Origin: Candidatus Krumholzibacteriia bacterium
GTDB lineage: Bacteria > Krumholzibacteriota > Krumholzibacteriia > WVZY01 > JAKEHA01
Direction of reading: 5' to 3'
DNA length: 64,000 nucleotides
Assembly: GCA_029865265.1 (NCBI GenBank)
Contig: JAOUHG010000001.1
Location: forward strand, 93,213 to 157,212
Shown: positions 1 through 64,000 of the stretch, piece by piece
Layout: every line of letters begins with the position of its first letter
Numbering within the stretch: position 1 is the first letter of the stretch
Position numbers and translations under genes: made by a program
The notes under the pieces: model-generated
What the model saw: only the letters and a program-made list of their open reading frames with translations
Told to the model about the DNA's origin: nothing
The model's database searches: none

Positions 1-468
1 AACACGCTGTACGACTACGGGCGGGGAAAGGCGACGGCGGCGCAACTCGACGCGGCCGTTGCGAAGACCATTGGACGTGCCGGGCTTGAGGACTTCGCGA
101 CGTTGACGTCGGAGAACATCATTGCCGACTCGCTGTACGCGCAGCAACCCTTCGGCGATCCCGCCTGGTTCCTCCATCTCGACCCGGACCGCGACGCGCT
201 GGAACCGTATCGACTCCTGCGCTGCCCGGTGCTGGTGGTGTACGGCCGCCTGGACTACACGGTGCCCGTGGAGGAGAGTGTCGTCGCCCTGGGCAGCGTG
301 TTTGCCCAACGGGGCCCCGCCGATTTTCATATGGCCGTGCTGGAACGGACCGGACATGGGATGCTGGTGATGGATCCCGAAGCACCGCAGAACCCCGCCC
401 TTCCGCTCTCGCTGGCGCTCGAGTACTTTGCCCTGCTGGAAGACTGGCTCTCCGCCCGCGGCTTCTGA
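1..468 (+). CDS. alpha/beta hydrolase family protein, C-terminal fragment (5' end lies outside the window)
   Basis: Frame 1 is open from nt 1 to the stop at 468; the C-terminal GHG-containing region (ERTGHGMLVMDPE) resembles the serine hydrolase fold around the catalytic His. Confidence 0.45.
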   Translation, partial: NTLYDYGRGKATAAQLDAAVAKTIGRAGLEDFATLTSENIIADSLYAQQPFGDPAWFLHLDPDRDALEPYRLLRCPVLVVYGRLDYTVPVEESVVALGSVFAQRGPADFHMAVLERTGHGMLVMDPEAPQNPALPLSLALEYFALLEDWLSARGF

Positions 469-474
469 TCCCTC

Positions 475-3210
475 TCACCGTTGCGCGGGCGCGGCATCCG
501 CGCGCCGAACGGGCGGCTTCCACGTATCCATCTTGCGCGTCCCCAGAACGGCGTCGGGCGATATCGAATAGTCGAGCTGAAAGTCGCGGTGTTTCATGAG
601 CTCGATCATGCGCGGATTGTCCGGTGTCGTTTCCGCGAACACCTTGCGGATGCCCTGCTCCTTCGCTATCTCCAGGCAGTAATCGGTGAGGAGCGAGCCC
701 AGGCCGGCTTCCTGGAAGGCGTCCGCCACCAGCACGGCGTACTCGGCGTCGGTGCGGTCCGCGTCGGCCACCAGGCGTCCCACACCGATCAGCCGCCGCC
801 GGTCGTTCTCCTCGAGTTCCGCCACGATGGCAATCTCGCGGTCGTAGTCGATGAAGCAGAAGCGCGTGGCCATTTCGTGCGTGGTCTGCTTGAAGAGATA
901 GCGGAAGCGAAACCAGATCGACTGCTGTGAGCAGCTCGCCAGCAACTCGTGCCACATGGGTTCGTCCTCCGGTTTGATGGGCCGGAGCAGAACACGGCGG
1001 CCGTCCTTGAGTTTTGCGATGCGCGTGTACTCCTCGGGGTAGGGCCGGATGGCCAGGTGCGAGTACGGTCGCACCGGGTGCAACAGCGACTCGTGATCCA
1101 GGATGATGCGTGCGTCGAGCGCGATGGCGTCCTGCGGTGTCACCAGCAGCGGGTTCACGTCCAGCTCCGCGATCTCCGGATAATCGGCCACCAGGTAGGA
1201 AAGCCGCATGAGAACTTCGATGAGGCGGTCGATGTTGACGGCGGGGCGTCCCCGGTAACCCTGCAACAGCGGCCACGAACGCAGCGACTCCAGCATGCGC
1301 CGCGCCAGCCGCTCGGAGAGCGGGGGCAGTTCCAGAGCGCGGTCCTTGAACACCTCAGCCGCCGTTCCACCCGTTCCCACCATCAGCACCGTTCCGAACA
1401 CCGGATCACGTTTGGCGCCCACGATGAGCTCGTAACCGGTGGGATGCGTGATCATGGGTTGGATGGTCACGCCCTCCACGTGCGCGTCGGGCCGCCTCTC
1501 GCGCGCGGTCGTCACGATCTCATGGTAGGCCGCATGCACCGCATCGTCGGTGGCGAGGCTCAACGCCACCCCGTTCACTTCGGTCTTGTGGGTAATGTCG
1601 GAGGACATCACCTTCATCGCCACCGGGTAGCCGATGCGCCGCGCAAACTGCACGGCATCTTCCACCGAGCGCGCCGCGAAGGGCTTGGCCACCGGTATCT
1701 CGTATGCCTCCAACAGCGCCTTGGAGGTGCTCTCGGTGAGGGTGTCGTGCCCCTCGCTGAGGATGGTGTTGAACACCGCGCGCAACTTGCCGCGGTCGAG
1801 TTTGAACTCCATGGGAATGTCACGCGGTGTTTCGTAGAGCACCTCGCGCGTGCGCGCGTATTCCACCATGTACATGAACGCGCGCACCGCCTGTTCCGGC
1901 GTCGAGTACGCGGGGATGCCCGCCTCGGTGAGCAGATCCACGCCCTGTGTCATGCTCACCCCGCCCATCCACGAGGCGAGCACCGGCTTGGGCGACGCCT
2001 TGGCCACCTTGATGACGGCACGGGCGCTGTCGGTGGGCTTGCTCACCGCCTGCGGCGCAAATACCACCAGTGCCGCGTCGACGCCCCCGTCGTCGAGAAC
2101 GCCGGTCAACGCCGTGGCAAGTCGTGCCGGGGAGGCATCCCCGATGACGTCGACGGGATTGCGGTGCGACCACGTCGGGGGCAGCGCCCCGTTGAGCGCG
2201 TCGATGGTCTTCTCGTCGAGTCTCGCGAGGACACCCTTTCGCTCCAACAGGGCGTCGGTTGCCATCACGCCGGGGCCGCCGGCGTTGGTGACGATGGCCA
2301 GGCGCGGACCACGTGGAAACTTCTCCCGCGCCAGCAACTCTGCGCAGTAGAACATGTCCGCCATCTCCAGGATGCGGACGACGCCGGCCCGCCGAAACGC
2401 GGCCTGGTAGACCGCGTCCACGCCGGCCATGGCGCCGGTATGTGATGCGGCCGCCTCCGCCGACTCGGCAAAGCGTCCCGCCTTGTAGGCGATGATGGGC
2501 TTCCGGCGCGCGAACGCGCGCGCCGCCGACATGAACTCGCGCGCTTCGGTAATGGACTCGACGTACAGAATGATGGACTTGGTGTGGGGGTCGTTGGCGA
2601 AGTAGTCGATCAGGTCACCCATGCCCACGTCGAGCATGTTGCCCACGGAGACAAAGTTGGAGAAACCAATCTTCTCCTTGGTCGCCCAGTCGAGCACCGC
2701 CGTGCACAGCGCGCCGGACTGCGAGAGGAACGCGATGTGACCCTTGGCGGGCGTCGCGTTGGCGAACGACGCGTTGAGCGAAGCGTGCGGCGCCATCAGG
2801 CCGAGACAGTTGGGTCCCAGGATGCGCAGGCCGTCGAACTTCTGCGCCTCCTGCCGGATCGCCTGCTCGAGTGCCTCTCCGTCGCTGCCGATCTCGCGAA
2901 AACCGGCAGACAGAATTACGAGCCCGAATATGCCGCGCTCGCCACACTGCCGTACCACGGCCGGCATGGTCTTCGCCGGTGTGCAGATGACGGCCAGGTC
3001 GGGCGCTTCGGGCAGATCGGCGATGCTCGCGAAGCACCGGGCGTTGCCGATGCGCTTGTACTTGGGATTGACCGGGTAGATTGGTCCGGTAAAGCCGCCC
3101 TCTTTGAGGTTGTGCAAGACCGTATACCCGAGACTGTTGGGCGTGCGGCTGGCACCGATGACGGTGATGCTCTTGGGACGGAAGATGTTACCGAGGTTGC
3201 GAACGGACAT
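475..3210 (-). CDS. Pat-like bifunctional protein: NDP-forming acyl-CoA synthetase (CoA-binding and ATP-grasp) domains fused to a C-terminal GNAT N-acetyltransferase (protein lysine acetyltransferase type)
   Basis: 911-aa ORF. N-terminus has a CoA-binding Rossmann region (ITVIGASRTPNSLGY...) and the succinyl-CoA synthetase-like alpha/beta architecture. The last ~180 aa form a GNAT fold (RLIGVGRLVADAD...VADAFQEAGLGSLL). The architecture matches Salmonella Pat. Confidence 0.75.
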   Translation of the reverse strand: MSVRNLGNIFRPKSITVIGASRTPNSLGYTVLHNLKEGGFTGPIYPVNPKYKRIGNARCFASIADLPEAPDLAVICTPAKTMPAVVRQCGERGIFGLVILSAGFREIGSDGEALEQAIRQEAQKFDGLRILGPNCLGLMAPHASLNASFANATPAKGHIAFLSQSGALCTAVLDWATKEKIGFSNFVSVGNMLDVGMGDLIDYFANDPHTKSIILYVESITEAREFMSAARAFARRKPIIAYKAGRFAESAEAAASHTGAMAGVDAVYQAAFRRAGVVRILEMADMFYCAELLAREKFPRGPRLAIVTNAGGPGVMATDALLERKGVLARLDEKTIDALNGALPPTWSHRNPVDVIGDASPARLATALTGVLDDGGVDAALVVFAPQAVSKPTDSARAVIKVAKASPKPVLASWMGGVSMTQGVDLLTEAGIPAYSTPEQAVRAFMYMVEYARTREVLYETPRDIPMEFKLDRGKLRAVFNTILSEGHDTLTESTSKALLEAYEIPVAKPFAARSVEDAVQFARRIGYPVAMKVMSSDITHKTEVNGVALSLATDDAVHAAYHEIVTTARERRPDAHVEGVTIQPMITHPTGYELIVGAKRDPVFGTVLMVGTGGTAAEVFKDRALELPPLSERLARRMLESLRSWPLLQGYRGRPAVNIDRLIEVLMRLSYLVADYPEIAELDVNPLLVTPQDAIALDARIILDHESLLHPVRPYSHLAIRPYPEEYTRIAKLKDGRRVLLRPIKPEDEPMWHELLASCSQQSIWFRFRYLFKQTTHEMATRFCFIDYDREIAIVAELEENDRRRLIGVGRLVADADRTDAEYAVLVADAFQEAGLGSLLTDYCLEIAKEQGIRKVFAETTPDNPRMIELMKHRDFQLDYSISPDAVLGTRKMDTWKPPVRRADAAPAQR

Positions 3211-3425
3211 GGGTGGACTCCGGTATTCGTGCGGCGCTCACCAAAAATAGCACGTGCACGCGCGCAATAAAAGGATACACAAGGTATCGCTGTGATCCCG
3301 GCCATCGGCATGTTCTGGTGTGATTCGGTGGGGATGGTGGACACCGGGGTGTGTCGATGGCAACCGTGGAAGGATCCGGTTTTTCGATTATGTTAGTCAC
3401 GGGTGGCGAACGTGAGGTGATAGAG

Positions 3426-3908
3426 ATGAGAATCGATGAAATCATGTCGAAGCCGGTCGTAACCTGCCGGCCCGGGGACTCCCTGGACAAGGTTGTTGCG
3501 ATCATGATCGAGTATGACTGTGGCGCGCTGCCGGTGATTGGCGCCGACGGGCACATTGCCGGCATCGTCACGGACCGCGACGTCTGCCTGGCCGCGCACA
3601 ACGAGCGGCTCCCCCTGGACGGGATCCGGGCGCAACAGGCCATGACAACGAAGATCGTGGCGGCGCGGCCGCGCGATTCCGTGGAGTCGGTGGAGAAGCT
3701 GATGGCGGATAACAAGATCCGTCGCGTACCGGTGATCGACGACCGGGGCCGCCCCGTGGGGATGGTCTCGTTCAACGACATCGTTCGTGCCGCCGCCCGG
3801 GCCCACGAGGACGACGTCCGCGTGGTGGACACCCTGGCGGCCATCTGCGAGCCGCGGCGCGGTTCGGCCAGCGCCCTGCTTCCGACCAGCCCCCGCAAGG
3901 GTCACTGA
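3426..3908 (+). CDS. CBS-domain pair protein
   Basis: Two CBS motifs (VVTCRPGDSLDKVVAIM...GALPVIG; KIVAARPRDSVESVEKLM...VPVID). The start is placed at the ATG preceded by GAGGTGA; the ORF-track start at 3351 is probably too far upstream. Confidence 0.7.
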   Translation: MRIDEIMSKPVVTCRPGDSLDKVVAIMIEYDCGALPVIGADGHIAGIVTDRDVCLAAHNERLPLDGIRAQQAMTTKIVAARPRDSVESVEKLMADNKIRRVPVIDDRGRPVGMVSFNDIVRAAARAHEDDVRVVDTLAAICEPRRGSASALLPTSPRKGH

Positions 3909-3969
3909 CGCGCACCGCGACGGCGGTCCGCCCGGTGGTTGCGGGGGGGGGTGGGTCGTGGAGCCCTGG

Positions 3970-5064
3970 CTACGCGAGGCTCTTCAGCAGTTCCTCGTTG
4001 GTGGGGTACTTCTCAAGTAGCTTGAGCATGCCCTCGATGGCCTGCGCGGGCGGCATGTCGATGGTGGTGCGCCTCAGCTTGTTGACCGCGTTGAGTTCCT
4101 CCGGGGAGAAGAGGAGGTCGTCGCGGCGCGTCCCGGTGGTGCGCAGGTTGATGGCGGGGAACACGCGGCTGTCGGCCAGTTGCCGGTCGAGAACGATCTC
4201 GCTGTTGCCCGTGCCCTTGAACTCCTCGAAGATCAGGTCGTCCATGCGCGAGCCGGTTTCGATGAGCGCGGTGGCCAGCACCGTCACCGAACCGCCGTCC
4301 TCCACGTTGCGCGCCATACCGAAGAACTTGCGTGGAATCTCCAGGGCCCGCGAATCCAGCCCGCCCGACATGGTGCGCCCCGACCCGGAGCCGTGCACGT
4401 TGAAGGCACGGCCCATGCGCGTGATGCTGTCCACCAGCACCACCACATGGTGACCGCATTCGATCTCGCAGCGTACCTGTGCCATGCACATGTTGACCAG
4501 CCGCACGTGTTCCTGGGTGGACTGGTCGCTGCTGCTCGCCAGGACCTCCGCCGGAACCTGGCGTCGGAAGTGCGTCACTTCTTCCGGCCGTTCGTCCACC
4601 AGCAGCACCACGATGCGAGCCTCGGGCGCGTCGTCGTGGATGGCGATGGTGAGCTCTTCCAGCAGGCGCGTCTTGCCGGTCTTGGGTGGCGCCACCACGA
4701 GTCCGCGTGTGCCGCGCCCCATGGGGGCGAACAGCTCCACGATGCGCATGGACGGGTTGCCCCCCTTGCCGATGTGAAAACGTCCGGCGGGATTGACCGC
4801 GAGCAGCTTCGCGAACGGCCTGCGCGCACGGAACTCCTCGGGCGTCTGGCCGCAGATGGTCTCGATGCCGGTGAGGCTTGGCCCCTTTCCGCCCGGCTGG
4901 ACGGTTCCGGTTATGGCGGCGCCGGTGACGAGGCCGAAGCGCGAAATCAGCTGCGGGGAAACAAAGGGATCGGTGCGGTCCGGTTGGAGCGAACGATCGG
5001 GATTGCGGAGGAATCCGCCCCGGCGTTCCATGATTTCGATCACACCACTGGCGGTGTTGGACAT
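3970..5064 (-). CDS. rho: transcription termination factor Rho, lacking the N-terminal helix-bundle subdomain
   Basis: Walker A (GKTRLL), RecA-like ATPase core, Q- and R-loops, and a CSD-like RNA-binding region (FGLVTGAAITG). 364 aa compared with ~419 in E. coli Rho. Confidence 0.85.
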   Translation of the reverse strand: MSNTASGVIEIMERRGGFLRNPDRSLQPDRTDPFVSPQLISRFGLVTGAAITGTVQPGGKGPSLTGIETICGQTPEEFRARRPFAKLLAVNPAGRFHIGKGGNPSMRIVELFAPMGRGTRGLVVAPPKTGKTRLLEELTIAIHDDAPEARIVVLLVDERPEEVTHFRRQVPAEVLASSSDQSTQEHVRLVNMCMAQVRCEIECGHHVVVLVDSITRMGRAFNVHGSGSGRTMSGGLDSRALEIPRKFFGMARNVEDGGSVTVLATALIETGSRMDDLIFEEFKGTGNSEIVLDRQLADSRVFPAINLRTTGTRRDDLLFSPEELNAVNKLRRTTIDMPPAQAIEGMLKLLEKYPTNEELLKSLA

Positions 5065-5310
5065 GCGTCTACTTTCTTCTGGATGTGAGATTTGTCTACG
5101 CGTGCACGGTCAAATACCCTGGGCACCGCCCGCACGCTGACACTGCGCTCCAGGTCGAGGATGAGTTGCCTCGAGGTCTTGACGTTACTGATTCACGAGG
5201 AGCGCTTTGGATGACCCGGGAGAGGGGTCGTCTCCAGGGCGATTCTAACACAGGCCACCCCCGAAAGCACGGGGCAGCTGTGCCACCCCCGGGCCCTCCG
5301 GTGGGGGGCC

Positions 5311-7341
5311 TCAGGCCTTGTCGTTGCGCTGCGCCGCCCACCACGTGTAGGCCACGAAGCCGGCGAACCCCACGGCCGAAACGGTCTGGGAGATCGGGTC
5401 GATGTCGAAGAACGGCGTCTTGATCCACGTCTCGGAGTACCCCGGAATCAACCGCATTGCCGCGCCCAGCACGCCGCCCAGCGCTCCGCCGGCCATCAGC
5501 CCGGAGGCGATGACGACACCGCGCTCGCGGATCGAGGCGCCACGGTGGCCCCCGACCTTGCCGGCGCGCCGGTTCAGGTAGTGCGCCAGAATGCCGCCCA
5601 CCAGGGCGGGGGAGTTGAGATACAGCGGCAGGTACATGCCCAGCGCAAAGATAAGCGCCGGCACGCCCAGCATCTCCATGATGACCGTCACCATGGCCCC
5701 GGCGAAGAACAGGATCACCGCCACCGGCTCGCGGCTCATGAAGCTGTGCACGAGTTCCTTCATGATCGCCGCCTGCGGCGATTCCAGAATGGGCCGCGCG
5801 TCGCCCGGCACCGCTTCTCCAAACACGAACACCTTGGCCAGCACCGCGATGGTGAGCGCCGCGGCAACCGCCGAGGCCAGAATGCCGATGAACTTGAAGC
5901 GTTCCTGCTGGTAGGGCGACGACCCCAGCCAGTACCCCGTCTTGAGGTCGGTGATGGCCTGGCCGGACACCGAAAGCGCGGTGCACACCATGCCCGCGAT
6001 CATCATGACGAAGAACATCCCCGTCGTCCCGGATAACCCGAACTGCAACAGCACCACCGAGGAGACGATGATGGTCAGCATGGTCATGCCCGATACCGGG
6101 TTGCGCGCCGTGGTGGCGATGCACAGCGCTGCCACCGAGGTAAAGAAGAACGAGAAGAACAAAGCGAGCAGGAGACCGATGATCACCACGACGGGAGACG
6201 TGCCGAGGGTGGCAAACAGAACCGCCACGCCGACCGCGCTGAGCACGACGCCGATGAGCTGCGCCATGATGGAGATATCCCGGTCGGTGCGCGCCAGCGC
6301 GGAGCCCTCGCCCCCGCGAAACGCCTTCAGTGCCACACCGATGGATCCCGCCACCACGCGCAGCGACTTGACGATGCCGAAGATGCCGGCGGTGGCGATG
6401 GCGCCGACACCGGCGAAGCGCGCGTAGGAACGGAATATCTGGGTCGCGTCCATTTCCGCGATGGGGACGGCGCCGGGGTGCACCAGCATCGCCGGGTTGT
6501 GTTGACCGATCATCCACACCAGCGGAACGATGACAAAATTGGACAGTACACCGCCCGCCACCAGGATCATGGACGAGCGCAGGCCCATTACGTAGCCGAG
6601 CCCGAGAATGAACGCCGTGGCATCGAAACTCACCGCCACCCGCGCACTGGTGGCGAGTTTCTCCACGACGGGGATGAATCGGAAGGTGAGGATCTCCTTC
6701 CACACGCTGAATGTCGTCACGAGGAAGTCGTACACGCCGGAGAGGAACGTGGCCTGCAGCAGGAGCTTCGCTTGCGAACCGCCCTTCTCACCGGTGACGA
6801 GCACCTCGGTGATGGCGGTGGCCTCCGGGTAGGGGTACTGGCCATGCATGTCGCGCACGAAGTAGCGGCGCAAGGGAATGAGAAACAGCATCCCCAGGCA
6901 GCCGCCCGCGAGGCAGATGAAAGTGGACTGCAACGGGTGTGGATCCAGGTTCAGGATGTACAGCGCGGGCAGGGTGAAAATGGCGCCCGCCACCACCGAA
7001 CCCGAGACACCGCCGATGCCGGTGATGATGACGTTCTCGAGAATGGTCGAGCGGCGCGGGAAGGCGCGCGCGATGCCGATGGCGAGAATGGAGATGGGAA
7101 TTGCCGCCTCCATCACCTGGCCCACCTTGAGGCCGGAATAGACCGACGCGACGGTGAAGACGATGCACAGGAGGGTGCCCCAGAGGACGCTGCGGAAGGT
7201 CACCTCGGGGATGACGGTCGTTGCGGGCACGACCGGCTTGTAGACCTCGCCCGGCGCGAGCGTGGTGTAGGCATTCTCCGGCAGCGATTTGGTTTCCACC
7301 GTTTGCACGGGTCCTCCTGGTTGGGGTGACCCTGGCCGCAC
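5311..7341 (-). CDS. OPT-family oligopeptide transporter
   Basis: 676-aa polytopic membrane protein with the typical OPT N-terminal region (VTFRSVLWGTLLCIVFTVASVYSGLKVGQ) and many TM helices. Confidence 0.8.
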   Translation of the reverse strand: MRPGSPQPGGPVQTVETKSLPENAYTTLAPGEVYKPVVPATTVIPEVTFRSVLWGTLLCIVFTVASVYSGLKVGQVMEAAIPISILAIGIARAFPRRSTILENVIITGIGGVSGSVVAGAIFTLPALYILNLDPHPLQSTFICLAGGCLGMLFLIPLRRYFVRDMHGQYPYPEATAITEVLVTGEKGGSQAKLLLQATFLSGVYDFLVTTFSVWKEILTFRFIPVVEKLATSARVAVSFDATAFILGLGYVMGLRSSMILVAGGVLSNFVIVPLVWMIGQHNPAMLVHPGAVPIAEMDATQIFRSYARFAGVGAIATAGIFGIVKSLRVVAGSIGVALKAFRGGEGSALARTDRDISIMAQLIGVVLSAVGVAVLFATLGTSPVVVIIGLLLALFFSFFFTSVAALCIATTARNPVSGMTMLTIIVSSVVLLQFGLSGTTGMFFVMMIAGMVCTALSVSGQAITDLKTGYWLGSSPYQQERFKFIGILASAVAAALTIAVLAKVFVFGEAVPGDARPILESPQAAIMKELVHSFMSREPVAVILFFAGAMVTVIMEMLGVPALIFALGMYLPLYLNSPALVGGILAHYLNRRAGKVGGHRGASIRERGVVIASGLMAGGALGGVLGAAMRLIPGYSETWIKTPFFDIDPISQTVSAVGFAGFVAYTWWAAQRNDKA

Positions 7342-7454
7342 CGGGCCAGGATCGCGGGATGATACATCGCCGGCGGGGGGGCGTACAGAGGGGACATGGC
7401 GTGCTGGGTGTTGCCACCGCGCTGCAACTGTTACCGGAATAACCCCGGCTTCCC

Positions 7455-8267
7455 ATGAAGGACCGCAAGATCGTCTCGGCTGCCCGCCGTCGCTGGCACG
7501 CGGGATGCATTGTCCGCCGGGCCGTTGCTGCCGCGCCCCGGGGACCGGGCCGCGGAGCCGGATGTGCCGTGGAGGCCCCCTTGGATCTCACGTTCAATCT
7601 ATTTCTGATCGTCTTAGTCGCCGGCCTGGTGCTGGCCATCGTCCGCACCATCCGCCGTTTCATGTCGGCCATGGTTCCGCCCCCGCGTGTGCACCTGGTT
7701 CCGGTGACGGCCAGTCGCCGGCACGCCGCGGACGTGAAGAAGTTCGCGCGTCCGCTGGAGGCGCACGGTTTCACCCGCATCGGTACCTATCGCGCGGATC
7801 CCATGAAGGGCGTGCTCCTGACGGCCTTCGGGCACACGCGCCACTCGCTGTGCGCGGTGGTCTACACGCACCCGCTCACGGCGAGCTTCATGGACATTGC
7901 TTCCATGAACGAGGCGGGGCACGGGTTCACCATCACCACCGCGCCGGCCGGACAGGAACTGGACCAGCGCGATGGTCACGAGAAGCTCTTCGTCACCGGC
8001 ATGCCGGTGGACAAGATGATCGAGACGGTTCTGCAGCGCCGCCCCCCCGAACCGCACGTGTCCTGGAACGCAACCAACTTCGTAACCAGGTTTGAGAAGG
8101 AATACGGCGACGAGATGGACTGGCGCGCGAGCCGGGGTGGTGTCACCGAAGATGAGGTGCGGCGCGCAGCGGACGCGACGGGACGTACGTTCTCGGATCG
8201 CGATGTTCGCAAGGCCACCCACCGCCTGCAGCGCCAGTACACGGCGTCGCGGCGCAACATGCGCTGA
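7455..8267 (+). CDS. hypothetical membrane-anchored protein
   Basis: ORF with one TM helix (FNLFLIVLVAGLVLAIV) and no recognisable family. The true start is probably downstream of 7455. Confidence 0.4.
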   Translation: MKDRKIVSAARRRWHAGCIVRRAVAAAPRGPGRGAGCAVEAPLDLTFNLFLIVLVAGLVLAIVRTIRRFMSAMVPPPRVHLVPVTASRRHAADVKKFARPLEAHGFTRIGTYRADPMKGVLLTAFGHTRHSLCAVVYTHPLTASFMDIASMNEAGHGFTITTAPAGQELDQRDGHEKLFVTGMPVDKMIETVLQRRPPEPHVSWNATNFVTRFEKEYGDEMDWRASRGGVTEDEVRRAADATGRTFSDRDVRKATHRLQRQYTASRRNMR

Positions 8268-8277
8268 CTTCTACCCC

Positions 8278-8308
8278 ACAGAAAAACAAGGGGGCGGGCT
8301 TGAGCCCC
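8278..8308. terminator. bidirectional GC-rich hairpin terminator between convergent genes
   Basis: GGGGGCGGGC-ttga-GCCCCGCCCCC palindrome lying between the stop at 8267 (+) and the stop at 8340 (-). Confidence 0.5.
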
Positions 8309-8339
8309 GCCCCCAGGTTGAAGCGAACAACACCGATGG

Positions 8340-8657
8340 CTACTTGTTAGTCGCCTTGTGGATCGTCGACGTCGCTACCTCCATGGTCTCGACGCGCGGT
8401 TTGCCATCGATCACGCTTGCCAGAAGTTTGGTTACTTCCGGGAAGCCGGCGCGATCGTACGCCTCGGCGCTCTCGGCCTTGTCCCACAGGCTGATCGCCT
8501 GGACATGCTTCTTATCCGGCGTTACCAGGGTGATCACGTCCTGGAAACCCTTCTGCCTGCGCAGAATGGGGACAATGTCGGCCTCCTGACGACGATTGAA
8601 GTCATTCAGGCTGTTCGGCTTCAAGTCGAATGAAACCTTCCGTCCGTACATTTCCAA
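8340..8657 (-). CDS. small hypothetical protein (possibly an alpha+beta barrel fold)
   Basis: 105-aa ORF followed by the convergent terminator; no confident family assignment. Confidence 0.4.
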   Translation of the reverse strand: MEMYGRKVSFDLKPNSLNDFNRRQEADIVPILRRQKGFQDVITLVTPDKKHVQAISLWDKAESAEAYDRAGFPEVTKLLASVIDGKPRVETMEVATSTIHKATNK

Positions 8658-8826
8658 TGTCTCCTTGTAAGGATACTGATTGATTGGGAGCCAGAGCCGC
8701 CCCCAGTGTCATTGCTCTGCAGCTTATCTCACCTCTACCCATAGTCATTGGCATCGCGCGGCGCCATGATGCATTGGCATCAAATGTCCCGGACCGGATC
8801 AAGTGCAGTGCAGCAGCAGGGTTGGA

Positions 8827-9594
8827 TCAGAAGGATACGTTGAGGGCGAGTCCGGCGTCCCCGAGCACCGCCGCGGGCTCGAGCGAAAGTCGATCGGACG
8901 GGTGCCGGTGCAACTCGGGTACCAGGTAACCGATCGCGGCGCCGACCACGTAGCCGGTGATCACGTCGGTGCGGAAATGCCGGCCGGAGTCAACGCGGAT
9001 ATAGCCCACCACGGCGGGGATGGCGGCGGCGCCGGTCCAGATGGCAATCCTGGCGCGTTTGCTGGAGATATAATCGGAGAAGACCCGCGCCGCGAAGAAG
9101 CAGTTCAGCGCCGCCCCGGTGGTGTGCCCGGAGTAGAACGAAAGGCGTGCGCTGCTGTCGGTTCGCTTGTCCAGTGGCGCGTTCGGGTCATACGCGTAGG
9201 GACGCGGGCGCTTCACGGTGGCCTTCACCACCCCGTCGATGCCCAGGTTGATCATGTTCGCTTCCACCCACATGAGTCCCAGCGTCCGCCAGTCCCGGCG
9301 CATGTCGTCGTTGGCGAGAAAGGTGAGGGGCAGCAAGTACGTGGTCGCCACCAGAACATCGCCCACGCTGCCGTCGTGATACGGGTGCATGCCGTTGCGG
9401 TCGAAGGAATTGATGTCGTTTACATCCAGGCGGTCCAGCTCGTCGACCGTGAACGGTTCAACCTGGCCCACCAGGATGACGCTCACCGCGTCGAGCAACG
9501 CACCGGTGCCAAGGAGCGTCCATTCCAACTTCGGATTGAGACTGTAGGGTGAGTCGGCGTGACACGGCGCGGCGGCGAGCAGGGCGGTCAGCAC
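8827..9594 (-). CDS. PAP2-family (type 2 phosphatidic acid phosphatase) membrane phosphatase
   Basis: Three PAP2 motifs are present: KxxxxRPRP (KATVKRPRP), SGH (SFYSGHTT) and RxxxxxHxxxD (RVDSGRHFRTDV). Confidence 0.7.
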   Translation of the reverse strand: MLTALLAAAPCHADSPYSLNPKLEWTLLGTGALLDAVSVILVGQVEPFTVDELDRLDVNDINSFDRNGMHPYHDGSVGDVLVATTYLLPLTFLANDDMRRDWRTLGLMWVEANMINLGIDGVVKATVKRPRPYAYDPNAPLDKRTDSSARLSFYSGHTTGAALNCFFAARVFSDYISSKRARIAIWTGAAAIPAVVGYIRVDSGRHFRTDVITGYVVGAAIGYLVPELHRHPSDRLSLEPAAVLGDAGLALNVSF

Positions 9595-9833
9595 AATGAT
9601 GGGGATGGCGCGCAGATGTCCTCCTTCGGGTGTCCCCGGAACCGGGAGGAAAACCCGCCGGGGGCCCTCCGGTCAACCCGCATGTCGCGCGCGACCGACC
9701 AAATCGACAATGACATGCGATTTGGAATCGCTCGGCGGCACGCGCCGCGTGATTGCGAAAGAAGTGAAGTTTTTCACACAGTCCGCTTCCATGCGTGACC
9801 GCCAGGGCATATACTGTGTGCGGGTGGCTGCAC

Positions 9834-10874
9834 GTGAATGATCGTTTCCTGAAAGCTTGCCGGCGACAGCCGGTCGACCGACCTCCCCTGTGGGTTATGC
9901 GCCAGGCGGGGCGCTATCTGCCGGAATACCGCGAACTCCGGCAACGGGTCGATTTCCTCACCCTGTGCAAGACCCCCGACCTCGCCGCCGAAGTCACGCT
10001 CCAGCCCATCCGCCGTTTTGGTTTCGACGCCGCCATCCTCTTCTCCGACATACTCATTCCGGTCGAGGCCATCGGCTGTCCGCTCAACTTCGATCCCGGG
10101 CCGCGGCTCGCGACGCCCATTCGCAGCCGCGCGCAGGTGGATGCCCTGTCCGCGGCGCCCATGGAAGAGGTCGTTCCCTATGTGGGGCAGGCACTGGCGC
10201 TGCTGCGCCGCGAGCTGGCGGGAAAGGTGCCGGTGATCGGTTTCTGCGGCGCGCCGTTCACGCTCGCCGCCTACATGGTGGAGGGCGAGGGACGCCAGGG
10301 CTTCGGCGAAGTGAAGAAGATGATGTTCCGCGAGCCCGCCACGCTGACCCATCTGCTCGAGAAACTCGCGGACGGGATGGCCGACTATCTCAACTTCCAG
10401 ATTCGCTCCGGCGCCCAGGCGTTACAGATTTTCGATTCGTGGGCGGGAATCCTTTCGCAGGCGGACTACCGCGCGTTTGCGCTCCCGGCTGTACAGCGGC
10501 TGGTCGGCCGTCTCGATCGCGGCGACGCCCCGCTGATCTACTTTGCCCCCGCCGCCGGCCATACGCTGGCCGACGCCGCGGCGACCGGCGCCGATGTGCT
10601 GGGCGTGTGCTGGCGCACGCCGATGGATCAGGCGCGCGCGATCACCGGCGGTAGCGTGGCGCTGCAGGGCAACCTCGACCCGCACGTGCTGTTCGCGTCG
10701 CCGGATGTGGTGCGCGAGAAGGCCGGCGCGGTACTGGACGCCGCGGGTCCGGCGCCCGGGCACATCATGAATCTCGGACACGGCATTCTGCCCGAGACAC
10801 CCATCGCGTCGGTGGAGGCGCTGGTGGAAACCGTAGCCGCGCGCGCCGCAGACTCCGTAAAGGACCGCGCATGA
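9834..10874 (+). CDS. hemE: uroporphyrinogen decarboxylase
   Basis: NDRFLKA...PVDRPPLWVMRQAGRYLPEY is the canonical HemE N-terminus. A GTG start is assumed at 9834; the ORF is open from 9795. Confidence 0.85.
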   Translation: MNDRFLKACRRQPVDRPPLWVMRQAGRYLPEYRELRQRVDFLTLCKTPDLAAEVTLQPIRRFGFDAAILFSDILIPVEAIGCPLNFDPGPRLATPIRSRAQVDALSAAPMEEVVPYVGQALALLRRELAGKVPVIGFCGAPFTLAAYMVEGEGRQGFGEVKKMMFREPATLTHLLEKLADGMADYLNFQIRSGAQALQIFDSWAGILSQADYRAFALPAVQRLVGRLDRGDAPLIYFAPAAGHTLADAAATGADVLGVCWRTPMDQARAITGGSVALQGNLDPHVLFASPDVVREKAGAVLDAAGPAPGHIMNLGHGILPETPIASVEALVETVAARAADSVKDRA

Positions 10875-12268
10875 GCGCGTCACCCGCACCCACCACCGCG
10901 GAACTGCTGGCCCGCTACGACAGGCCGGGACCGCGCTACACGTCTTATCCCACCGCGGTCGAGTTTCATCCCGGGTTCGCCGAAGCGGACTACCGCGAGC
11001 GGCTGGCCGCCGCGGATACGCAATCCGGACAGCCGCTGTCGATCTACGCGCACATGCCCTTCTGCGAGGAGCGTTGCTACTACTGCGGCTGCCACGTGGT
11101 CATCACCCGGCACCGCGACGTCGCGGCACGCTACCTCGACTACCTGGAGCGCGAGATTGCGCTGCTGGCCGAACACCTGCCCAACCGGCGCCGTGTTTCG
11201 CAGATGCACTGGGGCGGCGGCACGCCCACGTATTTTTCGCCGGAGCAACTGGAGCATGTGTTCCGCGCGTTCGCGGAGCGCTTCGAGTTCACGCCGGACG
11301 CCGAGATCAGCATCGAGGTGGATCCACGCGCCACGTCGCACGAGCATGTGAGCGTGCTGCGCGGGGCGGGGTTCAACCGCATCTCCCTGGGTGTGCAGGA
11401 CTTCGATCCCAAGGTGCAGGAGGCGGTCAACCGCGTGCAGAGCTACCAGATGACGCGGGCTCTGGTGGATCACGCGCGCACCGAGGGCTACGCCTCGGTC
11501 AACATCGACCTCATCTACGGCCTCCCGTACCAGAGTGTGGATGCGTTCCGCCACACGCTGGACGAGGTCATTGAAATGCGCCCCGAGCGGGTGGCGGCGT
11601 ATTCGTTTGCGTTCGTGCCCTGGATCAAGGGCCACATGAAGCACATCAGCAAGGACGCGCTCCCCGGCGCCACGCTCAAGCTGGAACTGCTGGGCCTCAC
11701 CATCGACGCCTTCACCGCCGCGGGCTACCGAACCATCGGGATGGATCACTTCGCGCTGCCCGGCGACGAACTCTCCCGCGCCATCGAGGGTCGCCGCCTG
11801 CACCGCAACTTCATGGGCTACACCGTGCAGAGCGCGCGCGACATGCTCGCGGTGGGCATTTCCGGCATCGGCGATGTGCAGGGCGCGTACGTCCAGAACG
11901 TCAAGAAGCTGCCTGCCTACTACCGCGCCCTGGACGAGAACCGCCTGCCGGTGGAACGCGGGGTGCGGCTGGACGAGGCCGACATCGTGCGCCGTCACGT
12001 CATCATGAATCTCATGTGCAACCTCTACCTCGACATTGCCGAGGTGGAGCAGAAATTCGGGTTGTCCTTCGCCGACACCTTCGCTCAGGAACTGTCCGAA
12101 CTCGATGGGCCGGGTTCACCGGTGGCGGACGGCCTGGTGCGCGTCACGCCGCAGGCCATCGAAGTGACGCCGCGCGGGCGTTTGTTCGTGCGCAACGTGT
12201 GCATGGTATTCGACCGCTACCTGCGCGGACGCTCGAGCGACAAGCCGGTCTTCAGCCGGACGGTATAG
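10871..12268 (+). CDS. hemN: oxygen-independent coproporphyrinogen-III oxidase (radical SAM)
   Basis: HemN-type N-terminus (RYDRPGPRYTSYPTA) and a CxxxCxxC radical-SAM motif (CEERCYYCGC); 465 aa. Its start overlaps the hemE stop (ATGA). Confidence 0.85.
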   Translation: MSASPAPTTAELLARYDRPGPRYTSYPTAVEFHPGFAEADYRERLAAADTQSGQPLSIYAHMPFCEERCYYCGCHVVITRHRDVAARYLDYLEREIALLAEHLPNRRRVSQMHWGGGTPTYFSPEQLEHVFRAFAERFEFTPDAEISIEVDPRATSHEHVSVLRGAGFNRISLGVQDFDPKVQEAVNRVQSYQMTRALVDHARTEGYASVNIDLIYGLPYQSVDAFRHTLDEVIEMRPERVAAYSFAFVPWIKGHMKHISKDALPGATLKLELLGLTIDAFTAAGYRTIGMDHFALPGDELSRAIEGRRLHRNFMGYTVQSARDMLAVGISGIGDVQGAYVQNVKKLPAYYRALDENRLPVERGVRLDEADIVRRHVIMNLMCNLYLDIAEVEQKFGLSFADTFAQELSELDGPGSPVADGLVRVTPQAIEVTPRGRLFVRNVCMVFDRYLRGRSSDKPVFSRTV

Positions 12269-12272
12269 GAAC

Positions 12273-13646
12273 ATGCGCATCGTCGTCATCGGGGCCGGCA
12301 TTACCGGGCTCACGTGTGCGGCGCACCTGCTGGAAGGCACGCGCGCGGCGGGTACGGATCTCACGCTCGACGTTCTGGAAGCACGGACCCGCACCGGCGG
12401 CCACGCCTGGACCGTGTACGAAGACGGCTTTCTGGTGGAGGGTGGCCCCAACGGATACCTGGACAAGGAGCGCGAACCGGAACCCGGGCGGCTGGTGCGC
12501 ATGCTCGGTCTCGAGTCGCGCGTCATCGAAGCCAATCCCGCCGCCAGGCGCCGATTCATACTTCGTGGGGGCAAGCTGCGCCTCGTCCCCGACGGCCCCG
12601 CCACCCTCATCAAGTCCGATGTCCTCTCCGCCGCGGGCAAACTGCGACTCATGATGGAACCGTGGGCGCGCAAGGCGCCGGCCGGCGAGGAGAGCGTTTT
12701 CCAGTTTGCCGAACGGCGCATCGGCCGCGAGGCAGCCGAGGTGCTGGTCGACGCCGCCGTGTCGGGAATTTCCGCCGGTGACAGCCGGGCGCTGTCGGTG
12801 GCATCGGCGTTTCCGATCATGAAGGAAATGGAGCGCGACCACGGAAGCCTGGTGCGCGCCATGATGGCGCGCCGCGGCCAGAAGCCGGCGCGGCTGGTGA
12901 GTTTCGACGGTGGCATGGAGGTGCTCATCGGCGCGCTGCGCGATCGCTGCGGTGCGAGTGTCCGGGTGGGCGTCGCCGTGCGGGGAATCGCAAACGACGG
13001 AGGGCAGTGGCACGTGGCGCTGGAGGACGGGACGGCGATTGCGGCGGACCGCGTGGTGCTCGCGCTTCCGGCCCGGGAGGCGACGCGTCTGGTGGACGCC
13101 CTGGACGCCGAACTCGCGCGGACCCTGGCCGCGTTCCCGTATTCCAGCCTGGCGGTGGTGGCGCTCGCGTACCACGCCTCGCACACCGGGCCACTCGAAG
13201 GTTACGGCTATCTCATCCCTGCGTTCGAGGATCTGCAGTCCATCGGGGTGCTGTGGGAGTCGTCCGTGTTCGCGGGACGCGCCCCCGAGGGGCACGCACT
13301 GCTGCGCATCATGATAGGCGGCGCGCGGCGGCCCGAAATCGCATCGCTCGAACCAGAGGAACTTGAACGACGCGCACGCGAGGAACTCGCGCGCGTCATG
13401 GGAATCACCGCGCCGCCCCTGCGCAGTTGGGTCCGGCGCTGGCCGCACGCCATCGCCCAGTACGATTTCGGGCACGCGGACCGGCTGCGTGAGGCGCGCG
13501 CGTGCGCGGCACGGCACCCCGGACTCGAGTTGTGCGGCAGTTCCTACGACGGAATCGCGTTCGGCGCGTCCATCGCATCCGGCGCCGCAGCCGCGCACCG
13601 GATACTGGCGGGGCTGGGTGTGGACACGGTGGCGGGTGTGGCATGA
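12273..13646 (+). CDS. hemY: protoporphyrinogen oxidase, FAD-dependent (HemY/PPOX family)
   Basis: N-terminal GxGxxG FAD fold (IVVIGAGITGL) and a 457-aa amine-oxidase-like protein sitting between hemN and a ferrochelatase-like gene. Confidence 0.8.
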   Translation: MRIVVIGAGITGLTCAAHLLEGTRAAGTDLTLDVLEARTRTGGHAWTVYEDGFLVEGGPNGYLDKEREPEPGRLVRMLGLESRVIEANPAARRRFILRGGKLRLVPDGPATLIKSDVLSAAGKLRLMMEPWARKAPAGEESVFQFAERRIGREAAEVLVDAAVSGISAGDSRALSVASAFPIMKEMERDHGSLVRAMMARRGQKPARLVSFDGGMEVLIGALRDRCGASVRVGVAVRGIANDGGQWHVALEDGTAIAADRVVLALPAREATRLVDALDAELARTLAAFPYSSLAVVALAYHASHTGPLEGYGYLIPAFEDLQSIGVLWESSVFAGRAPEGHALLRIMIGGARRPEIASLEPEELERRAREELARVMGITAPPLRSWVRRWPHAIAQYDFGHADRLREARACAARHPGLELCGSSYDGIAFGASIASGAAAAHRILAGLGVDTVAGVA

Positions 13647-14626
13647 CGGTGCGGCACGTCATTCTGCTGACCTACGGCGAGCCGCCGTCGCCCGACTACG
13701 GTGCGCAGCTCAAGTACTCGTGGCGTATCCTGCTGGGACTCACCCGGACCGTCGCGCCGATTCCGCGCCCCGTGCTCCCGATCATCGCGCTGGCGCGTGC
13801 GCGCTCGCGTCGCAGCCTGTGGCGTACGGAAGGCTACGCCTCGCCGCTGGAAGAGATTACCCGGGCGCAGGCCGGCGCACTGGAACGCGCCCTGGCCGAG
13901 AAGGGCGACGGCAGCGACTGGCGGGTGCACGTGGCATACGAGTTCCGCGATCCGTTGCTTACGGACGTGCTGGATGGTATCCCGGCCGGCGAAGCGGTGG
14001 ACGTGGTTCCGATGTACGTGGCGGATTCGTCCTTCACGCACGGCATCTCGCGCATGACGTTGCGCGACTGGGAGCGCCGCCGCGCTGCGCGCCCGGCGCC
14101 GGTGCGCGTGGTTCCACCGGTCGAGGAAGCGGACTTCGCCGCCATTGCTGCGGGTTTTGTGGAGCGCCGGCTCGACGAGAAGGGGATCGGCGGTCCGGAC
14201 TGGGCGCTGGTGCTGGCCGCGCACGGAACGCTGCTCGACCCGCGTCCGGGAATCGAGACCGGCCGCGCGGCCACCGAGTGCGTCGCGGCGGGGATCTCCC
14301 AGCGCCTCGCGGGGCGCTTCGGAATGGTCATCAACGCCTGGCTCAACCACAAGTTCGGTGGCCGCTGGACCGAACCGCCGGTGGAGGACGCGCTGGCCCG
14401 GGTGGCCGCGGCCGGGTACCAACGGGTGGTTTACGTCCCCTTCGGGTTCTACTCGGACAACGCGGAAAGCGAGCTCGAGGGCCGCATTGCCCTCCGCGGG
14501 CAGGCGTGGAAGGAGGCCGTCCACCTTCCCTGCCTCAACGAGGACCCCACCCTGGCCGAGGCGCTGGCCCGCCGCATTGCCGGCCGGCCGCCTGTATCTG
14601 TAACTGTCAATAAAGAAACAGGTTGA
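13643..14626 (+). CDS. hemH: ferrochelatase-like protein
   Basis: Start overlaps the hemY stop (ATGA). The N-terminus (VILLTYGEPPSP) matches the ferrochelatase fold in size (~327 aa), and the gene is positioned last in the hemE-N-Y operon. Family assignment is less certain than for the neighbouring genes. Confidence 0.55.
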   Translation: MTVRHVILLTYGEPPSPDYGAQLKYSWRILLGLTRTVAPIPRPVLPIIALARARSRRSLWRTEGYASPLEEITRAQAGALERALAEKGDGSDWRVHVAYEFRDPLLTDVLDGIPAGEAVDVVPMYVADSSFTHGISRMTLRDWERRRAARPAPVRVVPPVEEADFAAIAAGFVERRLDEKGIGGPDWALVLAAHGTLLDPRPGIETGRAATECVAAGISQRLAGRFGMVINAWLNHKFGGRWTEPPVEDALARVAAAGYQRVVYVPFGFYSDNAESELEGRIALRGQAWKEAVHLPCLNEDPTLAEALARRIAGRPPVSVTVNKETG

Positions 14627-14784
14627 CCGGATTCCCGGCCCCCGGGGCGCGCAAAAAATTTTTCCCGAACTTAGCTACGAATTTCACAAACGGGTAGACT
14701 TAGATAGTTTTGCTGCTATACTTGAATTACGGACTAACAACTCCCTTATTGTTATCCAACGTCTAAACAGGGTGGCATTCCAAC
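14627..14784 (+). promoter_or_regulatory. AT-rich intergenic island upstream of hemA (putative promoter or regulatory region)
   Basis: 158-nt stretch with GC far below the ~68% background. It contains A/T runs, TTGAAT and TATACT hexamers and a CTTAG...CTTAGATAG direct repeat. Confidence 0.4.
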
Positions 14785-16071
14785 ATGGTTAAACAAATCG
14801 TCTGTGTCGGGATCACGCACCGTACGGCGCCCGTCGAATACCGCGAGAAGTTTGACGGCAACCTCCCCGAGCGCTGCGGACAACTGCTGCCGCAGTTCCG
14901 CAAGGCGGATGCGCGCGACGGCGCGGCGCTGGATGAACTGGCGGTTCTTTCCACCTGCAATCGCGTTGAGTTCTTCGCGAAACTCTCCGGCGGTGCACCC
15001 GAGGATGCGCGGCGCGTCTTCGAGTTCCTCTCCGCTGCAACTGGTTTCAACCCCGACGACCTTGCGTCTCACGCCATCGTGCTGTGGGGACAGGATGCGA
15101 TTCGTCATCTGTGCAGGGTCGCTGCCGGGCTCGATTCACTGGTTCTGGGTGAACCGCAGATCCTCGGCCAGGTCTCCGACGCACTCGAGGTTGCCGACAC
15201 CCAAAAGACCGCCGGCCCCTCGCTGCACCGCGTGTTCCGGCGTGCCATTCGTTCGGGACGCCGCGCACGCAGTGAAACCGCCATCGGGCTAAATCCGGCC
15301 AGCGCGAGTTCGGTTGCCGTGTCACTCGCGCAGAGCGTGGTGGGGTCGTTGCGCGACCGGCGCGTCATGGTGCTGGGTCTGGGCGACATGGGATCGATCG
15401 CCGTCAAGGCGCTGCGCTCACGACAGGTCCGCGAAATCGCCATTGCCAACCGAACGCGCGAGCGTGCGGACGAAGTGGCCGTGCGCTGGGGGTGCCGGAC
15501 CTTCTCCATGGATGATCTGCCGGCGGCCATCGAATGGGCCGACGTGGTCATCAGCACCACGCGATGTCCGCACGTGATGGTGGACGCAGAAACGGTGGCA
15601 AGGGCAATGAAGGCGCGCGAACGCCGTCCGCTCGTGTTCGTGGATGTGGCCGTGCCGCGCGATGTCGATCCGGAGGTCAGGAAGATCCCCGGCGTGTTCC
15701 TGTTCGATGCCGACGATCTCGGCGGGCGTCTGGACGAGGGGCTCGCCGCGCGCCAGCAGGAGGTTCCAAAGGTTGAGGCCATCATCGAACAGGAACTCAC
15801 CTACATGGTGAAGGATCTGCGCGAACTCGAGGTGGAGCCGATCATCGAAGACATGCGCCGGCGCGCCGAGATGATCCGGCGCCGCGAGATCGAAAACGTC
15901 ATCGAGCGCATGGGCAACCCGGATCCGAACACGCGCGAACACCTCCACCTGCTTTCGCGCTCCATCGTCGACAACCTGCTGCGCGAACCGACGGTGCGCC
16001 TGAAGCAGATCGTCCAGGAGGACGACTGGAGTCAGCACGCCGGGGTGGTGCACGACCTCTTCGGGCACTGA
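14785..16071 (+). CDS. hemA: glutamyl-tRNA reductase
   Basis: N-terminus VCVGITHRTAPVEYREKF, a catalytic-Cys region (LSTCNRVEF) and an NADPH-binding GLGDMG motif. Confidence 0.85.
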   Translation: MVKQIVCVGITHRTAPVEYREKFDGNLPERCGQLLPQFRKADARDGAALDELAVLSTCNRVEFFAKLSGGAPEDARRVFEFLSAATGFNPDDLASHAIVLWGQDAIRHLCRVAAGLDSLVLGEPQILGQVSDALEVADTQKTAGPSLHRVFRRAIRSGRRARSETAIGLNPASASSVAVSLAQSVVGSLRDRRVMVLGLGDMGSIAVKALRSRQVREIAIANRTRERADEVAVRWGCRTFSMDDLPAAIEWADVVISTTRCPHVMVDAETVARAMKARERRPLVFVDVAVPRDVDPEVRKIPGVFLFDADDLGGRLDEGLAARQQEVPKVEAIIEQELTYMVKDLRELEVEPIIEDMRRRAEMIRRREIENVIERMGNPDPNTREHLHLLSRSIVDNLLREPTVRLKQIVQEDDWSQHAGVVHDLFGH

Positions 16072-16083
16072 CGGGGGTGTTTC

Positions 16084-17787
16084 ATGCGGCCGCGCCTCAA
16101 GAATCATCTCGTCGTGGGATCGCGAAAATCCGCGCTCGCGATGTGGCAGACCCATCATATCGTCGATTGTCTGAAGCGGTGCTGGCCGGATCTCTCCATT
16201 GAGATTCGGACCTACGTGACCGAGGGCGACCGCAACCTCGAGTCCGCCCTGCCCGAAATCGGAGGCAAGGGCGTCTTCACCGAGCAACTCGAACGCGCGC
16301 TCGAACTGCGAGAGATCGACCTTGCCGTGCACTCGCTCAAGGATCTGCCGGTGGAGTCCGGGACCGCCTTCACCATCGGCGCCATCGCCAGCCGCTCAGA
16401 CGTGCGTGATTGCGTCGTGGCTCGCAACGGATGGACCCTGGATACGCTGCCGCGCGGCGCGGTGGTGGGAACCAGCAGCATCCGGCGGCAGGCACAACTG
16501 CTGGCGCTGCGGCCGGACGTCACCGTGAAGCCCATTCGCGGCAAGGTGGAAACACGGGTGCGCAAGGTTCTCGAGGGACAGTACGACGCCGCCATCCTCG
16601 CCGCCACCGGGCTCGTGCGCCTGGACCTCGGCGGCCACATCACCCAGTTCCTGGACGCGGCCGTCTTTCTGCCCGCACCCGGTCAGGGTGCGCTGGGTGT
16701 GCAGTGTCGTGCGGGCGACGGGGAAACCCTGCAGCTTCTGGCCGCAATTGACGAGCCCGGGCTGCGCACCGCCGTCACCGCCGAGCGCGTGTTTCTACAG
16801 CGGCTGGGTGGCGGCTGTTCGGCGCCCATCGCCGCATACGCGGTGGCAAGCGGACAAGCGGTGCGAATGCTCGGCCTGGTGGGATCGCCGGACGGCGCCC
16901 GCATCGTGCGTGTGGAGGGCGAGGGGGTGGACGCAGACCAACTGGCGGCGAAGCTTGCGGAACGTGCGCTGGAGGACGGCGCCCGCGCCATCCTGGATTC
17001 CTTTCGCGCGGCATATCCGGCGGATACCACGCCGGCCCTGCGTGGACGCCGCGTGGTGGTGACGCGGCCACGTGAACAGGCCGCGGAGTTGTGTATGCGG
17101 TTGCAGGATCTGGGCGCGGTGCCCATCTGCGCACCTGCCATCCGTATCGAACACATGGCGGATCCCGCGCCAATGGAAGACGCGATTCGACGAATCGATT
17201 CCTTTGACTGGGTGGTGTTCACCAGCGCCAACGCCGTCGAGGTATTCTGCGAACGCTGCAGCAAGTTCGCGGCGAAGGTGGCGGCCATCGGGACCGCGAC
17301 GGCCCGCGCGCTGCGGGAGCGTGGCATTGAACCCGACTTCATGCCGGAGCAGTTCGTGGGTGACGCACTTGCCCGCGACCTTCCCCTCCAACCCGGGCAG
17401 CGCGTGCTGTTGCCGCGGGCGGAGATCGCGCGCAGGGAAACGGCGGAACTGCTGGAGCGCCGCGGCGCGCAGGTCACGGATCTGCCGGTTTATCGAACCG
17501 TTTCCGAGTCGATCAGTGCCGGCGTGATGGACGAAATGCGCCAGGGCGTCGACGCAATCCTCTTTACCAGTGAATCCACCGTCAGGTCCTTCCTGGAAGC
17601 AGTGCGGACACAGTTGCCCGGCTCCGCGCTCACCGAGCGCGCGTGCATCGCGTGCATCGGTCCGGTGACGGCACGTGCCGCGCGCGAACTTGGACTGCGC
17701 GTGGACGCGGTGGCCTCGGTTTACACAACCACAGGTCTTGTGGAATCTCTTACCGAAGCGTTCTTGAAAGGCGGTGCTCTCCGATGA
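16084..17787 (+). CDS. hemC/hemD: fused porphobilinogen deaminase / uroporphyrinogen-III synthase
   Basis: N-terminal ~300 aa are HemC (GSRKSALAMWQT, dipyrromethane-cofactor region). C-terminal ~250 aa are HemD-like (RVVVTRPREQAAEL...VVFTSANAV...ILFTSESTV). The whole is a single 567-aa ORF. Confidence 0.8.
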   Translation: MRPRLKNHLVVGSRKSALAMWQTHHIVDCLKRCWPDLSIEIRTYVTEGDRNLESALPEIGGKGVFTEQLERALELREIDLAVHSLKDLPVESGTAFTIGAIASRSDVRDCVVARNGWTLDTLPRGAVVGTSSIRRQAQLLALRPDVTVKPIRGKVETRVRKVLEGQYDAAILAATGLVRLDLGGHITQFLDAAVFLPAPGQGALGVQCRAGDGETLQLLAAIDEPGLRTAVTAERVFLQRLGGGCSAPIAAYAVASGQAVRMLGLVGSPDGARIVRVEGEGVDADQLAAKLAERALEDGARAILDSFRAAYPADTTPALRGRRVVVTRPREQAAELCMRLQDLGAVPICAPAIRIEHMADPAPMEDAIRRIDSFDWVVFTSANAVEVFCERCSKFAAKVAAIGTATARALRERGIEPDFMPEQFVGDALARDLPLQPGQRVLLPRAEIARRETAELLERRGAQVTDLPVYRTVSESISAGVMDEMRQGVDAILFTSESTVRSFLEAVRTQLPGSALTERACIACIGPVTARAARELGLRVDAVASVYTTTGLVESLTEAFLKGGALR

Positions 17788-18830
17788 TCAACGACATGCT
17801 GACCACCAGAAAAGCCAGTGCGCGCGTGATGACGCGCCGCGAACGACGCCTGCGCGCCACACCATCGTTGCGACGCATGGTGCGCGAAACCAGCGTGACC
17901 GCGGACGATTTCGTGTATCCGCTCTTTGTTACCCACGGGCGTGAGGTGAGAAAGCCCATCGGTTCCATGCCCGGGGTCTTCCAGTTGTCCGTGGACGAGG
18001 CGGTGCGCGAGGCGGAGAACGCCGCCCGAGTCGGCGTGCCGTCGGTGCTGCTCTTCGGAATTCCCGCTCACAAGGATCCAGTCGGCGAGGAGAATTTTGC
18101 CGAGGATGGCATCGTGCAACAGGCGGTGCGGGCCATCAAGCACGCGGTGCCCGAGATGGTGGTCGTGACCGACGTCTGCATGTGCGAGTACACCGACCAC
18201 GGCCACTGCGGCATCCTCAACATGGGTGGCGAGCAGCGCGCGCATGCCTCGTTGCCGGAAGGGTTCCTGTTGAATGACGAAACGCTGGAGATCCTGGATC
18301 GCGTGGCGTTGTCGCACGCGGCGGCCGGCGCGGACGTGGTGGCGCCGAGCGGGATGATCGACGGCATGGTGGACAGCATCCGCACCGCACTGGACACGGC
18401 CGACTTCAACAACGTGGCCATCATGTCGTACTCGGTCAAGTACGCATCGTCGTTCTATGGCCCCTTCCGCGACGCGGCTGAGGGCGCGCCCAAGTTCGGG
18501 GATCGCAAGACGCACCAGATGGATCCCGGCAACGCGCGCGAGGCGTTGCGCGAAGCCGAGCGCGATATCGAAGAGGGCGCCGACTTCCTGATGGTCAAAC
18601 CTGCGCTGGCCTACCTGGATGTGATCCGTATGCTGCGAGACCGCTTCGAGGGCTACCCGATTGCGGCCTACAACGTGAGCGGGGAGTACTCGATGATCAA
18701 GGCCGCGGCGGCGAATGGCTGGATGGACGAGCAGAAGGCGGTCATGGAGACACTCACCGCCATCAAGCGTGCCGGCGCGGATGTCATCATTTCCTACCAT
18801 GCAAAGGACGTGGCTGAATGGCTTCGCTGA
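17784..18830 (+). CDS. hemB: porphobilinogen synthase (delta-aminolevulinate dehydratase)
   Basis: [17 protein letters not shown]...FVYPLFV N-terminus, a metal-binding Cys cluster ([14 protein letters not shown]) and an active-site Lys region. Start overlaps the hemC/D stop. Confidence 0.85.
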
Positions 18831-20131
18831 CCGGAAACCGCGCCCGGAACACGGCGCGCTCCGAGACACTGTTCGCCGAGGCCATGACGCTGCTGCCCGG
18901 CGGGGTGAGTTCGCCCGTGCGTGCCTTCAAGGCGGTGGGCGGCAAGCCGCTGTTCATCGATCGCGGCGAGGGCGCCTACCTGGTGGACGTGGACGGCAAT
19001 CGCTACATCGACTACGTGCTCTCCTGGGGACCGCTCATCCTGGGCCACGCGCACCCGCGGGTGGTGGAGGCCATCCGCGAAACGGCGGGGCGCGGCACCA
19101 GTTTCGGCGCGCCGAGCCCGCTGGAAGTGGATCTCGCCCGCCGCATCACCGCCATGATGCCCAACGTCGAGCTGTTGCGTTTCGTCAATTCCGGAACGGA
19201 GGCGGCCATGTCCGCCATCCGCCTGGCGCGGGCCGCCACCGGCCGCGGCAAGGTGGTCAAGTTTCAGGGCGCCTATCACGGTCACGCGGACATGCTGCTG
19301 GTGCAGGCCGGGTCCGGGGCGGCCACGCTCGGGCTTCCCGATTCGCCGGGCGTCACGCGCGGTGCGGTATCGGACACGCTGATCGCGTCCTACAACGACA
19401 TCGAATCCGTGCGCGCCCTGTTCAAGGCGTTCCCGGAAGACGTGGCCGCGGTGATCGTCGAACCGGTGGTGGGGAACATGGGGCTGGTGCCGCCCCGCGA
19501 CGGGTTCCTGGCGGAACTGCGCGCGGTGACGGAGGAGTTCGGTTCTCTGTTGATCTTCGACGAGGTCATGACGGGTTTTCGTGTTCACCCCGGTGGCGCG
19601 CAGGCGCTGTACGGCATTCGTCCGGACCTCACCGTCCTGGGCAAGGTGGTGGGTGGTGGATTGCCGGTCGGTGTATACGGCGGGCGCCGCGACATCATGG
19701 AACTCGTTGCGCCGCAGGGACCGGTGTACCAGGCGGGAACGCTATCCGGCAATCCGCTGGCGATGGCGGCCGGGATCGCCGCGCTCGACGTGCTGCGTGA
19801 CCCATCGGCGTGGCAGAAGCTGCACCGCGCGGGCGACCGGCTGGTGGAAGGGCTCGGTGCGGCGGCGGCGGAAGCCGGCGTGCCGGTGCAGTGCCGCCGC
19901 GTGGGTGCAATGCTCGGGTTGTTCTTCGCCAAGAACCCGGTGACGGACTGGGAGAGCGCGGCCCGTTCGGATACCGCCCGCTTTGCGACCTATCACACGG
20001 CGATGCTCGATCGTGGCGTGTATCTTCCACCTTCGCAATTCGAAGCCGCGTTTCTCTCCACCGCACACGGTGAGGTGGAAATTGCGCGAACCCTCAATGC
20101 GGCGCGGGAAGCTTTTCGTCTCTGTCGTTAG
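18818..20131 (+). CDS. hemL: glutamate-1-semialdehyde 2,1-aminomutase
   Basis: [12 protein letters not shown] motif and the class-III aminotransferase fold with a PLP Lys region ([11 protein letters not shown]). Start overlaps the hemB stop. Confidence 0.85.
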
Positions 20132-20549
20132 CCGGGCGGGTATCGTGGGAGTCGATCGGTGTCAGTTCCGCGCGGGCAACACTCTGTCCGTTGTGCGGCG
20201 GCAATTCACGTTCTAGGCTGGTCACGGCTTCAGCTACGGAGTCGAAGGTTCTGAAGATGAGTGAGAGCTTTGTGACGTCGAGCACGTCGCGAATGCGCGT
20301 GCTCACCTCTGCCAGGACCAGATCAGCACCGGCGTTGCGGGCGCTCGTGTAGGCGCCGATCAGCATGCCGATGCCCTGGCTGTTGGCCCACGGGGCATCG
20401 CCCAGCGCAACCACGATACACTTGGTGCCCGCACGCAATGTTTCGCCGAAACAATCGTGGCACTTCTCCGAGTTCTCCAGACCACCCACGAGTTTCCCGT
20501 GAATGCTGATGACGGCAACGTCTCCCCAGTATTCCCGGGTGACAATCAT
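20094..20549 (-). CDS. STAS-domain protein (anti-sigma-factor antagonist, SpoIIAA-like)
   Basis: [13 protein letters not shown]...[19 protein letters not shown] is typical of STAS. No partner kinase or anti-sigma factor is adjacent. Its 3' end overlaps the hemL 3' end by ~38 nt on the opposite strand. Confidence 0.6.
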
Positions 20550-20659
20550 TTCATTTACCTCCTGCTTGTGAGACAGCGCCTGCGGCGCGCAGTCACGTTC
20601 TAAATACGCTCGGGACCCCAGAAAGTTTGAGATCCGGGGGGAGTTCTTGAATTTTTGTT

Positions 20660-21776
20660 TTGCGGGATGGCAGAATGGTGGCCGTGTTTCTGGCCAACCC
20701 CATAATCGCCATCGGGTTGCGGCTGTGGGTGGTCGCCGCGCTGCTGGCGACGCCGGCCCTGGCCGGGGACTGGCACCCGCCGGAGCCGGTCGCGGGCGGC
20801 AAGGACTGGGTGCAACTCGGTTCCGGGGAATGGGTTGGCGGAAACATCGACCTGTTTCGCGACCTCAGACTGTATCTCGACAGCGACGACCTGGATGATC
20901 TCGTCATCGATTGGGAGGACGTCGCCGCCTTCCGCTCGCCGCGCGTCCTCACGCTGGCCTTCACCGGCAACCGCGTTGCCACCGGCACTGTGTCCATGCG
21001 GGACGGCGTGATTCGGGTAACCACTGCCGCCGGCGAGATGGAGTTCCGGCGCCAGGAGCTGCTTTCGATCATCGAAGGGGAGCCGCGCGAGATCAACTTC
21101 TGGTCGGCGAAGGCAAGCGCCGGGTTCACCGGCCGTTCCGGCAACACGAACCAGAGCGACATGAACGCGTTGGTGAAGATCCGGCGCGAGGCAACCCTGT
21201 CCCAGCTCAATCTGGGATACACCGGCAACTTTGGCGAAATATCCCGGTCACAGACCACCAACAACCACCGCGGCACCACAGACTTCAACATCTTCCTGAG
21301 CCGCAAGTTCTACATTACGTTGCTTGGCCTGGAAGCGTACGCGGACAAGTTCCAGAACATCGCGTTGCGTACGACGGTTGGCGCCGGCGTGGGCTACTAT
21401 TTCTACCGCACCGGCGACCTGGAGTGGTCGGTGGGACTCGGCGGGTCGTACCGCAAGACGCGTTTCGAGTCAGTCGAACCGGGAGCCGCTGGCAGTCAGG
21501 AGACCGGGTCGGTGGTGCCCGACACCCGTTTCGACGCAGATATCCGACGATATCGAACTGTCGGCGAGCTACTCCGCCCAGATCGGCGTGCCGGACGCGA
21601 AGCAGAGCACCCAGCACGCCGAGGCGCTTTTCACCGTTGACCTGGTGGGGGATATCTTCGAGTTGTCGGCGTCGCTCGCCTGGGACCGGGTGGAAGACCC
21701 GCGCCGAGACGCCGACGGGGTCGTACCCAGCCGCGATGACTTCAGGTTGTCGTTGGGATTCTCCGTTGATCTCTGA
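20660..21776 (+). pseudogene. DUF481-family outer-membrane beta-barrel protein, interrupted by a +1 frameshift near 21545-21565
   Basis: The N-terminal 295 aa read in frame A (20660..21545). The C-terminal ~75 aa (ISDDIELSASYSAQIGVPDAKQ...RLSLGFSVDL) read in frame B, ending at 21776. Removing the 10-nt sequence CCGACGATAT, which forms a tandem GATATC duplication, restores one continuous ORF (…RFDADIELSASYS…). Confidence 0.5.
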
Positions 21777-21777
21777 G

Positions 21778-21975
21778 TCAGGCGACCTTGCAGGACATAT
21801 CCTGACCGCAGCACATTGGCGACTTGACCTTACCGTGGCCTTCCGGGCACTCGGAAACGTGCACGGAGGTTCCATCCGGTTTGCTCAGCGTCTTGTGCAC
21901 CAGGTCCTTGCCACACTTTCCGCACGTCATGGTCCCGATGCTCATTCCGCACTTCTCGCAGGCGTACACAGCCAT
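21778..21975 (-). CDS. small cysteine-rich protein (65 aa, zinc-ribbon-like with two CxxCG knuckles plus a CC pair)
   Basis: MAVYACEKCGMSIGTMTCGKCGKD...SECPEGHG...PMCCGQDMSCKVA. GGAGAG lies 5 nt upstream of the ATG. It is the last gene of the PKS operon. Confidence 0.5.
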   Translation of the reverse strand: MAVYACEKCGMSIGTMTCGKCGKDLVHKTLSKPDGTSVHVSECPEGHGKVKSPMCCGQDMSCKVA

Positions 21976-22048
21976 GAATGCTCTCCTTCGATGGGGTGAA
22001 TAATCGTCGGTCTTCATCCTACACGAAACCTGGGGGCGTTGTCGAATG

Positions 22049-22573
22049 CTACGCGTGCCCGTCTCCGCGCAGCGCTGCGTTCTCCTGGCGGATGCGGGTT
22101 CGCAGCGCAAGCGCATTCAATATGGACACCAATAGCGCTGTTCGCCAGGCGCCGAAGATGAGCGGCGCGGACACCAGTTCCGCCACGATCGCCACGTAGT
22201 TGGGGTGATTCAGGAACCGGTAGGGACCGCTTGCGACCGGTGGTACGCCCGGCTCCACGATGATGCGAACGTTCCAGCGATCCCCCAGCGCCCGAATGGA
22301 GGCGTAGCGCAACGCCTGCGCGCCCAGCCATATCGCCAGCCACAGCGGCCACGACACGCCGGGCCGCTCACCCAGCACCAGCACCTCGCCCGCCATGCCG
22401 AGGATGAAGAGGACATGAACCCCCACCAGCCAGGGGAAATGACCGGCGCCGTACTCCCGCCCACCGCGGCCCATCACGCGACGTGCGTTTCGCGCCGCAA
22501 GAACGAGCTCCGAGAGTCGTTGCAGGATGACAAACGCCAGGAATGCAATGAACCAACGGGTTGCGGACTCCAC
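22049..22573 (-). CDS. isoprenylcysteine-carboxyl-methyltransferase (ICMT)-family membrane O-methyltransferase
   Basis: Polytopic 174-aa protein with the ICMT/phospholipid-methyltransferase C-terminal signature (RFLNHPNYVAIVAELVSAPLIFGAW). Its start abuts the stop of the type III PKS. Confidence 0.7.
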   Translation of the reverse strand: MESATRWFIAFLAFVILQRLSELVLAARNARRVMGRGGREYGAGHFPWLVGVHVLFILGMAGEVLVLGERPGVSWPLWLAIWLGAQALRYASIRALGDRWNVRIIVEPGVPPVASGPYRFLNHPNYVAIVAELVSAPLIFGAWRTALLVSILNALALRTRIRQENAALRGDGHA

Positions 22574-23662
22574 CTATGCCACCGCCCCGCGCGCAAGCAC
22601 ATACTCGGCTGAAAAGCCCGGGCCCAGCGCCGCTACCACGGCGTGATCTCCCGTGGCGATGTCGCGCGCCGAAAGAAAACGCTCCAGCACGAACAGGCAC
22701 GATGGCGACGACATGTTCCCGAACTCGCGCAGAACATCGCGCGCGTGCGCGAAGCGTTCGGGTTCCACACCCAGTGCATCGGCGTAGGCGCGCAGAACCT
22801 TCATACCGCCGGGGTGGGTGACGATGTGGGCGACGTCTCCCATGGAGAGACCGTTCGCGGAGAGAAACGACTCGAGGCTGGGGCGTACCTTCTCCTGCAC
22901 GATGGCGGGGATGTCGCGCGAAAAGACCACGTGCAGACCGTCGCCGTCCACCGTCCACCCCATGACATCGAGCGTGTCCGGCCACAGGATGCTGCGCGAA
23001 GCGATGAGTTCCAACGGCACGTGGGGTGGGTTGGTGACGGGCGGCACGCCGGCTCCGGCCACGAGCGCGGCCGCCGCGCCGTCGCCGAACAACGATGCCG
23101 CCACCAGGTTCCTCTTGGAGAGATCGCTGCGCTGGAAGGTCATGCTGCACAGTTCGAGGGCGATGAGCAGCACTCGCGCCGACGGATCGGCGAGGGCGAG
23201 ATCCCTTGCCAGCGCCAGGCCCGCCGCGCCGCCGGCGCACCCGAGACCCCACACCGGTGTGCGCCGTGAATCGGTGCGAAGGCCGACCTCGTTGGCCAGG
23301 AGTGCATCGAGACTGGGGGTGGCGATTCCGGTGGAGGTTACGAAGACGACGTGGTCGACGTCGTGCGCCTCCAGGTGTGCGCGGTGCAGTGCCGCGCGCG
23401 TAACATCCGCGGCCAGTGGCACCGCGTGCGCGACGAAGTGATCGTTTCGCTCCTGGAAAGAATGGTGGGTTGCGAGCCAGTCGAGCGGCACGCACAGGCG
23501 GCGCTCATCGATCTGCGCGTTGTCGAAGATCTCCAGCAGACGCGGGTCGGAACCCACCGTGTCGGAGAAGATCGCCTCCGCGAAACGCTTCACCGCCGTC
23601 TGGGGCACGACGTGGGGCGGCGTCGCCGTGGCCAGGGCGACTATTCTGGGATGAGCCGTCAC
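22574..23662 (-). CDS. type III polyketide synthase (chalcone/stilbene synthase superfamily)
   Basis: Catalytic Cys loop (WGLGCAGGAAGL), His (IVTHPGGMKVL), Asn (FGNMSSPSCLFVLE) and a C-terminal GPGFS motif; 362 aa. Confidence 0.85.
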   Translation of the reverse strand: MTAHPRIVALATATPPHVVPQTAVKRFAEAIFSDTVGSDPRLLEIFDNAQIDERRLCVPLDWLATHHSFQERNDHFVAHAVPLAADVTRAALHRAHLEAHDVDHVVFVTSTGIATPSLDALLANEVGLRTDSRRTPVWGLGCAGGAAGLALARDLALADPSARVLLIALELCSMTFQRSDLSKRNLVAASLFGDGAAAALVAGAGVPPVTNPPHVPLELIASRSILWPDTLDVMGWTVDGDGLHVVFSRDIPAIVQEKVRPSLESFLSANGLSMGDVAHIVTHPGGMKVLRAYADALGVEPERFAHARDVLREFGNMSSPSCLFVLERFLSARDIATGDHAVVAALGPGFSAEYVLARGAVA

Positions 23663-23784
23663 GACCGGAGCTTACCACCGGACGGATGCGGGCGGGCGCC
23701 AATTGATGGACTGCCCGTGGCGATGCGCGTTGCGCCAGCAACGGCAAACCCACTATAATGAGAGACGTCCCGGCCGCGGTTCCC

Positions 23785-25842
23785 ATGCAACACGTATCCC
23801 ATCGTGCCATATTGCTCCTCGCGACAGCGCTCGTGTTGTCGTCTTCGACGATTGCCCATGCGCAGAGGGTTCGGCCGGCGCGTATCCCGCCCACGGCCGG
23901 TGACGGTGCCGCCGGTTGTGCCGAGGCCAAGTCTGCGTTCGCGCTGTCCCCGGCGCGGGTGGTTGCGTCGCAGGCGAGCACCAATCTGGACATCACCTAT
24001 TACCATCTTGATTTGACGCCGGATCTGGTGGCGAGCACCGTGGCGGGAACGGTACGCGTGGAAGGCAAGGTGGTGGGATCCGCGCTCACGGTTCTTTCGC
24101 TCGATCTGGCCGCGTCCATGATCGTGTCGGCCGTGGCGCTGGCGGATGCGACGCCGCTTGTCTTTGCGCACCCGGGCGATGTGTTGAACATCACCCTGCC
24201 CGCACCGCTTGTTGCGGGTTCGCAGGTCGCCGTCGATATAACGTACAGTGGCACACCGGTCGTGTCCGGCTACGGCAATTTTGTGTTCGGGACGCGCGCA
24301 TCGGAGCGCTTTGGCTGGAGCCTGTCAGAGCCCTACGGCGCGCGCGAGTGGTGGCCGTGCAAGGATCACCCATCGGACAAGGCGGATTCCGTGCGGGTGA
24401 CGGTAACGGTTCCCGATGGTTACCGCGTGGGCTCGCAGGGAATCCTGGAAAGCGAAACCTCCGCGGCCGGAATGACCACCTACGAGTGGGTCTCCCGCTA
24501 TCCCATATCGAACTATCTGGTATCGGTTGCCATCGGTGACTACGTGCGCTACCTGGACAGCTACGATCGCCCCGCGATACTCGCCGCCCGTTATGGTCCG
24601 CTGTCGTTGCCACTCGAGCACCTGCTTTACAACGACAGCAACTCCGATCTGCCCGACGGCTGGAAGAACGTGACCGACGGTCTCGCCGTGTTCGAGGACT
24701 GGTTTGGCCCCTACCCGTTCGCCGGCGAGAAGTACGGACACGCCGAATTCACCTTTGGCGGCGGGATGGAACACCAGACCATGAGTTCCATGGGTGGCTC
24801 GGGGCCGGGGCTGGTGGCCCACGAGCTGGCGCACCAGTGGTACGGTGACAGCATCTCGCCCAAACGGTGGCCGCACCTGTGGCTCAACGAGGGCTTTGCC
24901 ACCTACGCCGAATACATCTACTGGAGCAACTGCAACGCAGAGTGCGATTCGCTCTACGCCGGCACCGCCGAGATCGTGCTGGCGTCGCGCTACCGGACGG
25001 CGCTGCGCGCGCCCGGCACGCTGGTGCTGGCGGACACGTCGAGCGTGAACGACATGTTCGATCCCACCCGCGTGTATGCCAAGGGGTCGGTGGTGTTGCA
25101 CATGCTGCGCTACGTGGTGGGCGAGACCGCGTTTCGGGACATTCTCACCGCGTGGGCGGCGGATCCGTCGGTCGAGTACGGCGTGGCGGAGACTGCCGAT
25201 TTTCAGCGCGTCGCGGAAACTGTCTCCGGCATGGACCTCGATAGATTCTTCCGGCAGTGGGTCGCCGACGGCACGGGCTACCCGGCGTACAGTTTCAGCG
25301 CGTACTGGAAGGCGGAGGGGTCGCAGTACCGGGTGTGGGTGACGTTGTCGCAGACACAGAAGCTCCCGGAATCAAATGTGGCGCTGTTCGAGATGCCCAT
25401 CGAGATTGCGGTGCAGACCATGGTAGATACCGTGCAGGTGCGCACGCGAGTCCTGAACAACCAGCAGAATCAGCTGATCGACTTCCTGGTGCCCGCGAGG
25501 CCCAGGTGGGTCACGCTGGATCCGGACCACTGGATCCTGCGCGCGGACGTCGACACGGTCTCCAGTGCCGCGGTGCCGTCGTATCCGAGCATCCTGGCCA
25601 TTGCCCCCAACCCGACGCGCGACTCGTTCTCGCTGCAGTACTCCATCGGGGGTAGCGGCACAACCACGCTGCTGATCTACGATGTGCAGGGCCGGCGTGT
25701 GTCCTCACAGAGTGTCTCCAACGCGGACAACGGTATTGCCTTCGAGACGGTGGACACGTCGCAACTCGCGTCGGGTGTGTACTTCCTGCGTATCTCGAAC
25801 AGTGGTGGACAGGCTACGCGCAAGTTCGTCGTGCTGCGCTGA
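23785..25842 (+). CDS. M1-family zinc aminopeptidase with signal peptide and T9SS-like C-terminal sorting domain
   Basis: GGMEHQ exopeptidase motif, HELAHQWYG zinc motif with a downstream E, and a signal peptide ([26 protein letters not shown]). The last ~75 aa ([15 protein letters not shown]...[11 protein letters not shown]...[10 protein letters not shown]) match the Por-secretion-tail pattern. Confidence 0.8.
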
Positions 25843-25847
25843 AGCCG

Positions 25848-26945
25848 GTGGAAATGGAGAAGCCCGCCATCATGAACAGCGAAACCGAACGCCGCCTGCT
25901 CGGGTTGAGCCGCCTGGTGGGAAACACGCCGCTGCTGGCGCTGGAGTTCCGCTTCCGCGGTGAGCGGCGCGTTATTTACGCCAAGGCCGAGAACCTCAAC
26001 ATGACCGGCAGCATCAAGGACCGCATGGCGCTGCACATCATCCGCCGCGCCTACGAATCCGGGCGGCTCGCGCCCGGCGATCCCATCATCGAGGCCACCA
26101 GCGGCAACACCGGCATCGCTTTTGCGGGGATCGGCCGCGCGCTGGGGCACCCGGTGCAGATCTTCATGCCGGACTGGATGAGCGAGGAGCGCAAGAACCT
26201 GATCCGCGCCTACGGGGCCACCATTCACCTGGTGACCCGGGAGGAGGGTGGCTTCCTGGGCAGCATCGAAAAGGCGGAAGCGCTCGCCGAGGCGACGCCA
26301 AACGCGTTTCTCCCGCGCCAGTTCTCCAACGAGCACAACACGGAGGCGCATGCGGTGGGTACCGGTCCCGAAATCTGGTTCCAGCTGGAAGCGCACAATC
26401 TGCGGCCCGCGGCCATCGTCGCCGGTGTCGGCACGGGTGGGACCATCATGGGCGTCGGCCGCTATCTCAAGCACCACAACCCGGCCGTCAAGGTCCACCC
26501 GCTCGAGCCCGCCAATTCCCCCACGCTGTCCACCGGGCACAAGGTGGGCAAGCATCGCATCCAGGGAATTTCCGATGAGTTCATCCCGGCCATCGTCGAC
26601 CTGACCGAACTGGACGAGGTCGTGGGTGTCGACGATGGAGACTCCATCATCATGGCGCGCAAGCTTGCCAGCGAGGTGGGATTGGGTGTGGGGATCTCTT
26701 CCGGCGCCAACTTCCTCGGCGCAGTCAAACTTCAGAACGAGATGGGTGCGGATGCGGTGGTAGCCACGATCCTGTGCGACGACAACAAGAAGTACCTGAG
26801 CACCGATCTCCTGCGCGACGAACCCGTGAAGGACGGATTCCTCTCGCCGGACGTGGAACTCACCGGTTTCCGCGCCTTCAACCGCGTGTGCAACGTCTGC
26901 TTCGATGCAAAGGAGCAGACACAGACGGACCCGCTGGGCGCGTGA
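25848..26945 (+). CDS. PLP-dependent cysteine synthase / cystathionine-beta-synthase family enzyme
   Basis: PLP-Lys motif ([13 protein letters not shown]), TSGNTGIA loop and GTGGT PLP phosphate loop. Confidence 0.75.
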
Positions 26946-26951
26946 CGGATA

Positions 26952-29639
26952 TCAGCGGCCCTTCAGCAGGGCCGGCCAATCGTGGACCAAATAGATCAGC
27001 GAATTGGCGTTGTCGTCGGCGGTGACGGCGGCAAAGTAGCGCTTGCCGTCGCCGGTGAGCGTGCCGATGCGGTTGCGGGAGATGCGCATCTGCGGCACCG
27101 GTGTTCCCGCCCTGAAACTCGGGGTGTAATCCACCGGCACCCGCATCATGGTGGCACCGTCGGCGGCTTCGTAGAGCAGTTCACGCCCGCCCTTGTTCCA
27201 GAACACCGCAAACAGATCGCCATAGGATCCGGCGCCGTTGACGGACACGCGATACTTCTCCTGCAGGTCGGGGAACGACACCACGTACGTTTCGAACGAG
27301 CCCGACTCGTCTGAGTGATAGGCGAGATAGCGCCCGTCCGGGGAAACGGCGCCGCCCTTTTCATTGAATCGGGTCACGATGAAGGGCTTCGCCTCTCCCT
27401 TTCCATCCGTGGGAACCGTCCAGATGTCATAGCCGGTGTCGCGCGAGAGCGTGTGATAGACGATGGTTCCGCCGTCCGGTGTCCACGCGTTTGGGCGCAC
27501 AAACAGTTGATCGCGGCGGGTAAGCAGCGGGGTTTCCTCGCCCGCGCCACTGGCGTTCTTCACGTAGATGCCCTCGTTGCCGCCGCGGTTGCTGGCAAAG
27601 GCGATGCGCCGCCCATCCGGCGACCAGATCATGCTGCCGTTGATCGATGGATCGAAGGTCACCCGCGAGGCTGCGCCCCGGCTCAGCTCGATGATGAAGA
27701 TATCGCTGGTGTTCTCGGCGTTGGTGGCGCTCAGCCGCGACGCCGCCAGCCGGGTTCCGTCGGGGGAAAGAGCGACGTCGAGGTACATGCCGTCATCGAC
27801 GCGAACCTTGCCGCGCTGCACACCCGAGGCGTCCCACTCCGGGATGAATGACGACTGAACGGCGGACGTGGTGCGCACGATGACACCGTTGTCGGACACC
27901 GAGAGATTGGGGGAACCGCTCCATCCTCCGCTGGAACCGGGCGGCTCGCCCAGCGGGATCAGCGGGCCCGCCGCCTCCAGCTTCTTCGTGTCGAAACGCT
28001 GCGCGACCAGCGATTGCTCGCGGCCGTAAAGCACGAAACCCGGTTCCGCGTAAACCGCGGCCCCGCGCGCGTTGACCGCGAGCTTGCGGTCGAACGAATC
28101 AATGGACCCGACGAACGTGTCGAAGGTGCCGTTCTGCGCCGGCAACGACACGTACAGGAAGTGCTTTCCGTCGGGGAGGAAGCACGGAAAGCGGTGCGCC
28201 TGTTCGCCGCGGGTCGAATCCAGCTGGGTGACCTGCACCGGCACGCCGCCGTCGGCGGAAACCTTGAACAAAGGTCCGCCCGACGAGGGTGCAAACACGA
28301 TCACGCCATCGCGGTTCCAGGTCCCGCCCCGCCCGTCGGGGGCCGCGCATACCACCTGCGGGGTGCCGCCACCGGCCGGCATGCGCATCAGCTTGCCCGC
28401 GGCCGAGAAGAACGCGATGTTCCTGCTGTCGGCCGACCAGAAGGGCAGGCCGGAGTCTTCGGTGCCGGGGAGCGGCCGCGCCTGGCGGTCGTCGAGGTGA
28501 AGCGTCCACAGCCGATAGGTCCCGAGCGTGTCCGTCGCCAGGAACACAATGGAGCGTCCGTCCGGGGAGATCTTGATCTGGGCTTGCGACGCCGCGATGC
28601 TGTTGGCCCGGTCCAGCGGCTCCACCGCGAAGCGGCTGACCTCCAGGGTCTGCTTCGGGCGCATGAGTGTCGAGGTGGCGAGAGCGATTGCCGCGGCGCC
28701 GAACACCGCGGCTGTGATCCACGCGGTGCGCTCGCGGCTCCGGCGCCGTGCGCGCACCGGGGCGGCCACGCCTGCCTGCGACCCGGCGTCGCGGATCCAG
28801 GTGAGTTCCAGCATGAGGTCGCGCGCGGTCTGCCAGCGATCGTCCGGCTTCTTCTCCAGGCAGCGGTGCACCACGCGCTCGAACGCGGGCGGCGTAAGCG
28901 GCTGCAGTTCGGCGATGGCGCGCGGCTGGTCTTTCAGAATGGACGCGATGAGCGAGGCCTGGGTGTCTCCCTGAAACGCGCGACGCCCGGTGGCCATCTC
29001 GTAGAGTACGGCGCCGAACGAGAAGATGTCGGTACGCGCGTCGGCGGGGCGGCCTTCCAGCTGCTCGGGCGCCATATACTGGAAGGTGCCGATGATGGCG
29101 CCCTCAGCGGTGAGCGATCGCGCCATGGTGGGCGACTGGGTCAGGTCGCCGCCGGCGCCGAGTTCGGCGCTGCGCGCGAGGCCGAAGTCCAGCAGCTTGG
29201 CGCCCGACGGGGTGAGCATGATGTTGCCGGGCTTGAGATCGCGATGGATCAGGTTCTGGCGGTGCGCCCGATCCAGCGCGTCAGCAATCTGAATGCCGAT
29301 GACAAGGAGTTCGCGCATGGGGATAGCACCGCGCGCGATGCGGTCCTGCAGCGACTCGCCCTCGATGTACTCGAGCACCAGAAAGTCCACGCCGTCCTCG
29401 TGACCCACGTCGTGCAGCGTGCAGATGTTGGGATGGTTGAGGCTGGAGACTGCCCGCGCCTCGCGCTCGAAGCGCTGGCGCACCTCGGGCGATGCGGTCA
29501 GGTGGCCGGCGAGCACCTTGATGGCGACGTCGCGGTCCAGGCGCGTGTCGCGCGCGCGGTACACCTCACCCATGCCGCCCGCGCCGATGGGGGAGACGAT
29601 TTCGTACGGGCCGAGCCGTGTGCCGGGGTTGATCTGCAT
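26952..29639 (-). CDS. Ser/Thr protein kinase fused to a TolB-like beta-propeller (WD40-like) domain
   Basis: Hanks kinase motifs (GAGGMGEVY, AIK, HRDLKPGNIML, DFGLA, APE), a TM segment and ~550 aa of TolB-type repeats. Confidence 0.8.
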   Translation of the reverse strand: MQINPGTRLGPYEIVSPIGAGGMGEVYRARDTRLDRDVAIKVLAGHLTASPEVRQRFEREARAVSSLNHPNICTLHDVGHEDGVDFLVLEYIEGESLQDRIARGAIPMRELLVIGIQIADALDRAHRQNLIHRDLKPGNIMLTPSGAKLLDFGLARSAELGAGGDLTQSPTMARSLTAEGAIIGTFQYMAPEQLEGRPADARTDIFSFGAVLYEMATGRRAFQGDTQASLIASILKDQPRAIAELQPLTPPAFERVVHRCLEKKPDDRWQTARDLMLELTWIRDAGSQAGVAAPVRARRRSRERTAWITAAVFGAAAIALATSTLMRPKQTLEVSRFAVEPLDRANSIAASQAQIKISPDGRSIVFLATDTLGTYRLWTLHLDDRQARPLPGTEDSGLPFWSADSRNIAFFSAAGKLMRMPAGGGTPQVVCAAPDGRGGTWNRDGVIVFAPSSGGPLFKVSADGGVPVQVTQLDSTRGEQAHRFPCFLPDGKHFLYVSLPAQNGTFDTFVGSIDSFDRKLAVNARGAAVYAEPGFVLYGREQSLVAQRFDTKKLEAAGPLIPLGEPPGSSGGWSGSPNLSVSDNGVIVRTTSAVQSSFIPEWDASGVQRGKVRVDDGMYLDVALSPDGTRLAASRLSATNAENTSDIFIIELSRGAASRVTFDPSINGSMIWSPDGRRIAFASNRGGNEGIYVKNASGAGEETPLLTRRDQLFVRPNAWTPDGGTIVYHTLSRDTGYDIWTVPTDGKGEAKPFIVTRFNEKGGAVSPDGRYLAYHSDESGSFETYVVSFPDLQEKYRVSVNGAGSYGDLFAVFWNKGGRELLYEAADGATMMRVPVDYTPSFRAGTPVPQMRISRNRIGTLTGDGKRYFAAVTADDNANSLIYLVHDWPALLKGR

Positions 29640-29671
29640 GCCGGGGAACTCCTGTCTGGGAATGAAATGAC

Positions 29672-29697
29672 GCGGCCATTCTAGCGGGAATGGCCGC
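29672..29697 (-). terminator. perfect 10-11 bp GC-rich hairpin downstream of msrA
   Basis: GCGGCCATTC-tagcgg-GAATGGCCGC between msrA (3' end at 29749) and the kinase start at 29639. Confidence 0.4.
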
Positions 29698-29748
29698 GCC
29701 GATCAAAGCTGGATTGTCCGCACGGATGCCGGAATTCCGGACCGGAGA

Positions 29749-30348
29749 CTACTTCTCGAGCGGTGACGTTTCCTTGAGATCGTCGGCGAAGAGCTTGCGC
29801 ACCTTGTCCACCTTGGGGAGCGCCACCGCGCGCACGTAGCCCTGGTTGGGGTTGGTGCACACGTAATTCTGATGGTAGATCTCCGCGGGGTAGAACTCCT
29901 TGAGCGGTTCCAGCGTGGTCACGATGGGGCGCGGGTACTTGTGCTCTTTCGTCAACTCCGCGATGTAGTCCGCCGCCGCCTTCTTCTCCGCGTCGTTGGC
30001 GTAGAAGATCGCCGACCGGTACTGGGTGCCGTGATCATTGCCCTGGCGGTTGGGCGTGGTGGGGTCGTGGGTGGCAAAATGCACCACCAGCAGCTTCTGG
30101 AAGCTGATCTTCGAGGGGTCGTAGATGATCTTCACGGCCTCGGCGTGGCCGGTGGTGCCGGTGCACACAGCCTCGTAGTTGGCGGTCTCCGCGGAGCCGC
30201 CGGTGTAGCCGGAGACGGCGTCGATCACGCCGTCGAGTTCCTCAAAAACGGCCTCGACGCACCAGAAGCACCCGCCGGCAAAGACGGCGGTGGCGTGCTC
30301 GGCGGCGGGCGGCTGTGGCGGTGGTGTGGCAGGTGTCATGGGTATCAT
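29749..30348 (-). CDS. msrA: peptide methionine-S-sulfoxide reductase
   Basis: GCFWCVE active-site motif and the MsrA fold. The start is uncertain; the ORF is open to 30417. Confidence 0.8.
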   Translation of the reverse strand: MIPMTPATPPPQPPAAEHATAVFAGGCFWCVEAVFEELDGVIDAVSGYTGGSAETANYEAVCTGTTGHAEAVKIIYDPSKISFQKLLVVHFATHDPTTPNRQGNDHGTQYRSAIFYANDAEKKAAADYIAELTKEHKYPRPIVTTLEPLKEFYPAEIYHQNYVCTNPNQGYVRAVALPKVDKVRKLFADDLKETSPLEK

Positions 30349-30466
30349 GATAGCAGAAACGTAATCAGCGGGCGTTTGGATGTCAAAAGTACGCCGGGGC
30401 ATCGAATGCCTTGACACAACGGGCCACGTAAGCCTTCATTTGAGCACAGGATAGCCGCTTTCACGC

Positions 30467-31786
30467 ATGCGCCGTTACTTACCTATTGTTCCTCTTCTCA
30501 TCGCGATCCTCGCGGGCTGCGCGGGCAATCCGCCGGAGCCGACCACAGGTGTGGGCGATCCCTGCCGCGTGTCCGGACCGCACGATGGCACGGGGCCCGA
30601 CACGGTGTGGATTGCTGCCTCGCCGACAGAATGGGGCGCCAATGATTACATGCGGCTATTTATCGTGAATCGGTTTCCCACGCTGATCACAGTCGATTGC
30701 AATGGAGACATCCGCCCTGGGCTCGCAGAGATCGAGAGTGGTGCCGAAAGGCGTTGGGTATTGAAGATTCGCAACGACATCCGGTTCGCAAACGGCGAGA
30801 TTGCCGGGCCCGGCGATGTCGTCGACTCCTGGCGGCAGGCCATCGCCCTTGGGGCGGGCGTGGATTCCGTTGTGGCGCTCGATAACAGGCGCGTGGAAGT
30901 GTTTCTGGAGAGGCCGGGAATCGAAGCGTTGGCGTCGCCGGATCTGATGGTGCGTTCTTCGCGGGATTCTGCTGCTCCTCTGAAGGGGGCGCCGGGATTC
31001 ACGTTTGGTGCCCCCGAGGATCCACGCGACATGCTGGCGCGAACGTCCATCCTGCTGTCCAGAGACCCCGGTCTCGTCGCATACGCGGAGGAGAGGGGCA
31101 TGGTAGTGTTCGAGCTCCCATACGATCGAACGTACATGCTCCTCGCACCGTCACGCGTGAGAGATGTTTCAGCTGCTGCCGGCCCCGCGCATCCGAGTCC
31201 GGATCTTCGCCGCGACCTTGCGGCGGCTGTTCGCGAAGGGGAGGTTCGAGCCGCCGGGAGGGCGAACTGGTGGACCGATCTCCTCGATGGCTGTGGCCCG
31301 CTGGTACCCGTTCCCGCGTCAATGGCGGGCCTGCCGGACATCGACGGTTCCGTGGAGACGATCTTCTATGACGAGGAGGACGCCGTCGCGCGCGATCTAT
31401 CCGAGAGAATCGTCGCACTCACCGCCACCGACACGTTGCAGTCCCGGCCGGCCCGGGATCTCTTCCGCAGCCTGCCGGCGATTCGCCCGGGGAACGTGGT
31501 CGCGCGAGGGATAAGCGCGGAAGTGCTTCAGGGGTACCTTGAGGCCGGCAAGGCATTCGCCTTCGTCACCAGCGTCCGCAACCCGGTGGAAGACACGTGC
31601 GGATCCGCGCGTGACCTCTTCCGCCGTGCGCCGTGGCTGGCCGCTGGCGGCGCAGATTTACGCGACGTCGTGCTGGAGCTGGTAGATTTGTCGTCATATG
31701 TGATTCTTACCAACAGCAACGTTACCGTCACGTGGGACATCTACGGCAACGTACGTATCGTACCGCCGCCTGCGGAGCTGCCATGA
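30467..31786 (+). CDS. lipoprotein with a solute-binding-protein (family 5, DppA-like)-type region
   Basis: Lipobox (LIAILAGCAG) and a segment resembling the family-5 SBP signature (IRFANGEIAGPGDVVDSWRQ). Its stop overlaps the start of the downstream histidine kinase (ATGA). Confidence 0.45.
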   Translation: MRRYLPIVPLLIAILAGCAGNPPEPTTGVGDPCRVSGPHDGTGPDTVWIAASPTEWGANDYMRLFIVNRFPTLITVDCNGDIRPGLAEIESGAERRWVLKIRNDIRFANGEIAGPGDVVDSWRQAIALGAGVDSVVALDNRRVEVFLERPGIEALASPDLMVRSSRDSAAPLKGAPGFTFGAPEDPRDMLARTSILLSRDPGLVAYAEERGMVVFELPYDRTYMLLAPSRVRDVSAAAGPAHPSPDLRRDLAAAVREGEVRAAGRANWWTDLLDGCGPLVPVPASMAGLPDIDGSVETIFYDEEDAVARDLSERIVALTATDTLQSRPARDLFRSLPAIRPGNVVARGISAEVLQGYLEAGKAFAFVTSVRNPVEDTCGSARDLFRRAPWLAAGGADLRDVVLELVDLSSYVILTNSNVTVTWDIYGNVRIVPPPAELP

Positions 31787-33450
31787 GTTTTCGTGCGAGG
31801 CTCACGCTTGGCTTTCTCGCCGTTGCGATCGTGCCGATGCTGGTGCTCGGGGCTTTCGTGCGGCGAGAGATGACGGGCCGCCTGTCGGCGCAGTTCGAGC
31901 GCCGGGTGGAAGCGCTGACGGGCGTGGTGGAACGCGACCTGGCCGCGGAGCGGGACGCCATCCACGCCGCCCTTGCGCCCATCGCCGACCGCATGACCGA
32001 CGACACCCGCTTTCGCCGCGCCGCGGTGGACGGTGCTACCGACGAGCGTCGCTACCTGCTCGACTACGCCGGCGTCGCCATGCGCCTGGCGGGTCTGTCC
32101 ATGTTGCAGATCCAGGACGCGGACGGCCGCGTCATCAGTTCCGGGCACTTTCGCAACGACTACGACCGCGTGGACGCGCAGCTGCCGGTGCTGCTCTCCC
32201 GCGCCCCCGGTGGCGTGGCTTTGGTTCGCGCGCGCACTCCCGAGACCTCGTTTCTCGCCTTGGCGGGCGCGGACTCGGTGATGGTGGGGCGCAAGCACTT
32301 CTGGCTGGTCGGCGGCATCGAGGCGGAGTCGCGCCTGCTGGGGCGGCTGTCGCGCGGAGAGGACATGCGGGTGACACTGGTGCTGCCCGGTGACTCGGCC
32401 GCTGCAGGGGATGCGGTGGCGCGAACACTCACGGTTCCTGTTATCGGCGAAGCCGGCATGCAGATGGCTTCCATTCGTGTGGCGCACGACGTGAGCGAAT
32501 TGCACGCGCTGCGCGCCAGCATCGACCGCTGGATCCTGATCGCCGTGCTCTTGACCGGCGTGGCCGCGGTGCTCCTGGCCGGGATCATCGCCGCGCGCAT
32601 GGGCCAGCCCATCGTTGAGCTGGCGCGGCGGGCCGAGAGCGTCGATCTCGATCGCCTCGACGCGGATTTTGCCAGCGAACGCCGTGACGAAGTGGGTGTG
32701 CTGCAGCGATCGCTCGGTGCCATGGTTTCGAGGTTGCGTGAGAGTGCTTCCGCGCTGCGTGACGCCGAGCGCCGCGCCACCCTCGGAGAGATCGCGCGCC
32801 AGGTGAACCACGACATCAAGAACGGTCTTACACCCATTCGCAACGTGTTCCGTCACCTCGACGAGCAGGCCACCGTGGAGCCCACCTCGTTGCCGCGTGT
32901 GTATGGCGAGCGCCGCGAGACCATCGACGCCTCCATCGCATACCTGGAGACGCTTGCGTCGAATTATGCAAAACTGGCCCGGCGGGGTGGGAAGCCGCGC
33001 ACCAACCTCGGAGACGTGGTGCGTGGCGTGGTGAGCAGCCGCTCGGGGGCACCTGCTTTGAAACTGCGTGCCGAAGGGCCCGACGTGTTCGTGAATGCCG
33101 ACCCGGTTGCGCTGCGCCGCATTGTGGAGAACCTGGTGAGCAACGCCATCGACAGCATCCATAACGGAGACGGGCAGGTGACGGTGTCCACCGCGGCGGT
33201 GGGGGATGTGCGCACCGGGCGCGTGCGGCTGGCCGTCACCGACACCGGCAGCGGCATCGCGCCGGAACTGCAGGAGAAGATCTTCGGCGACTTCTACACC
33301 ACCAAACCCGACGGCACCGGTCTGGGCCTCTCCATTGTGCGGCGCATGGTCATGGACCTCGATGGCACCATCGCGCTGGATAGCGAACCCGGCAAGGGAA
33401 GCCGTTTTGTTGTCGAATTGCCCGCGGCCGCACCGGAGGTGAAGGAATGA
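31785..33450 (+). CDS. sensor histidine kinase (two TM helices, periplasmic domain, HAMP, HisKA, HATPase_c)
   Basis: TM1 (LTLGFLAVAIVPMLVLGAFV), a periplasmic segment, TM2 (WILIAVLLTGVAAVLLAGIIAA), an H-box (LGEIARQVNHDIKNGLTPI), N box, and G1/G2 boxes (VTDTGSGI...GTGLGLS). Confidence 0.75.
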
Positions 33451-34802
33451 TCCGCGTGCTCATCGTGGACGACGTCAGGAACCTGGCCGACCAGTACGCC
33501 TATGACCTCAAGCGCATGGGCGGCTTCGAGACGCGCGTGGCCACATCGGGCAAGGAGGCGCTGGATCTCATCGCCTGGGATCCGGTGGACTGCGTGATCC
33601 TGGACCTGGAGATGCCTGGCATCGACGGGTTCGAGGTGCTGCGCACCATGGACCGCGAGGGCCATGGTATCCCCGTGATCGTATACACCGGCACCGGCAA
33701 CTACGACCGCTGCGTGCAGGCGGTTCGCTTGGGTGCCGCCGGCTTCATCGACAAGTCGGAACCCATGGCGCGGGTGGTGCATGAGGTGGAGACGGCGCTG
33801 GAGCGCGCACGGCTGCGCGAAGAAGTAAAGAGCCTGCGCGGCGACGCCGACACGGCCCTCATCGGCACCAGCGCACCGGCGCGGGCACTGGCGCAGCATA
33901 TTGCGCGCGTGGCTGCCATTCCCAGCACGGTGCTGATCGTGGGCGAGAGCGGCACCGGCAAGGAAGTGGTGGCGCGCGAGCTGCACCGCCTGGGACCGCA
34001 CCCGGAGGGGCCGTTCGTGGCGGTGAACAGCGCCGCACTCCCCGACAACCTGGTGGAGAGCGAGCTGTTCGGGCACGAACGCGGCGCGTTCACCGGCGCC
34101 AATCGCACCCACCGCGGCGCCTTCGAGCGCGCGTCGGGCGGAACGCTGTTCCTGGATGAAATCGGCGAGTTGCCGGCAGCGGTGCAGGCCAAACTGTTGC
34201 GCGTGCTGGAGCAGAACGAGATTACGCGCGTGGGTGGTGAGCAGAGCATCAAGGTGGCCGCGCGGGTCATCGCGGCCACGCACCGCGATCTCGAGGCGGA
34301 CGTGGACGCAGGGCGCTTCCGGCGCGATCTGTTCTTTCGCATCAACGTGCACCTGCTGCCCGTTCCGCCGCTCGCCGACCGGCGCTCCGACATTCCGGAA
34401 CTCGCCAACCATTTTCTCACCGCGACCTGTGCCAGCTTCAAGACCCGGCGCAAGCACCTCGATCGGGAGGCGCTCGAAGCGCTCATGGCGTACGACTGGC
34501 ACCGCAACAACGTGCGCGAATTGCGCAATGCCGTGGAGCGCATGGTGCTGGCAACCGACGGCGCGGTGATCACCCTCGCGGACGTGCCCGCCGACATCCG
34601 GCCGCCAACCGATGCCGCGAGCCCGCCGTCGGGTGCCACCAGTTTCCGCGACCGGAAGCTCGAGGCCGAGCGGCAGATCGTGGTGGGTGCGCTGGAGGCG
34701 GCGGAATGGAACGTCACCCGCGCTGCCGCCGACCTGGGCCTGGCCGACCACGCCAGCCTGCAGAAGATCATGCGCCGTCTGGGCATCCGGCGGCCGCGCT
34801 AG
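33447..34802 (+). CDS. sigma-54-dependent response regulator (NtrC family): REC + AAA+ + Fis-type HTH
   Basis: Receiver domain (VLIVDD...DCVILDLEMPGIDG), Walker A (GESGTGKE), a GAFTGA-like loop (RGAFTGA), ESELFGHE, and a C-terminal HTH (NVTRAAADLGLADHASLQKIMRRLGI). Confidence 0.85.
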   Translation: MIRVLIVDDVRNLADQYAYDLKRMGGFETRVATSGKEALDLIAWDPVDCVILDLEMPGIDGFEVLRTMDREGHGIPVIVYTGTGNYDRCVQAVRLGAAGFIDKSEPMARVVHEVETALERARLREEVKSLRGDADTALIGTSAPARALAQHIARVAAIPSTVLIVGESGTGKEVVARELHRLGPHPEGPFVAVNSAALPDNLVESELFGHERGAFTGANRTHRGAFERASGGTLFLDEIGELPAAVQAKLLRVLEQNEITRVGGEQSIKVAARVIAATHRDLEADVDAGRFRRDLFFRINVHLLPVPPLADRRSDIPELANHFLTATCASFKTRRKHLDREALEALMAYDWHRNNVRELRNAVERMVLATDGAVITLADVPADIRPPTDAASPPSGATSFRDRKLEAERQIVVGALEAAEWNVTRAAADLGLADHASLQKIMRRLGIRRPR

Positions 34803-34803
34803 C

Positions 34804-34855
34804 TGTGTCCTCTCGGACACAAGCCATCCCACGGGCTGTGTGTCCAGCCAGACAC
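34804..34855 (+). promoter_or_regulatory. two tandem inverted repeats sharing GTGTC/GACAC half-sites (candidate enhancer/UAS for the NtrC-type regulator)
   Basis: TGTGTCC-tctc-GGACACA (34804-34821) and GTGTC-cagcca-GACAC (34840-34855), ~90-130 bp upstream of the -24/-12 element. Confidence 0.4.
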
Positions 34856-34931
34856 TAGCCCGCCGCCGACCCATCCCACCGTTCTCGGTAACTAGTTGTA
34901 AAATAAAGCTATTAAAGAGACAGCCGCCCCC

Positions 34932-34947
34932 TGGCGGCGCGCTTGCG
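34932..34947 (+). promoter_or_regulatory. sigma-54 (-24/-12) promoter candidate
   Basis: TGGCGGCGCGCTTGCG has GG and GC at the canonical spacing of the TGGCAC-N5-TTGC consensus, ~45 nt upstream of the ATG at 34992 and followed by an AGGAGG RBS. Confidence 0.5.
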
Positions 34948-34991
34948 ATATCCCCTCCCCGGAGCCGAACAACGGCCCAGGAGGTAAGACC

Positions 34992-36026
34992 ATGTTGAAA
35001 GAACAGAAGTTCATGAGTCCCGTAGCATTGTTTGCGGCCGCGGCCGCACTCGCCGTGTTCGCCGCAGGGTGCGGCACCGACGAGGAAACGTTTCAGAGCA
35101 AGAACACCGTCAAGACCACCCCTGCGCCCCCGGCCCATGTGGCGACCACGCCGCCGGCGCGCACGCCGCTGGTCACCGTGCCGGAAGTTCCGGAGCCGCC
35201 GCGCGAGGTGACCTACGAAGAGGCGGAGGCGGCGTACAACGCGAAGCGCTACGACGAGGCGTGCGATCTTTTCATGCGTTACAGCGAGCGCAAGCCCGAC
35301 AATCCGTGGGGGCACTATATGCTGGGGCTCTCCGCGTGGAAGGCCGGCGCGCTCGAAACCGCCGAGACCGAGTTCAGGCGCACCATCGCGCTCGACACGA
35401 CGCACGTGAAGAGCTACGTCAACCTGGCGCGCGTGCTGCTGGACGCCGGACGTCCGGGCGAGGCGTACACCAATGCCGACAACGCGCTCATCATCGACGC
35501 GTCCTCGGTGGCGGCGTGGCGCGTGAAGGGCCGCGTGTGCCACACACTGGGACGCACCGACGAAGCCGTGGGTGCGTATCGCAACGCGATCCGGCTGGAC
35601 CCCGAAGACGCGTGGTCGATGAACAACCTCGCGTTCATCTGGATCGAGCAGGAGCGATTCGAGGAGGCGCTGGGGCCACTGGCGCGCGCCATCGAGTTGC
35701 GTGGCGACGTGGCCGTGTTCCACAACAACCTCGGTATGGCATTGGAGCGAAGCGGCCACCCGTTGGCCGCGGAGGCCGAGTATGTCGCCGCGACCAACGC
35801 CGACCCGTTGTACGAAAAGGCCGCGTTGAATGGCGAACGCATCGCCCAGGTTTTGAAGGGTCCCGACGAAGTACCGGTGGATCTTGCGGGCCTCGCGCGC
35901 GACTTCGTCACCGGGATCGATGGAACGGACGAACCCGCGCTGGCGACCGCGACACCGGACCGCGCAGAGGTGCCGCCCGTGACATCGTCCGCGCCGGACT
36001 CCACGTTGGCCGACTCGAAGCGCTGA
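34992..36026 (+). CDS. TPR-repeat lipoprotein
   Basis: Signal plus lipobox (VALFAAAAALAVFAAGCG) followed by 5-6 TPR units (WGHYMLGLSAWKAG..., YVNLARVLLDAG..., WSMNNLAFIWIEQ...). Confidence 0.7.
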   Translation: MLKEQKFMSPVALFAAAAALAVFAAGCGTDEETFQSKNTVKTTPAPPAHVATTPPARTPLVTVPEVPEPPREVTYEEAEAAYNAKRYDEACDLFMRYSERKPDNPWGHYMLGLSAWKAGALETAETEFRRTIALDTTHVKSYVNLARVLLDAGRPGEAYTNADNALIIDASSVAAWRVKGRVCHTLGRTDEAVGAYRNAIRLDPEDAWSMNNLAFIWIEQERFEEALGPLARAIELRGDVAVFHNNLGMALERSGHPLAAEAEYVAATNADPLYEKAALNGERIAQVLKGPDEVPVDLAGLARDFVTGIDGTDEPALATATPDRAEVPPVTSSAPDSTLADSKR

Positions 36027-36047
36027 CGCCGATGCCGTCCATTATCA

Positions 36048-36078
36048 CAGCCCCGTCCCGCACGCCGGGACGGGGCTG
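36048..36078 (+). terminator. 13-bp perfect GC-rich hairpin after the TPR gene (terminator or attenuator; no T-run)
   Basis: CAGCCCCGTCCCG-cacgc-CGGGACGGGGCTG. Confidence 0.35.
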
Positions 36079-36107
36079 TTGCCCGGTGGGGGAGAGCTAA
36101 CCCGTTA

Positions 36108-37262
36108 TTGCTCAAGGTTGTAAGCCAGTCGCCAACCGTGCTAGAATGGATGCTTGCGGCGCGGTCCCCGCGCCCAACCACCTGGAGCACAGCCTTTTTG
36201 CGGACCCTCTATTCCATCACCGAAGCGACCGGCATCAACCGGTTGTTCGCACACCTCAACCGGACCCAACCCATCGTGCTCGCCTTCCACGGGGTAACCG
36301 CGGAAGCGCCCGGCAACCTGTGCAACCACGAGGGCAAGCACCTGTATCTGCCCATCTTTGAGCGGCTCATGGAACACGTGGCCCGCAACTATGCGGTGGT
36401 GCCCCTGGCGCAGGTGGCGGACTGGGTGGATGGCCGCGCAAAGCTGCCCGAGAACGCGGTTGCACTCACGTTCGATGATGGCTACCGCAACGTGTTCACC
36501 AACGCGGCCCCGGTTCTGAAACGGCTCGGCATGCCTTCGACATTGTTCGTGGTAACGGACTTCGTGTTCCACCAGCGTATGCTGTGGCCGGATCGTCTCA
36601 TGAGTGCGATTGCCATGACCCACGCGCCGCGCGTGTCGGTACCGGCAAGCGGCGGGCAACTGGAACTCCCCCTGGGTGACGACCGCGAGAGGCGCGCGGC
36701 CGACGCTTACATCTGCGCGCTGTGCAAGCGCATGCCCGAGAAGGACAAGCAGAGCTTCCTGGACTACGTCATCGGGGAGATGCACGTTCCTGAGCAGGAG
36801 ATCATCGGTGCGTGGCAGGATCACGCCCCCATCCAGCCAGACGAACTGAGGGAACTGAAGGAGTACGGCATGGAAATCGGGTCGCACACCTGCAGCCACG
36901 GTATTGTGACGCGTTTCACGCCGGACGCAATGACGCACGAACTCGCCGTCTCCAAACTGCTGCTGGAGCAGGTTACCGGCCGCCCGTGCGCGGAGTTCAG
37001 CTACCCGAACGGGGCCATCGGCGATTTCAACGATGAGAGCCGCACCCACGTGACCAGGGCCGGTTACCGTTGTGCGGTGACCACGGTGAAGCGTCGCGTC
37101 GCACGCGGCGACGATCGTTACCAGATTCCAAGGTGTATCCTCACCCACAATCAAATTACGACCGCGGAGTTCTCCGCCCATGTCAGCGGCTTGCCGGCCT
37201 TTCTGCGCGCGGTTCGAGCGCGTGTAACCGGGGCGGGCCCGGCGCAGGAAACCGCGGCGTGA
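36108..37262 (+). CDS. polysaccharide deacetylase (NodB-homology, carbohydrate esterase 4 family)
   Basis: NodB motifs TFDDGY (motif 1) and later His-containing motifs; resembles the PEP-CTERM-locus type deacetylases. Confidence 0.7.
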   Translation: MLKVVSQSPTVLEWMLAARSPRPTTWSTAFLRTLYSITEATGINRLFAHLNRTQPIVLAFHGVTAEAPGNLCNHEGKHLYLPIFERLMEHVARNYAVVPLAQVADWVDGRAKLPENAVALTFDDGYRNVFTNAAPVLKRLGMPSTLFVVTDFVFHQRMLWPDRLMSAIAMTHAPRVSVPASGGQLELPLGDDRERRAADAYICALCKRMPEKDKQSFLDYVIGEMHVPEQEIIGAWQDHAPIQPDELRELKEYGMEIGSHTCSHGIVTRFTPDAMTHELAVSKLLLEQVTGRPCAEFSYPNGAIGDFNDESRTHVTRAGYRCAVTTVKRRVARGDDRYQIPRCILTHNQITTAEFSAHVSGLPAFLRAVRARVTGAGPAQETAA

Positions 37263-37290
37263 GACCCTGTTGGCAAGGAACTGGCCGCCC

Positions 37291-38379
37291 ATGAACAAGC
37301 ACACGCTGCCCATCGTCGCCTACCAGCCCGATCAGCACGCCGAGGCGCTGTTCCGATTCATCGAAAAGGTCCTGGGCAAGGAGATGTGCGAGCGCCGCCG
37401 CCGCGTCATCGAGACCATGCATACCACCATGCCCGGTCACGATCGCTTTCCGCTGCGCCACGTCATCGTGGACGGCGACCGCATCGCGGGAACGCTGGGT
37501 TACATGCCGGCGGACTTCTGGGTGAACGGCAAGCGGGTGGCGGTGCGCTTCACCCACGACCTGCTGGTGGACCCGGACTACCGTGGCGCGGGACTGGGCC
37601 GGTTGATCGTGGACAACGCGCGCGCGCTGGGGGACTTCTTTCCGGGGGGCATGTGGATGACGGATCCGTGCCGCAAGATCCATGTGGATTGCGGCTTCAA
37701 GGATGCAACTCCCCTGGTGACATACAGCCTGGTGCTGGACCCGGTGGCGTTCGTGGTGCGCAAGAGCATGTCGGGGCTCAAGGGTCTTGCCAGCCGCACG
37801 GCGCTTTCCGCAAGCCGGACGTTCGCGCTGGCGCGGGCGCGGAGGCTGGCGTCACACACTTCGCTGCGCGAGGTAGAGCGCTTCGATCCGTCAATGGATG
37901 GCGCATGGGAAACCCTCGCGCGCGGCTATGGCATCACCCGTGTGCGCGACGCCGCCTATCTCAACTGGAAGTACTCGGACCATCCCTCGCTGGACTACCA
38001 CAATCTCGTCGCGATGCGTGCCGACACGCCCACCGGCTTCCTGGTGTGGCGGCTCGCGCCGCCGGGCGCGGAGGAGAAGCGGGCGGTGGCGGTCGATTTC
38101 CTCACCGCCCGCGGCGATGCGCAGACGTTGCGCCGGTTGATTGCGCGCGTGGTGGTGGAAGCGCACGCGGCGGGTATGGAATCGGTCTCGGTGTTGACCA
38201 CCCAGACATGGGCGGCGAGCACCCTGCGCGGCCTGGGCTTCATGCCGCGCGCGGCCCGCAACACCTGGGTAGTGGCCGGGTGGGAGAAGGTCATTCCTTA
38301 CGAGTGGCTTTCCGACACCACCGCCTGGCACGTGTGCCTGGGCGATTCCGACGGAGACATGTGGACGGGGAGCATCTAG
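37291..38379 (+). CDS. GNAT-fold acyltransferase of the FemAB/BioF2-like type
   Basis: ~360 aa with a GNAT core (LLVDPDYRGAGLGRLIVDNA) and a long C-terminal extension; follows the deacetylase by 8-30 nt. Confidence 0.5.
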   Translation: MNKHTLPIVAYQPDQHAEALFRFIEKVLGKEMCERRRRVIETMHTTMPGHDRFPLRHVIVDGDRIAGTLGYMPADFWVNGKRVAVRFTHDLLVDPDYRGAGLGRLIVDNARALGDFFPGGMWMTDPCRKIHVDCGFKDATPLVTYSLVLDPVAFVVRKSMSGLKGLASRTALSASRTFALARARRLASHTSLREVERFDPSMDGAWETLARGYGITRVRDAAYLNWKYSDHPSLDYHNLVAMRADTPTGFLVWRLAPPGAEEKRAVAVDFLTARGDAQTLRRLIARVVVEAHAAGMESVSVLTTQTWAASTLRGLGFMPRAARNTWVVAGWEKVIPYEWLSDTTAWHVCLGDSDGDMWTGSI

Positions 38380-38390
38380 CGCCGCGGGGT

Positions 38391-39440
38391 CTAGTGCTGC
38401 GTCGGGAAGACCGCGTTCCAGTCGTCCCGCATGTCCACCACCAGCCAGTGCTTTGCGCGCGCCTCATCGAGCGCCTTGTCCAGCCGTCCTATCGGTGACT
38501 CGCGATCGTAGGCCCATTCACGTCCGTCGTCGGTGTGATGGATGAGCGCCGCGAGCCGCGGTCCGGGTCCACCGGCGGTCCACTGCAGCATCTGCAGGTC
38601 GCCGTCTGAGTTTCCGAACGCGATGACCGGCCGCCGCCCGATGAAGCGCTGGATGCCGATCGGCTTTTCTTCCTTGTCGTCGATGAACTCGAGCTCGGGA
38701 AGACGCGTCAGGACCGGCGTTCCGTCCTTGCGAATCTCGAACCTGGTCTTGATCTGGCTTCCGATGACCTGCTCGGGGGGAATGCCATACACGCCTTCGG
38801 TCCAGGGACGCATGAAGTCGATGCCGCCGCCGGACACGATGTAGGTCTTGTAGCCGCGCTCGCGCAGGTAAGACAACAGTTCCAGCATGGGCTGATACGC
38901 GCACTGGATGTACGCCCTGTCCAGCGTGGGATGCGACGACACCGCCACCCAGTCCTTCACGATCTCCGCAAACTCATCCGTGGTCATGCCCGCGTGCGTT
39001 GCCATGACGATCTCCGCGATGGCCTTGTGTCCGCCGGCGAGTGCGCCTCTCGTGTCGCCCGCCAGCAGGGAGCGGAATGGCTCGCGGTTGCGCCACTCGG
39101 GATGTTGGGGGGCGAGGACCTTCACACGGTCGATCGCGAACGCGAGCTGGATGTACATGGGCTGCTCGGCCCACAGCGTGCCGTCGTTGTCGAATACCGC
39201 GACTCGTTCACGCTCTGGAACGAACTCGGGGTCGCCCGGCGAGGACGTGTGGCGCACGAAGTCCAGGATGGCCGTCTTTACCGGGCCGTCGTTCCACGAG
39301 GGGAGCGGGTCGGTGGCCACGGCGGACGCGGTCGCTTCTTCCTGCGAATCGTTGGACGATCGCGAGCATCCCCACACGAACACCGCGCTGGCGGTGAGTA
39401 CGACGAGCCACAAGCATGAAAACTTCTCAATCAGACGCAT
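38391..39440 (-). CDS. secreted HAD-superfamily hydrolase (acid-phosphatase-like)
   Basis: Lipoprotein-type signal (LWLVVLTASAVFVWGCS), HAD motif I (VFDNDGTLW) and motif IV (GNSDGD). Start is set at the ATG preceded by GGGAGG. Confidence 0.65.
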   Translation of the reverse strand: MRLIEKFSCLWLVVLTASAVFVWGCSRSSNDSQEEATASAVATDPLPSWNDGPVKTAILDFVRHTSSPGDPEFVPERERVAVFDNDGTLWAEQPMYIQLAFAIDRVKVLAPQHPEWRNREPFRSLLAGDTRGALAGGHKAIAEIVMATHAGMTTDEFAEIVKDWVAVSSHPTLDRAYIQCAYQPMLELLSYLRERGYKTYIVSGGGIDFMRPWTEGVYGIPPEQVIGSQIKTRFEIRKDGTPVLTRLPELEFIDDKEEKPIGIQRFIGRRPVIAFGNSDGDLQMLQWTAGGPGPRLAALIHHTDDGREWAYDRESPIGRLDKALDEARAKHWLVVDMRDDWNAVFPTQH

Positions 39441-39506
39441 TGTTTTCCTCCCTGCGCGCAGTATACCACCGTGCAGGAGGTGCGTCACCAATCGGGGCAA
39501 ATCGCG

Positions 39507-41006
39507 TCAGCGGGCGGGAGTGGCGGGCGACGCGGACGAACCGAGCGTGGCGAGCTGCGCCAGTTCCGCGGCGACGTCTGCCATGCGCGCGGGGCGCTGG
39601 TCCGGCGACTTTGCCAGCATGCGCGACACGAGTGCATCGAGCGCGGGAGGAACCGGCTCGCGCGTTGCGCGTGAGGCAAGCGGTGGCGCGGGCCTGCGGA
39701 CGTGCTGGGCGAGCACGCTCGCCAGTTCTCCGGTGAAGGGCACCGAGCCCGCGATCATCTGGTGCAGGATGATGCCGAGCGCGTAGACGTCGGTGCGGTG
39801 ATCGACGGCGTTGCCGTCGGCCTGCTCGGGGCTCATATAGTGGGGCGATCCCATCACCGCGCCCTCCAGGGTGTGCGCGGTTCCGGTCGCAATCTTGGCC
39901 AGGCCGAAGTCGGTCACCTTGGGCGTGCGCGCGTCGGCCATGAGGACGTTGGCGGGTTTGAGATCGCGGTGAACGACGCCGCGCTCGTGCGCGTATTCAA
40001 GCGCGTCCGCAATGCGCGCTGCCAGCGCGACCGCGTCCGCGACGGCCATCGGCCCGCTCTGCTTGAGCAGCGCGGCGAGATCCCCCCGCTCCACCAGTTC
40101 CATCGCCATCCACAGGTGGCCGTTATGCTCGACCAGGTCGAATACCTGGACGATGTGCGGGTGCGAAAGCATCGCGAGCACGCGCGCCTCGCGCTGGAAG
40201 CGCGCGATTTCCTCCTCCGTTCCGGAAAGGGGAAGCTGTTTGAGTGCCACGTCGCGCTGTAGAACCTCATCGGTCGCGCGGAATACGACGCCGTAACCGC
40301 CGCGACCAATACGCTGGGAGACCGAGTAGCGCCCACCGACGAGCGGGGTCGTGCCGTCCTGTTGGGACAGCGCCGCGCCTCCGATCCGCGGTACAGATGT
40401 TTCCTCGCGGATGGTGGCGACGTTGTGGGCGTCGTCGTTGTGATCCGCCAGTTGCTGGTCGATCTCGAGAACGCGCTGGTTGAGGGCAGACTCGCGCGCA
40501 GGATCACAGGTCAGGTCCAGCGCTGAACGGTACATCTCCGCGCTTCTCAGCGGCGAGTGCAGTCGCACGGTGTCGGCGTCACGTTCGCGCCGCGAGCTCT
40601 CCGCCTCCGCCCGCTCGACCGCCACCGGGAGGTGCGCGAGCAGGAGCAGGAGTACCAGTCCGCCGCCGGCACAAGTGGCCAGCGCGTCCAGCGTGAACGC
40701 AGCGCGCTTGCGCTGCACGTCCGAACGACTGGATCCGCTGAACACGCCGGTGATGTGTTGACCCAGGCTCTTGCGGGGACCCACGGCATCCAGCACTGCA
40801 TCACGACCGTGGGGATGAACGAAGGCCAGAAACAGAATGACCGCTGCGAGTGTCGCTTGTGCCACCCACGCGGTCATGAGCCAGCGCACCAGGATGCGTG
40901 GTTTTCGCTTCATCGCCGGTAGAAACGCGGATGAACTCCGCGCGCGCCCGACCACGCCGGAGGTGGTGGTGATCACCGGCCGGACAAACCGCCACTGCGC
41001 GATCAT
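39507..41006 (-). CDS. membrane-anchored Ser/Thr protein kinase
   Basis: N-terminal TM region, a coiled/linker segment and a C-terminal Hanks kinase (GRGGYGVVF, ALK, HRDLKPANVLM, DFGLAK, SPEQ). Confidence 0.8.
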   Translation of the reverse strand: MIAQWRFVRPVITTTSGVVGRARSSSAFLPAMKRKPRILVRWLMTAWVAQATLAAVILFLAFVHPHGRDAVLDAVGPRKSLGQHITGVFSGSSRSDVQRKRAAFTLDALATCAGGGLVLLLLLAHLPVAVERAEAESSRRERDADTVRLHSPLRSAEMYRSALDLTCDPARESALNQRVLEIDQQLADHNDDAHNVATIREETSVPRIGGAALSQQDGTTPLVGGRYSVSQRIGRGGYGVVFRATDEVLQRDVALKQLPLSGTEEEIARFQREARVLAMLSHPHIVQVFDLVEHNGHLWMAMELVERGDLAALLKQSGPMAVADAVALAARIADALEYAHERGVVHRDLKPANVLMADARTPKVTDFGLAKIATGTAHTLEGAVMGSPHYMSPEQADGNAVDHRTDVYALGIILHQMIAGSVPFTGELASVLAQHVRRPAPPLASRATREPVPPALDALVSRMLAKSPDQRPARMADVAAELAQLATLGSSASPATPAR

Positions 41007-41701
41007 GGATCGACGGAAACGCCCGTGTGTTGCGTGAAGGAGAATGAGAAATCACCGATCACAATGGCGCAGCCGTCGGACAGCTCGCGGTCCTTCACCG
41101 CCTCGCCGTCCACCTTGACGCGCGTCCTTCCATCCAGATGGCGGATCGAGTAATGCCCGCCAAGAAAGCGAATCTCGGCGTGATAGGGCGCGATGCCACG
41201 GCCGCGAATGATGATGTCGGCCGCTTCGTCACTGCCGATGATCATGAGCCCGCGATCCAGTGAGTAGGTCCGCTCGCGGTCCGGTGAGGTTTCGGTGAGC
41301 GTGGCCGGGTTGGTGATGGGGCCGGGCTGGTTATCGGCGCCGGCGAGCAGGGTGGACTCGAACAGCACTGGGTCCGCGGCGACGCTCCCGTCCGGCGCGG
41401 CGACGCGGCAGATGATGTTGTGCTTGCCGATGGTGATGATGTCCCCATGCGACAGTCTCGCATGATCGACGTGCACGCCGTTGACGCGCGTGCCGTTGGC
41501 ACTCTCGTGGTCGCGGATGATGAGGCCGTCCGGTGACATTTCAATGGTGGCGTGCAGTCGCGACACGGACAGGTTGTCGATCACGATGTGGTTGTCGGCC
41601 GTGCGACCGATCTTGATGGCGGTTTCTCCCACCGGCCACCGCCCGAGTTCGCTGCCCTTGAACTCCAGCGAAAGGATGTAGCCGTGCGATGGCTGGCTCA
41701 T
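41003..41701 (-). CDS. protein with two FHA (forkhead-associated) domains
   Basis: Two FHA cores (IKIGRTADNHIVIDNLSVSRLHATI...GTRVNG and MIIGSDEAADIIIRGRGIAPYHAEI...RTRVKVDG). Overlaps the kinase gene start by 4 nt. Confidence 0.75.
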   Translation of the reverse strand: MSQPSHGYILSLEFKGSELGRWPVGETAIKIGRTADNHIVIDNLSVSRLHATIEMSPDGLIIRDHESANGTRVNGVHVDHARLSHGDIITIGKHNIICRVAAPDGSVAADPVLFESTLLAGADNQPGPITNPATLTETSPDRERTYSLDRGLMIIGSDEAADIIIRGRGIAPYHAEIRFLGGHYSIRHLDGRTRVKVDGEAVKDRELSDGCAIVIGDFSFSFTQHTGVSVDP

Positions 41702-41876
41702 GCGTCGTCTCCCGCGGGGATGCGCGTAACGTGTTGTAAGACAATTGAATAAAAGTGCCGGCTGCCAGGGGGAGAGGTGCAAAAAGCATGCCGGGGACAC
41801 CCGCCCCGGGGGCCACGCCGCGCGGCCCTATGCCACCGTCAGCTATTGATCGGCTGGCGCGCCGGGATCGCGGCGC

Positions 41877-42767
41877 CTACATGGCTCGAAACGCAATCGC
41901 GAGCACCTCTTTGGCGAAGTCCTCGAAGCGCGTCGGGGTGGTGTTGTGCGCGTTGCGGCCCTGGGTGCTCACCACGAGACCCTCGTTGATGCCGCGCGAC
42001 ATCTCGACGTACAGCGACGCTATGCTTTCCGAGAGCCCCATTGCCTTCATGCCCTCCAGCGCCGCGTCGTAGGGGAACTGCATGTACTGCAAATCGGGGT
42101 GCTCGATGGCCTCGCCGATGATGTGTGTGACCCGTTCCATGGTGAGGTCTGCGGCGCCCAGCGCTTCGCGCACCGTCGGTCCCTTGAAGTCGAGCTTCAT
42201 GAGCGCCGCTGCCGCCGCCTCACCCACGTCGTGGGATGCGATCATCGGGATGGGTACATCGCCCCGAATTGCCGAACCGTTGATGCCCTGCTGCTTGATC
42301 AGACCCAGCGTGGGAAAGTGGTTCTCGAAAAAGTACCCCGCGCGCAGGAACGCGGCATTCAACCCGTTGATGCTCTTGAAGCGTTCCTCCTGCTCGTGCA
42401 ACCCCGCAATCGGGCCCGTCCCCTGCTTGTGCTGCGCACCGACGCTGCTCAAAAAGACGATGTTCTTGACACCGCTCTTGCGCACGGCTTCGGTGATGGC
42501 TTCCCCCACCCGGGTCTGGTGCGCGCGGTAGTCGGGCGCGGCCAGGTCGGGCGGAATCATTGTGTATACTGCTTCGCTGCCCTGAAATGCGCGGGCAAGG
42601 AAGGCGGTGTCGGTGGCATCCCCCGCCATGGCTTCGGCACCACGGTTGACGAGGGGCTGCAGGCGTTCGCCGGAACGCCCGAGGACCCGGACCTTCTTGC
42701 CCGCGTCCAGCAGCGAGCTGGCCGCGACGCGGCCCGTGTTTCCAGTGGCTCCCATGATTGTAATCAT
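41877..42767 (-). CDS. NmrA-like NAD(P)-binding oxidoreductase (atypical SDR)
   Basis: N-terminal Rossmann motif (IMGATGNTGRVAA) and the NmrA/isoflavone-reductase-like fold; ~296 aa. Confidence 0.75.
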   Translation of the reverse strand: MITIMGATGNTGRVAASSLLDAGKKVRVLGRSGERLQPLVNRGAEAMAGDATDTAFLARAFQGSEAVYTMIPPDLAAPDYRAHQTRVGEAITEAVRKSGVKNIVFLSSVGAQHKQGTGPIAGLHEQEERFKSINGLNAAFLRAGYFFENHFPTLGLIKQQGINGSAIRGDVPIPMIASHDVGEAAAAALMKLDFKGPTVREALGAADLTMERVTHIIGEAIEHPDLQYMQFPYDAALEGMKAMGLSESIASLYVEMSRGINEGLVVSTQGRNAHNTTPTRFEDFAKEVLAIAFRAM

Positions 42768-42925
42768 CCGAGGTCTCCTTCTGCTGCGTATTGATCAGGG
42801 CAAACATACCGCACACGGCGGCCGTTTTCAAATCTCAAGGCCGTTGACCCCGGCGCGCGGCGGACGTACCTTGTGTGCTGTCCTTTCCGTCCCGCCCGTA
42901 ACGACGCCCTAAAGGGAGGCCGAAC

Positions 42926-43270
42926 GTGTCCGACGATCGCGAAAACTACTACCACGAGGCCGACCTGGCCCGCTTTGGTGAGATGGGCGAGAACGTGCCC
43001 GAGCTGGCGAAGAAGTTCTTCGACTGGTACGGCGCGGTATTCGCCGATGGCGCGCTTTCGGCGCGCGAGAAGTCACTCATCGCCCTGGCGGTGGCGCACG
43101 CCGTCCAGTGTCCGTATTGCATCGACGCCTACAGCAAGGACTCGCTGGAGAAGGGCGCCGACCTGGACCAGATGACCGAGGCGGTCCACGTTGCGGCCGC
43201 CATTCGTGGGGGCGCGTCGCTGGTGCACGGTGTGCAGATGAGGAATCACGCCCTCAAGATCGGCATGTAA
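42926..43270 (+). CDS. AhpD-like (carboxymuconolactone decarboxylase family) peroxidase-like protein of the arsenosugar-biosynthesis-associated type
   Basis: 114 aa with the CxxC AhpD core (AHAVQCPYCIDAYS); lies 4 nt upstream of an ArsS-type radical SAM gene. Confidence 0.65.
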   Translation: MSDDRENYYHEADLARFGEMGENVPELAKKFFDWYGAVFADGALSAREKSLIALAVAHAVQCPYCIDAYSKDSLEKGADLDQMTEAVHVAAAIRGGASLVHGVQMRNHALKIGM

Positions 43271-43274
43271 TCCG

Positions 43275-44318
43275 TTGAAGACTTCTCCCTCATTGAAGTC
43301 CCGCGGGGCCGCACTCGCGTCCAGCGATGCGCAACTGCAGGCGCTCGCGGAACTCCCGCTCACGCGTGAATTTCCGGAAGCGCTGGCATCGGCGGGGCTG
43401 CACCCGCTCAAACCCACCGGCATCGAAATAATGCAGATCAATGTCGGGAAGCTGTGCAATCAGACCTGCCGCCACTGCCACGTGGACGCCGGCCCCGACC
43501 GGCGCGAGAGCATGACGCGCGAAACCATGCAGCTGTGCCTGGATGCGCTGTCGCGAACCTCCATTCCCGTCGTTGACATCACCGGTGGGGCGCCCGAACT
43601 CAACCCGGACTTTCGCTGGCTGGTGGAGCGTTGTCGCGAACTGGGCCGTCATGTGATGGACCGCTGCAATCTCACCATCCTCGAGGTTCCCTCGCAGCGC
43701 GACACGCCCGAGTTTCTCGCCCGGCACAACGTGGAGGTGGTGTGCTCGCTGCCGCACTACCGCGCGGCCGGCACCGACCGCCAGCGCGGCGACGGCGTGT
43801 TCGAAAAGTCGATTGCGGCGCTCAGGCGCCTCAACCAGCTGGGATACGGGGACGGGGTGTCGGGCCTGCGCCTGGTGCTGGTTACCAATCCGGTGGGCGC
43901 GTTCATCCCGGGGGCGCAGGCGTCGTTGGAACGCGAATGGAAGCGGGAACTGCTGCGCCTGCACGGCGTGCGCTTCGATGCGCTGTACTGCATCACCAAC
44001 ATGCCCATCAGCCGCTACCTGGAGTGGCTGATTACCTCTGAGAATCTCGAGGGGTACATGGAGCGGCTGGTCAACGCGTTCAACCCGGTTGCCGCGCGCG
44101 GCGTGATGTGCCGCAACACCATCTCGGTCGGTTGGGATGGCGTCGTCTACGACTGCGACTTCAACCAGATGCTGGATCTTCCGGTGGCGCCGGTGGGTGT
44201 GCGCCACATCCGCGACTTCGATGTCGACGCGCTCAACGCGCGTTCCATCGTTACCGACCGCCACTGCTTCGGCTGCACCGCCGGCGCCGGGTCGAGTTGC
44301 GGTGGCGTAACCTCGTGA
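43275..44318 (+). CDS. arsS: radical SAM protein of the arsenosugar biosynthesis ArsS type
   Basis: CxxxCxxC cluster (CNQTCRHC) near the N-terminus and a C-terminal Cys-rich tail (HCFGCTAGAGSSCGG). The size and the pairing with the AhpD-like gene are characteristic of ArsS. Confidence 0.65.
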   Translation: MKTSPSLKSRGAALASSDAQLQALAELPLTREFPEALASAGLHPLKPTGIEIMQINVGKLCNQTCRHCHVDAGPDRRESMTRETMQLCLDALSRTSIPVVDITGGAPELNPDFRWLVERCRELGRHVMDRCNLTILEVPSQRDTPEFLARHNVEVVCSLPHYRAAGTDRQRGDGVFEKSIAALRRLNQLGYGDGVSGLRLVLVTNPVGAFIPGAQASLEREWKRELLRLHGVRFDALYCITNMPISRYLEWLITSENLEGYMERLVNAFNPVAARGVMCRNTISVGWDGVVYDCDFNQMLDLPVAPVGVRHIRDFDVDALNARSIVTDRHCFGCTAGAGSSCGGVTS

Positions 44319-44331
44319 GCTTCCGCGGACT

Positions 44332-45279
44332 CTAGCCCTTCCCTGGGGCGGCTTTGGTGGTCGCGGCGGTGCCCGTCTGAATCACGATGGCGGCACGCTC
44401 CGCGCCACCCGAATCCACCAGCGTCGTGGTGGTGACCCGCGAGCCTTCGCCGCGCAGGAGCGGCCGCAGGCTGTTGGCGATTTCATCCGCAATCGACTTG
44501 GCCAGCGCAAAGGTGGGCGCGGTGACTTCCACGCGCACCGCGCGGTTGGCATCCCCGCTCTCGTTGATGCGCGAGGCGGCTTCCTGGACGTAGGCCGCTG
44601 GCACCGACGCGGCGTCGGTCGCGATGGCAAACGACATGCGCACGTCGGAGCCCTTCTCGTCCAGGTAGGGCGGAATCTGGAACGACTCACCCACGAAGCT
44701 GCGCTTGTTGCCGGCCTTGTCCATGGCGTTCAGCACGTACGAGTAGGTAAGGTCCGTCCGTGCCGGAGTGCCATCCAGGGTGGCTCCGTCCCACGCGATT
44801 TCGGTGGGCGGCTTTCCCTTGCCTTCGAATGCCGCCACGCGGCCGCCGCGCGAATCCGCCACTTCCAGGGACCAGCGCTCGACGCCGCTCACCTGGGGAC
44901 GGAAACTCGCCACCGGTCCGGTGCGGAAGCCGTCGAACCACGGCTGCGGCGTGTACCACGCGCGGTCGAACGCGGAGCGCGCCAGCAACGGTCCGGTGAA
45001 GTCGAACGACTCGGGTGCGAGCACGATCATCAGGCTTTCCCAGTCGAGGCCCGGTGCCGTTGACGGATCCAGCGTGAGTTCCAGGGGAGGGCGTACGAAC
45101 TGGACGCGCACGCGGTCCTCGCCCTCCACGGTGATGCTTTCCAGCGTCTTGCCCTTGCTGCCGCCCGGAATCGTCATCGAGGTGTCGGTCGGCGCGGCGC
45201 TCTGCTCCGCGGCGTTCGCGGTGGCGGCGAGCGTGGTAAGGGCCAGGGCGCACGCGGTGATGCCGAGTCTGCTGATCAT
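44332..45279 (-). CDS. hypothetical secreted protein (last gene of the TonB-complex operon)
   Basis: Signal peptide (ITACALALTTLAATANA); no recognisable family. Confidence 0.45.
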   Translation of the reverse strand: MISRLGITACALALTTLAATANAAEQSAAPTDTSMTIPGGSKGKTLESITVEGEDRVRVQFVRPPLELTLDPSTAPGLDWESLMIVLAPESFDFTGPLLARSAFDRAWYTPQPWFDGFRTGPVASFRPQVSGVERWSLEVADSRGGRVAAFEGKGKPPTEIAWDGATLDGTPARTDLTYSYVLNAMDKAGNKRSFVGESFQIPPYLDEKGSDVRMSFAIATDAASVPAAYVQEAASRINESGDANRAVRVEVTAPTFALAKSIADEIANSLRPLLRGEGSRVTTTTLVDSGGAERAAIVIQTGTAATTKAAPGKG

Positions 45280-45296
45280 GAGAAACCTGCCTCCGG

Positions 45297-46247
45297 TTAC
45301 TGTGCGTCACTCAACCGGTAGTTGAACGTGATTCGTCCCCACTGCTCTCCCGAGCCGGGCAACGCCTGAAACTTCCATTGGCGCAGTGCCGCCACGGCGC
45401 CGGTATCAAAGTCTGAGAAGCCGCTGGTGCGCTCCACCACGATGTTCTCCTTGATGCGTCCATCGGGGAGAACATAGAAGTACAGCGTCACGGATCCTTC
45501 CACACCGTCGCGCTTGGCCCATTCGGGGTAGCGCGGAACCTCGTACGAGACCAGGGGCCGGCTGGCCACCGGTCCCACCAGTTGCGCCCCGGCCAGGTTG
45601 CGCGACGCGGTGCTGGTGGTAGACGCGGACGGTCCGGGCCTGGCGACATCCGGCTTCGCGACCGGGACCGCCGCCACCGGGGTTCCCGCGCGAGCGTCGG
45701 TTCGTTGCAGCGCCACCGGTGGTCCGGACGCCGGCTTGGCGTCGCGCGACAGCGCGGACGGATTGCTCGCGGGCCGCGCCTCCGCGGTTGTCACGCCGGC
45801 GAGTGTCGGGGTGCCCACCTTGGGCGGCGGCACCAGCGACGCGATGCGCGTGCGGTCGGTGCTGCCGTTCTGTTCCATTGCGTCGATCTTGTCGGAGAGA
45901 ATGTCCGCGACGGCGCGCGTCTGCGGCCGCGGCGCCACTTCCGCGCGCTGCAGCGGACGCTCGAAGTGTTCGGGCGTCTCGGCGGGGTTCGCCGCCTTCT
46001 GTTTGACCTCTTCCACGGGCGCGCTCTTTGTCTCCTCGCGCGCCACCGGGGGAGCAGCCTGTTCCGCGGCCAGCGTGGCCGCGTCGATCCAGGTGATTTC
46101 GGTCAGCCCCGCCGACTCCGATGCCGCCTTGTGCGAGAAGATCAGCAGCAGCAGGATGGCGGCGTGGACGGCCGTGCTGATGGCCATCGATCGCCGTGTC
46201 GAGCGTTCGATGGCATTGAACTCGAGGGTGAGAAATTTCTCGTTCAT
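45297..46247 (-). CDS. TonB-family energy transducer (C-terminal TonB domain)
   Basis: N-terminal TM anchor (AVHAAILLLLIF), a Pro/Ala-rich spacer and a C-terminal TonB fold (YPEWAKRDGVEGSVTLYFYVLPDGRI...AVAALRQWKFQAL). Confidence 0.7.
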   Translation of the reverse strand: MNEKFLTLEFNAIERSTRRSMAISTAVHAAILLLLIFSHKAASESAGLTEITWIDAATLAAEQAAPPVAREETKSAPVEEVKQKAANPAETPEHFERPLQRAEVAPRPQTRAVADILSDKIDAMEQNGSTDRTRIASLVPPPKVGTPTLAGVTTAEARPASNPSALSRDAKPASGPPVALQRTDARAGTPVAAVPVAKPDVARPGPSASTTSTASRNLAGAQLVGPVASRPLVSYEVPRYPEWAKRDGVEGSVTLYFYVLPDGRIKENIVVERTSGFSDFDTGAVAALRQWKFQALPGSGEQWGRITFNYRLSDAQ

Positions 46248-46660
46248 CGCTGGCTGCCTCGCTGGGTGGTCGCGATGGCGATGCGTTTTGCACCGGCGGA
46301 CTTGGCTTCGGAGATCAATGCCTGCACGGTGGCGTAGGGAACCCCCTCGTCTGCGCGAACCACGAGCAGATTGTCCTCTTTGTTCCTCAACTTTTTGTCC
46401 AGGAACGAGGCCACCTGTCCGTAGCCCACCTTGGTGTCGTCGATGGCGATCTCACCCGTTCGGCCGATGGTCAGCGTGACGCGCTGGGAGCTGGCCATGC
46501 TCCGCGTCTCGGCGGGCGGAAGCCTGATCTCCATGTCGGACAGTGCAATCATCGGCGCCGTGACCATGAGGATGATGACCAGCACCAGTGCCACGTCGAT
46601 GATCGGTGTCACGTTGATCTTGGCAACCGTGGATGTATGCTCGATGAAGGGTCGGTTCAT
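46244..46660 (-). CDS. ExbD/TolR-family biopolymer transport protein (copy 2)
   Basis: INVTPIIDVALVLVIILMV signature TM; its stop overlaps the TonB start. Confidence 0.75.
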   Translation of the reverse strand: MNRPFIEHTSTVAKINVTPIIDVALVLVIILMVTAPMIALSDMEIRLPPAETRSMASSQRVTLTIGRTGEIAIDDTKVGYGQVASFLDKKLRNKEDNLLVVRADEGVPYATVQALISEAKSAGAKRIAIATTQRGSQR

Positions 46661-46673
46661 GTGTTGCCTCGGT

Positions 46674-47087
46674 CTACTTTTCGACGACGGCGATCTCACC
46701 CGCGCCGCATTGCTTCGCCTGGTCGAGAACATTGACGAACGCCCCGTGGCTGACCCCGCTTCGGCAGCTGATAACGACACCGCGCTCCTTGGCGGTGTCG
46801 ATGAGGGGCCGCAGCGTCTCGCTCAGGTCGGCGCGCATGAGCGCGGTGCGGTTGACCAGCACGGTCGAGTCCGAGAGGAGGACGATCTCGACCCGCGGGT
46901 CACGCTCCTGCTTTTTGGCGCTCTTGGCGGCCTGGGCCGCGCTGCGCACGTCGATGCTCGACTCGAACGCCAGCGGCGTTGTGAGCAGCAGCATCACCAC
47001 CAGCACCAGCGAGACGTCGATCAACGGCGTCACGTTGACTTCGTGGTTGGACCCGTCGGGTCCGTCTTGTCTGCGGAAGAAGCGCAA
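46674..47087 (-). CDS. ExbD/TolR-family biopolymer transport protein (copy 1)
   Basis: VNVTPLIDVSLVLVVMLLL signature TM. Confidence 0.75.
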   Translation of the reverse strand: MRFFRRQDGPDGSNHEVNVTPLIDVSLVLVVMLLLTTPLAFESSIDVRSAAQAAKSAKKQERDPRVEIVLLSDSTVLVNRTALMRADLSETLRPLIDTAKERGVVISCRSGVSHGAFVNVLDQAKQCGAGEIAVVEK

Positions 47088-47102
47088 GCTTGTTCCTCCT
47101 GG

Positions 47103-47813
47103 TCAACCCACGCTGACCGGCTGCGGTGCGGGCATGCTCTGGGTGGCCGATTCGCGCACACCGTCGGTCGGACGCGGACTCGACGGTCCGGAACCACTGC
47201 GCCGGGCCAGCCACGCGCGGATGGTGCGGGCGTGGTTCTCCGACATGGTGAGCATGACGGTGGAGCGCCGGATGAAATGGTTGTACAGGATGAGCGCGGG
47301 CACGGCGACGACGAGTCCCACCGCCGTCGTGACGAGCGCCTCGGCGATACCCGCGGCCACAACCGTCGGGGCCGCCGACCCCACGCGCGCCATGTCGTGG
47401 AAGGCACGCATGATGCCCCACACGGTTCCGAGCAGTCCCACCAGCGGGGCGGCACCGGCCATGGTTCCCAGCACGTTGAGGTTGCGCTCCAGCAGCAGCT
47501 TCTGCCTGCTCAGCTCCACGTAGATCTTCTCGTCGAGATCCGCGACTTCCTCGCTCTGCGCGCCGACGACGATCTCGAGCACCGGGCCCACCGGGTGCGT
47601 GCACTTGCCACAGCTCCACAGGGCTTCCTTGACCTCGCCCTTCTTGAGCCGCTGCGAAACCTCGTGCGCCATGGTGTCGGGATTGCCGCGGCGGCGCCAG
47701 AAGTAGATGGCCCGCTCGACCGCCACGCCAAGCGTGACGATGCTGAACAGGATCAGGATGATCATCGACGGACTCTCGGCCGTCAGCTTCAACCAGTCGA
47801 ACTCGCTGAACAT
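47103..47813 (-). CDS. MotA/TolQ/ExbB-family proton channel
   Basis: Three TM helices and the conserved C-terminal region (APLVGLLGTVWGIMRAFHDM...GIAEALVTTAVGLVVAVPA). The ATG is preceded by AGGAGG. Confidence 0.8.
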   Translation of the reverse strand: MFSEFDWLKLTAESPSMIILILFSIVTLGVAVERAIYFWRRRGNPDTMAHEVSQRLKKGEVKEALWSCGKCTHPVGPVLEIVVGAQSEEVADLDEKIYVELSRQKLLLERNLNVLGTMAGAAPLVGLLGTVWGIMRAFHDMARVGSAAPTVVAAGIAEALVTTAVGLVVAVPALILYNHFIRRSTVMLTMSENHARTIRAWLARRSGSGPSSPRPTDGVRESATQSMPAPQPVSVG

Positions 47814-47835
47814 CGGGATGCCTCCTCTTTGGCCG

Positions 47836-50800
47836 TTACCGGCGGGACTCGAGCTCGGTCGCACGTTCCTTGGCCGCGACGACGAGCTCCGGATCCGTCG
47901 CGTTCTTGATGAGATCGCGATAGGCGGTGAGCGCCTTCCCGAACTCCTGGTTTCTCTCGTGCACTGCGGCACTGCGCGCCAGGGCCGAGAGACGGTATGG
48001 ATTGGACTTGTCGCCGCACTTCGCGGCAGCCGCGTAGGAAGAGAGCGCGGCCTTCTCGTCGCCTGACTGTTCCTCGCAGTAACCGGCCCGGAACTGCACC
48101 TCGACGCGCAGATCGGTTTCGAGACTCGCCGCCAGGGCCGCGTTGTACTCGCGCGCTGCCTCGGCGTAACGGCCCGCGTCCTCGTTGATGGCACCGAGCT
48201 GGAATGCGACTTGGCCGGCACGACGGTCGCGCGGATAGTCCGCCCGGTACTGCTCGAGCAGGGCCTGTGCGGCATCTACGTCGCCGAGCATGCGCTGGCA
48301 CAGGGCCAGGTTGTAGCGGGCGGCGGATCTGAGTTCAGCCGGGACGCTGTCGGAGAGTACGGCGGTGAAGTCCACCGCCGCGCGCATGTAGTCGCCCTCT
48401 GCGAAACGGCTGGCGCCCAGTTGCAACTGCACGGTCGGACGCAGCTCGCTCGCCGGGAAGAACGTGACGAACTGTTCCCACGCACCGCGCGCCTCGGCTT
48501 CGCGACCGGAACGGCTGTACGAGTCGCCCATCAGGTAGAGTGAGCGGTCGCCGGCCGAGTAGGAGGGGAACTGGCTGACGACACGGCGGAACGCCTCCGC
48601 GGCGCCCTCGAAGTCATCCGCCTGGTAGCGCCGCAGTGCGATCTCATACTGGGCATCCGCGGCGAAGCTGCTGGAGGGGAAGCGCTCCACCAGTTCGGCC
48701 AGCACTTCCTCGCCGTTCTCTTTCTGGCCCAGCTGATACAGGGCCAGCTCGATGCCGCGTTTCGCATCCTCAGCCACCGCGTGGTTGGGGAAGCGCTCGA
48801 TGACCATGGAGTAGGCCTCGATGGACTCCGGATAGTGGCCGGCGTTGTAGTCGCACTGCGCGATGCGCAGCGTTCCCACCGCCGACGAGCGGCTGTCCGC
48901 AAAATTGGTGGTGAGGCTCAGGTAACAGGCCTTCGCCTCTTCGTAGTGGCCCGCGGTGAAATAGACGTCACCCGCCCGCACCAGCGACTTCTCCGCGATG
49001 GGGGCGGTGGGGTCCATCCGCGCGACTTCCTCCCAGCGGTCCACGGCGTCGCCGTCCTGTCCCAGGCGCAGGTAGCACATGCCGGCCTGGTAGAGGGCCT
49101 GCGCACGGTCGGGGTGCGACGGGAAGCTGGCGAGGAACGATTCATAGGCCTTGGCGGCCTCTTTGTAGTGCTTCTCGTTGAAGAGAATGTGCGCCTTGTT
49201 GAGATAGGCGAAGCTCATGTCGCTCGACGCGCCGCTGGACGCGTAGCGGGCCAGCATGCGGTCCTGCGTCTGCATGGCCAGGTCGAGCTCGCCTTCCTGC
49301 GAGTAGGACCACGCCAGCAGCCGGTACGCGGGTACCGCGACGTCGGGGGTGGTGAACTCGGCGAGCAACTGCGTCAGCATCTGCTGCGCCTCGTCCTGCC
49401 GGCCCTGTGCGGCCAGAGCGTCAGCGTCGATCAGGAGTGCATTCGCGCGCCACAGCGACTTGCTGGGCGGCATGCGCTGCAGCAGCAGGTGGGGAATGCC
49501 CGAGAGCAGCCCCAGGTTTCCGGCGCGGTGGTAGGAGAGTTCCAGCAGGCACAGTGACGCCTCCACCAGTTCCTGCTTCTCCGGCGTTTCGAATTCGATG
49601 GTGCCCTCGCCGCGCACGGGCGCATAACGATCGAGCACGACGCGGAAGTAGGGCGCGGCCGCCGCGTAGCGGTTCTGCGACAGCAGTCCCGCGCCGGCCA
49701 GGTAGGCCGCGGCGGGTGCCTCGCGCGACGTCGGGTATCCGGAAACGACCGCCTGGTACGCACCCGTTGCCTCGGCGGGCCGGCCCAGGGCGTCGAGACT
49801 GCGCGCCACGCGGTACTGCGCCAGCGAGGCCAGGCCATGCTGGAAGTAGCGCGTCAGCACCTTGTTGAACTCGACGATGGCGGCCTCGTACTGCTCCGCC
49901 GAAAACAGCACCTCGCCCAGAACAATCTGTGCGCGTGCGGCGATCGTCGTGCCGGCGTACTCGGAGGCGACGGCACGCAACTGCGCCGTGCCTTCGTCGA
50001 ATTCGCCGGCCAGAACCGTGGATGCTGCTCCGCGCAGGCGCGCCTCGGCGCGGACCTCATCGGAGTTCACCGCGGCAACGACTTTGGCGAACTCCTCCGC
50101 CGCGCTCGCGTAGGCGCCGCTCTTGAAGAAGACATTGGCCTTGGCCAGTCTGGCGACGTCGCGCAGGCGCGGATCGTCGTAGCGGTCCGCGACTTCCTGG
50201 TAACGGGCGGCCGCCTTGAGCGGTTTGCCGGTGGCCTCGTCGGTGAGCGCGCGCAGGTACACGCACGCCGGATCCAGCGACGTCCCGCTCGGCTCCACCT
50301 TCACGTCGGAATAGCGACCCTCCAGGAACGCCGTGGTTCCCTCGGCCAGCGTCAAGCGGGCGTCATTGGCGAGCCACGGGAACTCGCGTCGGGTCTGCGC
50401 GAGTATAGAGACGGCCAGACCGACGCTGTCGCGGCGAATGGCGTTCCACGCGCGCGCCAGCATTGCCTCGCTGCGCGCGGGAGAGTTCGGGTTGTCTCGC
50501 AGCCACTTCACCCACTCCTTCTCCGCGTCCTCGTCGCGTCCCGTCGCTTCCAGAGTCTGGATGGCGGCGAGGCTCGCGTCGTCCACGAGGGGCGTCCTCT
50601 TTGCGTCCTTGCCAGCCTCGCGGTACGTCTTGTTGGCCTGGTCGTACTGCCCGAGCGCAAACAGGATCTCGCCGGCCAGGAAACGCGCCGCGGCCTTCTG
50701 CTCCTTCGGCACATCACCATCCAGGAACAGGCTCATGCGGCGGTCGAGATCCACGATGGCGGCGGTTCTTTCCGGCGCCGGCAGGTGCTGCGCCGCGTCG

Positions 50801-50946
50801 AACGCCAGCCCGATGTCGGAAAGTGGCTCCACCGGTGCACCCGCGCGCGCAGCTGCAGACACGGCAATCGTGCCGAGCGCGAGCAGTGCCAGCGCGGCGC
50901 CCTGGCGGCGCATGCGTTCGGCCATGAGAGTCAACTGGTTGCGCAT
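47836..50946 (-). CDS. large (1036 aa) TPR-repeat protein with signal peptide
   Basis: N-terminal signal (ALALLALGTIAVSAAARA) followed by >20 TPR-like units. It sits 22 nt upstream of ExbB on the same strand. Confidence 0.7.
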   Translation of the reverse strand: MRNQLTLMAERMRRQGAALALLALGTIAVSAAARAGAPVEPLSDIGLAFDAAQHLPAPERTAAIVDLDRRMSLFLDGDVPKEQKAAARFLAGEILFALGQYDQANKTYREAGKDAKRTPLVDDASLAAIQTLEATGRDEDAEKEWVKWLRDNPNSPARSEAMLARAWNAIRRDSVGLAVSILAQTRREFPWLANDARLTLAEGTTAFLEGRYSDVKVEPSGTSLDPACVYLRALTDEATGKPLKAAARYQEVADRYDDPRLRDVARLAKANVFFKSGAYASAAEEFAKVVAAVNSDEVRAEARLRGAASTVLAGEFDEGTAQLRAVASEYAGTTIAARAQIVLGEVLFSAEQYEAAIVEFNKVLTRYFQHGLASLAQYRVARSLDALGRPAEATGAYQAVVSGYPTSREAPAAAYLAGAGLLSQNRYAAAAPYFRVVLDRYAPVRGEGTIEFETPEKQELVEASLCLLELSYHRAGNLGLLSGIPHLLLQRMPPSKSLWRANALLIDADALAAQGRQDEAQQMLTQLLAEFTTPDVAVPAYRLLAWSYSQEGELDLAMQTQDRMLARYASSGASSDMSFAYLNKAHILFNEKHYKEAAKAYESFLASFPSHPDRAQALYQAGMCYLRLGQDGDAVDRWEEVARMDPTAPIAEKSLVRAGDVYFTAGHYEEAKACYLSLTTNFADSRSSAVGTLRIAQCDYNAGHYPESIEAYSMVIERFPNHAVAEDAKRGIELALYQLGQKENGEEVLAELVERFPSSSFAADAQYEIALRRYQADDFEGAAEAFRRVVSQFPSYSAGDRSLYLMGDSYSRSGREAEARGAWEQFVTFFPASELRPTVQLQLGASRFAEGDYMRAAVDFTAVLSDSVPAELRSAARYNLALCQRMLGDVDAAQALLEQYRADYPRDRRAGQVAFQLGAINEDAGRYAEAAREYNAALAASLETDLRVEVQFRAGYCEEQSGDEKAALSSYAAAAKCGDKSNPYRLSALARSAAVHERNQEFGKALTAYRDLIKNATDPELVVAAKERATELESRR

Positions 50947-50959
50947 GTCCTTCTCCTCG

Positions 50960-52246
50960 TCAGTGAACGATCACCGGAACGCTGCCCTGCGGACCCGACG
51001 TTGTGATCTCGACGGTCTTGTTCTCGGTACGCAGCACCCGTCCCTCGTCGTCGGTGACGGTCATGCGGTAGTGGTAGATGCCGTCGGGAAGGGTCATGCC
51101 GTTCTCGTCCTTGCCGTCCCACATGACGTGCGCGGGCGGAACACCCAGACCGCCGAACGAACGCACGGTTTCGCCGTGCTTGTCGACGATCGCCAGGTGC
51201 CATTCCCGGGTTTCGGCCTTGGTGCGCGCCTTGATCTCAAACTTGGTCACGGAGTTCTCGCCCAGCGGAGAGAACACCTGCGGTGTCGCCGTCGACGTGG
51301 CAAAGAAGCCGCCGAAACGGTACGAGAGCGCCACGCGGTGGATGATGCCGAGGTCGTGGTCCGACATGCCGTAGTCGAACTGCAGGCCCTGGTTGAGGCG
51401 GTAACTGAAGCCACCCGCGGGCTCGCTCTCAAAGAATCCGGCGCGCAGGCCGAAGGCCTCGTAGAGCCACACTTCGGTGCCGGCGCGGAACGTCGTGCCG
51501 GGGCCATCGCGGTGGTCGACTTCCAGCGAGAGCAGGCCCTTGCCGTTCAGGTATCCGAGCCCCAGGCCGCCGCGCACTTCGAGCGGGAAGGACTCTTCGA
51601 CATCGCGCGCGGTCAGGGTGGGACCACCGATGTTGAGCACCGACGCGCCCAGGCGAACCCGGGGCGTGATGCCGTACATGAGGCCCATGTCGAAGCCGAC
51701 GCCGGAGGCGTCGGCGTCTTCCACCTGCTGACGGATGATCTTGATGTTGGCACCCACCGAAAAGCGCGGAGAGAACGCCTTGGATCCCGAAATCAGGAAT
51801 GCCATGTCGCTCTGCTTGAACTCGCCCAGCGATTCGTTCAACTCGTTGGTGCGTTCGAAGTCACCCGAGTTGAGCGCCAGCATGGTGAAGCCGATGGTGG
51901 GGAGCGTTCGCGCCGGGACGGTGAAGCTGAACGCGTTGACGGACGTGCCCTCGAAGTAACGCGCGGTCTCCAGCGCGAACGCGTTCTGCGACTGCAAAAC
52001 CAGCCCGGCCGGGTTCCACACCGCGCCCAGCGGGTCGTCCGCCGCGGCCACGAAGGCGCCACCCAGGCCGACCGCACGCGCCGAGACATAGTCCGACAGC
52101 CAGTCGCCGGGAACGCCGTAGCTGGCGTCCTGGGCCGCCGCCGGCGCGGGCATGACGGCGGCGATCAACGCCGCTGCCAGCACCAGCCGGGTTGCGTGGC
52201 CGCTCATCGTGGTCAAAATGGATCGTGATAGTCCGTTGCGTTTCAT
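50960..52246 (-). CDS. FadL/PorV-like outer-membrane beta-barrel with an NPAG hatch motif, fused to a C-terminal FlgD-Ig-like domain
   Basis: Signal peptide, an N-terminal AVWNPAGLV motif, alternating-hydrophobic beta-strands ending in the aromatic ALSYRF, then an FlgD-Ig-like segment (HVMWDGKDENGMTLPDGIYHYRMTV). Confidence 0.5.
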   Translation of the reverse strand: MKRNGLSRSILTTMSGHATRLVLAAALIAAVMPAPAAAQDASYGVPGDWLSDYVSARAVGLGGAFVAAADDPLGAVWNPAGLVLQSQNAFALETARYFEGTSVNAFSFTVPARTLPTIGFTMLALNSGDFERTNELNESLGEFKQSDMAFLISGSKAFSPRFSVGANIKIIRQQVEDADASGVGFDMGLMYGITPRVRLGASVLNIGGPTLTARDVEESFPLEVRGGLGLGYLNGKGLLSLEVDHRDGPGTTFRAGTEVWLYEAFGLRAGFFESEPAGGFSYRLNQGLQFDYGMSDHDLGIIHRVALSYRFGGFFATSTATPQVFSPLGENSVTKFEIKARTKAETREWHLAIVDKHGETVRSFGGLGVPPAHVMWDGKDENGMTLPDGIYHYRMTVTDDEGRVLRTENKTVEITTSGPQGSVPVIVH

Positions 52247-52260
52247 GTCTGTTCCTCCGC

Positions 52261-55200
52261 TCAGCGAACGACCGCGATCTTGCGGCGCATGGAATGAAGC
52301 GTTTCGCCGTTACCGTTGGCCTGGATGTAGACGATGTAGCCACCCGTGGCAACGGTCTTGCCGTCCCCGTTCTTTCCATCCCAGACGAACTCATTCAATC
52401 CGGCCGTCCCTCCCTGTTGTCCGGAGGCAAACGTCTTCTCGAAGACGAGACCGCCGGTGAGGGTGAAGATGCGCATGCTGACGGTCGCGTTGTCCGAGAG
52501 CTTGTAGGCGATCGTCGTCGGCGTCTCACCCGGGTGGAACGGATTGGGGTAGTTGGATATGTAGCCGCCATCCGCGTTGGGATCGACGAGGGCGGTCTGG
52601 ATGTCGAGCTCTGCGGCGAGTGCGCCGGCCACCGCGCGCACGCGGCTGGTCTGCGGCTCGCGTGGCGAGTGGAAGTCGCAGCGCGCGGACCCGTTGGCCT
52701 GCGTGAGCGAGTCGATGGGTGTCAGCGTTCCACCGCCCAGCAGGAGCGAGAAGGCGGTGGCCTGGCCCGGGACGCCATTCTGATAGGCGTCGACCACGCG
52801 CGCGCTGACCGTCGCATGCTTGTTGCCGCCCACCCAGGACGGGCTGCTCGACATCACGATGTCCGTGGGCGCGCCCGGCGACACGGTGATTACTTCCGAT
52901 GCGGCGGGAGCGTTGCCGGCGTCGTCGCGCACGATGAGCACGATCGGTTCCGCGAAGGTGTAGGTCTCCGCCATCGCGCGCTGGCCCTGCAGGAGCTGGA
53001 ACTGCGTGTTGAGCAGTGTCCCGCGCCCCGCGGCCTGCGTGGAGGCGTTCTGCACCTCGACGGTGACGAAGGAGTTGATCTCCTGGATGACGCTGCCGGC
53101 GTCGTTGGTCACCTTCACGGTGAGGGTGAACTGCTCGCCGGCCTGCACGTTGAGCGGCGTGACTTCCGCCTCGAGGTGGAAGCCGCTCGAGATGGCGCGC
53201 ACCTGCGTGGTGCTCACCGGCATCGAGGGCTGGTTCACGTTGGAGGCGGTGATCTGCTGGAATCCGCCCGTCGACAGGCGGATGTTCATTGTCGCCACGC
53301 CGTCGACCATTGCCTGGTCGGCGGGAAGTTGCGCCAGGGGATCGCCCGACGTGATGCGGATGACGTCCGTCGCGCCGGTGACCGGGTTGTACCACTGGTC
53401 GGTGGCGTAGATGGTGAGGTTGAACGAATAGTTGATCGACTGGTCGGTCGCCGTTCCGGCGCGTCCCTCCGGGGTTCCCGGCGCAATCGTCTCACCCGGG
53501 CACAACAGCACGATGCGGCTGTAGGGGCCACCGGTCACGTACACCTGGCTCGAGGTGTGGGGCAGGATGGCCGAGTTGGTGGCGTGCGTTGCGGTGATGC
53601 GCTGGTACCCGGATCGGTACAGCGTCACGGACTGCACGAGTTCGCCGTTAACGAGCGTCACCGTTCCCGGCATGCCCGCGAACAGGTCGGTGGACGTCAG
53701 GTCGACATTGTCGTTGATGCCGGGCACGCGGTTCCAGAACTGATCGACCGCGCGAATGGTGGCGTTGAACGGCGTTCCCGCCTGCTGATCCGTTGGCGTG
53801 CCCGTGAAGCCGATGGCGGTGCCACCCGCGGGCGTCTGGCCGGGGAGCAACACCTGCAGCTTGGCCATGGGGCCCGCATTCACGACGAAAGCATTGCTGG
53901 TTCCGGTGTGCGGGGGCGCGGAGAAGTCGGAACAGGTAACCGACACCGAGCCGCCGGCACCGCGGAAGACCATGGAGCCCGTCCACACACCGTTGGTGAA
54001 CACGATTGCCTCGGGCGAAATGCTGCCGGGACCCGTGTTCGCGATCAGGATGGCGTTGCCGGCGTAGCCGGGGACGGTGTTGCCGCCCGCGTCGGTGGCA
54101 CGAACCGTCACCGGAACCGCCTGGCCGGCCGTCACCGGGCCGGTAATGGGGTCGAACTCGAAGTGGTGCGCGCCGCTCGCCATCACCATGATGCCGGCCG
54201 ATGTCATGCTCTGGATGGAGCCGTTGCTCTGGTCGTTGACGGTGAGGGTCTGCGTGCCCACCGTGTTGAGCGTGAAGGTGAAGCTGCGGAAGCCATTGGT
54301 GAGTGCTCCGGTGACGGGCGTCGCGCCGGCGTCGCTGGAGGTGATGCGCACGTTGTCGCCGCTCGGAACCGGGTTCCAGTAGGCGTCGGTGGCGTAGACG
54401 TCCACCGAGAATGCGACGGCCGCCGTCTGCGACGCCGGGCTCCCCAGCAGTCCCGCCACGCTGCCCGGCAGGGGGTCCTGACCGGGAGCGATCACCTGCA
54501 GGCGGTTGAAGGGGCCGGGATGCACGGTGAACGGATCGCTGGTTCCGTTGATGGAAGGATCCGCCGCCAGGTAGGCAACAATGTTCACGTTGCCGCGGTT
54601 GATGCTGGTCTGGTCGGCGCGGTACATGGTAACGCTGCCCGACCAGGTTCCGCCCGACAGGGTCACGGTCGCGGGGCTGATGCGGCCGTCGCCGTAGCTC
54701 GTTACCTCGTTCAGGCTGATGGGGCCACTATAAGGAACGGTGCTGCCGCCGGGGTCCACCGCGGTGATGGAAATGGACATCGGCTGGCCGGCGTACTGGT
54801 TCTTCTGGTTGATGCGCGAGAACTCGAACCCCTGCAGCAGGTACGACGACACGCTGGAAGACGTCGCCAGCGGAATGGTCGGGTCCGATTGGTCATCCGC
54901 GCTGAACGTGTAACTCCCAGCGGCATTGAGCGTTACCTGCACCGTCGCGGTGCCGCCCGCAAGGCTGAAGGCCGACGGCAGCGATGCGCTCGCGTCGGTC
55001 GACGTCAGCGATACCGAGTTTGTGATTGATGTCACGAGGTTCCAGGACGCGTCGCACGCGCGTACGGTCACCGTAAAGGGAACCCCGACAGTCTGGCTCA
55101 CGGGGGCACCGGACTTGCCGGTCCCCGTTCCCGGCGCGGGAGACTCGCCTGGCAGGATCACCTGCAGGTTTGTATACGACTGCGCGGCCGCGTCATGTGC

Positions 55201-55263
55201 CGGCAGTCCCACCCCGGCGACGACCACCAACATGCAGACAAGAGACGTCAACGCCTTTCGCAC
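52261..55263 (-). CDS. ~1000-aa secreted cell-surface protein with tandem Ig-like/BIG-type repeats and a T9SS-like C-terminal sorting domain
   Basis: GTG start preceded by AAGGAG, signal peptide (LVCMLVVVAGVGLPAHDAAAQ), repeated ~100-aa Thr/Ser/Gly-rich beta-repeat modules, and a tail (YPNPFHPGETPTTIAYKL...FVWDGKNGDGKTVATGGYIVYIQA). Confidence 0.6.
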   Translation of the reverse strand: MRKALTSLVCMLVVVAGVGLPAHDAAAQSYTNLQVILPGESPAPGTGTGKSGAPVSQTVGVPFTVTVRACDASWNLVTSITNSVSLTSTDASASLPSAFSLAGGTATVQVTLNAAGSYTFSADDQSDPTIPLATSSSVSSYLLQGFEFSRINQKNQYAGQPMSISITAVDPGGSTVPYSGPISLNEVTSYGDGRISPATVTLSGGTWSGSVTMYRADQTSINRGNVNIVAYLAADPSINGTSDPFTVHPGPFNRLQVIAPGQDPLPGSVAGLLGSPASQTAAVAFSVDVYATDAYWNPVPSGDNVRITSSDAGATPVTGALTNGFRSFTFTLNTVGTQTLTVNDQSNGSIQSMTSAGIMVMASGAHHFEFDPITGPVTAGQAVPVTVRATDAGGNTVPGYAGNAILIANTGPGSISPEAIVFTNGVWTGSMVFRGAGGSVSVTCSDFSAPPHTGTSNAFVVNAGPMAKLQVLLPGQTPAGGTAIGFTGTPTDQQAGTPFNATIRAVDQFWNRVPGINDNVDLTSTDLFAGMPGTVTLVNGELVQSVTLYRSGYQRITATHATNSAILPHTSSQVYVTGGPYSRIVLLCPGETIAPGTPEGRAGTATDQSINYSFNLTIYATDQWYNPVTGATDVIRITSGDPLAQLPADQAMVDGVATMNIRLSTGGFQQITASNVNQPSMPVSTTQVRAISSGFHLEAEVTPLNVQAGEQFTLTVKVTNDAGSVIQEINSFVTVEVQNASTQAAGRGTLLNTQFQLLQGQRAMAETYTFAEPIVLIVRDDAGNAPAASEVITVSPGAPTDIVMSSSPSWVGGNKHATVSARVVDAYQNGVPGQATAFSLLLGGGTLTPIDSLTQANGSARCDFHSPREPQTSRVRAVAGALAAELDIQTALVDPNADGGYISNYPNPFHPGETPTTIAYKLSDNATVSMRIFTLTGGLVFEKTFASGQQGGTAGLNEFVWDGKNGDGKTVATGGYIVYIQANGNGETLHSMRRKIAVVR

Positions 55264-55404
55264 GCGTATCACTCCTTGAACAATCGGGCACGATGAGGAC
55301 GTGCGCTCCCTTAGCGGGAGCGGCGTACCCATCCACCGCCACAATCGGCAACCAGGTAACGTTAGAATCAGATTCTGTTCAGCAAGTGACGTACCAGCCC
55401 CCAC

Positions 55405-56358
55405 ATGGCATCCGGAGACATGGTGCGAAGGCGCTGGCGTGGCCCTTGCTCTTCCCGGTCTCTTGATCTTTCCCCGCCAGGAAATGGCCGTGGGATTCAA
55501 CGTGGGTGCGTTGTTCACAGGAGGGACGTATTGGCAACGGTGAGCTGGAAGCGTGGACAATTCAGAATTGCCGGTCATCCCGTCAGTGACGAAATGTTCG
55601 ACCAGTGGGTGGTGGGTGAGGGACGTAGCGCGTTGCGGGAAGCATTGCGAACTACGCACCTACAATGGTGGTTTGGCAACACCCGTGCCCGGCGTCGCCT
55701 GCGGCGCGCGGTTCGAAACGCCTTCCGCCCCGGCGGAACCTTCTGCGCCGCCACGGTGAAGCAGCTCGGTCAACTGCCCAGGGTGGTTCGGGGCTGCGCC
55801 ATCGGCATCCAGCGAACCGGCCACCGGCAGCTCTGCACCTTCGACCCCACCGCGGCCATCGTGGTGGTGCCGCGCGGCGTGGTGCGCAACGACATCAAGG
55901 TGCTGCTGGTGCGCGAGCTGGCCGGGCTGGCGCAGGTTCGCGACTTCAACGGGCTAACCGAGCGCGTGCTCTCCTGGGCTGCGATCGGTGCCGAGACCGC
56001 ACTCTTCGACTACATTGCGCGCGGCAAGCAGCACGTGGACGAGAGCGGGCGCGGCATCATTCTGGGCGGGGACAGCGACTTTCGCTGGAACATCAACGCC
56101 ACCAATGGCCACTACTACTACGCCGCGTCACTGGAGGAGCGCGTCGACCTCACCGGCAGCCGCGAACGCCGCCGCTTCCTCGCCGGCATCCGCGAGCTCT
56201 ACCAGGGACAGACCGTGCACCTCAAGCGCATGCGCGCCGAAGAGGCGCGCGAAACGGCGGAGGCCTTCCGCCTCCTGCAGAAAATGGACCCCCGCGCCCG
56301 CGAGACCGCCGCGGACCGCGCGCGCCGCATCCGCGAACCCGCCGGCATGCAGTACTAG
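55405..56358 (+). CDS. hypothetical protein
   Basis: Open frame with no recognisable family. The real start is probably internal (GTG near 55540 or the ATG of MFDQWVVGE). Divergent from the giant surface protein gene. Confidence 0.35.
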   Translation: MASGDMVRRRWRGPCSSRSLDLSPPGNGRGIQRGCVVHRRDVLATVSWKRGQFRIAGHPVSDEMFDQWVVGEGRSALREALRTTHLQWWFGNTRARRRLRRAVRNAFRPGGTFCAATVKQLGQLPRVVRGCAIGIQRTGHRQLCTFDPTAAIVVVPRGVVRNDIKVLLVRELAGLAQVRDFNGLTERVLSWAAIGAETALFDYIARGKQHVDESGRGIILGGDSDFRWNINATNGHYYYAASLEERVDLTGSRERRRFLAGIRELYQGQTVHLKRMRAEEARETAEAFRLLQKMDPRARETAADRARRIREPAGMQY

Positions 56359-56473
56359 CTCAGGCCCGCACTTCACCCCGGCTTCGTCTCCAGGCGGCGC
56401 AAATATGCTATACTGGCGCCCGATTGTGCGCTGAGGGCAAGCTCGCCGGGTCCCGGGCAACGGACCCCGCAAC

Positions 56474-57658
56474 ATGTCGATTCGCGATTCCATCCTCTCG
56501 TCCGCCGGACGGGCCAACGCGCTCGTGCTGCTGGTGACGGTGTTCGTGCTGCTCGTGGGTGCGGAGATCGCCCTGCGCATTACCTACCACCCCGAGAACC
56601 TCGGCACGGTCATTCGCTACGACGACCTGCTCGGCTGGAGTCTTGTCCCCAACGCCATGCTCATCAGCAACGACACCGGCCGTGGCCTGCACTACCGCAT
56701 GGACATCAACTCCATCGGCCTGCGCGAGGACGAGGTGGACCTGCCCAAGCCGAAGGGCCGCAAGCGCGTGCTCATCCTGGGCGACTCGATTGCGTTCGGC
56801 AGCGGGGTGCAGGGCAACGAGCGCTTCTCGGATCACCTCAAGGGTGAGCTTCCCGGGGACGTCGACATCGTGAACGCGGGGGTTCCGGGGTGGGGAACAG
56901 ACCAGGAGCTGCTCTTCTACGAGCGCGACCTGCGCCGCCTGGAAGCGGACATCGTGGTGCTCGAGTTCACCGCCAACAACGATGTGGTCAACAACGAGCT
57001 GCGCGGCCCGCTCATCGAGGACGGCACCAAGCCGCGATTCCGCTGCAACGACGGTGTGCTGACGCTGGAGCCCCCCAACCGGCCGGCCGTGGTGGCCACC
57101 ACGGCGAAGGCGCGCGTAAAAAGCGTGCTGCGCAAGAGCAGGCTGCTGCTCTTCGTCAAGCGCCGCCTGGAAATGCGCCACTACAAGCAGCACGCGCGGG
57201 AGGATCCCTCGCTGGCCCACGCCGGCTACGAGGCCGACCGCCACCTCTCCCACTGGTCGGTGTACGACACGCGCGGTGGCGTCGCCATCGAGACGGCGTG
57301 GAGCGTCACGGAGTGCATCTTCGCCCAGCTCGCGCACGACTGCCGCGAGGATTCGGTGCGCCTCATCGTCTTTGCGTTCCCGCTCAAGATCGAAGTGGAC
57401 GTGCCCTGGCGCGACGACCTGATCCAGCGCACCCAGACCGACCCGCAGTACCTCGACTACATGCGTCCCTACCGGCGCATGGAGGCGATCTGTGCGCGCG
57501 AGGGAATCGAGTTCGTGTATCCGCTGGACGCGTTTCGGCACGCCCTCGCGGAGGGCCCTTTGTACTTCGAACACGACAGCCACCCCAATGCGCACGCGCA
57601 CGCCGTGGCCGCGGGGGCCCTGCGCGACGTGCTGGTGCCGGCCGTGTCCCGCCGCTGA
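56474..57658 (+). CDS. membrane-anchored SGNH/GDSL-family hydrolase (polysaccharide O-acyl transferase/esterase-like)
   Basis: N-terminal TM (ALVLLVTVFVLLVGAEIAL), GDS block (VLILGDSIAFGSG), a Gly block (NAGVPGWG) and a C-terminal DxxH block. Confidence 0.65.
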   Translation: MSIRDSILSSAGRANALVLLVTVFVLLVGAEIALRITYHPENLGTVIRYDDLLGWSLVPNAMLISNDTGRGLHYRMDINSIGLREDEVDLPKPKGRKRVLILGDSIAFGSGVQGNERFSDHLKGELPGDVDIVNAGVPGWGTDQELLFYERDLRRLEADIVVLEFTANNDVVNNELRGPLIEDGTKPRFRCNDGVLTLEPPNRPAVVATTAKARVKSVLRKSRLLLFVKRRLEMRHYKQHAREDPSLAHAGYEADRHLSHWSVYDTRGGVAIETAWSVTECIFAQLAHDCREDSVRLIVFAFPLKIEVDVPWRDDLIQRTQTDPQYLDYMRPYRRMEAICAREGIEFVYPLDAFRHALAEGPLYFEHDSHPNAHAHAVAAGALRDVLVPAVSRR

Positions 57659-57738
57659 GCCGTGTTTGCGCCTCCGTTGCGTGGCACATCCTGTGCAGTC
57701 TCACCCGTGCGTGGAGTAACCGACCGAGGGAGGACATC

Positions 57739-58983
57739 ATGAGGAACTACCGCGACCGAAGCGCCTGGCCGAATCGGGCCAATATGCGCGCCGCCCTTGC
57801 GGGCGCGATGATTCTTTCCAGCCTGCTCGCGTGGGGCGATGCCAGGGCCCAGTGTGCCATGCAGCAGTTTCAAAACTACACCGGTGGCGGGACCACGGCG
57901 TGCCCCTGCTTTGTCTCCGGTGAACAGGCGGGTGCGGTGTTCAACCTGCCCGCTTCCGAGTATCCCATCGAGATCCTGCGCGTGGGCGTAGGCTGGGGGT
58001 CCGCCTTCGGAGGGTCGGGACAGACGCTGGAACAGGCCATCCACATTTATACCGGCAGCATCCCCAACCCGGGTCTGCCGCTGTTCTCGCTGGTGGGCCC
58101 GCAGCTCACCGACGGCGCCATCAACGAGTTCAACCTGGAGCCGCTGCCGGGAGAAATCCGCATCGAGTCCGGTTCGTTCATGGTGACGCTCGAGTTCATG
58201 AACACCAATCAGAATGACTTCTTTGCCGGCACCGTGGTGTCCGACGGCAACGGTTGCCAGCCCGGCAAGAACGTGATCTACGCGATACCCGGCGGCTGGG
58301 GCGATGCCTGCTCGGCGGGCGTGAGCGGCGACTGGGTGTTCTTTGTGAAGTATCGCTCGCTCAAGGTAACCGCGGGTGCGAGTCCGGTGTCGGTTGCGTT
58401 CAGCGGTGTTCCGTTCAATCAGACCACGTGTGACACGGTCTACGTGTCCAACACCGGCTGTGACACGCTCATGATCGACGGCATCCTGGGGTGCGGCACA
58501 TCGCCATTCTCCCTCGACACCACCATGACGTCGCACTCGGTGCCGCCCGGTGGTCAGACGCCGATCACGGTGTGCGTCACGCCCACCAGTGCCGCCACGG
58601 ATAATTGCACCATCACCGTGGTGAGCAATGCCGGCAACGGCCCCACCATGATCCCGGTTTCGCTGGATGGCGTGACCGCGGTGTCGGGTCCGCCGGTGGA
58701 CAACGGATTCGGCATTCTCAGTGTCGCGCCCAACCCGTTCAATCCCCAGACCACCATCCGCTTTGTCATTCCGAGAGCGCTGCCGGTGACGGCGGAGGTG
58801 TGGGCGGTGGACGGATCGCACGTTCGCACGCTGGCGCGTGAACAGAATTTCCCCGCCGGCGACAACGCCCTGGTGTGGGATGGACGCAGCGACGGCGGAC
58901 AGTCCGTGGTCTCCGGCGTGTACTTCCTGAGCGTGAAGACGGCGCTGGGACGCCGCGTAACCCGGGCCGTGCTGCTGGAATAG
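57739..58983 (+). CDS. hypothetical secreted Cys-rich protein with T9SS-like C-terminal sorting domain
   Basis: GAGGGAGG RBS, signal peptide (ALAGAMILSSLLAWGDARA), and a tail (APNPFNPQTTIRFVI...LVWDGRSDGGQSVVSGVYFLSVK). Confidence 0.55.
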   Translation: MRNYRDRSAWPNRANMRAALAGAMILSSLLAWGDARAQCAMQQFQNYTGGGTTACPCFVSGEQAGAVFNLPASEYPIEILRVGVGWGSAFGGSGQTLEQAIHIYTGSIPNPGLPLFSLVGPQLTDGAINEFNLEPLPGEIRIESGSFMVTLEFMNTNQNDFFAGTVVSDGNGCQPGKNVIYAIPGGWGDACSAGVSGDWVFFVKYRSLKVTAGASPVSVAFSGVPFNQTTCDTVYVSNTGCDTLMIDGILGCGTSPFSLDTTMTSHSVPPGGQTPITVCVTPTSAATDNCTITVVSNAGNGPTMIPVSLDGVTAVSGPPVDNGFGILSVAPNPFNPQTTIRFVIPRALPVTAEVWAVDGSHVRTLAREQNFPAGDNALVWDGRSDGGQSVVSGVYFLSVKTALGRRVTRAVLLE

Positions 58984-59040
58984 CGGGGAGAAGAATGTTG
59001 GATTTTTTTCTTGTCTGGTGCCGCTGCGAGTGCGTAACGT

Positions 59041-59275
59041 AACGGCATGAGGTTCGCGACCGAGTCGCGACGGCTCCGACCGACCTGGGCGGTACGGGGG
59101 GCCGGGCGAGGTGGGTCTCGCCGATCATTGGGCACGCCCGAAGGAGGTGATCCAGTGAGTACAGAAAGATGCGGCTTAGTGGAGGTGGCGTCCCCGTAGG
59201 GGAAACTTCCACGAAACGTGGCTTCTGTAGGTCACCCCTTCAAGCGGGGGGAACCCAACGCCACCGAAACTGATC
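59041..59275 (+). ncRNA. candidate structured leader / small RNA with embedded 14-codon ORF
   Basis: Putative TTGTCT-N18-TAACGT promoter at 59011-59040. AAGGAGGTGATCC (59141-59153) is a perfect 13-nt complement of the 16S rRNA 3' tail, followed 1-2 nt later by GTG and 14 codons (VSTERCGLVEVASP*). Several perfect hairpins follow (CCACG-aaa-CGTGG; CCCC-gta-GGGG; CCCC-ttcaagc-GGGG), plus long-range complementarity GGTGGCGT / ACGCCACC and a TGATCCAG direct repeat. Confidence 0.3.
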
Positions 59276-59315
59276 CAGCCGGGGCCTCGCCGCATGCGGG
59301 GTCCCGGTTTTTTTC
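59276..59315 (+). terminator. intrinsic terminator: GC-rich hairpin plus a run of 7 T residues
   Basis: CCGGGGCC-TCGCCGCATGCGG-GGTCCCGG followed by TTTTTTT (59308-59314), 34 nt upstream of the DUF302 start codon. Confidence 0.5.
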
Positions 59316-59348
59316 AGCGAAGACTTTCTTATGGCCAGGGAGAAGGAA

Positions 59349-59736
59349 CATGAACATCGGCATCAAGAAGAACCTCTCCATCTCGTTTGACGAGGCACTC
59401 GCCGCCGTCCCGGAGGCGCTGAAGGCGGAGGGTTTTGGAATCCTCACCGAAATCGACGTGCAGAAGACGCTGGACGAGAAACTCCACGTCCCCTTCCGCC
59501 GCTATCGCATCCTCGGCGCCTGCAATCCGCCGCTGGCGCACCGGGTTCTGACCGCGGAGACGGACGCGGGGGTCATGCTGCCTTGCAACGTCATCGTCTA
59601 CGAGGGCGACGATGGGCGTGCGGTGGTTACGGCCGTGGACCCCATGCAGACGCTGGCCCGCGAGCACCCCGTGCTCGAGCCGGTGGCGCGCGAGGTGCAG
59701 GAAAAGCTGACGCGCGTGGTCGAAAAGCTGCGCTGA
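59349..59736 (+). CDS. DUF302-family protein
   Basis: 129 aa (MNIGIKKNLSISFDEALAAV...ILGACNP...VIVYEGDDG) with GGAGAAGGAA upstream. GC is lower than in the flanking genes. Confidence 0.6.
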
Positions 59737-59863
59737 GCCCCCGGCGCCGGGAAAATCCCGCGATCCCGCCGCGGGGCCGGTTCTGTTATAATGGCGCCGC
59801 CCGGTTTACCCCCGGACCTGCGCGGCGTTTCTCTCTCGAATTCAACCGGAGGATATCGACGTC

Positions 59864-60430
59864 ATGAAGCGTTTTGTGCCCCTGCTGCTCATTGCAATGG
59901 TTGCCGCCCTCGGTGTCTCGTGCTCGCAACGCAACTTCCAGAATACGCTCGAGATTGAGAGCCGCACCATCCCGGGTATCGACTTCAGTCAATACCACAA
60001 TTGGAAGTTCGCCCGCGAGGAGGAGTATCCGATGACCAACATCCCGGTTCTCGACGACCCGGGCTTCAGAAACTCGGTGGGGCTCTCCATGATAGAAGAC
60101 ATGAATAAGCTCGGATACACCAAGGTCGACAGCCTTCAGGACTTCGTCATGATGATTCACGTGGTAGTGGAGGACAAGTTTGACCAGCAGAAGATGAATG
60201 ACATCTACCAGGGCTACGACATGGCCTGGGCGCAGATGAGCGCCGATGACTACTGGAAAGAGGGGGAGTTGCTGCTCTTCGCCATGGACGCAAAAACCGG
60301 CAAGCAGATATGGAGCGCGGCCGCCCACGCCAGGCTCGACAAGGAACCTGCCAAGGCCGAGACCACCAAGAAGCGCATCAAGAGCATCATTTCCACGATG
60401 CTCGAGGATTTCCCCAGGGCGATGAAGTAG
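59864..60430 (+). CDS. putative lipoprotein (possibly DUF4136-like), lower-GC gene
   Basis: Signal plus lipobox (LLIAMVAALGVSCS); ~57% GC against the ~68% background. Confidence 0.45.
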   Translation: MKRFVPLLLIAMVAALGVSCSQRNFQNTLEIESRTIPGIDFSQYHNWKFAREEEYPMTNIPVLDDPGFRNSVGLSMIEDMNKLGYTKVDSLQDFVMMIHVVVEDKFDQQKMNDIYQGYDMAWAQMSADDYWKEGELLLFAMDAKTGKQIWSAAAHARLDKEPAKAETTKKRIKSIISTMLEDFPRAMK

Positions 60431-60435
60431 GACGC

Positions 60436-62532
60436 CTACTCGCGGGCGTGCATACGCACGATGCGTCGTGCCGCCGCACCGTCCGCCGACAGCACGCGCA
60501 CAAAATAGACACCGGGCGCCACAGGGCGTCCGGTGTCGTCTTTTCCGTCCCACAGGAACTGGTTTGCGTTCGCGCCCGGCGGAGAGAGGCGGCGCACGCG
60601 CCGTCCTCGCGCGTCGTGGATGGTGATCATGGCCGGTGATCTTCCGGACAGCACGATGGTGGTCACGCCCCGCGATGGATTGGGGAAGACCGACCGGATG
60701 ATACCGCCACCAGCACCGCCGGGAGGCGTGCGCAGCGGGACCACGCTGGCCACCACCGGGTCGTGATCGCTGGCCGCGTTCGCAGACCCGCTGCACACGT
60801 GGACGATATCCACCGCGGCGCCCGCAACCAGCGCCGGGCTCACGAGGATACGATCGTAGGCGTGGGCGTTGCCCTCGTAGACATACGAGTAGCGCTCTTC
60901 CTCGCTGAGCCGCCAGTGCAGGTCGAAGAGCGCGGTCGATGACGACAGCGGCGCCAGCGCACCGGAGAAGACGTCGTCGTTGAAATCGCCCGCCACGATC
61001 ACGCGCGCGTCCGGATCCAGGCGCAGAATCGACTGCACGAAGTCGCGCACGATTTCCGCCTGCGCAAAGCGCTTGCCGGAGCGCGGATCGAAGGGCGGCT
61101 GCACGGAGCCGAATTCCGGCGTGGTGCCGCTGCGCGAGGAGAAATGGCACGCCACCAGGAACAGCGGCACCGCGCCCACACGGAACTCCGCGGCCAGCGG
61201 CTTGCGCGCCGCTTCCCACGCCGCGTTGGCCGGATCCACGCGCCCCGGGCTCAGCGTGAGCATCACGCTGTCGCCGGCCGGAACCGCCGACGTTCCCGTG
61301 TTCGCATCTGCTGCCCCGCGATCCACAAAGGAAATGCGCGTGGAATCGAACAATACTGCCACGCGGATGTTGCCGCCGGGAACACCACCGTCCGCGCCGT
61401 CGGCGGGTGCCACTTCGCGCGCGGCGTAGGTTGGACCCCCCGCGCGGCGTATGGCGGCGGCCAGCGTGTCGAGGGTGGCGGTGGCGCCTGCAGTGCCGTC
61501 GTCCACCGGTCCGCTCGAGTCCTGGATCTCCTGCATGACGAGGATGGCGGGCGCGCCGAGAGAGCGAACGACGATCTCCGCGAGGCGCGGCACGCGATCG
61601 GTGTCGGCGGGCGAGAGGTTGCGCACATTGAAGCTGGCGATGCTAAGCCGTTCGCGCCCGCCCGGGAGCGACACGGACGCCGGCGCGGGCGCGGCCGAAA
61701 CCGCCGCCGGCGACGCCCCGGGCAACACTTCGTAGCAGCCAAAGCGATAGTCCACCACGCCCACCACGTCCGCCATGACGTCGCCGGTGTCGAACGCCGG
61801 CATGGGTGCGGGCAGGAGCGCGTCGTCGATCTGGACCCGCTCCGGGTTGGCGTCGCGCAGCGTGGCGGTGAGGGCGCCGCCAGCACTCATGCCGCTGAAG
61901 CCGTTGTCGACCGCCACCCACACCTCGCCAAACGCGTTGGTGGGACCCACCACGCGTGGCGCCACCAGCCGCACGCGCATGCCTTCCAGACTCTCCCAGA
62001 AGTCGATGCCGTCGTGCGACGGTTCGAAGATGGTGAGGGCGTCGTCGTCCATGATGTCCCCGGGTGGAATCCGGCCCGAACCGCCGATCACGACCGCAAT
62101 GGGCAGCGGCCGCTGGCGCGCCAGGATGCGCACCGACGAGGGGTGGATCTCGGTGATGCTGAGATTCTCCGGGTCGCCGCCCGGGAGAAATTCCACCACG
62201 GTGCCGGCAACTTCGACCTCGTCACCCGATGAAACGCCCGGCGCGGTGCCGGTGTAGGTAAAGACGCCATCGGCGGTCGCGTTGTCGCCGTCGCCGGTTG
62301 GGTCCTGGAGGTAGAACCCGTTGTGGACGACGGTGGTCACGATACCGCGCGTGGTTACGTCTTCTCCGCGGAACGGTGAAACGTGCGCGCGACCCTGGAT
62401 GTCTGCGATGGGCGTGGATGCTGCAAGCGCGAGTGCGCCGGTGGCGATGAAGGTGGTGAGCACGAGCGGAAGCCTCCCTGGGAGGAGGAATGTGTCGTCA
62501 TCGCGGGAGGGAACCGGGAGGACGCAAAGCAT
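60436..62532 (-). CDS. extracellular endonuclease/exonuclease/phosphatase (EEP)-family nuclease with T9SS-like C-terminal sorting domain
   Basis: EEP catalytic blocks (SFNVRNL; VMQEIQD; GDFND; SDHDPV), an N-terminal signal-like region, and a tail (SVFPNPSRGVTTIVL...FLWDGKDDTGRPVAPGVYFVRV). Start is uncertain; the ORF is open to 62598. Confidence 0.6.
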   Translation of the reverse strand: MLCVLPVPSRDDDTFLLPGRLPLVLTTFIATGALALAASTPIADIQGRAHVSPFRGEDVTTRGIVTTVVHNGFYLQDPTGDGDNATADGVFTYTGTAPGVSSGDEVEVAGTVVEFLPGGDPENLSITEIHPSSVRILARQRPLPIAVVIGGSGRIPPGDIMDDDALTIFEPSHDGIDFWESLEGMRVRLVAPRVVGPTNAFGEVWVAVDNGFSGMSAGGALTATLRDANPERVQIDDALLPAPMPAFDTGDVMADVVGVVDYRFGCYEVLPGASPAAVSAAPAPASVSLPGGRERLSIASFNVRNLSPADTDRVPRLAEIVVRSLGAPAILVMQEIQDSSGPVDDGTAGATATLDTLAAAIRRAGGPTYAAREVAPADGADGGVPGGNIRVAVLFDSTRISFVDRGAADANTGTSAVPAGDSVMLTLSPGRVDPANAAWEAARKPLAAEFRVGAVPLFLVACHFSSRSGTTPEFGSVQPPFDPRSGKRFAQAEIVRDFVQSILRLDPDARVIVAGDFNDDVFSGALAPLSSSTALFDLHWRLSEEERYSYVYEGNAHAYDRILVSPALVAGAAVDIVHVCSGSANAASDHDPVVASVVPLRTPPGGAGGGIIRSVFPNPSRGVTTIVLSGRSPAMITIHDARGRRVRRLSPPGANANQFLWDGKDDTGRPVAPGVYFVRVLSADGAAARRIVRMHARE

Positions 62533-62596
62533 AAGGCATGATCGCGGTGGAGGCAAGGCGCGCGCACGTGCTAGTGTCGCCGCACAAGGAGAAACC

Positions 62597-63208
62597 ATGC
62601 CTGAGCGTCCGCCCGATATCCGCAGCCAGTTTGACCGCGCGTTCTTCGAGCGCTTCTACCAGCGGTCGTCCACGGCGGTGATATCCGCGGACGACGTCTA
62701 CCGCCGTGCGCGCTTCGTGCTCGCCTACCTGGCGCACCTGCAACTGGAGGTTCACTCCGTGCTCGACGCGGGCTGCGGCACCGGGCTGTGGAAGAAGGCG
62801 CTGCGGCGGGTGGACCGCGACATCGCGTACACCGGCATCGATCCCAGCGAGTACCTGTGCCGCCGCTATGGCTGGACGCAGACGGCCATCGCCGACTTCG
62901 CGCCGCGGCGCACGTTCGACCTGGTGGTGTGCCAGGACGTGCTGCAGTACGTGGACGACACCGGCGTGCGCCGCAGCATCGCGGCCATGAAGCGCGCCTG
63001 CGCCGGCGCGCTCTACTTCGACGTGCCCACCACCGACGACATCGACGACGGCCTGCTGGACATGAAACTCACCGACCGCGCGATCCACGTGCGCGGCGCC
63101 GAGTGGTACCGCAGGCTGCTGCGCAAGAGCTTCGTCAACGCGGGCGGGGGCGTGTTCCTCAAGAAGAACGCCAGCGCGGTGATCCTGGCCCTGGAACGTC
63201 TGGGGTGA
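62597..63208 (+). CDS. class I SAM-dependent methyltransferase
   Basis: Motif I (VLDAGCGTGLW) and an acidic post-I loop (YTGIDPS); 203 aa. Confidence 0.7.
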   Translation: MPERPPDIRSQFDRAFFERFYQRSSTAVISADDVYRRARFVLAYLAHLQLEVHSVLDAGCGTGLWKKALRRVDRDIAYTGIDPSEYLCRRYGWTQTAIADFAPRRTFDLVVCQDVLQYVDDTGVRRSIAAMKRACAGALYFDVPTTDDIDDGLLDMKLTDRAIHVRGAEWYRRLLRKSFVNAGGGVFLKKNASAVILALERLG

Positions 63209-63225
63209 CCCCGCAATGAAGACCG

Positions 63226-64000
63226 ATCCTGTCTGCGGCATGACGGTCGCGGACGACGCCCCGCTCCAGTTCACCCACGATGGCATTGATTACCGCTTTT
63301 GCAGCGCGGGTTGCCGCGAGAAGTTCGCGCGCGATCCCGCGGCCTACCTGAACAAGACCGATACCGGCAAGCCCGCCCCGCAACCCCCCGTGCAAGCCGG
63401 CGCCGCGGCGGAGTGGACCTGTCCCATGCACCCCGAGGTGGTGCGTGGCGAGCCGGGATCGTGTCCCATCTGCGGCATGGCCCTCGAACCGCGCATGCCA
63501 TCGGCCGGTGACACCGAAAACCCCGAGCTCCAGGACATGTCGCGGCGCTTCAAGGTGGCGGTGGCACTGGCGGTGCCGCTCCTGTTTGTCGCCATGGGCG
63601 ACATGCTTCCGGGCCAGCCCGTTTCGAAGCTTCTCTCGCCGCGGCTTCGGGTATGGATCGAACTCCTGCTGGCGACGCCGGTGTGCGTGTGGGCGGCGTG
63701 GCCCTTCCACGAGCGCGCGTACCAGTCCCTGCGCACGCGCAATCTCAACATGTTCACGCTCATCGGCCTGGGGGTGAGCGTGGCCTGCCTGTTCAGTCTG
63801 GTCGCGGTCATCGCACCGGGTCTGTTTCCGGACGCGATGCGCCACCACGGCGGCGTGCCGGTGTATTTCGAAGCCGCGGCGGTGATCACGGCACTGGTCC
63901 TGATGGGCCAGGTGCTGGAGCTGCGTGCGCGCCACCAGACCGGAGAAGCCATCCGCCGGCTCCTGGGCATGGCGCCCACGACCGCGCGCCGTATTGGCGC
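63226..64000 (+). CDS. heavy-metal (Cu/Ag-type) translocating P-type ATPase, N-terminal part (3' end lies outside the window)
   Basis: Open frame with no stop to the window end. N-terminal YHS/TRASH-like DPVCGM...YRFCSAGC, a second Cys pair (WTCPMH...GSCPICGM), then the first TM helices of P1B-ATPases. Confidence 0.75.

Follow-up and report, generated by a model that had tools for sequence, protein, structure and literature searches.

Results

Secreted proteins with a common C-terminal domain

The window, the whole 64,000-nucleotide stretch of DNA analysed here, stems from a metagenome-assembled genome (65% G+C) of the Krumholzibacteria, a phylum placed within the FCB superphylum (PMC10936416); the lineage is supported by the outer-membrane barrel protein of the locus, which is 100% identical to a Krumholzibacteria protein in GenBank. 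Four genes of the window encode cargo proteins with Sec-type hydrophobic N-termini and a related domain at the extreme C-terminus. The first is an M1 family aminopeptidase of 685 aa (23785..25842, plus strand; PF01433, 99 bits; PF17900, 50.5 bits) with a Sec signal peptide and an 83-aa tail (25591..25839, plus strand; pI 9.5) of the canonical Por_Secre_tail type, which scores 47.8 with PF18962 (GA 27) and 54.3 with TIGR04183 (cut-off 23). The second, an Ig-repeat protein of 1000 aa (52261..55263, minus strand), consists of a signal peptide, four LQV-PG(E/Q) repeats, a Big_1 match (47.3 bits) and a 101-aa tail (52264..52566, minus strand) of the FlgD-Ig-like CTD type, with 31.5 bits for PF13860 (GA 27) and 16.2 for TIGR04183, under the cut-off of 23.

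The third is a Cys-rich hypothetical protein of 414 aa (57739..58983, plus strand), the start of which was corrected from the ORF start at 56890 to 57739; it combines a signal peptide with an ASH/choice-of-anchor-D-like Ig domain that stays slightly below threshold in both NF012200 (37.5, cut-off 45) and PF15780 (26.4, GA 27). Its 90-aa tail (58711..58980, plus strand) falls under all curated cut-offs (PF13860, 24.3-25.3 against 27; TIGR04183, 20.8 against 23; PF18962, 14). The fourth, a 675-aa extracellular nuclease of ExeM/NucH type with an EEP fold (60436..62463, minus strand; PF03372, 41.1 bits; NF033681, 110 bits), ends in an 89-aa tail (60439..60705, minus strand; pI 11.9) with scores of 31.6 for TIGR04183 (cut-off 23) and 31.4 for PF13860 (GA 27). 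Two further tail-bearing proteins, likewise with Sec signal peptides, lie directly beyond the window, one of 625 aa upstream and one of 551 aa downstream, and no additional tail-bearing gene was found inside it in the precomputed Pfam tables for the entire window.

For leave-one-out comparisons, an HMM was built from three tails and searched against the 583 stop-to-stop ORFs of the window, with each tail left out in turn. The omitted tails were recovered with E-values of 2.4e-9 (aminopeptidase), 7.8e-10 (Ig-repeat protein), 2.9e-15 (Cys-rich protein) and 2.4e-14 (nuclease), and besides the tails, the barrel and a 315-aa operon protein none of the ORFs scored below E 0.2. These values bear out an earlier note on this DNA, which had proposed a common C-terminal tail on at least four secreted proteins; the tail positions that it gave coincide with the C-termini of real genes in all four cases, and the domain is indeed shared, but is 83-101 aa long and not ~75 aa. 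Pairwise identities between the tails of merely 23-39% could point to chance or compositional resemblance of short motifs at this G+C content. This reading has next to no probability: it is ruled out by the leave-one-out E-values (2e-9 to 3e-15, with no unrelated ORF below 0.2) and by significant scores from independent curated models. Despite its scores below the cut-offs, the Cys-rich tail is clearly homologous to the other cargo tails.

The motifs put forward for the tails were confirmed in part. PNP is invariant, but the exact PNPF occurs in only two of the four tails; the WDG block is present in three and missing from the aminopeptidase tail, and the G(V/I)YF block is likewise found in three, with the Ig-repeat protein reading GGYIV instead. 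The IYD of the aminopeptidase, previously taken for a variant of WDG, aligns with an IYDV-G block (beta3-beta4) that is common to all tails. This block contains an invariant Gly, and the last strand (RKxVxL) a Lys or Arg; a Gly in beta3-beta4 and a basic last-strand residue have been described as functional motifs of type A CTDs (PMC11285876, PMC10994853). A FlgD-type WDGxDxxG block is found in five of the six tails from window and flanks, and therefore FlgD_ig (PF13860) often outscores PF18962, as it does in three of the four window tails.

Assignment to the type A CTD family

When the tails were compared with the models suggested in the earlier note, TIGR04183, PF18962 and PF13860 were passed by two, one and two window tails, respectively. 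A curated cut-off is exceeded by three of the four; the T9SS-specific cut-offs are missed by the Ig-repeat and Cys-rich proteins. PF18962 and PF13860 are both matched at E below 0.1 by all six tails. A profile of the six tails aligned with solved T9SS CTDs over the full length of these, namely those of PorU (6ZA2, E 4.7e-6), PorZ (5M11, E 1.6e-4) and F. johnsoniae NucA in the SprA-PorV translocon (8GLK_D, E 2.4e-4). PorU, PorZ and two translocon-bound CTDs of F. johnsoniae align at tail positions 5-87; FlgD, which provides the best sequence matches in the PDB, aligns with the core only (positions 25-80).

Among database candidates, 7971 of 8000 matched the tail profile. The best matches carry both PF18962 and PF13860, almost without exception, and 'T9SS type A sorting domain-containing protein [Candidatus Krumholzibacteria]' is among the NCBI names of the matches. 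The same designation, "T9SS type A sorting domain-containing protein", is already attached to the nuclease in GenBank, where the barrel is named "PorV/PorQ family protein". These scores and the structural CTD matches support the earlier proposal of a T9SS CTD/FlgD-Ig-like family; the tails are members of the T9SS type A CTD family, in a FlgD-Ig-like form common in non-Bacteroidota lineages of the FCB superphylum.

A conserved eight-gene envelope operon

The Ig-repeat gene is the first of an eight-gene operon with the order Ig-CTD protein, barrel, giant TPR protein, ExbB, two ExbD, TonB and a FlgD-Ig/OmpA-like 315-aa protein, which is conserved in ~80 species of Krumholzibacteriota, Latescibacterota, Eisenbacteria and Zixibacteria. 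The second gene (50960..52246, minus strand) encodes a PorV/PorQ-family outer-membrane barrel of 428 aa with 14 predicted strands and a C-terminal FlgD-Ig domain. It scores 115.6 with NF033709 (cut-off 90) and fails the equivalog models of PorV (40.6 against 250), PorQ (97.3 against 220) and PorV2 (72.1 against 325). Its AF2 model (pLDDT 83, 14 long strands) retrieved PorV (6H3I_F, E 2.1e-9) first in the PDB, followed by FadL and TodX, and a profile of the barrel family matched PorV with E 5.5e-8.

The FlgD-Ig domain of the barrel (aa 334-414; 51005..51247, minus strand) is internal and predicted to be periplasmic. It is recognised by PF13860 (31.8, GA 27, aa 334-400) and PF13585 (27.7), matches FlgD structures with E 3.6e-4, and aligns with the cargo tails over the core only (hhalign probability 96%, E 1.3e-9). 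Many of its residues are invariant in 53 homologues, including R362, G366, G368, P370, P371, H373, W376, D377, G378 and K379. As the PNPF strand is missing and a conserved extension follows, the domain is no terminal tag. The earlier note was right that the barrel carries a related domain, but its description as a variant sorting tail was rejected on the core-only alignment, the internal position and the missing PNPF strand.

The remaining genes, all on the minus strand, encode a giant TPR protein of 1036 aa with a signal peptide (47836..50946), a MotA/TolQ/ExbB proton-channel protein (47103..47813; PF01618, 111.9 bits; in 55 of 56 related loci), two ExbD/TolR copies (46674..47087; PF02472, 73.7 bits; 54 of 55 loci; and 46244..46660; PF02472, 100.8 bits; 53 of 54 loci), a TonB/TolA-like force transducer (45297..46247; PF03544, 54.3 bits; 51 of 52 loci) and the exported 315-aa protein (44332..45279). 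The TPR gene is syntenic across related loci; its product matches TPR families, with YbgF/CpoB-type repeats reaching 228 bits over 10 stretches, and scores 111 bits with PorW/SprE, under the cut-off of 250. In the 315-aa protein, which has no match in Pfam or NCBIfam, a disordered N-terminal part is followed by an internal FlgD-Ig domain (~44665-44922), a sixth related domain that the earlier note had overlooked, and by a C-terminal alpha/beta domain. Similarity to the FlgD domain of the barrel was detected with phmmer (3e-7) and hhalign (97% probability, E 4.3e-11). The AF2 model, with pLDDT above 90 for aa 120-302, matches FlgD (3C12, 3.4e-4), OmpA-like Tp0624 (5JIR, 7.5e-4) and the peptidoglycan-binding domain of SiiA (6QVP, 1.1e-3, TMt 0.60), and its predicted C-terminal domain resembles peptidoglycan-binding domains. 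The FlgD-Ig domains in the barrel and in the 315-aa protein make up a subtype of their own, which is non-terminal and no address tag. Together with the Ig-repeat protein, these two proteins are fixed members of the operon, which probably encodes an envelope complex coupled to the proton motive force.

Role of the Ig-repeat protein

The Ig-repeat protein had been described as an adhesin-like giant. It is no variable adhesin: mean identity is 61% over 1000 aa in 60 genomes from several phyla, and its gene lies directly upstream of the barrel gene in 66 of 68 loci. The tail has a mean column identity of 73% across phyla, with a nearly fixed end (ETLHxMRRKIAVVR), versus up to 48% only for different cargo tails of one genome. 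Uncleaved CTDs of PorZ and PorU keep these proteins on PorQ and PorV. By this analogy, the Ig-repeat tail could be a retained docking domain on the co-encoded PorV/PorQ-type barrel instead of a tag that is cleaved off, and the protein a structural subunit of an eight-gene envelope complex and no ordinary cargo. The fixed gene pair, found in several candidate phyla, fits this idea, as do the identity of the entire protein, the conservation of the tail and its best NCBIfam matches, to the CTD portions of the PorZ (33.6 bits) and PorU (27.1 bits) models. These scores are, however, far under the whole-protein cut-offs and also obtained by other cargo tails; a profile of the Ig-protein tail finds only FlgD in the PDB, weakly, and neither PorZ nor PorU, and the conservation of the tail may just reflect that of the entire protein. 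We consider docking a possible, if doubtful, role, for this protein only. Docking of the Ig-repeat tail would be compatible with T9SS export of other cargo.

Discussion

The explanation that we regard as probable is that the terminal CTDs export their cargo via a T9SS, and that the barrel and the 315-aa protein carry FlgD-Ig domains of a separate kind, tied to the operon. Cargo would pass the inner membrane through Sec, the folded CTD would be recognised in the periplasm by the SprA translocon of the T9SS, with PorV as carrier, the protein would be drawn to the cell surface, and a PorU-type sortase would remove the CTD or swap in a lipid anchor. Across the 82 kb of contig sequence that were scanned, the PorV/PorQ-family barrel is the sole T9SS-flavoured gene, and SprA, PorU, PorZ and GldK/L/M/N were not found. 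Among the large ORFs and tail-bearing ORFs that were tested around the operon in 80 related genomes (460 kb of flanking sequence), core genes were also not found, nor were they at three further loci. The earlier note had been prepared to abandon T9SS export if core genes were missing from the genome and all tails fell below threshold; the tails of three window proteins score above. We infer that the genome encodes a T9SS at another site and that export depends on it. That such a route defines much of the secretome, as the earlier note proposed, would be a conjecture.

Alternatively, the tails could be FlgD-Ig modules for interaction or anchoring that all bind one partner (for example cell wall, glycan or another Ig domain), on proteins that take another route (T2SS, vesicles) or reside in the periplasm. 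The predominance of PF13860 over PF18962, FlgD as best PDB sequence match and the non-terminal use of the same fold in the barrel and the 315-aa protein would agree with such a role, as would the lack of core genes in any sequence examined and a literature in which we found no link between T9SS and Krumholzibacteriota, Latescibacterota or Eisenbacteria; reviews and tools still place the T9SS in Bacteroidota exclusively. We nevertheless think this improbable, as the domain is strictly C-terminal on six proteins with unrelated passengers and opens with a PNP(F) strand and closes with a basic strand, both missing in FlgD and the barrel domain; the added strands align with the CTDs of PorU, PorZ and NucA over the full length. 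Moreover, TIGR04183 is passed by the aminopeptidase and nuclease tails, that of the flanking 551-aa protein (27.8 bits) and most tails tested in related genomes, and each of the four window proteins joins a strongly basic tail (pI 9.1-11.9) to an acidic passenger, as described for T9SS CTDs (PMC6851124). The cargo tails are the type IX secretion address tag domain found in Bacteroidota-type bacteria, and as such ordinary and in part already annotated; novelty, of a mild degree, is confined to the eight-gene envelope operon.

Comparison with known systems

Like the type A CTDs of Bacteroidota (TIGR04183/PF18962; RgpB, RemZ, NucA), the tails are terminal, of ~70-100 aa and Ig-like fold, with a Gly in the beta3-beta4 loop, a basic last-strand residue and a basic charge, and sit on proteins that also carry a Sec signal; the tail profile matches the NucA CTD (8GLK_D), 8GLJ_D and RgpB, and peptidases and nucleases are cargo in both. 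They differ in that five of six carry WDGxDxxG, two of four window tails stay under T9SS cut-offs, and no T9SS has been described in the host phylum, with no core machinery in the 82 kb scanned. In Fibrobacter succinogenes, another FCB member outside the Bacteroidota, many hydrolytic enzymes, including cellulases, have basic TIGR04183-type terminal domains (BTD/Fpm-1) that the mature proteins lacked when examined by mass spectrometry (PMC6851124); unlike these tails with their proteomic support, those of Krumholzibacteria are known from sequence.

The pairing of a CTD-bearing protein with a PorV/PorQ-family barrel is reminiscent of the P. gingivalis attachment complex (PorU/PorZ on PorV/PorQ), and the tails match the CTD segments of PorU and PorZ in models and structures. 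The Ig-repeat protein, however, has neither a C25 peptidase nor beta-propeller domains and its docking is hypothetical, the barrel fails both equivalog models, and the pair sits in an ExbBD-TonB-TPR operon. With the Ig-like domain of the FlgD hook cap (PF13860; 7EH9, 3OSV, 3C12), the closest sequence and fold match of the barrel and 315-aa protein domains, the tails share the core beta-sandwich and the WDGxDxxGxxxxxGxY block; in contrast to FlgD, the cargo tails start with an extra PNP(F) strand and end in a basic one, and there is no flagellar context.

The operon itself is comparable to FSU_2396-2403 of Fibrobacter succinogenes (OmpA, TPR, TPR, ExbB, ExbD, ExbD, TonB) and to Tol-Pal and PorE-type tethers, by the gene order TPR, ExbB, ExbD, ExbD, TonB together with an outer-membrane or peptidoglycan-binding partner, and by the CpoB/YbgF-type repeats of its giant TPR protein. 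It differs in that the place of the outer-membrane partner is taken by a PorV/PorQ-type barrel with a fused FlgD-Ig domain, that the peptidoglycan-binding-like module resides on a separate FlgD-Ig protein, and that it includes a conserved Ig-repeat protein with a CTD.

Gene models

Gene starts in the window, which has a G+C content of 65%, were taken from the public calls on ENA ERZ27296339 contig k141_1279046 (313 kb), where the window corresponds to positions 100,058-164,057; the identical sequence is also present in the GenBank assembly GCA_029859345.1, a MAG. According to these calls and the translations, the M1 family aminopeptidase is encoded at 23785-25842 (+ strand, 685 aa), the Ig-repeat protein at 52261-55263 (- strand, 1000 aa), the Cys-rich protein at 57739-58983 (+ strand, 414 aa) and the ExeM/NucH-type EEP-fold nuclease at 60436-62463 (- strand, 675 aa). 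In the ORF list, the Cys-rich, Ig-repeat and nuclease genes were inflated to 697, 1132 and 720 aa, with true lengths of 414, 1000 and 675 aa. The corresponding in-frame extensions 5' of their starts (56890-57738 on the + strand, 55263-55659 and 62464-62598 on the - strand) are Arg/Ala/Pro-rich and non-coding, artefacts that the 65% G+C composition produces in ORF lists. For the Cys-rich gene, the 697-aa ORF at 56890-58983 was rejected, as the called start lies at 57739 and the Arg/Ala/Pro-rich upstream part falls outside the gene. The source phylum, Krumholzibacteriota, belongs to the FCB superphylum, beside Latescibacterota (PMC10936416).

Homology and distribution of the C-terminal tails

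The translations of these four genes and of the barrel gene have the C-termini that the earlier note describes. An HMM built from the C-terminal tails of these four proteins was searched against the stop-to-stop ORFs in all six frames of the window (583 ORFs with a minimum length of 60 aa), and matched the four proteins only, apart from weak matches to the PorV/PorQ-family barrel and to the ORF at 44335-45306. The earlier note had proposed that one tail is shared by the four, and this was borne out by leave-one-out searches in the same 583 ORFs, in which each omitted tail was recovered, with E-values of 2.4e-9 (aminopeptidase), 7.8e-10 (Ig-repeat), 2.9e-15 (Cys-rich) and 2.4e-14 (nuclease). 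Precomputed Pfam tables, which extend across the entire window and some 9 kb beyond each end, revealed no further tail inside the window, and two outside it: on a 625-aa protein 6.6-8.5 kb upstream and on a 551-aa protein 1.6-3.3 kb downstream (window-equivalent 65607-67262). This brings the number of tail-bearing genes on about 82 kb of contig to six. Both flanking proteins carry the textbook form of the tail, PNPFNP ... WDGxDDxG ... SGxYFYRL ... RKMxLxK.

The six tails are alignable over 83-101 residues, and all terminate 0-3 residues before the stop codon. Invariant in the alignment are P-N-P, one Val and, in the IYDV-G and GVYF blocks respectively, the Gly and the G-x-Y. At the opposite end, inspection and hydropathy of the four window proteins revealed hydrophobic Sec-type segments with Ala-X-Ala-type sites. 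The tails are basic (pI 9.1-11.9), the passengers acidic (pI 4.4-5.0). The motifs listed for the four tails in the earlier note hold loosely: PNPF is exact in two of the four, and WDG and G(V/I)YF in three each. The aminopeptidase, described there as carrying IYD instead of WDG, had been mis-registered; the IYD block is common to all tails, and it is the WDG block that the aminopeptidase lacks.

In a collection of 5.8 billion proteins, 7971 of 8000 scored candidates matched the tail profile, and PF18962 and PF13860 co-occurred in nearly all of the best matches. Their source names include 'T9SS type A sorting domain-containing protein' and 'FlgD immunoglobulin-like domain containing protein' (NCBI; Krumholzibacteria, Latescibacteria); the label 'flagellar hook assembly protein FlgD' found on others, often from JGI, looks like a misannotation. 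Many of the best matches, on related metagenome contigs, are 'CTD-only' genes of 90-170 aa that adjoin or run into the end of a larger gene upstream of them; frameshifts or split gene calls, and not CTD proteins that exist on their own, are the probable explanation. Related genomes contain about one further tail-bearing ORF per 20 kb.

Family assignment of the tails

Tails were scored against the T9SS type A models TIGR04183 (cut-off 23) and PF18962 (GA 27) and the FlgD-Ig model PF13860 (GA 27). The aminopeptidase tail scored 54.3 and 47.8 with the first two and was below threshold for PF13860 (E < 0.1); the nuclease tail scored 31.6, 18.9 and 31.4; the Ig-repeat tail 16.2, not listed (at most 14) and 31.5; and the Cys-rich tail 20.8, 14 and 24.3-25.3. 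The tail of the flanking 551-aa protein reached 27.8 with TIGR04183. A T9SS-specific cut-off was thus passed by the aminopeptidase, nuclease and 551-aa tails, while the Ig-repeat and Cys-rich tails stayed below those of both TIGR04183 and PF18962 and are tied to the T9SS family only through their homology to the passing tails. Overall, three of the four window tails passed at least one curated threshold, as did the barrel domain discussed below; the Cys-rich tail passed none of the three. These were the HMM checks named in the earlier note, and its placement of the tails in the T9SS CTD/FlgD-Ig family held. At E < 0.1, PF18962 and PF13860 were both matched by all six tails.

Two other assignments were weighed. 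For a type B CTD (PF13585 CHU_C / TIGR04131), the cargo tails remained under the gathering threshold, with a best E-value of 2.2e-4 and PF13585 scores always weaker than those of PF18962. For FlgD itself, the equivalog models yielded 14-27 bits vs cut-offs of 230-383, and the window contains no flagellar genes. Among solved structures, the six-tail profile matched PorU (6ZA2, residues 1061-1153; E 4.7e-6), PorZ (5M11; E 1.6e-4), the NucA CTD in the F. johnsoniae SprA-PorV translocon (8GLK_D; E 2.4e-4), 8GLJ_D (E 3.6e-3) and RgpB (E 0.02). The solved T9SS CTDs align to the profile over essentially their full length, whereas FlgD structures are alignable over the central 55 residues only. The β3-β4 Gly is invariant in all six tails, and the last strand (RKxVxL) carries a Lys in four and an Arg in two. 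The tails appear rightly assigned to the T9SS type A CTD domain, which is known in kind and partly present in public annotation: GenBank names the nuclease 'T9SS type A sorting domain-containing protein'; its label for both the Ig-repeat and the Cys-rich protein is 'hypothetical'.

The barrel and its FlgD-Ig domain

The barrel (428 aa, 50960-52246, - strand) has a GenBank counterpart with 100% identity, named 'PorV/PorQ family protein [Candidatus Krumholzibacteria bacterium]', and passes the PorV/PorQ family model NF033709 (115.6 vs a cut-off of 90); it falls under the equivalog cut-offs for PorV (NF033710, 40.6 vs 250), PorQ (NF033711, 97.3 vs 220) and PorV2 (NF052325, 72.1 vs 325). In an AlphaFold (AF2) model computed with 53 homologues (pLDDT 83), 14 long strands precede an Ig domain. 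The model is closest in structure to PorV (6H3I_F, E 2.1e-9), with FadL and TodX next. Given the even strand number and outer-membrane protein topology, the C-terminal domain should be periplasmic.

This domain scores 31.8 with PF13860 (GA 27) and, alone among the tails and the barrel domain, reaches the threshold of PF13585 (27.7 vs 27). In hhalign it aligns to the cargo tails with 96% probability and an E-value of 1.3e-9, over the core only (tail columns 24-79); it differs from them in lacking the PNP(F) strand and in having a conserved C-terminal extension. Among the 53 homologues, the domain is rich in invariant residues: R362, G366, G368, P370, P371, H373, W376, D377, G378 and K379. Its nearest relative in the window is the internal domain of the 315-aa protein encoded at 44332-45279 (phmmer 3e-7; hhalign 97%, E 4.3e-11). 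The earlier note was therefore right to see a related FlgD-Ig-like segment on the barrel, and its grouping with the sorting tails did not stand: the core-only alignment, the missing PNP(F), the C-terminal extension and the internal position of the nearest relative show that the domain represents a separate subtype of the fold, non-terminal in position, and does not serve as an address tag.

The eight-gene operon

The barrel gene is part of an operon of eight co-directional, tightly spaced genes (44332-55263, - strand), in the order Ig-repeat CTD protein, barrel, 1036-aa TPR protein, ExbB, ExbD, ExbD, TonB-like protein and 315-aa protein, three of whose products have FlgD-Ig-type domains. The Ton/Tol motor module was recognized by PF01618 (111.9), PF02472 (73.7 and 100.8) and PF03544 (54.3), all above GA. 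Scanning one genome per GTDB species yielded 80 loci with a relative of the barrel, labelled as Krumholzibacteriota, Latescibacterota, Eisenbacteria, Zixibacteria and UBP1, with a few probably mislabelled bins, and the gene order was kept in essentially all of these 80 species-level genomes. Counting only loci whose contig reaches the expected position, the Ig-repeat protein was present in 66 of 68, ExbB in 55 of 56, the first and second ExbD in 54 of 55 and 53 of 54, the TonB-like protein in 51 of 52 and the 315-aa protein in 48 of 49. With a strict positional test the TPR gene was found in 54 of 62 loci, a shortfall attributed to ORF-boundary artefacts; a TPR match is listed in 74 of the 80 loci, and the remaining six end early at contig ends. 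Two independent gene tables, of a closed Latescibacterota chromosome and of a 706-kb contig, gave the same order.

The giant TPR protein was considered as a PorW/SprE or PorE homologue; its scores of 111 and 50 bits vs cut-offs of 250 and 600 are typical of TPR cross-matching and were rejected as evidence for a T9SS. In its model, the 315-aa protein, labelled 'hypothetical', starts with some 110 disordered residues, continues with a FlgD-type Ig domain and closes with an α/β domain of weak fold likeness to OmpA-like/MotB-like peptidoglycan-binding domains (E ~1e-3, TMt 0.6). No sequence match was obtained in Pfam, NCBIfam, OmpA_C or PDB chains, so that beyond this likeness of fold its identity as a Pal homologue was not supported; the cluster contains no TolB.

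The Ig-repeat protein retains on average 61% identity to the window residues over its 1000 aa in 60 genomes, which is unusually high for the adhesin-like protein suggested in the earlier note. Its tail is kept in at least 73 of the 80 loci, with a mean column identity of 73% and a near-fixed end. By analogy to PorZ-PorQ and PorU-PorV, the CTD may serve to tether the Ig-repeat protein to the barrel. When 24 orthologous Ig-repeat tails were combined into a profile, FlgD was its only match in the PDB, and a weak one; neither PorU nor PorZ stood out. For both the Ig-repeat protein and the barrel, membership of the conserved operon is the better explanation, and this operon we read as encoding a putative proton-motive-force-coupled envelope complex. 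A bolder proposal, which we rate as rather doubtful, is that 44332-55263 encodes a previously undescribed, proton-motive-force-driven, envelope-spanning machine, in which a PorV-type barrel permanently holds a conserved CTD surface protein and is coupled to the ExbBD/TonB motor. It would occur only in Krumholzibacteriota, Latescibacterota, Eisenbacteria and Zixibacteria, and could serve as a Tol-Pal substitute or as a surface-display or gliding-like device; should these phyla turn out to lack SprA and GldKLMN, it could also belong to the pathway by which their many CTD proteins are handled.

Other genes in the window

Directly downstream of the operon and convergent with it, a CMD-family protein is followed by a radical SAM protein with DUF3641 (42926-44318, + strand), a pairing that is annotated as arsenosugar biosynthesis (ArsS-like). 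On the other side, a 275-aa ORF (55531-56358, + strand) is divergent from the operon and called as a gene on public contigs; it matched no Pfam or NCBIfam family. A complete co-directional row for haem biosynthesis lies at 9897-20131 (+ strand): hemE, hemN, protoporphyrinogen oxidase, ferrochelatase, hemA, a fused hemC-hemD (567 aa), hemB and hemL. At 475-3210 (- strand), a 911-aa fusion joins the α and β parts of an ADP-forming acetyl-CoA synthetase to a C-terminal Pat-type GNAT acetyltransferase. A type III polyketide synthase (chalcone/stilbene synthase family, 362 aa) adjoins an ICMT/PEMT-family methyltransferase at 22049-23662 (- strand), an arrangement typical of alkylresorcinol or alkylpyrone lipid clusters. 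Hanks-type Ser/Thr kinases are encoded at 26952-29639 (- strand, 895 aa, fused to Tricorn/TolB-like β-propellers) and at 39507-41701 (- strand, 499 aa, after a double-FHA protein).

Search for T9SS core genes and implications

T9SS core components were sought with NCBIfam and Pfam models in window proteins, unannotated neighbours and ORFs from related loci (10 tail-bearing and 8 very large). SprA, PorU, PorZ and GldK/L/M/N were absent from the 82 kb of contig examined, and no core component was found among the tested large or tail-bearing ORFs from 460 kb flanking the operon in the 80 related genomes, or near three further CTD genes; the matches obtained were limited to CTDs, kinases, an RND pump and similar proteins. 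PorU was also sought via its own CTD: among the top 120 matches of the tail profile in the 5.8-billion-protein collection, which are short CTD fragments, there was no C25 domain. In the literature searched, we found nothing linking T9SS with Krumholzibacteriota, Latescibacterota, Eisenbacteria or Zixibacteria, and no description of CTD-bearing proteins in the first three.

The tails alone matter little; annotation pipelines already flag them. The published picture is incomplete: T9SS is still called Bacteroidota-specific, yet the tail profile matches thousands of database proteins, some of them named from Krumholzibacteriota, Latescibacterota and Eisenbacteria. Moreover, curated cut-offs miss real members such as the 'hypothetical' Ig-repeat and Cys-rich proteins, so that CTD-based secretome counts are too low in these phyla. 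Most likely, this uncultured FCB bacterium uses CTD-directed export to display or release proteins, among them a peptidase and a nuclease, and it is plausible that T9SS export shapes its secretome. The strictly conserved operon, in which an ExbBD-TonB motor is coupled with a PorV/PorQ-type barrel and with a CTD protein, is a concrete lead that could inform on the use of carrier barrels and CTDs outside the classical T9SS.

Comparison with known systems

Type A CTDs are seven-strand β-sandwiches. Within the SprA pore they bind PorV loops, and the substrate exits together with this carrier; their conserved motifs specify the fold, while one near-terminal Lys touches PorV (PMC10994853). Export requires the conserved β3-β4 loop Gly and the C-terminal strand (PMC11285876). 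The tails studied here keep both this Gly and a basic last-strand residue, which makes Sec/CTD/T9SS export the best-supported mechanism: tail-bearing proteins would be exported by Sec, their CTDs recognized by a T9SS translocon, and the proteins released or attached at the surface. In the literature searched, the T9SS machinery is placed in Bacteroidota and, for some FCB phyla beyond these, 'may also be present' (PMC11285876); for Fibrobacter, there is proteomic evidence for the removal of TIGR04183 tails (PMC6851124).

As for the operon, many motor-driven envelope systems of the Ton/Tol type are still undescribed, and PorE of the T9SS resembles a fused CpoB-TolB-Pal (PMC12204202). A similar core cluster exists in Fibrobacter succinogenes (FSU_2396-2403), in the order OmpA, TPR, TPR, ExbB, ExbD, ExbD and TonB, and its TPR and OmpA proteins are part of a surface multiprotein complex (PMC6851124).

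What the first reader, a model, noticed from the sequence alone, without database searches (positions are those of the whole stretch)
30467..38379. Sigma-54 regulatory module: SBP-like lipoprotein, sensor kinase and NtrC-type regulator, then a -24/-12 promoter driving TPR lipoprotein, polysaccharide deacetylase and FemAB-like acyltransferase
Seen in sequence:
- The lipoprotein stop overlaps the kinase start (31785).
- The kinase stop overlaps the regulator start (33447).
- 130 nt after the regulator stop there is a TGGCGGCGCGCTTGCG -24/-12 element, preceded by two GTGTC/GACAC palindromes.
- After the element come the TPR lipoprotein, a strong hairpin (36048-36078), a NodB-type deacetylase and a FemAB-like GNAT protein.

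Established knowledge:
- This gene set mirrors the PEP-CTERM/exosortase-associated regulatory triad: a sigma-54 two-component pair plus a TPR lipoprotein.
- It also mirrors the deacetylase and FemAB-like proteins found in exopolysaccharide loci.

Inference:
- An unknown periplasmic signal, sensed through the SBP-like lipoprotein, controls an exopolysaccharide or cell-surface modification programme.
- No exosortase or glycosyltransferase is inside the window.
Basis: partly seen in the sequence, partly recalled or inferred. Interest (0 to 1): 0.55.

Follow-up and report, generated by a model that had tools for sequence, protein, structure and literature searches.

The report
Sigma-54 sensor cassette driving TPR lipoprotein

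Summary

**What comparative data support.** About 110 related loci show a four-gene unit: an SBP-family-5-like lipoprotein, a histidine kinase, an NtrC-type regulator and a TPR lipoprotein.
- Between regulator and TPR gene lie two 16-bp palindromes, GTGTCC-N4-GGACAC, 34 bp apart.
- Then come an AT-rich stretch with an IHF-like core, a -24/-12 promoter (TGGYCC-N5-TTGCC), and a leader with a small hairpin.
- The distance from palindrome to promoter falls in classes about 11 bp apart (about 63, 75, 85, 97), as face-of-helix looping predicts.
- A strong hairpin follows the TPR gene in 18 of 19 loci, so the transcript probably carries that gene alone.

**What is not supported.**
- The deacetylase and GNAT genes are syntenic only in the closest relative and have their own extended -10 promoter.
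- The GNAT protein matches no FemAB model.
- All PEP-CTERM models (PrsK, PrsR, PrsT, deacetylase) score far below their cut-offs.
- No exosortase or glycosyltransferase matched among the ~39 longer ORFs scanned.

**Closest working analogue.** AioX/AioS/AioR. The signal and the TPR protein's role are unknown. The lipoprotein diverges far faster than its neighbours.

The parts
30390..30466 (+). Conserved upstream region of the lipoprotein-kinase-regulator operon, shared with divergent msrA. It contains TTGACA and TTCATTTG and is the likely constitutive promoter and leader.
   Evidence: It is nearly identical in L005 and strongly conserved in L004, although the adjacent lipoprotein is only 45-51% identical. 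The promoter assignment is inferred.
30467..31786 (+). Lipoprotein of 439 aa (lipobox LAGC), a divergent cluster-C / family-5 solute-binding-protein fold. Proposed ligand sensor.
   Evidence: Pfam gives only 15.7 bits for SBP_bac_5. The family profile hits NikA, OppA and MppA at 1e-19. The AlphaFold2 model has pLDDT 88 and its top Foldseek hits are all family-5 SBPs. The family has 1059 representatives of 50%-identity clusters.
31783..33450 (+). Sensor histidine kinase of 555 aa: TM1, a periplasmic domain of about 250 aa with no known family, TM2, HAMP, an H-box and HATPase_c.
   Evidence: The start overlaps the lipoprotein stop as ATGA. The periplasmic domain has no Pfam or PDB sequence match.
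33447..34802 (+). NtrC-type response regulator and enhancer-binding protein of 451 aa: REC (D53), an AAA+ domain with GESGTGKE and GAFTGA, and a Fis-type HTH.
   Evidence: HTH_8 scores 22.6 bits on the C-terminal 50 aa. The start overlaps the kinase stop as ATGA.
34805..34820 (.). Enhancer site 1: palindrome GTGTCC-TCTC-GGACAC.
   Evidence: It is conserved in 20 of 20 genome loci, and 92 metagenome stretches carry the exact dual site.
34840..34855 (.). Enhancer site 2: GTGTCC-AGCC-AGACAC, starting 35 bp after site 1.
   Evidence: Start-to-start spacing is 33-35 bp in all loci, mostly 34.
34889..34919 (.). AT-rich bend region with an IHF-like core: CAACTAGTTA on the minus strand at 34889-34898.
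   Evidence: The AT fraction peaks at 0.61 against 0.36 in the flanks. CAA-N4-TTR occurs in 38 of 70 loci against 2.8 in shuffles. IHF involvement is inferred.
34932..34947 (+). Sigma-54 -24/-12 promoter TGGCGGCGCGCTTGCG. The predicted transcription start is near 34957.
   Evidence: The element is conserved as TGGYCC-N5-TTGCC. It lies 76 bp after site 2, one of four spacing classes about 11 bp apart.
34964..34976 (+). Small leader hairpin, GCCG-aacaa-CGGC, 2 nt upstream of the Shine-Dalgarno AGGAGG (34979-34984).
   Evidence: An equivalent GC hairpin (GCCC/GGGC or GCGCC/GGCGC) sits at the same place in nearly all loci. RNAalifold gave no consensus on the MAFFT alignment.
34992..36026 (+). TPR lipoprotein of 344 aa (lipobox AAGC), with a Pro/Thr-rich linker and about six canonical TPRs. 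It is the conserved sigma-54-dependent output gene.
   Evidence: Identity across phyla is 42-65%. No curated family reaches its cut-off.
36048..36078 (+). Terminator-like hairpin with a 13-bp GC stem that ends the TPR transcript.
   Evidence: -32.7 kcal/mol. A comparable hairpin follows the TPR stop in 18 of 19 loci.
36139..36147 (+). NOT part of the module: extended -10 element TGCTAGAAT (with TTGTAA 18 bp upstream) for the deacetylase-GNAT pair.
   Evidence: L004 has TGGTAGAAT at the equivalent place.
36198..37262 (+). NOT part of the conserved module: NodB-type polysaccharide deacetylase, 354 aa from the called start.
   Evidence: Polysacc_deac_1 scores 84.5 bits. The gene is syntenic only in L004.
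37291..38379 (+). NOT part of the conserved module: 362-aa protein with an N-terminal GNAT domain. It is not FemAB-like.
   Evidence: Only Acetyltransf_1, _7 and _9 match. PDB hits are weak. The gene is syntenic only in L004.

Best explanation
The module is a three-component sigma-54 signalling cassette with a single dedicated output gene.

1. The lipoprotein, kinase and regulator genes are translationally coupled and probably transcribed from a conserved constitutive promoter shared with divergent msrA.
2. The lipoprotein is a family-5 solute-binding-protein fold with no ABC transporter partner. It is anchored in the periplasm, binds an unknown ligand and passes its state to the periplasmic domain of the kinase, as AioX does for AioS.
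3. The kinase phosphorylates D53 of the NtrC-type regulator.
4. The phosphorylated regulator assembles on two palindromes, GTGTCC-N4-GGACAC, 34 bp apart, that begin 3 bp after its own stop codon.
5. An AT-rich, IHF-like bend loops the DNA. The regulator contacts sigma-54 holoenzyme at TGGCGGCGCGCTTGCG through its GAFTGA loop.
6. Transcription runs from about 34957 to the hairpin at 36048-36078 and yields an mRNA for the TPR lipoprotein alone.
7. The TPR lipoprotein is predicted to be a periplasmic protein-protein scaffold of the cell envelope.

Shown by sequence and comparison: the gene order, the domains, and the conserved, helically phased cis-elements.
Inferred: binding of the regulator to the palindromes, sigma-54 dependence, signalling from lipoprotein to kinase, and the function of the output.
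For: - Domains and motifs.
- ATGA overlaps between the three genes.
- The four-gene order lipoprotein-kinase-regulator-TPR recurs in 19 of 21 genome loci that extend past the regulator. These come from Krumholzibacteriota, Latescibacterota, Gemmatimonadota and 'Glassbacteria' MAGs. No other flanking gene family is conserved.
- Both palindromes recur in all 20 TPR-bearing loci, and nothing else in 441 kb matches with at most 1 mismatch.
- An exact-match scan of metagenomes for the dual site gave 92 stretches. In 80 of them the regulator, the TPR gene or both lie next to the site, and most of the rest are short contigs.
- The -24/-12 consensus has invariant GG and TGC.
- The gap from site 2 to the promoter clusters at 62-63, 75, 83-89 and 95-98 bp.
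- An AT-rich peak and an IHF-like core are enriched between enhancer and promoter: 38 of 70 loci against 2.8 expected.
- A strong hairpin follows the TPR gene in 18 of 19 loci, and the next gene is often on the other strand.
- The lipoprotein has an SBP fold, and no transporter genes are conserved nearby.
- The AioXSR precedent for an SBP, kinase and sigma-54 activator working together: PMC6011840, PMC5908839.
Against: - There are no expression, binding or rpoN data. The organisms are uncultured, and rpoN is not in the window.
- In this window the second palindrome has one mismatch (AGACAC), and the -24/-12 element matches the family consensus less well than in most other loci (8 of 11 specified positions).
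- In the two nearest Krumholzibacteriia loci, L007 and L008, no palindromes or TPR gene follow the regulator.
- The terminator has only a TT tail, so some read-through into the deacetylase gene cannot be excluded.
- Physical contact between lipoprotein and kinase is untested. The kinase's own periplasmic domain is far better conserved than the lipoprotein, so it may sense something itself.
Confidence: 0.75

Rival explanations
1. This is a PEP-CTERM/exosortase-type regulatory triad (PrsK/PrsR/PrsT-like), and its sigma-54 promoter drives an exopolysaccharide or surface-modification operon: TPR lipoprotein, deacetylase and FemAB-like acyltransferase.
For: - The architecture resembles that triad superficially: a kinase, a sigma-54 regulator and a TPR lipoprotein.
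- PrsT, PrsR and PrsK do appear among the NCBIfam hits.
- The deacetylase and GNAT genes follow on the same strand in the window and in L004.
Against: - All PEP-CTERM models score far below their curated cut-offs. For the kinase and regulator other families score higher (AtoC 381 against PrsR 334). PrsT tops the TPR protein's list but covers only generic repeats.
- The TPR protein has 344 aa; the PrsT model has 899 positions.
- The enhancer motif differs from the PEP-CTERM box.
- The acyltransferase matches no FemAB or Acetyltransf_6 model.
- The deacetylase and GNAT genes are absent from the 18 more distant TPR-bearing loci.
- A strong terminator and a separate conserved TGnTAGAAT promoter lie between the TPR gene and the deacetylase gene.
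- No exosortase, PEP-CTERM, glycosyltransferase or polysaccharide-export domain matched among the window ORFs scanned.
Confidence: 0.05
2. The hairpin after the TPR gene is leaky or regulated. In this lineage the sigma-54 promoter therefore also raises deacetylase and GNAT expression, a lineage-specific extension of the regulon into cell-wall or polysaccharide modification.
For: - The genes share a strand and lie close together in the window and in L004.
- The hairpin lacks a long U-tract.
- The neighbouring HAD gene on the minus strand is conserved in the same two loci and has a lipobox-like N-terminus (VWGC).
Against: - The hairpin is very stable, at -32.7 kcal/mol.
- A separate extended -10 promoter is conserved in both loci.
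- Synteny is limited to one close relative.
Confidence: 0.15
3. The lipoprotein is an ordinary transport SBP for a peptide, nickel or opine ABC importer encoded elsewhere. The two-component system simply lies next to it and senses through the kinase's own periplasmic domain.
For: - The fold and profile matches are to transport SBPs: NikA, OppA, MppA.
- The kinase periplasmic domain is large, of no known family and highly conserved.
Against: - The lipoprotein gene is translationally coupled to the kinase gene.
- It is the first gene of the unit in every locus across at least three phyla.
- No permease or ATPase genes are conserved nearby.
- The family does not merge with the very large SBP_bac_5 family: about 1,000 representatives, and Pfam is below its cut-off.
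Confidence: 0.1
4. This is a PilS/PilR-like system controlling a PilW/PilF-type TPR pilotin for type IV pili or a secretin.
For: - The TPR protein hits the type_IV_pilW and Tgl models weakly.
- From my own recollection, not checked here, PilR sites contain (C/G)TGTC.
Against: - PilW scores 62 against a cut-off of 154, and Tgl 37 against 225.
- The kinase has a large periplasmic domain. By my recollection, not tested here, PilS instead has a multi-span membrane domain.
- No pil or secretin genes are conserved around any locus.
Confidence: 0.03

Closest known systems
AioX/AioS/AioR arsenite-sensing three-component system (Rhizobium NT-26, Agrobacterium)
   Same: - A periplasmic binding-protein-like sensor, a membrane histidine kinase and an NtrC-type sigma-54 activator are co-transcribed in that order.
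- A -24/-12 promoter for the target lies immediately downstream on the same strand (PMC6011840, PMC5908839).
   Different: [quoted passage not shown] I did not run an AioX model against this lipoprotein.
- The Aio target is an enzyme operon (aioBA), not a single TPR lipoprotein.
- The enhancer motif, kinase sensor domain, ligand and phyla all differ.
PrsK/PrsR/PrsT PEP-CTERM regulatory system (Haft et al. 2006, PMC1569441)
   Same: A histidine kinase, a sigma-54 NtrC-type regulator and a TPR lipoprotein occur together, with sigma-54 promoters in front of single-gene units.
   Different: - None of the three proteins reaches its TIGRFAM cut-off.
- PrsT is about 900 aa; this TPR protein is 344 aa.
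- PrsK has a different, multi-span sensor domain.
- That system has no SBP-like lipoprotein.
- Its enhancer box ends in TTTACA; this one is GTGTCC-N4-GGACAC.
- Here the TPR gene is the target rather than a co-regulator.
- There is no exosortase or exopolysaccharide context.
ZraP/ZraS/ZraR envelope-stress system of Enterobacteria (comparison from my own knowledge)
   Same: A sigma-54 two-component system whose principal adjacent target is one periplasmic accessory protein. ZraS and ZraR are among the better NCBIfam hits.
   Different: - ZraS scores 105 against 479, and ZraR 315 against 760.
- zraP is transcribed divergently and encodes a small helical chaperone, not a TPR lipoprotein.
- That system has no SBP-like component.
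Cluster-C (family 5) solute-binding proteins used as signal receptors: AapF (HEHEAA), PrgZ (peptide pheromone), MppA (murein tripeptide)
   Same: The lipoprotein shares their fold. These proteins appear among the top structural and profile hits.
   Different: - They feed ABC transporters. This lipoprotein has none nearby and is coupled to a kinase.
- Identity is about 10-14%.
- The protein is shorter, at about 420 mature residues against about 500.

Membership tests
PEP-CTERM regulatory system (PrsK/PrsR/PrsT) | The regulator reaches the TIGR02915 (PEP_resp_reg) trusted cut-off of 502.6 bits. | tested here: not met
   334.1 bits. AtoC (381), NtrC (366) and NtrX (334.5) score higher.
PEP-CTERM regulatory system (PrsK/PrsR/PrsT) | The kinase reaches the TIGR02916 (PEP_his_kin) cut-off of 300 bits, including its specific membrane sensor domain. 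| tested here: not met
   83.8 bits, aligned only over the catalytic core, residues 344-597.
PEP-CTERM regulatory system (PrsK/PrsR/PrsT) | The TPR lipoprotein reaches the TIGR02917 (PEP_TPR_lipo) cut-off of 312 bits and is about 900 aa long. | tested here: not met
   65.5 bits over generic repeats, and 344 aa. All 19 orthologues behave the same way.
PEP-CTERM regulatory system (PrsK/PrsR/PrsT) | A PEP-CTERM box (17-nt motif 1 ending in TTTACA) lies upstream of the -24/-12 element. | tested here: not met
   The conserved upstream element is GTGTCC-N4-GGACAC, present twice. The motif description comes from PMC1569441.
PEP-CTERM regulatory system (PrsK/PrsR/PrsT) | The system co-occurs with an exosortase (EpsH/XrtA), PEP-CTERM proteins and exopolysaccharide genes. 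| tested here: inconclusive
   None matched among the window ORFs scanned, and none is conserved beside 20 related loci. The rest of the genome could not be searched.
XrtA-system polysaccharide deacetylase / FemAB-like protein of exopolysaccharide loci | TIGR03006 reaches at least 276 bits for the deacetylase, and a FemAB-type model (Pfam FemAB or Acetyltransf_6) matches the acyltransferase. | tested here: not met
   The deacetylase scores 27.2 bits. The acyltransferase has no NCBIfam hit, and in Pfam it matches only Acetyltransf_1, _7 and _9 over residues 51-117.
NtrC-family sigma-54 enhancer-binding response regulator | It has a REC domain with a phospho-acceptor Asp, an AAA+ Sigma54_activat domain with Walker A and GAFTGA, and a C-terminal Fis-type HTH. 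| tested here: met
   Response_reg 82 bits, Sigma54_activat 223 bits, AAA_lid_14 79 bits. D53, GESGTGKE and GAFTGA are read directly from the sequence. HTH_8 scores 22.6 bits against a cut-off of 22.
Sigma-54-dependent promoter | It has GG-N10-GC (TGGCAC-N5-TTGCW-like) upstream of the target gene, with an upstream enhancer. Dependence on RpoN must be shown experimentally. | tested here: inconclusive
   The sequence element is present and conserved in about 80 loci with phased spacing. RpoN dependence, and the presence of rpoN in this genome, cannot be tested with these tools.
Solute-binding protein family 5 (cluster C; Pfam SBP_bac_5) | The Pfam PF00496 gathering score of 32.4 bits is reached, or failing that the fold is that of a cluster-C SBP. 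| tested here: inconclusive
   The sequence fails the Pfam cut-off at 15.7 bits. The family profile hits NikA, OppA and MppA at 1e-19 over the N-terminal 180 residues or so. The pLDDT-88 model's best 50 Foldseek hits are all family-5 SBPs, at E about 1e-14 and TM 0.4-0.5. It is a divergent relative, not a canonical member.
AioXSR-type three-component system | A periplasmic binding protein signals to the kinase in a ligand-dependent way; a sigma-54 activator is present; the three genes are co-transcribed. | not testable with these tools
   Gene order and coupling agree. The interaction and the ligand need experiments. The binding protein is assigned here to family 5, whereas AioX is described as its own sub-family (PMC5908839); no AioX model was run.
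NodB polysaccharide deacetylase (neighbouring gene) | The Pfam PF01522 gathering score of 23.1 bits is reached. | tested here: met
   84.5 bits, matched in two stretches.

The most novel reading that the evidence does not exclude
The cassette may be a previously unrecognised, self-contained envelope-surveillance or peptide-signalling circuit particular to Krumholzibacteriota, Latescibacterota and Gemmatimonadota. In this reading a rapidly diversifying family-5 SBP-like lipoprotein acts as a receptor specific to a strain or lineage. Its ligand would be variable, for example a peptidoglycan-derived or secreted peptide. The kinase's periplasmic domain, which matches no known family, would read the receptor's state. 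The sole output would be an envelope lipoprotein: TPR in most lineages, OmpA-domain in the L086/L122 variant. That lipoprotein would remodel the outer membrane or cell wall, or feed back on it.
Probability: 0.2. Interest if true: 0.65.

Novelty: new variant of a known kind. Interest (0 to 1): 0.45.

Why it matters
- **A complete testable circuit.** For phyla with almost no genetics, this gives a base-pair-resolved regulatory circuit: sensor, kinase, activator, operator, bend, promoter, leader, target and terminator. It can be rebuilt in a heterologous host.
- **A natural phasing series.** The spacing classes of about 63, 75, 85 and 97 bp test face-of-helix constraints on sigma-54 activation.
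- **A binding-protein fold used as a kinase co-sensor.** The family-5 fold appears here without a transporter. Its mature domain diverges far faster than everything around it, which points to shifting ligand specificity.
- **An annotation warning.** The combination of a sigma-54 regulator and a TPR lipoprotein should not be labelled PEP-CTERM or exopolysaccharide regulation without the family-specific models.

Tried and rejected
- **First structure prediction.** With 11 sequences the lipoprotein model had pLDDT 41 and was unusable. A 134-sequence alignment gave pLDDT 88.
- **Leader consensus structure.** RNAalifold on the MAFFT-aligned TPR leaders gave no consensus structure, because the hairpins were misaligned. 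The hairpin was then documented locus by locus. No covariance model was built.
- **Rfam.** A gathering-threshold scan of the whole window found nothing.
- **Kinase periplasmic domain.** A profile search against PDB and Pfam found only the HAMP part.
- **TPR orthologue profile.** Searches against PDB and NCBIfam found only generic TPR proteins and no family above its cut-off.
- **Literature.** Searches for the module (sigma-54, SBP, TPR lipoprotein, phylum names) found no description.
- **Conserved neighbours.** All-against-all clustering of flanking ORFs in 27 loci found no conserved family other than the four genes.
- **Genes inserted between regulator and enhancer.** In L033, L095, L107 and L084, judged from their N-terminal sequences only, these look like unrelated insertions: NadA-like, an ATPase and HigA-like.
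- **TGTAAA at 34897-34902.** This is the reverse complement of the TTTACA of the PEP-CTERM box. I rejected it because it has the wrong orientation and spacing and is not conserved in the other loci.

Full report
**1. Where the window comes from**

The regulator protein is encoded identically on ENA metagenome contigs, the longest of them 313 kb. The nearest genome relatives of the locus are MAGs labelled Candidatus Krumholzibacteriia. More distant relatives are Latescibacterota, Gemmatimonadota/Gemmatimonadales and 'Glassbacteria' MAGs. Several window proteins carry type IX secretion C-terminal domains, which I take as consistent with the FCB group.

**2. Check of the observation**

All coordinates hold.
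- The lipoprotein gene (30467-31786) ends inside ATGA at 31783-31786, where the kinase gene starts.
- The kinase gene ends inside ATGA at 33447-33450, where the regulator gene starts.
- The regulator stop is at 34800-34802.
- The palindromes GTGTCCTCTCGGACAC (34805-34820) and GTGTCCAGCCAGACAC (34840-34855) are the only matches to GTGTC-N(2-10)-GACAC in 64 kb.
- TGGCGGCGCGCTTGCG starts at 34932.
- The TPR gene runs from 34992 to 36026, with AGGAGG 7 nt before the ATG.
- The hairpin at 36048-36078 has a 13-bp stem.

Domain content is as stated for the kinase, regulator, TPR protein and deacetylase.

On its own the -24/-12 match is not significant: 5 matches to TGGC-N7-TTGC against 3.3 expected. 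The case for function rests on comparison with other loci.

**3. Comparative genomics redefines the unit**

The lipoprotein has no Pfam family and few close homologues. A profile search found 1059 representatives of 50%-identity clusters.

A scan of one genome per species returned 26 loci. tblastn with the window's proteins gave these results.
- The order lipoprotein-kinase-regulator-TPR is kept in 19 of the 21 loci that extend beyond the regulator.
- Identities to the window proteins in the cross-phylum loci (L009-L031) are 42-55% for the kinase, 60-72% for the regulator, 42-62% for the TPR protein and only 29-34% for the lipoprotein.
- The deacetylase, GNAT and HAD genes are found only in L004, the closest relative that has enough flanking DNA.

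All-against-all clustering of every flanking ORF found no other conserved family. The conserved entity is therefore a four-gene cassette. The span 36100-38379 of the finding is neighbourhood, not module.

**4. Cis-regulatory architecture**

In all 20 TPR-bearing loci the region between regulator and TPR gene has the same layout.
- Two copies of GTGTCC-N4-GGACAC lie 33-35 bp apart, start to start, mostly 34.
- A spacer follows.
- Then comes a -24/-12 element with consensus TGG(C/T)CC-N5-TTGCC.
- A leader follows: 44-76 nt from the -12 C to the ATG in 19 of 20 genome loci, and 137 nt in L015. It is followed by AGGAGG and then the start codon, ATG, followed in most loci by TTG.

Every match with at most 1 mismatch to the palindrome in 441 kb of locus DNA is one of these sites.

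An exact-match scan of public metagenomes for the dual palindrome returned 92 stretches.
- In 47 the regulator gene and the TPR gene both lie next to the site.
- In a further 33, one of them does. Most of these are short or truncated contigs, but in a few (L033, L095, L107) 1.6-2 kb of unrelated DNA separates the regulator from the site.

Across 60 non-redundant metagenome sites, GG and TGC are invariant in the promoter.

The gap from the end of site 2 to the T of TGG is not continuous. It clusters at 62-63, 75, 83-89 (mode 85) and 95-98 bp. The genome loci show 74-76, 85-87 and 94-97 bp. Steps of about 11 bp are what a face-of-helix constraint on enhancer-promoter looping predicts.

The spacer has an AT-rich peak 20-60 bp upstream of the promoter, with AT fraction 0.61 against 0.36 in the flanks. 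A CAA-N4-TTR core, part of the IHF consensus, occurs there in 38 of 70 loci against 2.8 in composition-matched shuffles. In the window it is CAACTAGTTA on the minus strand at 34889-34898.

**5. Extent of the transcript**

Within 20-60 nt of the TPR stop, 18 of 19 loci have a hairpin of -24 to -40 kcal/mol. The following gene is often on the opposite strand.

In the window a sigma-70-type promoter with an extended -10 (TTGTAA-18-TGCTAGAAT, 36118-36147) follows the hairpin. L004 has TGGTAGAAT at the corresponding position. The deacetylase-GNAT pair therefore most probably has its own promoter. Some read-through cannot be excluded, because the hairpin has only a short T tail.

**6. The proteins**

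- **Regulator.** It has D53, GESGTGKE, GAFTGA and a Fis-type HTH. It is a complete NtrC-type activator.
- **Kinase.** It has two membrane segments around a domain of about 250 residues. That domain is strongly conserved across phyla but has no detectable relative in Pfam or PDB.
- **Lipoprotein.** It has a canonical lipobox (LAGC).
  - Its own sequence reaches only 15.7 bits on SBP_bac_5.
  - A 134-sequence family profile matches NikA, AapF, OppA and MppA at up to 1e-19.
  - An AlphaFold2 model with pLDDT 88 has only family-5 SBPs among its best 50 Foldseek matches, at E about 1e-14.
  - 'SBP-like' is therefore confirmed at fold level.
  - No ABC transporter genes accompany it in any locus.
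- **TPR protein.** It is a lipoprotein in most lineages, with a Pro/Thr-rich linker and a highly conserved block of about six canonical repeats. Profile searches return only generic TPR proteins, and no curated family reaches its cut-off.
- **Acyltransferase.** It has one N-terminal GNAT domain and no FemAB-type match.

**7. Mechanism proposed**

The closest working model is AioX/AioS/AioR. There a periplasmic binding protein reports its ligand to a kinase, and a sigma-54 activator turns on the adjacent downstream promoter. The three regulatory genes are co-transcribed (PMC6011840 and PMC5908839).

Here the lipoprotein would sense a periplasmic ligand, the kinase would phosphorylate the regulator, and the regulator would assemble on the two palindromes. 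With the help of a bend, it would activate sigma-54 holoenzyme at 34932-34947. The product is one mRNA for a TPR lipoprotein.

The comparative data establish the wiring. They do not establish the signal or what the TPR protein does.

Two observations point towards the cell envelope.
- In the variant loci L086 and L122, the same enhancer and a -24/-12 element 86 bp away precede a lipoprotein with an OmpA peptidoglycan-binding domain. That gene lies upstream of the lipoprotein-kinase-regulator genes.
- With the narrow family profile, the best PDB matches are murein-tripeptide and oligopeptide binders.

Both are hints, not evidence of function.

**8.

The PEP-CTERM system is defined by TIGR02915, TIGR02916 and TIGR02917, by a specific enhancer box, and by co-occurrence with exosortase and exopolysaccharide genes (PMC1569441).
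- The three proteins here score 334 against 503, 84 against 300 and 66 against 312.
- The enhancer is different.
- None of the ~39 longer window ORFs scanned matched an exosortase, glycosyltransferase or polysaccharide-export domain. What is there instead includes a heme-biosynthesis cluster, Rho, an OPT transporter, TonB/ExbD, Ser/Thr kinases and type IX secretion cargo.

Membership is rejected. The general resemblance, a sigma-54 two-component system plus a TPR lipoprotein, remains as an analogy only.

**9. An unexpected feature: the fast-diverging lipoprotein**

The mature part of the lipoprotein diverges much faster than its surroundings.
- Against L005, nucleotide identity is 97% across msrA, the intergenic region and the signal peptide. 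It is undetectable by blastn across the lipoprotein body, and 84% across the kinase and regulator.
- Against L005, protein identity is 45% for the lipoprotein against 88% for the kinase and 93% for the regulator.
- L004 and L007 show the same pattern: 43-51% against 77-82%.
- GC at third codon positions is 0.71 in the lipoprotein gene, against 0.80-0.87 in neighbouring genes.

This fits diversifying selection or allele exchange in the ligand-binding component. Chimeric assembly cannot be excluded for L005 alone.

**10. Verdict**

The regulatory reading is supported and considerably sharpened. The functional reading, as exopolysaccharide or exosortase control, is not supported.

The module is a new family-level variant of a known kind of system. 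No curated model or paper I could find describes it. Interest is moderate: the logic is familiar. What stands out is the precision of the conserved architecture, the transporter-less and fast-evolving SBP sensor, the single-lipoprotein output and the restriction to poorly known phyla. Together these make it a good experimental entry point.

Noticed in passing
window 30535-31690 (lipoprotein mature region), compared with L005, L004, L007: The lipoprotein body is a divergence hot spot. Against L005, blastn identity is 97% in the left flank, undetectable in the body, and 84% across the kinase and regulator. Protein identity is 45% against 88-93% for the neighbours. GC3 is 0.71 against 0.80-0.87. 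This suggests diversifying selection or allele replacement; for L005 alone, a chimeric assembly is also possible.
   Followed up: partly
window 34964-34976, and the equivalent place in about 70 loci: A conserved small GC hairpin (GCCC-loop-GGGC, GCGCC-loop-GGCGC, or here GCCG-aacaa-CGGC) sits upstream of the Shine-Dalgarno sequence in the TPR leader: 2 nt upstream here, about 8-14 nt in most other loci. It is often followed by CGAACC..AAAGGAGG. It may be an mRNA-stability or translation-control element. Rfam has no match.
   Followed up: partly
L086:4861-5722 and L122:2609-3398: A variant cassette. The same dual palindrome and a -24/-12 element (TGGTGTGTAACTTGCG, 86 bp away) precede an OmpA-domain lipoprotein gene. 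That gene lies upstream of the lipoprotein-kinase-regulator genes, so in this variant the system may regulate itself.
   Followed up: partly
L043, L070, L097 (the same sequence on three contigs): Three GTGTCC-N4-GGACAC palindromes are followed after 85 bp by a perfect TGGCACGACTCTTGCC. Downstream are tandem GCAGTATGCTGGGGATAACC-like repeats and a GC-rich palindromic stretch, with no convincing ORF. This could be a non-coding target or a different lineage's arrangement.
   Followed up: no
window 30390-30466: The msrA/lipoprotein intergenic region (…CTTGACACAACGGGCCACGTAAGCCTTCATTTGAGCACAGGATAGCCGC…) is much better conserved than the lipoprotein gene it precedes. TTCATTTG resembles the Bacteroidota-type -7 element TAnnTTTG; that consensus is from my own knowledge.
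   Followed up: partly
L033:9317-11303, L095:1479-3468, L107:1291-2930, L084:188-1174: In some loci 1-2 kb of unrelated DNA is inserted between the regulator gene and the enhancer. Judged from N-terminal sequences only, the inserts encode NadA-like, ATPase and HigA-like proteins. The enhancer, promoter and TPR gene stay together.
   Followed up: partly
L007:5903-6853 and L008:3824-4262: In the two nearest Krumholzibacteriia MAG loci, no palindromes, promoter or TPR gene follow the regulator. The target may lie elsewhere in those genomes or may have been lost.
   Followed up: no
window 9795-20131: A contiguous heme-biosynthesis cluster, assigned from Pfam domains: URO-D, HemN-like radical SAM, a protoporphyrinogen-oxidase-like flavoprotein, ferrochelatase, glutamyl-tRNA reductase, a fused porphobilinogen deaminase/uroporphyrinogen-III synthase, ALAD and an aminotransferase.
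   Followed up: no
window 22049-23662 (minus strand): A type III polyketide synthase (chalcone/stilbene synthase-like) lies next to an ICMT-family methyltransferase. This pairing may make an alkylresorcinol- or alkylpyrone-type lipid.
   Followed up: no
window 23758-25842, 50960-52246, 52261-55659, 60436-62598: Secreted proteins carry type IX secretion C-terminal sorting domains (Por_Secre_tail, CHU_C) or FlgD_ig-like C-terminal domains: an M1 peptidase, Big_1 proteins and an endonuclease/phosphatase-family protein. I take this as consistent with an FCB-group organism.
   Followed up: no
window 26952-29639 and 39507-41800 (minus strand): Two Ser/Thr protein kinases flank the locus. One is fused to PD40/TolB-like beta-propeller repeats. 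The other lies directly downstream of, and overlaps by 4 nt, a gene for a protein with two FHA domains.
   Followed up: no
window 38391-39440 (minus strand): A HAD-IB family hydrolase has a lipoprotein-type signal (VWGC). It is conserved with the deacetylase and GNAT genes in L004 (81% identity). The three may form a local envelope-modification group unrelated to the sigma-54 cassette.
   Followed up: no
window 475-3210 (minus strand): A 911-aa fusion of an ADP-forming acyl-CoA synthetase (CoA_binding, Succ_CoA_lig, ATP-grasp_5) with a C-terminal GNAT domain. I read this as a Pat-type protein acetyltransferase architecture.
   Followed up: no

What the first reader, a model, noticed from the sequence alone, without database searches (positions are those of the whole stretch)
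34804..34947. Paired inverted repeats plus canonical-spacing -24/-12 element immediately after the NtrC-type regulator gene
Seen in sequence:
- TGTGTCC-N4-GGACACA overlaps the regulator stop codon.
- GTGTC-N6-GACAC lies 20 nt later.
- TGGC-N8-TTGC follows 75 nt downstream with exact consensus GG-N10-GC spacing.
- An AGGAGG RBS follows.

Established knowledge:
- This geometry (tandem dyad sites ~80-130 bp upstream of a sigma-54 promoter) is the textbook bacterial-enhancer-binding-protein arrangement.
Basis: seen in the sequence. Interest (0 to 1): 0.5.

Follow-up and report, generated by a model that had tools for sequence, protein, structure and literature searches.

The report
Enhancer sites plus sigma-54 promoter
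The short stretch after the regulator gene is very probably a textbook sigma-54 control region, with two binding sites for the neighbouring activator and a -24/-12 promoter driving a TPR lipoprotein gene; it is conserved in dozens of uncultured relatives but ordinary in kind.

Summary
The first dyad starts 2 nt after the stop codon and does not overlap it. The TGGC/TTGC spacer is N7, not N8, and the GG-N10-GC spacing is correct.

- **Dyads.** The two GTGTC-N6-GACAC dyads are the only exact copies in the 64 kb window (0.14 expected).
- **Comparative evidence.** The lipoprotein gene and its upstream region were recovered in 53 non-redundant loci. NCBI names place the window in Krumholzibacteria, one locus in Latescibacteria, and one further locus in Gemmatimonadales.
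  - All 53 carry two GTGTCC-N4-GGACAC dyads 33-35 bp apart. The arms are almost invariant and the spacers are free.
  - All 53 carry a GG-N10-GC element, which unbiased motif discovery recovered as CTGGC-N7-TTGC.
  - Many have an IHF-like site between the dyads and the promoter.
- **Dyads travel with the promoter.** They stay with it when insertions separate them from the regulator gene, and arm changes are not compensatory. They are therefore DNA protein sites, not a terminator.
- **Regulator.** It has a receiver domain, an AAA+ domain with GAFTGA, and a strongly conserved helix-turn-helix. It falls below the cut-off of every named family.

Verdict: this is a new member of a known kind, and interest is modest. 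Protein binding and sigma-54 dependence are inferred, not shown.

The parts
30467..31786 (+). Lipoprotein of 439 aa (lipobox LAGC). It is the first gene of the module and weakly resembles family-5 solute-binding proteins.
   Evidence: Its stop overlaps the kinase start by 4 nt. It is conserved upstream of the kinase in about 25 related loci. SBP_bac_5 match E=0.008; OppA in the PDB E=0.002. The Gemmatimonadales ortholog carries PF00496.
31783..33450 (+). Sensor histidine kinase (HAMP plus HATPase_c).
   Evidence: Pfam; gene call of 555 aa; below the cut-off of every NCBIfam equivalog.
33447..34802 (+). Response regulator and sigma-54 activator (receiver, AAA+ domain with GAFTGA, C-terminal helix-turn-helix).
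   Evidence: Pfam Response_reg and Sigma54_activat, E=1.8e-66. ESELFGHERGAFTGA is read directly in the translation. The helix-turn-helix LGLADHASL.KIMRR is at least 95% conserved in 43 orthologs.
34804..34821 (.). Upstream activator site 1: dyad TGTGTCC-TCTC-GGACACA, centred about -145.5 from the predicted start.
   Evidence: Dyad matrix score 23.7 bits. The arms are 1.1-2.0 bits per position and the N4 spacer 0.0-0.6 bits in 53 loci.
34839..34856 (.). Upstream activator site 2: dyad TGTGTCC-AGCC-AGACACT, centred about -110.5, 35 bp after site 1.
   Evidence: Dyad matrix score 17.2 bits. The spacing is 33-35 bp in all 53 loci.
34889..34914 (.). AT-rich patch with two IHF-like matches: TAACTAGTTGTAA at 34889-34901 (minus strand, 2 mismatches) and AATAAAGCTATTA at 34902-34914 (plus strand, 1 mismatch).
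   Evidence: Across the loci, 23% have a match with at most 1 mismatch (3.4% in shuffles) and 70% have at most 2 mismatches (28% in shuffles). Best matches most often lie 35-39 nt upstream of GG. The de novo search also found CAA-N4-TTG. This part is moderate evidence only.
34932..34946 (+). Sigma-54 type promoter TGGCGGCGCGCTTGC, with GG at -25/-24 and GC at -13/-12. The predicted start is near 34958.
   Evidence: top matrix hit in the window; GG-N10-GC in 53 of 53 loci; de novo motif CTGGC-N7-TTGC. The start site is inferred from the consensus geometry.
34979..34984 (+). Ribosome-binding site AGGAGG, 7 nt before the ATG.
   Evidence: AAGGAGG was also recovered de novo in the orthologous regions.
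34992..36026 (+). Target gene: TPR lipoprotein of 344 aa (lipobox FAAGC).
   Evidence: Pfam TPR families; translation. Orthologs follow the dyads and promoter in all 53 loci.
36198..38379 (+). Polysaccharide deacetylase (36198-37262) and a GNAT-like gene (37291-38379). They may be co-transcribed, in this lineage only.
   Evidence: Pfam; gene calls. The deacetylase is found downstream only in L081, the closest relative. No downstream gene is conserved across the family.

Best explanation
The segment 34804-34991 is the control region of the TPR lipoprotein gene at 34992.

- **Proposed binding.** The response regulator encoded just upstream (33447-34802) is a sigma-54 activator. When phosphorylated by its partner kinase, it most likely binds as dimers to the two GTGTCC-N4-GGACAC dyads, centred about -145 and -110.
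- **Proposed activation.** The bound dimers would assemble into the active AAA+ ring. The ring would reach sigma-54 RNA polymerase, held in a closed complex on TGGC-N7-TTGC (34932-34946), by looping the 75 bp in between. An IHF-like bend in the AT-rich patch (34889-34914) may help. ATP hydrolysis would then open the promoter, giving a start near 34958.
- **Shown here.** The elements exist, they are not chance, and they are conserved together with the regulator's DNA-binding helix.
- **Inferred.** That this regulator binds them, that the promoter depends on sigma-54, that IHF takes part, and the position of the start site.
For: - **Regulator.** It has a receiver domain, a sigma-54 interaction domain and an intact GAFTGA.
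- **Dyads in the window.** The only two exact GTGTC-N6-GACAC copies in 64 kb lie here, 35 bp apart.
- **Dyads in relatives.** A metagenome scan with the lipoprotein gave 80 loci; about 50 show the kinase-regulator-lipoprotein gene order.
  - Sixty-two loci (53 non-redundant) carry the dyad pair at 33-35 bp spacing. The arms are almost invariant and the spacers are uninformative.
- **Promoter.** De novo expectation-maximisation on the sequence downstream of dyad 2 returned CTGGC-N7-TTGC as the best motif, and GG-N10-GC is present in 53 of 53 loci.
  - Matrices built without the window rank the window's promoter and dyads first.
- **Dyads follow the promoter.** They stay 200-250 nt from the lipoprotein start where 0.7-2 kb insertions separate them from the regulator gene (L083, L119, L129, L160, and L001 with a 226 bp inverted-repeat element).
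  - They are also present where no regulator gene is in the sequenced flank (L097, L121, L138, L139, L158).
- **Specificity.** Exact GTGTCC-N4-GGACAC is absent from 867 kb around paralogous regulators of other lineages. In 471 kb of orthologous loci every exact copy lies immediately upstream of the TPR gene.
- **Distance classes.** The distance from dyad 2 to GG falls into classes near 72, 85, 95 and 106 bp, roughly one-turn steps.
- **DNA-binding helix.** The helix-turn-helix is at least 95% conserved in 43 orthologs.
- **Taxonomic spread.** The same architecture occurs in a Latescibacteria contig (L098) and a Gemmatimonadales contig (L164).
Against: - There is no experimental evidence of any kind, and the organism is an uncultured Krumholzibacteria genome assembled from a metagenome.
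- No rpoN or ihf gene lies in the window, and the rest of the genome could not be scanned.
- The -24/-12 pattern alone is not enriched in the window.
- Position -11 is C or G rather than the usual A or T.
- Pfam HTH_8 is not reported for the window protein, although many orthologs carry it.
- The IHF-like match in the window is weak (1-2 mismatches), and several GC-rich orthologs have none.
- The distance classes coincide with clades, so helical phasing is suggestive only.
- In choosing each promoter site I favoured T at -14 and -26, which inflates those two columns. GG and GC were required, not discovered; one search is the unbiased support.
Confidence: 0.8

Rival explanations
1. The two inverted repeats act in RNA, as terminator or 3'-end stabilising hairpins closing the kinase-regulator operon, and not as DNA sites.
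For: They begin 2 nt after the stop codon. As RNA they fold into stable hairpins of -12.8 and -18.7 kcal/mol.
Against: - No U-run follows either hairpin, and the terminator scan did not call them.
- Across 53 loci the arm sequence itself is conserved.
- Of 77 variant arm positions, 57 break the pair and only 6 are double compensatory changes.
- The dyads move with the downstream promoter when insertions separate them from the regulator gene.
- No Rfam family matches.
Confidence: 0.04
2. The promoter and dyads are real, but the dyads are bound by a different factor encoded elsewhere (another activator, or a repressor). The adjacency to this regulator gene would then be only a matter of gene order.
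For: Five loci carry the dyads and the lipoprotein gene with no regulator gene in the sequenced flank. No binding test is possible with these tools.
Against: - In about 50 loci from at least three phylum-level lineages, the regulator gene lies directly upstream.
- Its recognition helix is nearly invariant, as is the half-site.
- A -24/-12 promoter needs an AAA+ activator, and this is the one co-inherited with it.
- Lipoprotein homologs that lack the regulator gene (L133, L141, L147, L157) also lack the dyads.
Confidence: 0.1
3. The lipoprotein gene is transcribed from a housekeeping-sigma promoter in the AT-rich patch. The GG-N10-GC match would then be incidental, and the dyads would act as a classical operator.
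For: The AT-rich patch at 34885-34920 stands out in a genome of 66% G+C. Promoter consensus sequences in this phylum are unknown. TGGC-N7-TTGC is not enriched in the window.
Against: - No sigma-70-like site was found in 34500-35300.
- The AT-rich patch is not universal: four orthologs have 23-28% A+T there.
- GG-N10-GC with its flanking T residues is present in 53 of 53 loci and is the strongest de novo motif.
Confidence: 0.05

Closest known systems
NtrC and the glnAp2 enhancer of enteric bacteria
   Same: A phosphorylated receiver/AAA+/helix-turn-helix activator. Two dyad sites lie about three helical turns apart, more than 100 bp upstream of a -24/-12 promoter. From memory, the NtrC sites are centred near -140 and -108; here they are about -145 and -110. 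The general mechanism is reviewed in PMC7175178.
   Different: The half-site is GTGTCC-N4-GGACAC, not the NtrC site (the NtrC site is recalled from memory). The protein scores 366 bits against the NtrC equivalog cut-off of 558.6. The target is a TPR lipoprotein, not a nitrogen-assimilation gene.
GlrR (QseF) at glmY and glmZ, with GlrK (QseE) and the lipoprotein QseG
   Same: A sigma-54 response regulator binds repeated TGTC...GACA dyads upstream of a -24/-12 promoter, with IHF sites in between; this was shown by alignment and mutation (PMC3045617). A lipoprotein belongs to that signalling module (PMC6075780).
   Different: GlrR sites are TGTC-N10-GACA, in three copies; here the sites are (G)TGTC(C)-N4/N6, in two copies. 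The protein scores 288 bits against the GlrR cut-off of 763. The output is a lipoprotein gene, not a small RNA. The lineage is different.
PrsK/PrsR/PrsT of PEP-CTERM/exosortase systems
   Same: The same triad of transmembrane kinase, sigma-54 response regulator and TPR protein, often in tandem and linked to a sigma-54 motif (PMC1569441). In the window a polysaccharide deacetylase and an acetyltransferase-like gene follow.
   Different: All three proteins fall below the family cut-offs: 83.8 against 300, 334 against 502.6, and 65.5 against 312. PrsT is about 900 aa and this protein is 344 aa. No exosortase or PEP-CTERM protein was found among the window ORFs scanned. Here the TPR gene is itself the regulated target.
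ZraS/ZraR with ZraP
   Same: An envelope-facing kinase and a sigma-54 regulator whose main target is a neighbouring gene for an exported accessory protein (recalled from memory). ZraR is among the closest solved structures (1OJL).
   Different: The protein scores 315 bits against the ZraR cut-off of 760. The target lies downstream in tandem, not divergently. The target is a TPR lipoprotein, and no metal link is evident.

Membership tests
Sigma-54 (-24/-12) promoter | GG and GC dinucleotides separated by exactly 10 nt, within TGGC...TTGC. | tested here: met
   TGGCGGCGCGCTTGC at 34932-34946. It is the top-scoring position in the window with a matrix built without the window.
Sigma-54 (-24/-12) promoter | Conserved at the same place upstream of orthologous genes. 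| tested here: met
   Present in 53 of 53 non-redundant loci. It is also the best de novo motif.
Sigma-54 (-24/-12) promoter | Transcription depends on RpoN, and the start lies about 12 nt after GC. | not testable with these tools
   No expression data are available.
Bacterial enhancer-binding protein (response-regulator class) | Receiver domain plus AAA+ sigma-54 interaction domain with a GAFTGA loop. | tested here: met
   Response_reg E=4.4e-23 and Sigma54_activat E=1.8e-66. GAFTGA is read in the translation.
Bacterial enhancer-binding protein (response-regulator class) | C-terminal Fis-type helix-turn-helix. | tested here: inconclusive
   HTH_8 is not reported for the window protein. Many orthologs at 65-80% identity carry PF02954, and the C-terminal 30 aa are highly conserved.
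Upstream activator sequence (enhancer) of such a protein | Dyad-symmetric sites, usually paired, about 80-150 bp upstream of the -24 element. | tested here: met
   The dyad centres lie 120.5 and 85.5 bp upstream of GG. The spacing is 33-35 bp in 53 loci.
Upstream activator sequence (enhancer) of such a protein | Specific binding by the cognate activator. | not testable with these tools
   The support is indirect: co-inheritance of the sites with the regulator gene, and an invariant recognition helix.
IHF-assisted sigma-54 promoter | A WATCAANNNNTTR site between the enhancer and the promoter. | tested here: inconclusive
   The window has matches with 1 and 2 mismatches. Across the loci, sites with at most 1 mismatch occur in 23% against 3.4% in shuffles, and best matches most often lie 35-39 nt upstream of GG. 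No ihf gene was seen.
Named regulators NtrC, AtoC, ZraR, GlrR, NtrX, PrsR | Score at or above the NCBIfam equivalog cut-off. | tested here: not met
   Scores against cut-offs: AtoC 381/714, NtrC 366/558.6, NtrX 334.5/600, PrsR 334/502.6, ZraR 315/760, GlrR 288/763. The JGI label 'NtrX' on orthologs is therefore not supported.
PrsK/PrsR/PrsT PEP-CTERM regulatory system | A triad of kinase, sigma-54 regulator and TPR protein that match the TIGR02916, TIGR02915 and TIGR02917 models and are associated with exosortase and PEP-CTERM genes. | tested here: not met
   The gene triad is present, but all three scores are below cut-off. No exosortase was found among the window ORFs scanned.
Intrinsic terminator | A GC-rich hairpin followed by a U-run, with pairing maintained by compensatory change. 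| tested here: not met
   There is no U-run, and the scan did not call a terminator there. Of 77 arm variants, 57 break pairing.

The most novel reading that the evidence does not exclude
The four genes (a solute-binding-like lipoprotein, the kinase, the sigma-54 activator and the TPR lipoprotein) may form a self-contained envelope-signalling module shared by Krumholzibacteria, Latescibacteria and Gemmatimonadales lineages. Its only conserved output would be the single TPR lipoprotein. That protein might in turn act back on the kinase, as QseG does for QseE. This would be an uncharacterised feedback circuit, not a regulon for a metabolic pathway.
Probability: 0.25. Interest if true: 0.45.

Novelty: new member of a known kind. 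Interest (0 to 1): 0.3.

Why it matters
- It gives a concrete, testable recognition motif (two GTGTCC-N4-GGACAC dyads 33-35 bp apart) and a target gene for a sigma-54 activator family that has no name. Automatic pipelines currently mislabel this family as NtrX.
- The lineages concerned have no cultured or genetically tractable members, so a motif of this kind is one of the few routes to their regulons from sequence alone. The dyad and promoter matrices could be run over whole genomes of these phyla.
- It fits the earlier proposal that sigma-54 mainly controls the cell exterior (PMC3162934).
- It does not change how enhancer-dependent transcription is understood.

Tried and rejected
- **Genome scan with the regulator.** Only one ortholog (L001) came out. 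The lipoprotein was the better probe.
- **Rfam on 34000-35600 at E up to 1.** No match, so no known RNA element.
- **Sigma-70 scan.** No promoter-like site. It gave one terminator-like hairpin on the minus strand at 34923-34938 that overlaps the -24 element. No minus-strand gene ends there, so I treated it as chance.
- **Terminator reading of the dyads.** Rejected on the lack of covariation and on position.
- **Structure prediction of the 439 aa lipoprotein from an 11-sequence alignment.** Mean pLDDT was 41, which is unusable, so no fold search was run.
- **Conserved genes downstream of the TPR gene.** None across the family.
- **Further dyads upstream of the kinase operon, or elsewhere in the window or loci.** None found, so no evidence for autoregulation.
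- **Literature searches for the motif and for these phyla.** Nothing relevant.
- **rpoN in the window.** Not found.

Full report
**1. What is in the sequence**

- The regulator gene ends with TAG at 34800-34802.
- Two nucleotides later lies TGTGTCC-TCTC-GGACACA (34804-34821).
- A second, slightly imperfect copy, TGTGTCC-AGCC-AGACACT, lies at 34839-34856. The two are direct copies of one 22-nt unit, 35 bp apart.
- TGGC (34932-35) and TTGC (34943-46) follow 76 nt after dyad 2.
- AGGAGG (34979-84) sits 7 nt before the ATG at 34992.

**2. Is it more than chance?**

- Exact GTGTC-N6-GACAC occurs twice in the 64 kb window, both times here, against 0.14 expected from shuffles.
- With two mismatches allowed in the 12-nt arms, the only additional hits are two weak ones elsewhere, no more than chance would give.
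- TGGC-N7-TTGC alone is unremarkable: 5 matches against 3.3 expected. The other four copies all lie inside ORFs.

**3. Genes around it**

- **Regulator.** 33447-34802 encodes a receiver domain, a sigma-54 interaction domain and an AAA lid. It has an intact GAFTGA loop.
- **Kinase.** Upstream, overlapping the regulator by 4 nt, is a HAMP/HATPase histidine kinase at 31783-33450.
- **First lipoprotein.** Upstream of the kinase, again overlapping by 4 nt, is a 439-aa lipoprotein.
  - Its similarity to family-5 solute-binding proteins is weak.
  - Its Gemmatimonadales ortholog carries PF00496 outright.
- **Target.** Downstream of the control region is a 344-aa TPR lipoprotein.
  - A polysaccharide deacetylase and a GNAT-like gene follow it.
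- **Naming.** None of the proteins reaches the cut-off of any NCBIfam equivalog. The nearest for the regulator are AtoC at 381/714, NtrC at 366/558.6, NtrX at 334.5/600 and PrsR at 334/502.6.
- **Organism.** NCBI names the exact regulator protein as coming from a Candidatus Krumholzibacteria metagenome-assembled genome.
  - The window's 66% G+C and its type IX secretion sorting domains fit that group.

**4. Comparative test**

- A genome scan with the regulator was swamped by paralogs and gave a single ortholog, L001.
- That one locus already showed GTGTCC-AAAT-GGACAC, a second half-degenerate copy 34 bp later, cGGC-N7-TTGC and an orthologous TPR gene.
- A metagenome scan with the lipoprotein alignment gave 80 loci. 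About 50 of them show the order kinase, regulator (59-81% identity), lipoprotein.
- Sixty-two loci, 53 of them non-redundant, carry the dyad pair upstream of the lipoprotein gene. Start-to-start spacing is 33 bp (17 loci), 34 bp (34 loci) or 35 bp (2 loci).
- The arm positions carry 1.1-2.0 bits in dyad 1 and 0.8-2.0 bits in dyad 2, the four central positions 0.0-0.6 bits, and the distal flanks about 0.1 bits. That is the signature of a protein-binding dyad in otherwise unconstrained DNA.
- The loci with no pair were mostly ones with too little upstream sequence.
  - L131 has a pair at 31 bp spacing, which my spacing filter missed.
- Four lipoprotein homologs that lack the regulator gene also lack the dyads.

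**5. The promoter**

- Expectation-maximisation with random starts, run on the sequence between dyad 2 and the gene, converged most strongly on CTGGC-N7-TTGC.
  - Weaker optima were AAGGAGG and a CAA-N4-TTG motif.
- A GG-N10-GC site is present in 53 of 53 loci, with T before GG in 43 and T before GC in 53. My site choice favoured those T residues, so those two columns are somewhat inflated.
- A matrix built from the 52 other loci ranks 34930 first of 127,960 window positions. The dyad matrix ranks the two window dyads first and second by a wide margin.

**6. DNA site or RNA hairpin?**

- As RNA the dyads would fold stably, but there is no U-run and the terminator scan did not call them.
- Of 77 non-consensus arm positions, 57 destroy pairing, 14 give a wobble pair and only 6 are double compensatory changes.
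- In L083, L119, L129 and L160, insertions of 0.7-2 kb separate the regulator gene from the dyads. In L001 the insertion is a 226-bp element with 27-nt terminal inverted repeats.
  - In all five, the dyads remain next to the promoter.
- Five loci have the dyads, the promoter and the lipoprotein gene with no regulator gene in the sequenced flank.
- Rfam finds nothing in the region.
- The terminator reading is rejected.

**7. Specificity**

- Exact GTGTCC-N4-GGACAC is absent from the 867 kb surrounding 79 paralogous regulators from other lineages. In the 471 kb of orthologous loci every exact copy lies immediately upstream of the TPR gene.
- The regulator's C-terminal helix-turn-helix, LGLADHASL.KIMRR, is at least 95% conserved in 43 non-redundant orthologs. 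This matches the invariance of the half-site.
- This is the main, though indirect, reason to assign the dyads to this regulator.

**8. Geometry**

- With C at 34946 taken as -12, the start is near 34958 and the dyads are centred at about -145.5 and -110.5.
- Across the family, the distance from the centre of dyad 2 to GG falls into four classes with nothing in between:

| Distance (bp) | Number of loci | Note |
|---|---|---|
| 70.5-72.5 | 9 | |
| 84.5-85.5 | 2 | the window and L081 |
| 93.5-96.5 | 10 | |
| 103.5-109.5 | 32 | |

- The steps between classes are about 13, 10 and 11 bp. That is compatible with keeping the activator on one face of the helix, but the classes coincide with clades, so I treat this as suggestive only.
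- Between the dyads and the promoter, matches to the IHF consensus are enriched and best matches most often lie 35-39 nt upstream of GG. Sites with at most 1 mismatch occur in 23% of loci against 3.4% in shuffles.
- In the window, the match that aligns with the orthologs is TAACTAGTTGTAA (34889-34901, minus strand, 2 mismatches). A second, 1-mismatch match lies at 34902-34914.
- Several GC-rich orthologs have no convincing IHF-like site.

**9. Mechanism**

- The best-supported reading is the standard one reviewed in PMC7175178. Dimers of the phosphorylated regulator occupy the two dyads and assemble into the AAA+ ring. The ring contacts sigma-54 polymerase at the -24/-12 element through a DNA loop and opens the promoter.
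- The only target conserved across the family is the TPR lipoprotein gene. No gene downstream of it is conserved, and no further dyads were seen near the kinase operon.
- The deacetylase and GNAT-like genes may be co-transcribed in this lineage only; the deacetylase was also found in L081.

**10. Comparison with known systems**

- The arrangement works like NtrC at glnAp2 and like GlrR at glmY (TGTC-N10-GACA sites plus IHF; PMC3045617).
- At the level of gene content it resembles PrsK/PrsR/PrsT (PMC1569441) and lipoprotein-assisted systems such as QseE/QseG/QseF (PMC6075780).
- Membership in each of these named families was tested against NCBIfam cut-offs and not met.
- The JGI label "NtrX" on orthologs is not supported by that test.
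- A 2025 survey of sigma-54 regulons does not mention these phyla (PMC12316311), and my motif searches of the literature found nothing.

**11. Verdict**

- This is a new, uncharacterised member of a very well-known kind of control region. It is defined here by comparative genomics across at least three phylum-level lineages: Krumholzibacteria (the window), Latescibacteria (L098) and Gemmatimonadales (L164).
- Interest is modest. The value lies in a usable recognition motif and target for an unnamed activator family in uncultured bacteria.

**12. Limits**

- Nothing here is experimental.
- The presence of rpoN and ihf in the genome is unverified.
- Metagenomic loci are not phylogenetically independent.
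- The function of the TPR lipoprotein and the signal sensed by the kinase remain unknown. The attempt to model the 439-aa lipoprotein failed (pLDDT 41).

Noticed in passing
L001:6480-6705: A 226-bp insertion with 27-nt terminal inverted repeats (93% complementary) sits between the regulator stop codon and the dyads in the only ortholog found in the genome collection. It looks like a miniature inverted-repeat element. No other copy occurs in the loci fetched.
   Followed up: partly
window 34824-34832 and 34871-34879: CCATCCCAC occurs just after dyad 1 (3 nt) and again 15 nt after dyad 2, 47 bp apart. The corresponding positions carry almost no information in the 53 orthologous loci, so this is probably local chance or a small duplication.
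   Followed up: partly
window 34923-34938: The GC-rich inverted repeat GCCGCC-CCCT-GGCGGC overlaps the TGGC of the -24 element. The scan called it terminator-like on the minus strand. No minus-strand gene ends there, and it is not seen in L081, the closest relative.
   Followed up: partly
loci L081-L160 and L164, distance from dyad 2 to the -24 GG: The distances fall into four discrete classes (about 72, 85, 95 and 106 bp) with empty gaps between them. This suggests that indels in this spacer are tolerated mainly in steps of about one helical turn. The classes coincide with clades.
   Followed up: partly
L119:3007-4770, L129:2944-4760, L160:2492-4310, L083:633-1385: In these relatives, 0.7-2 kb carrying other open reading frames, some on the opposite strand, has been inserted between the regulator gene and the dyads. 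The content of the insertions was not identified.
   Followed up: no
window 9795-20131: A cluster of haem biosynthesis genes: uroporphyrinogen decarboxylase, HemN-like radical SAM enzyme, protoporphyrinogen oxidase-like flavoprotein, glutamyl-tRNA reductase, ALA dehydratase and a class-III aminotransferase (HemL-like).
   Followed up: no
window 23758-25842 and 50960-52246: Proteins with type IX secretion C-terminal sorting domains: an M1 peptidase with Por_Secre_tail, and a protein with CHU_C and FlgD_ig domains. This fits an organism of the Fibrobacteres-Chlorobi-Bacteroidetes group.
   Followed up: no
window 39507-41800 (minus strand) and 26952-29639 (minus strand): Two Ser/Thr protein kinases. 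One lies directly downstream of a gene with two FHA domains, and the other is fused to PD40 beta-propeller repeats.
   Followed up: no
window 22049-23662 (minus strand): A type III polyketide synthase (chalcone/stilbene synthase-like) lies next to an isoprenylcysteine carboxyl methyltransferase-family gene. This is a possible alkylresorcinol-type lipid pair.
   Followed up: no
window 55433-55453 (plus strand): The second-best hit of the sigma-54 matrix (GCTGGCGTGGCCCTTGCTCTT, 16.1 bits) lies inside the 5' part of a minus-strand ORF, about 1 kb upstream of the plus-strand gene at 56474. It is probably chance.
   Followed up: no
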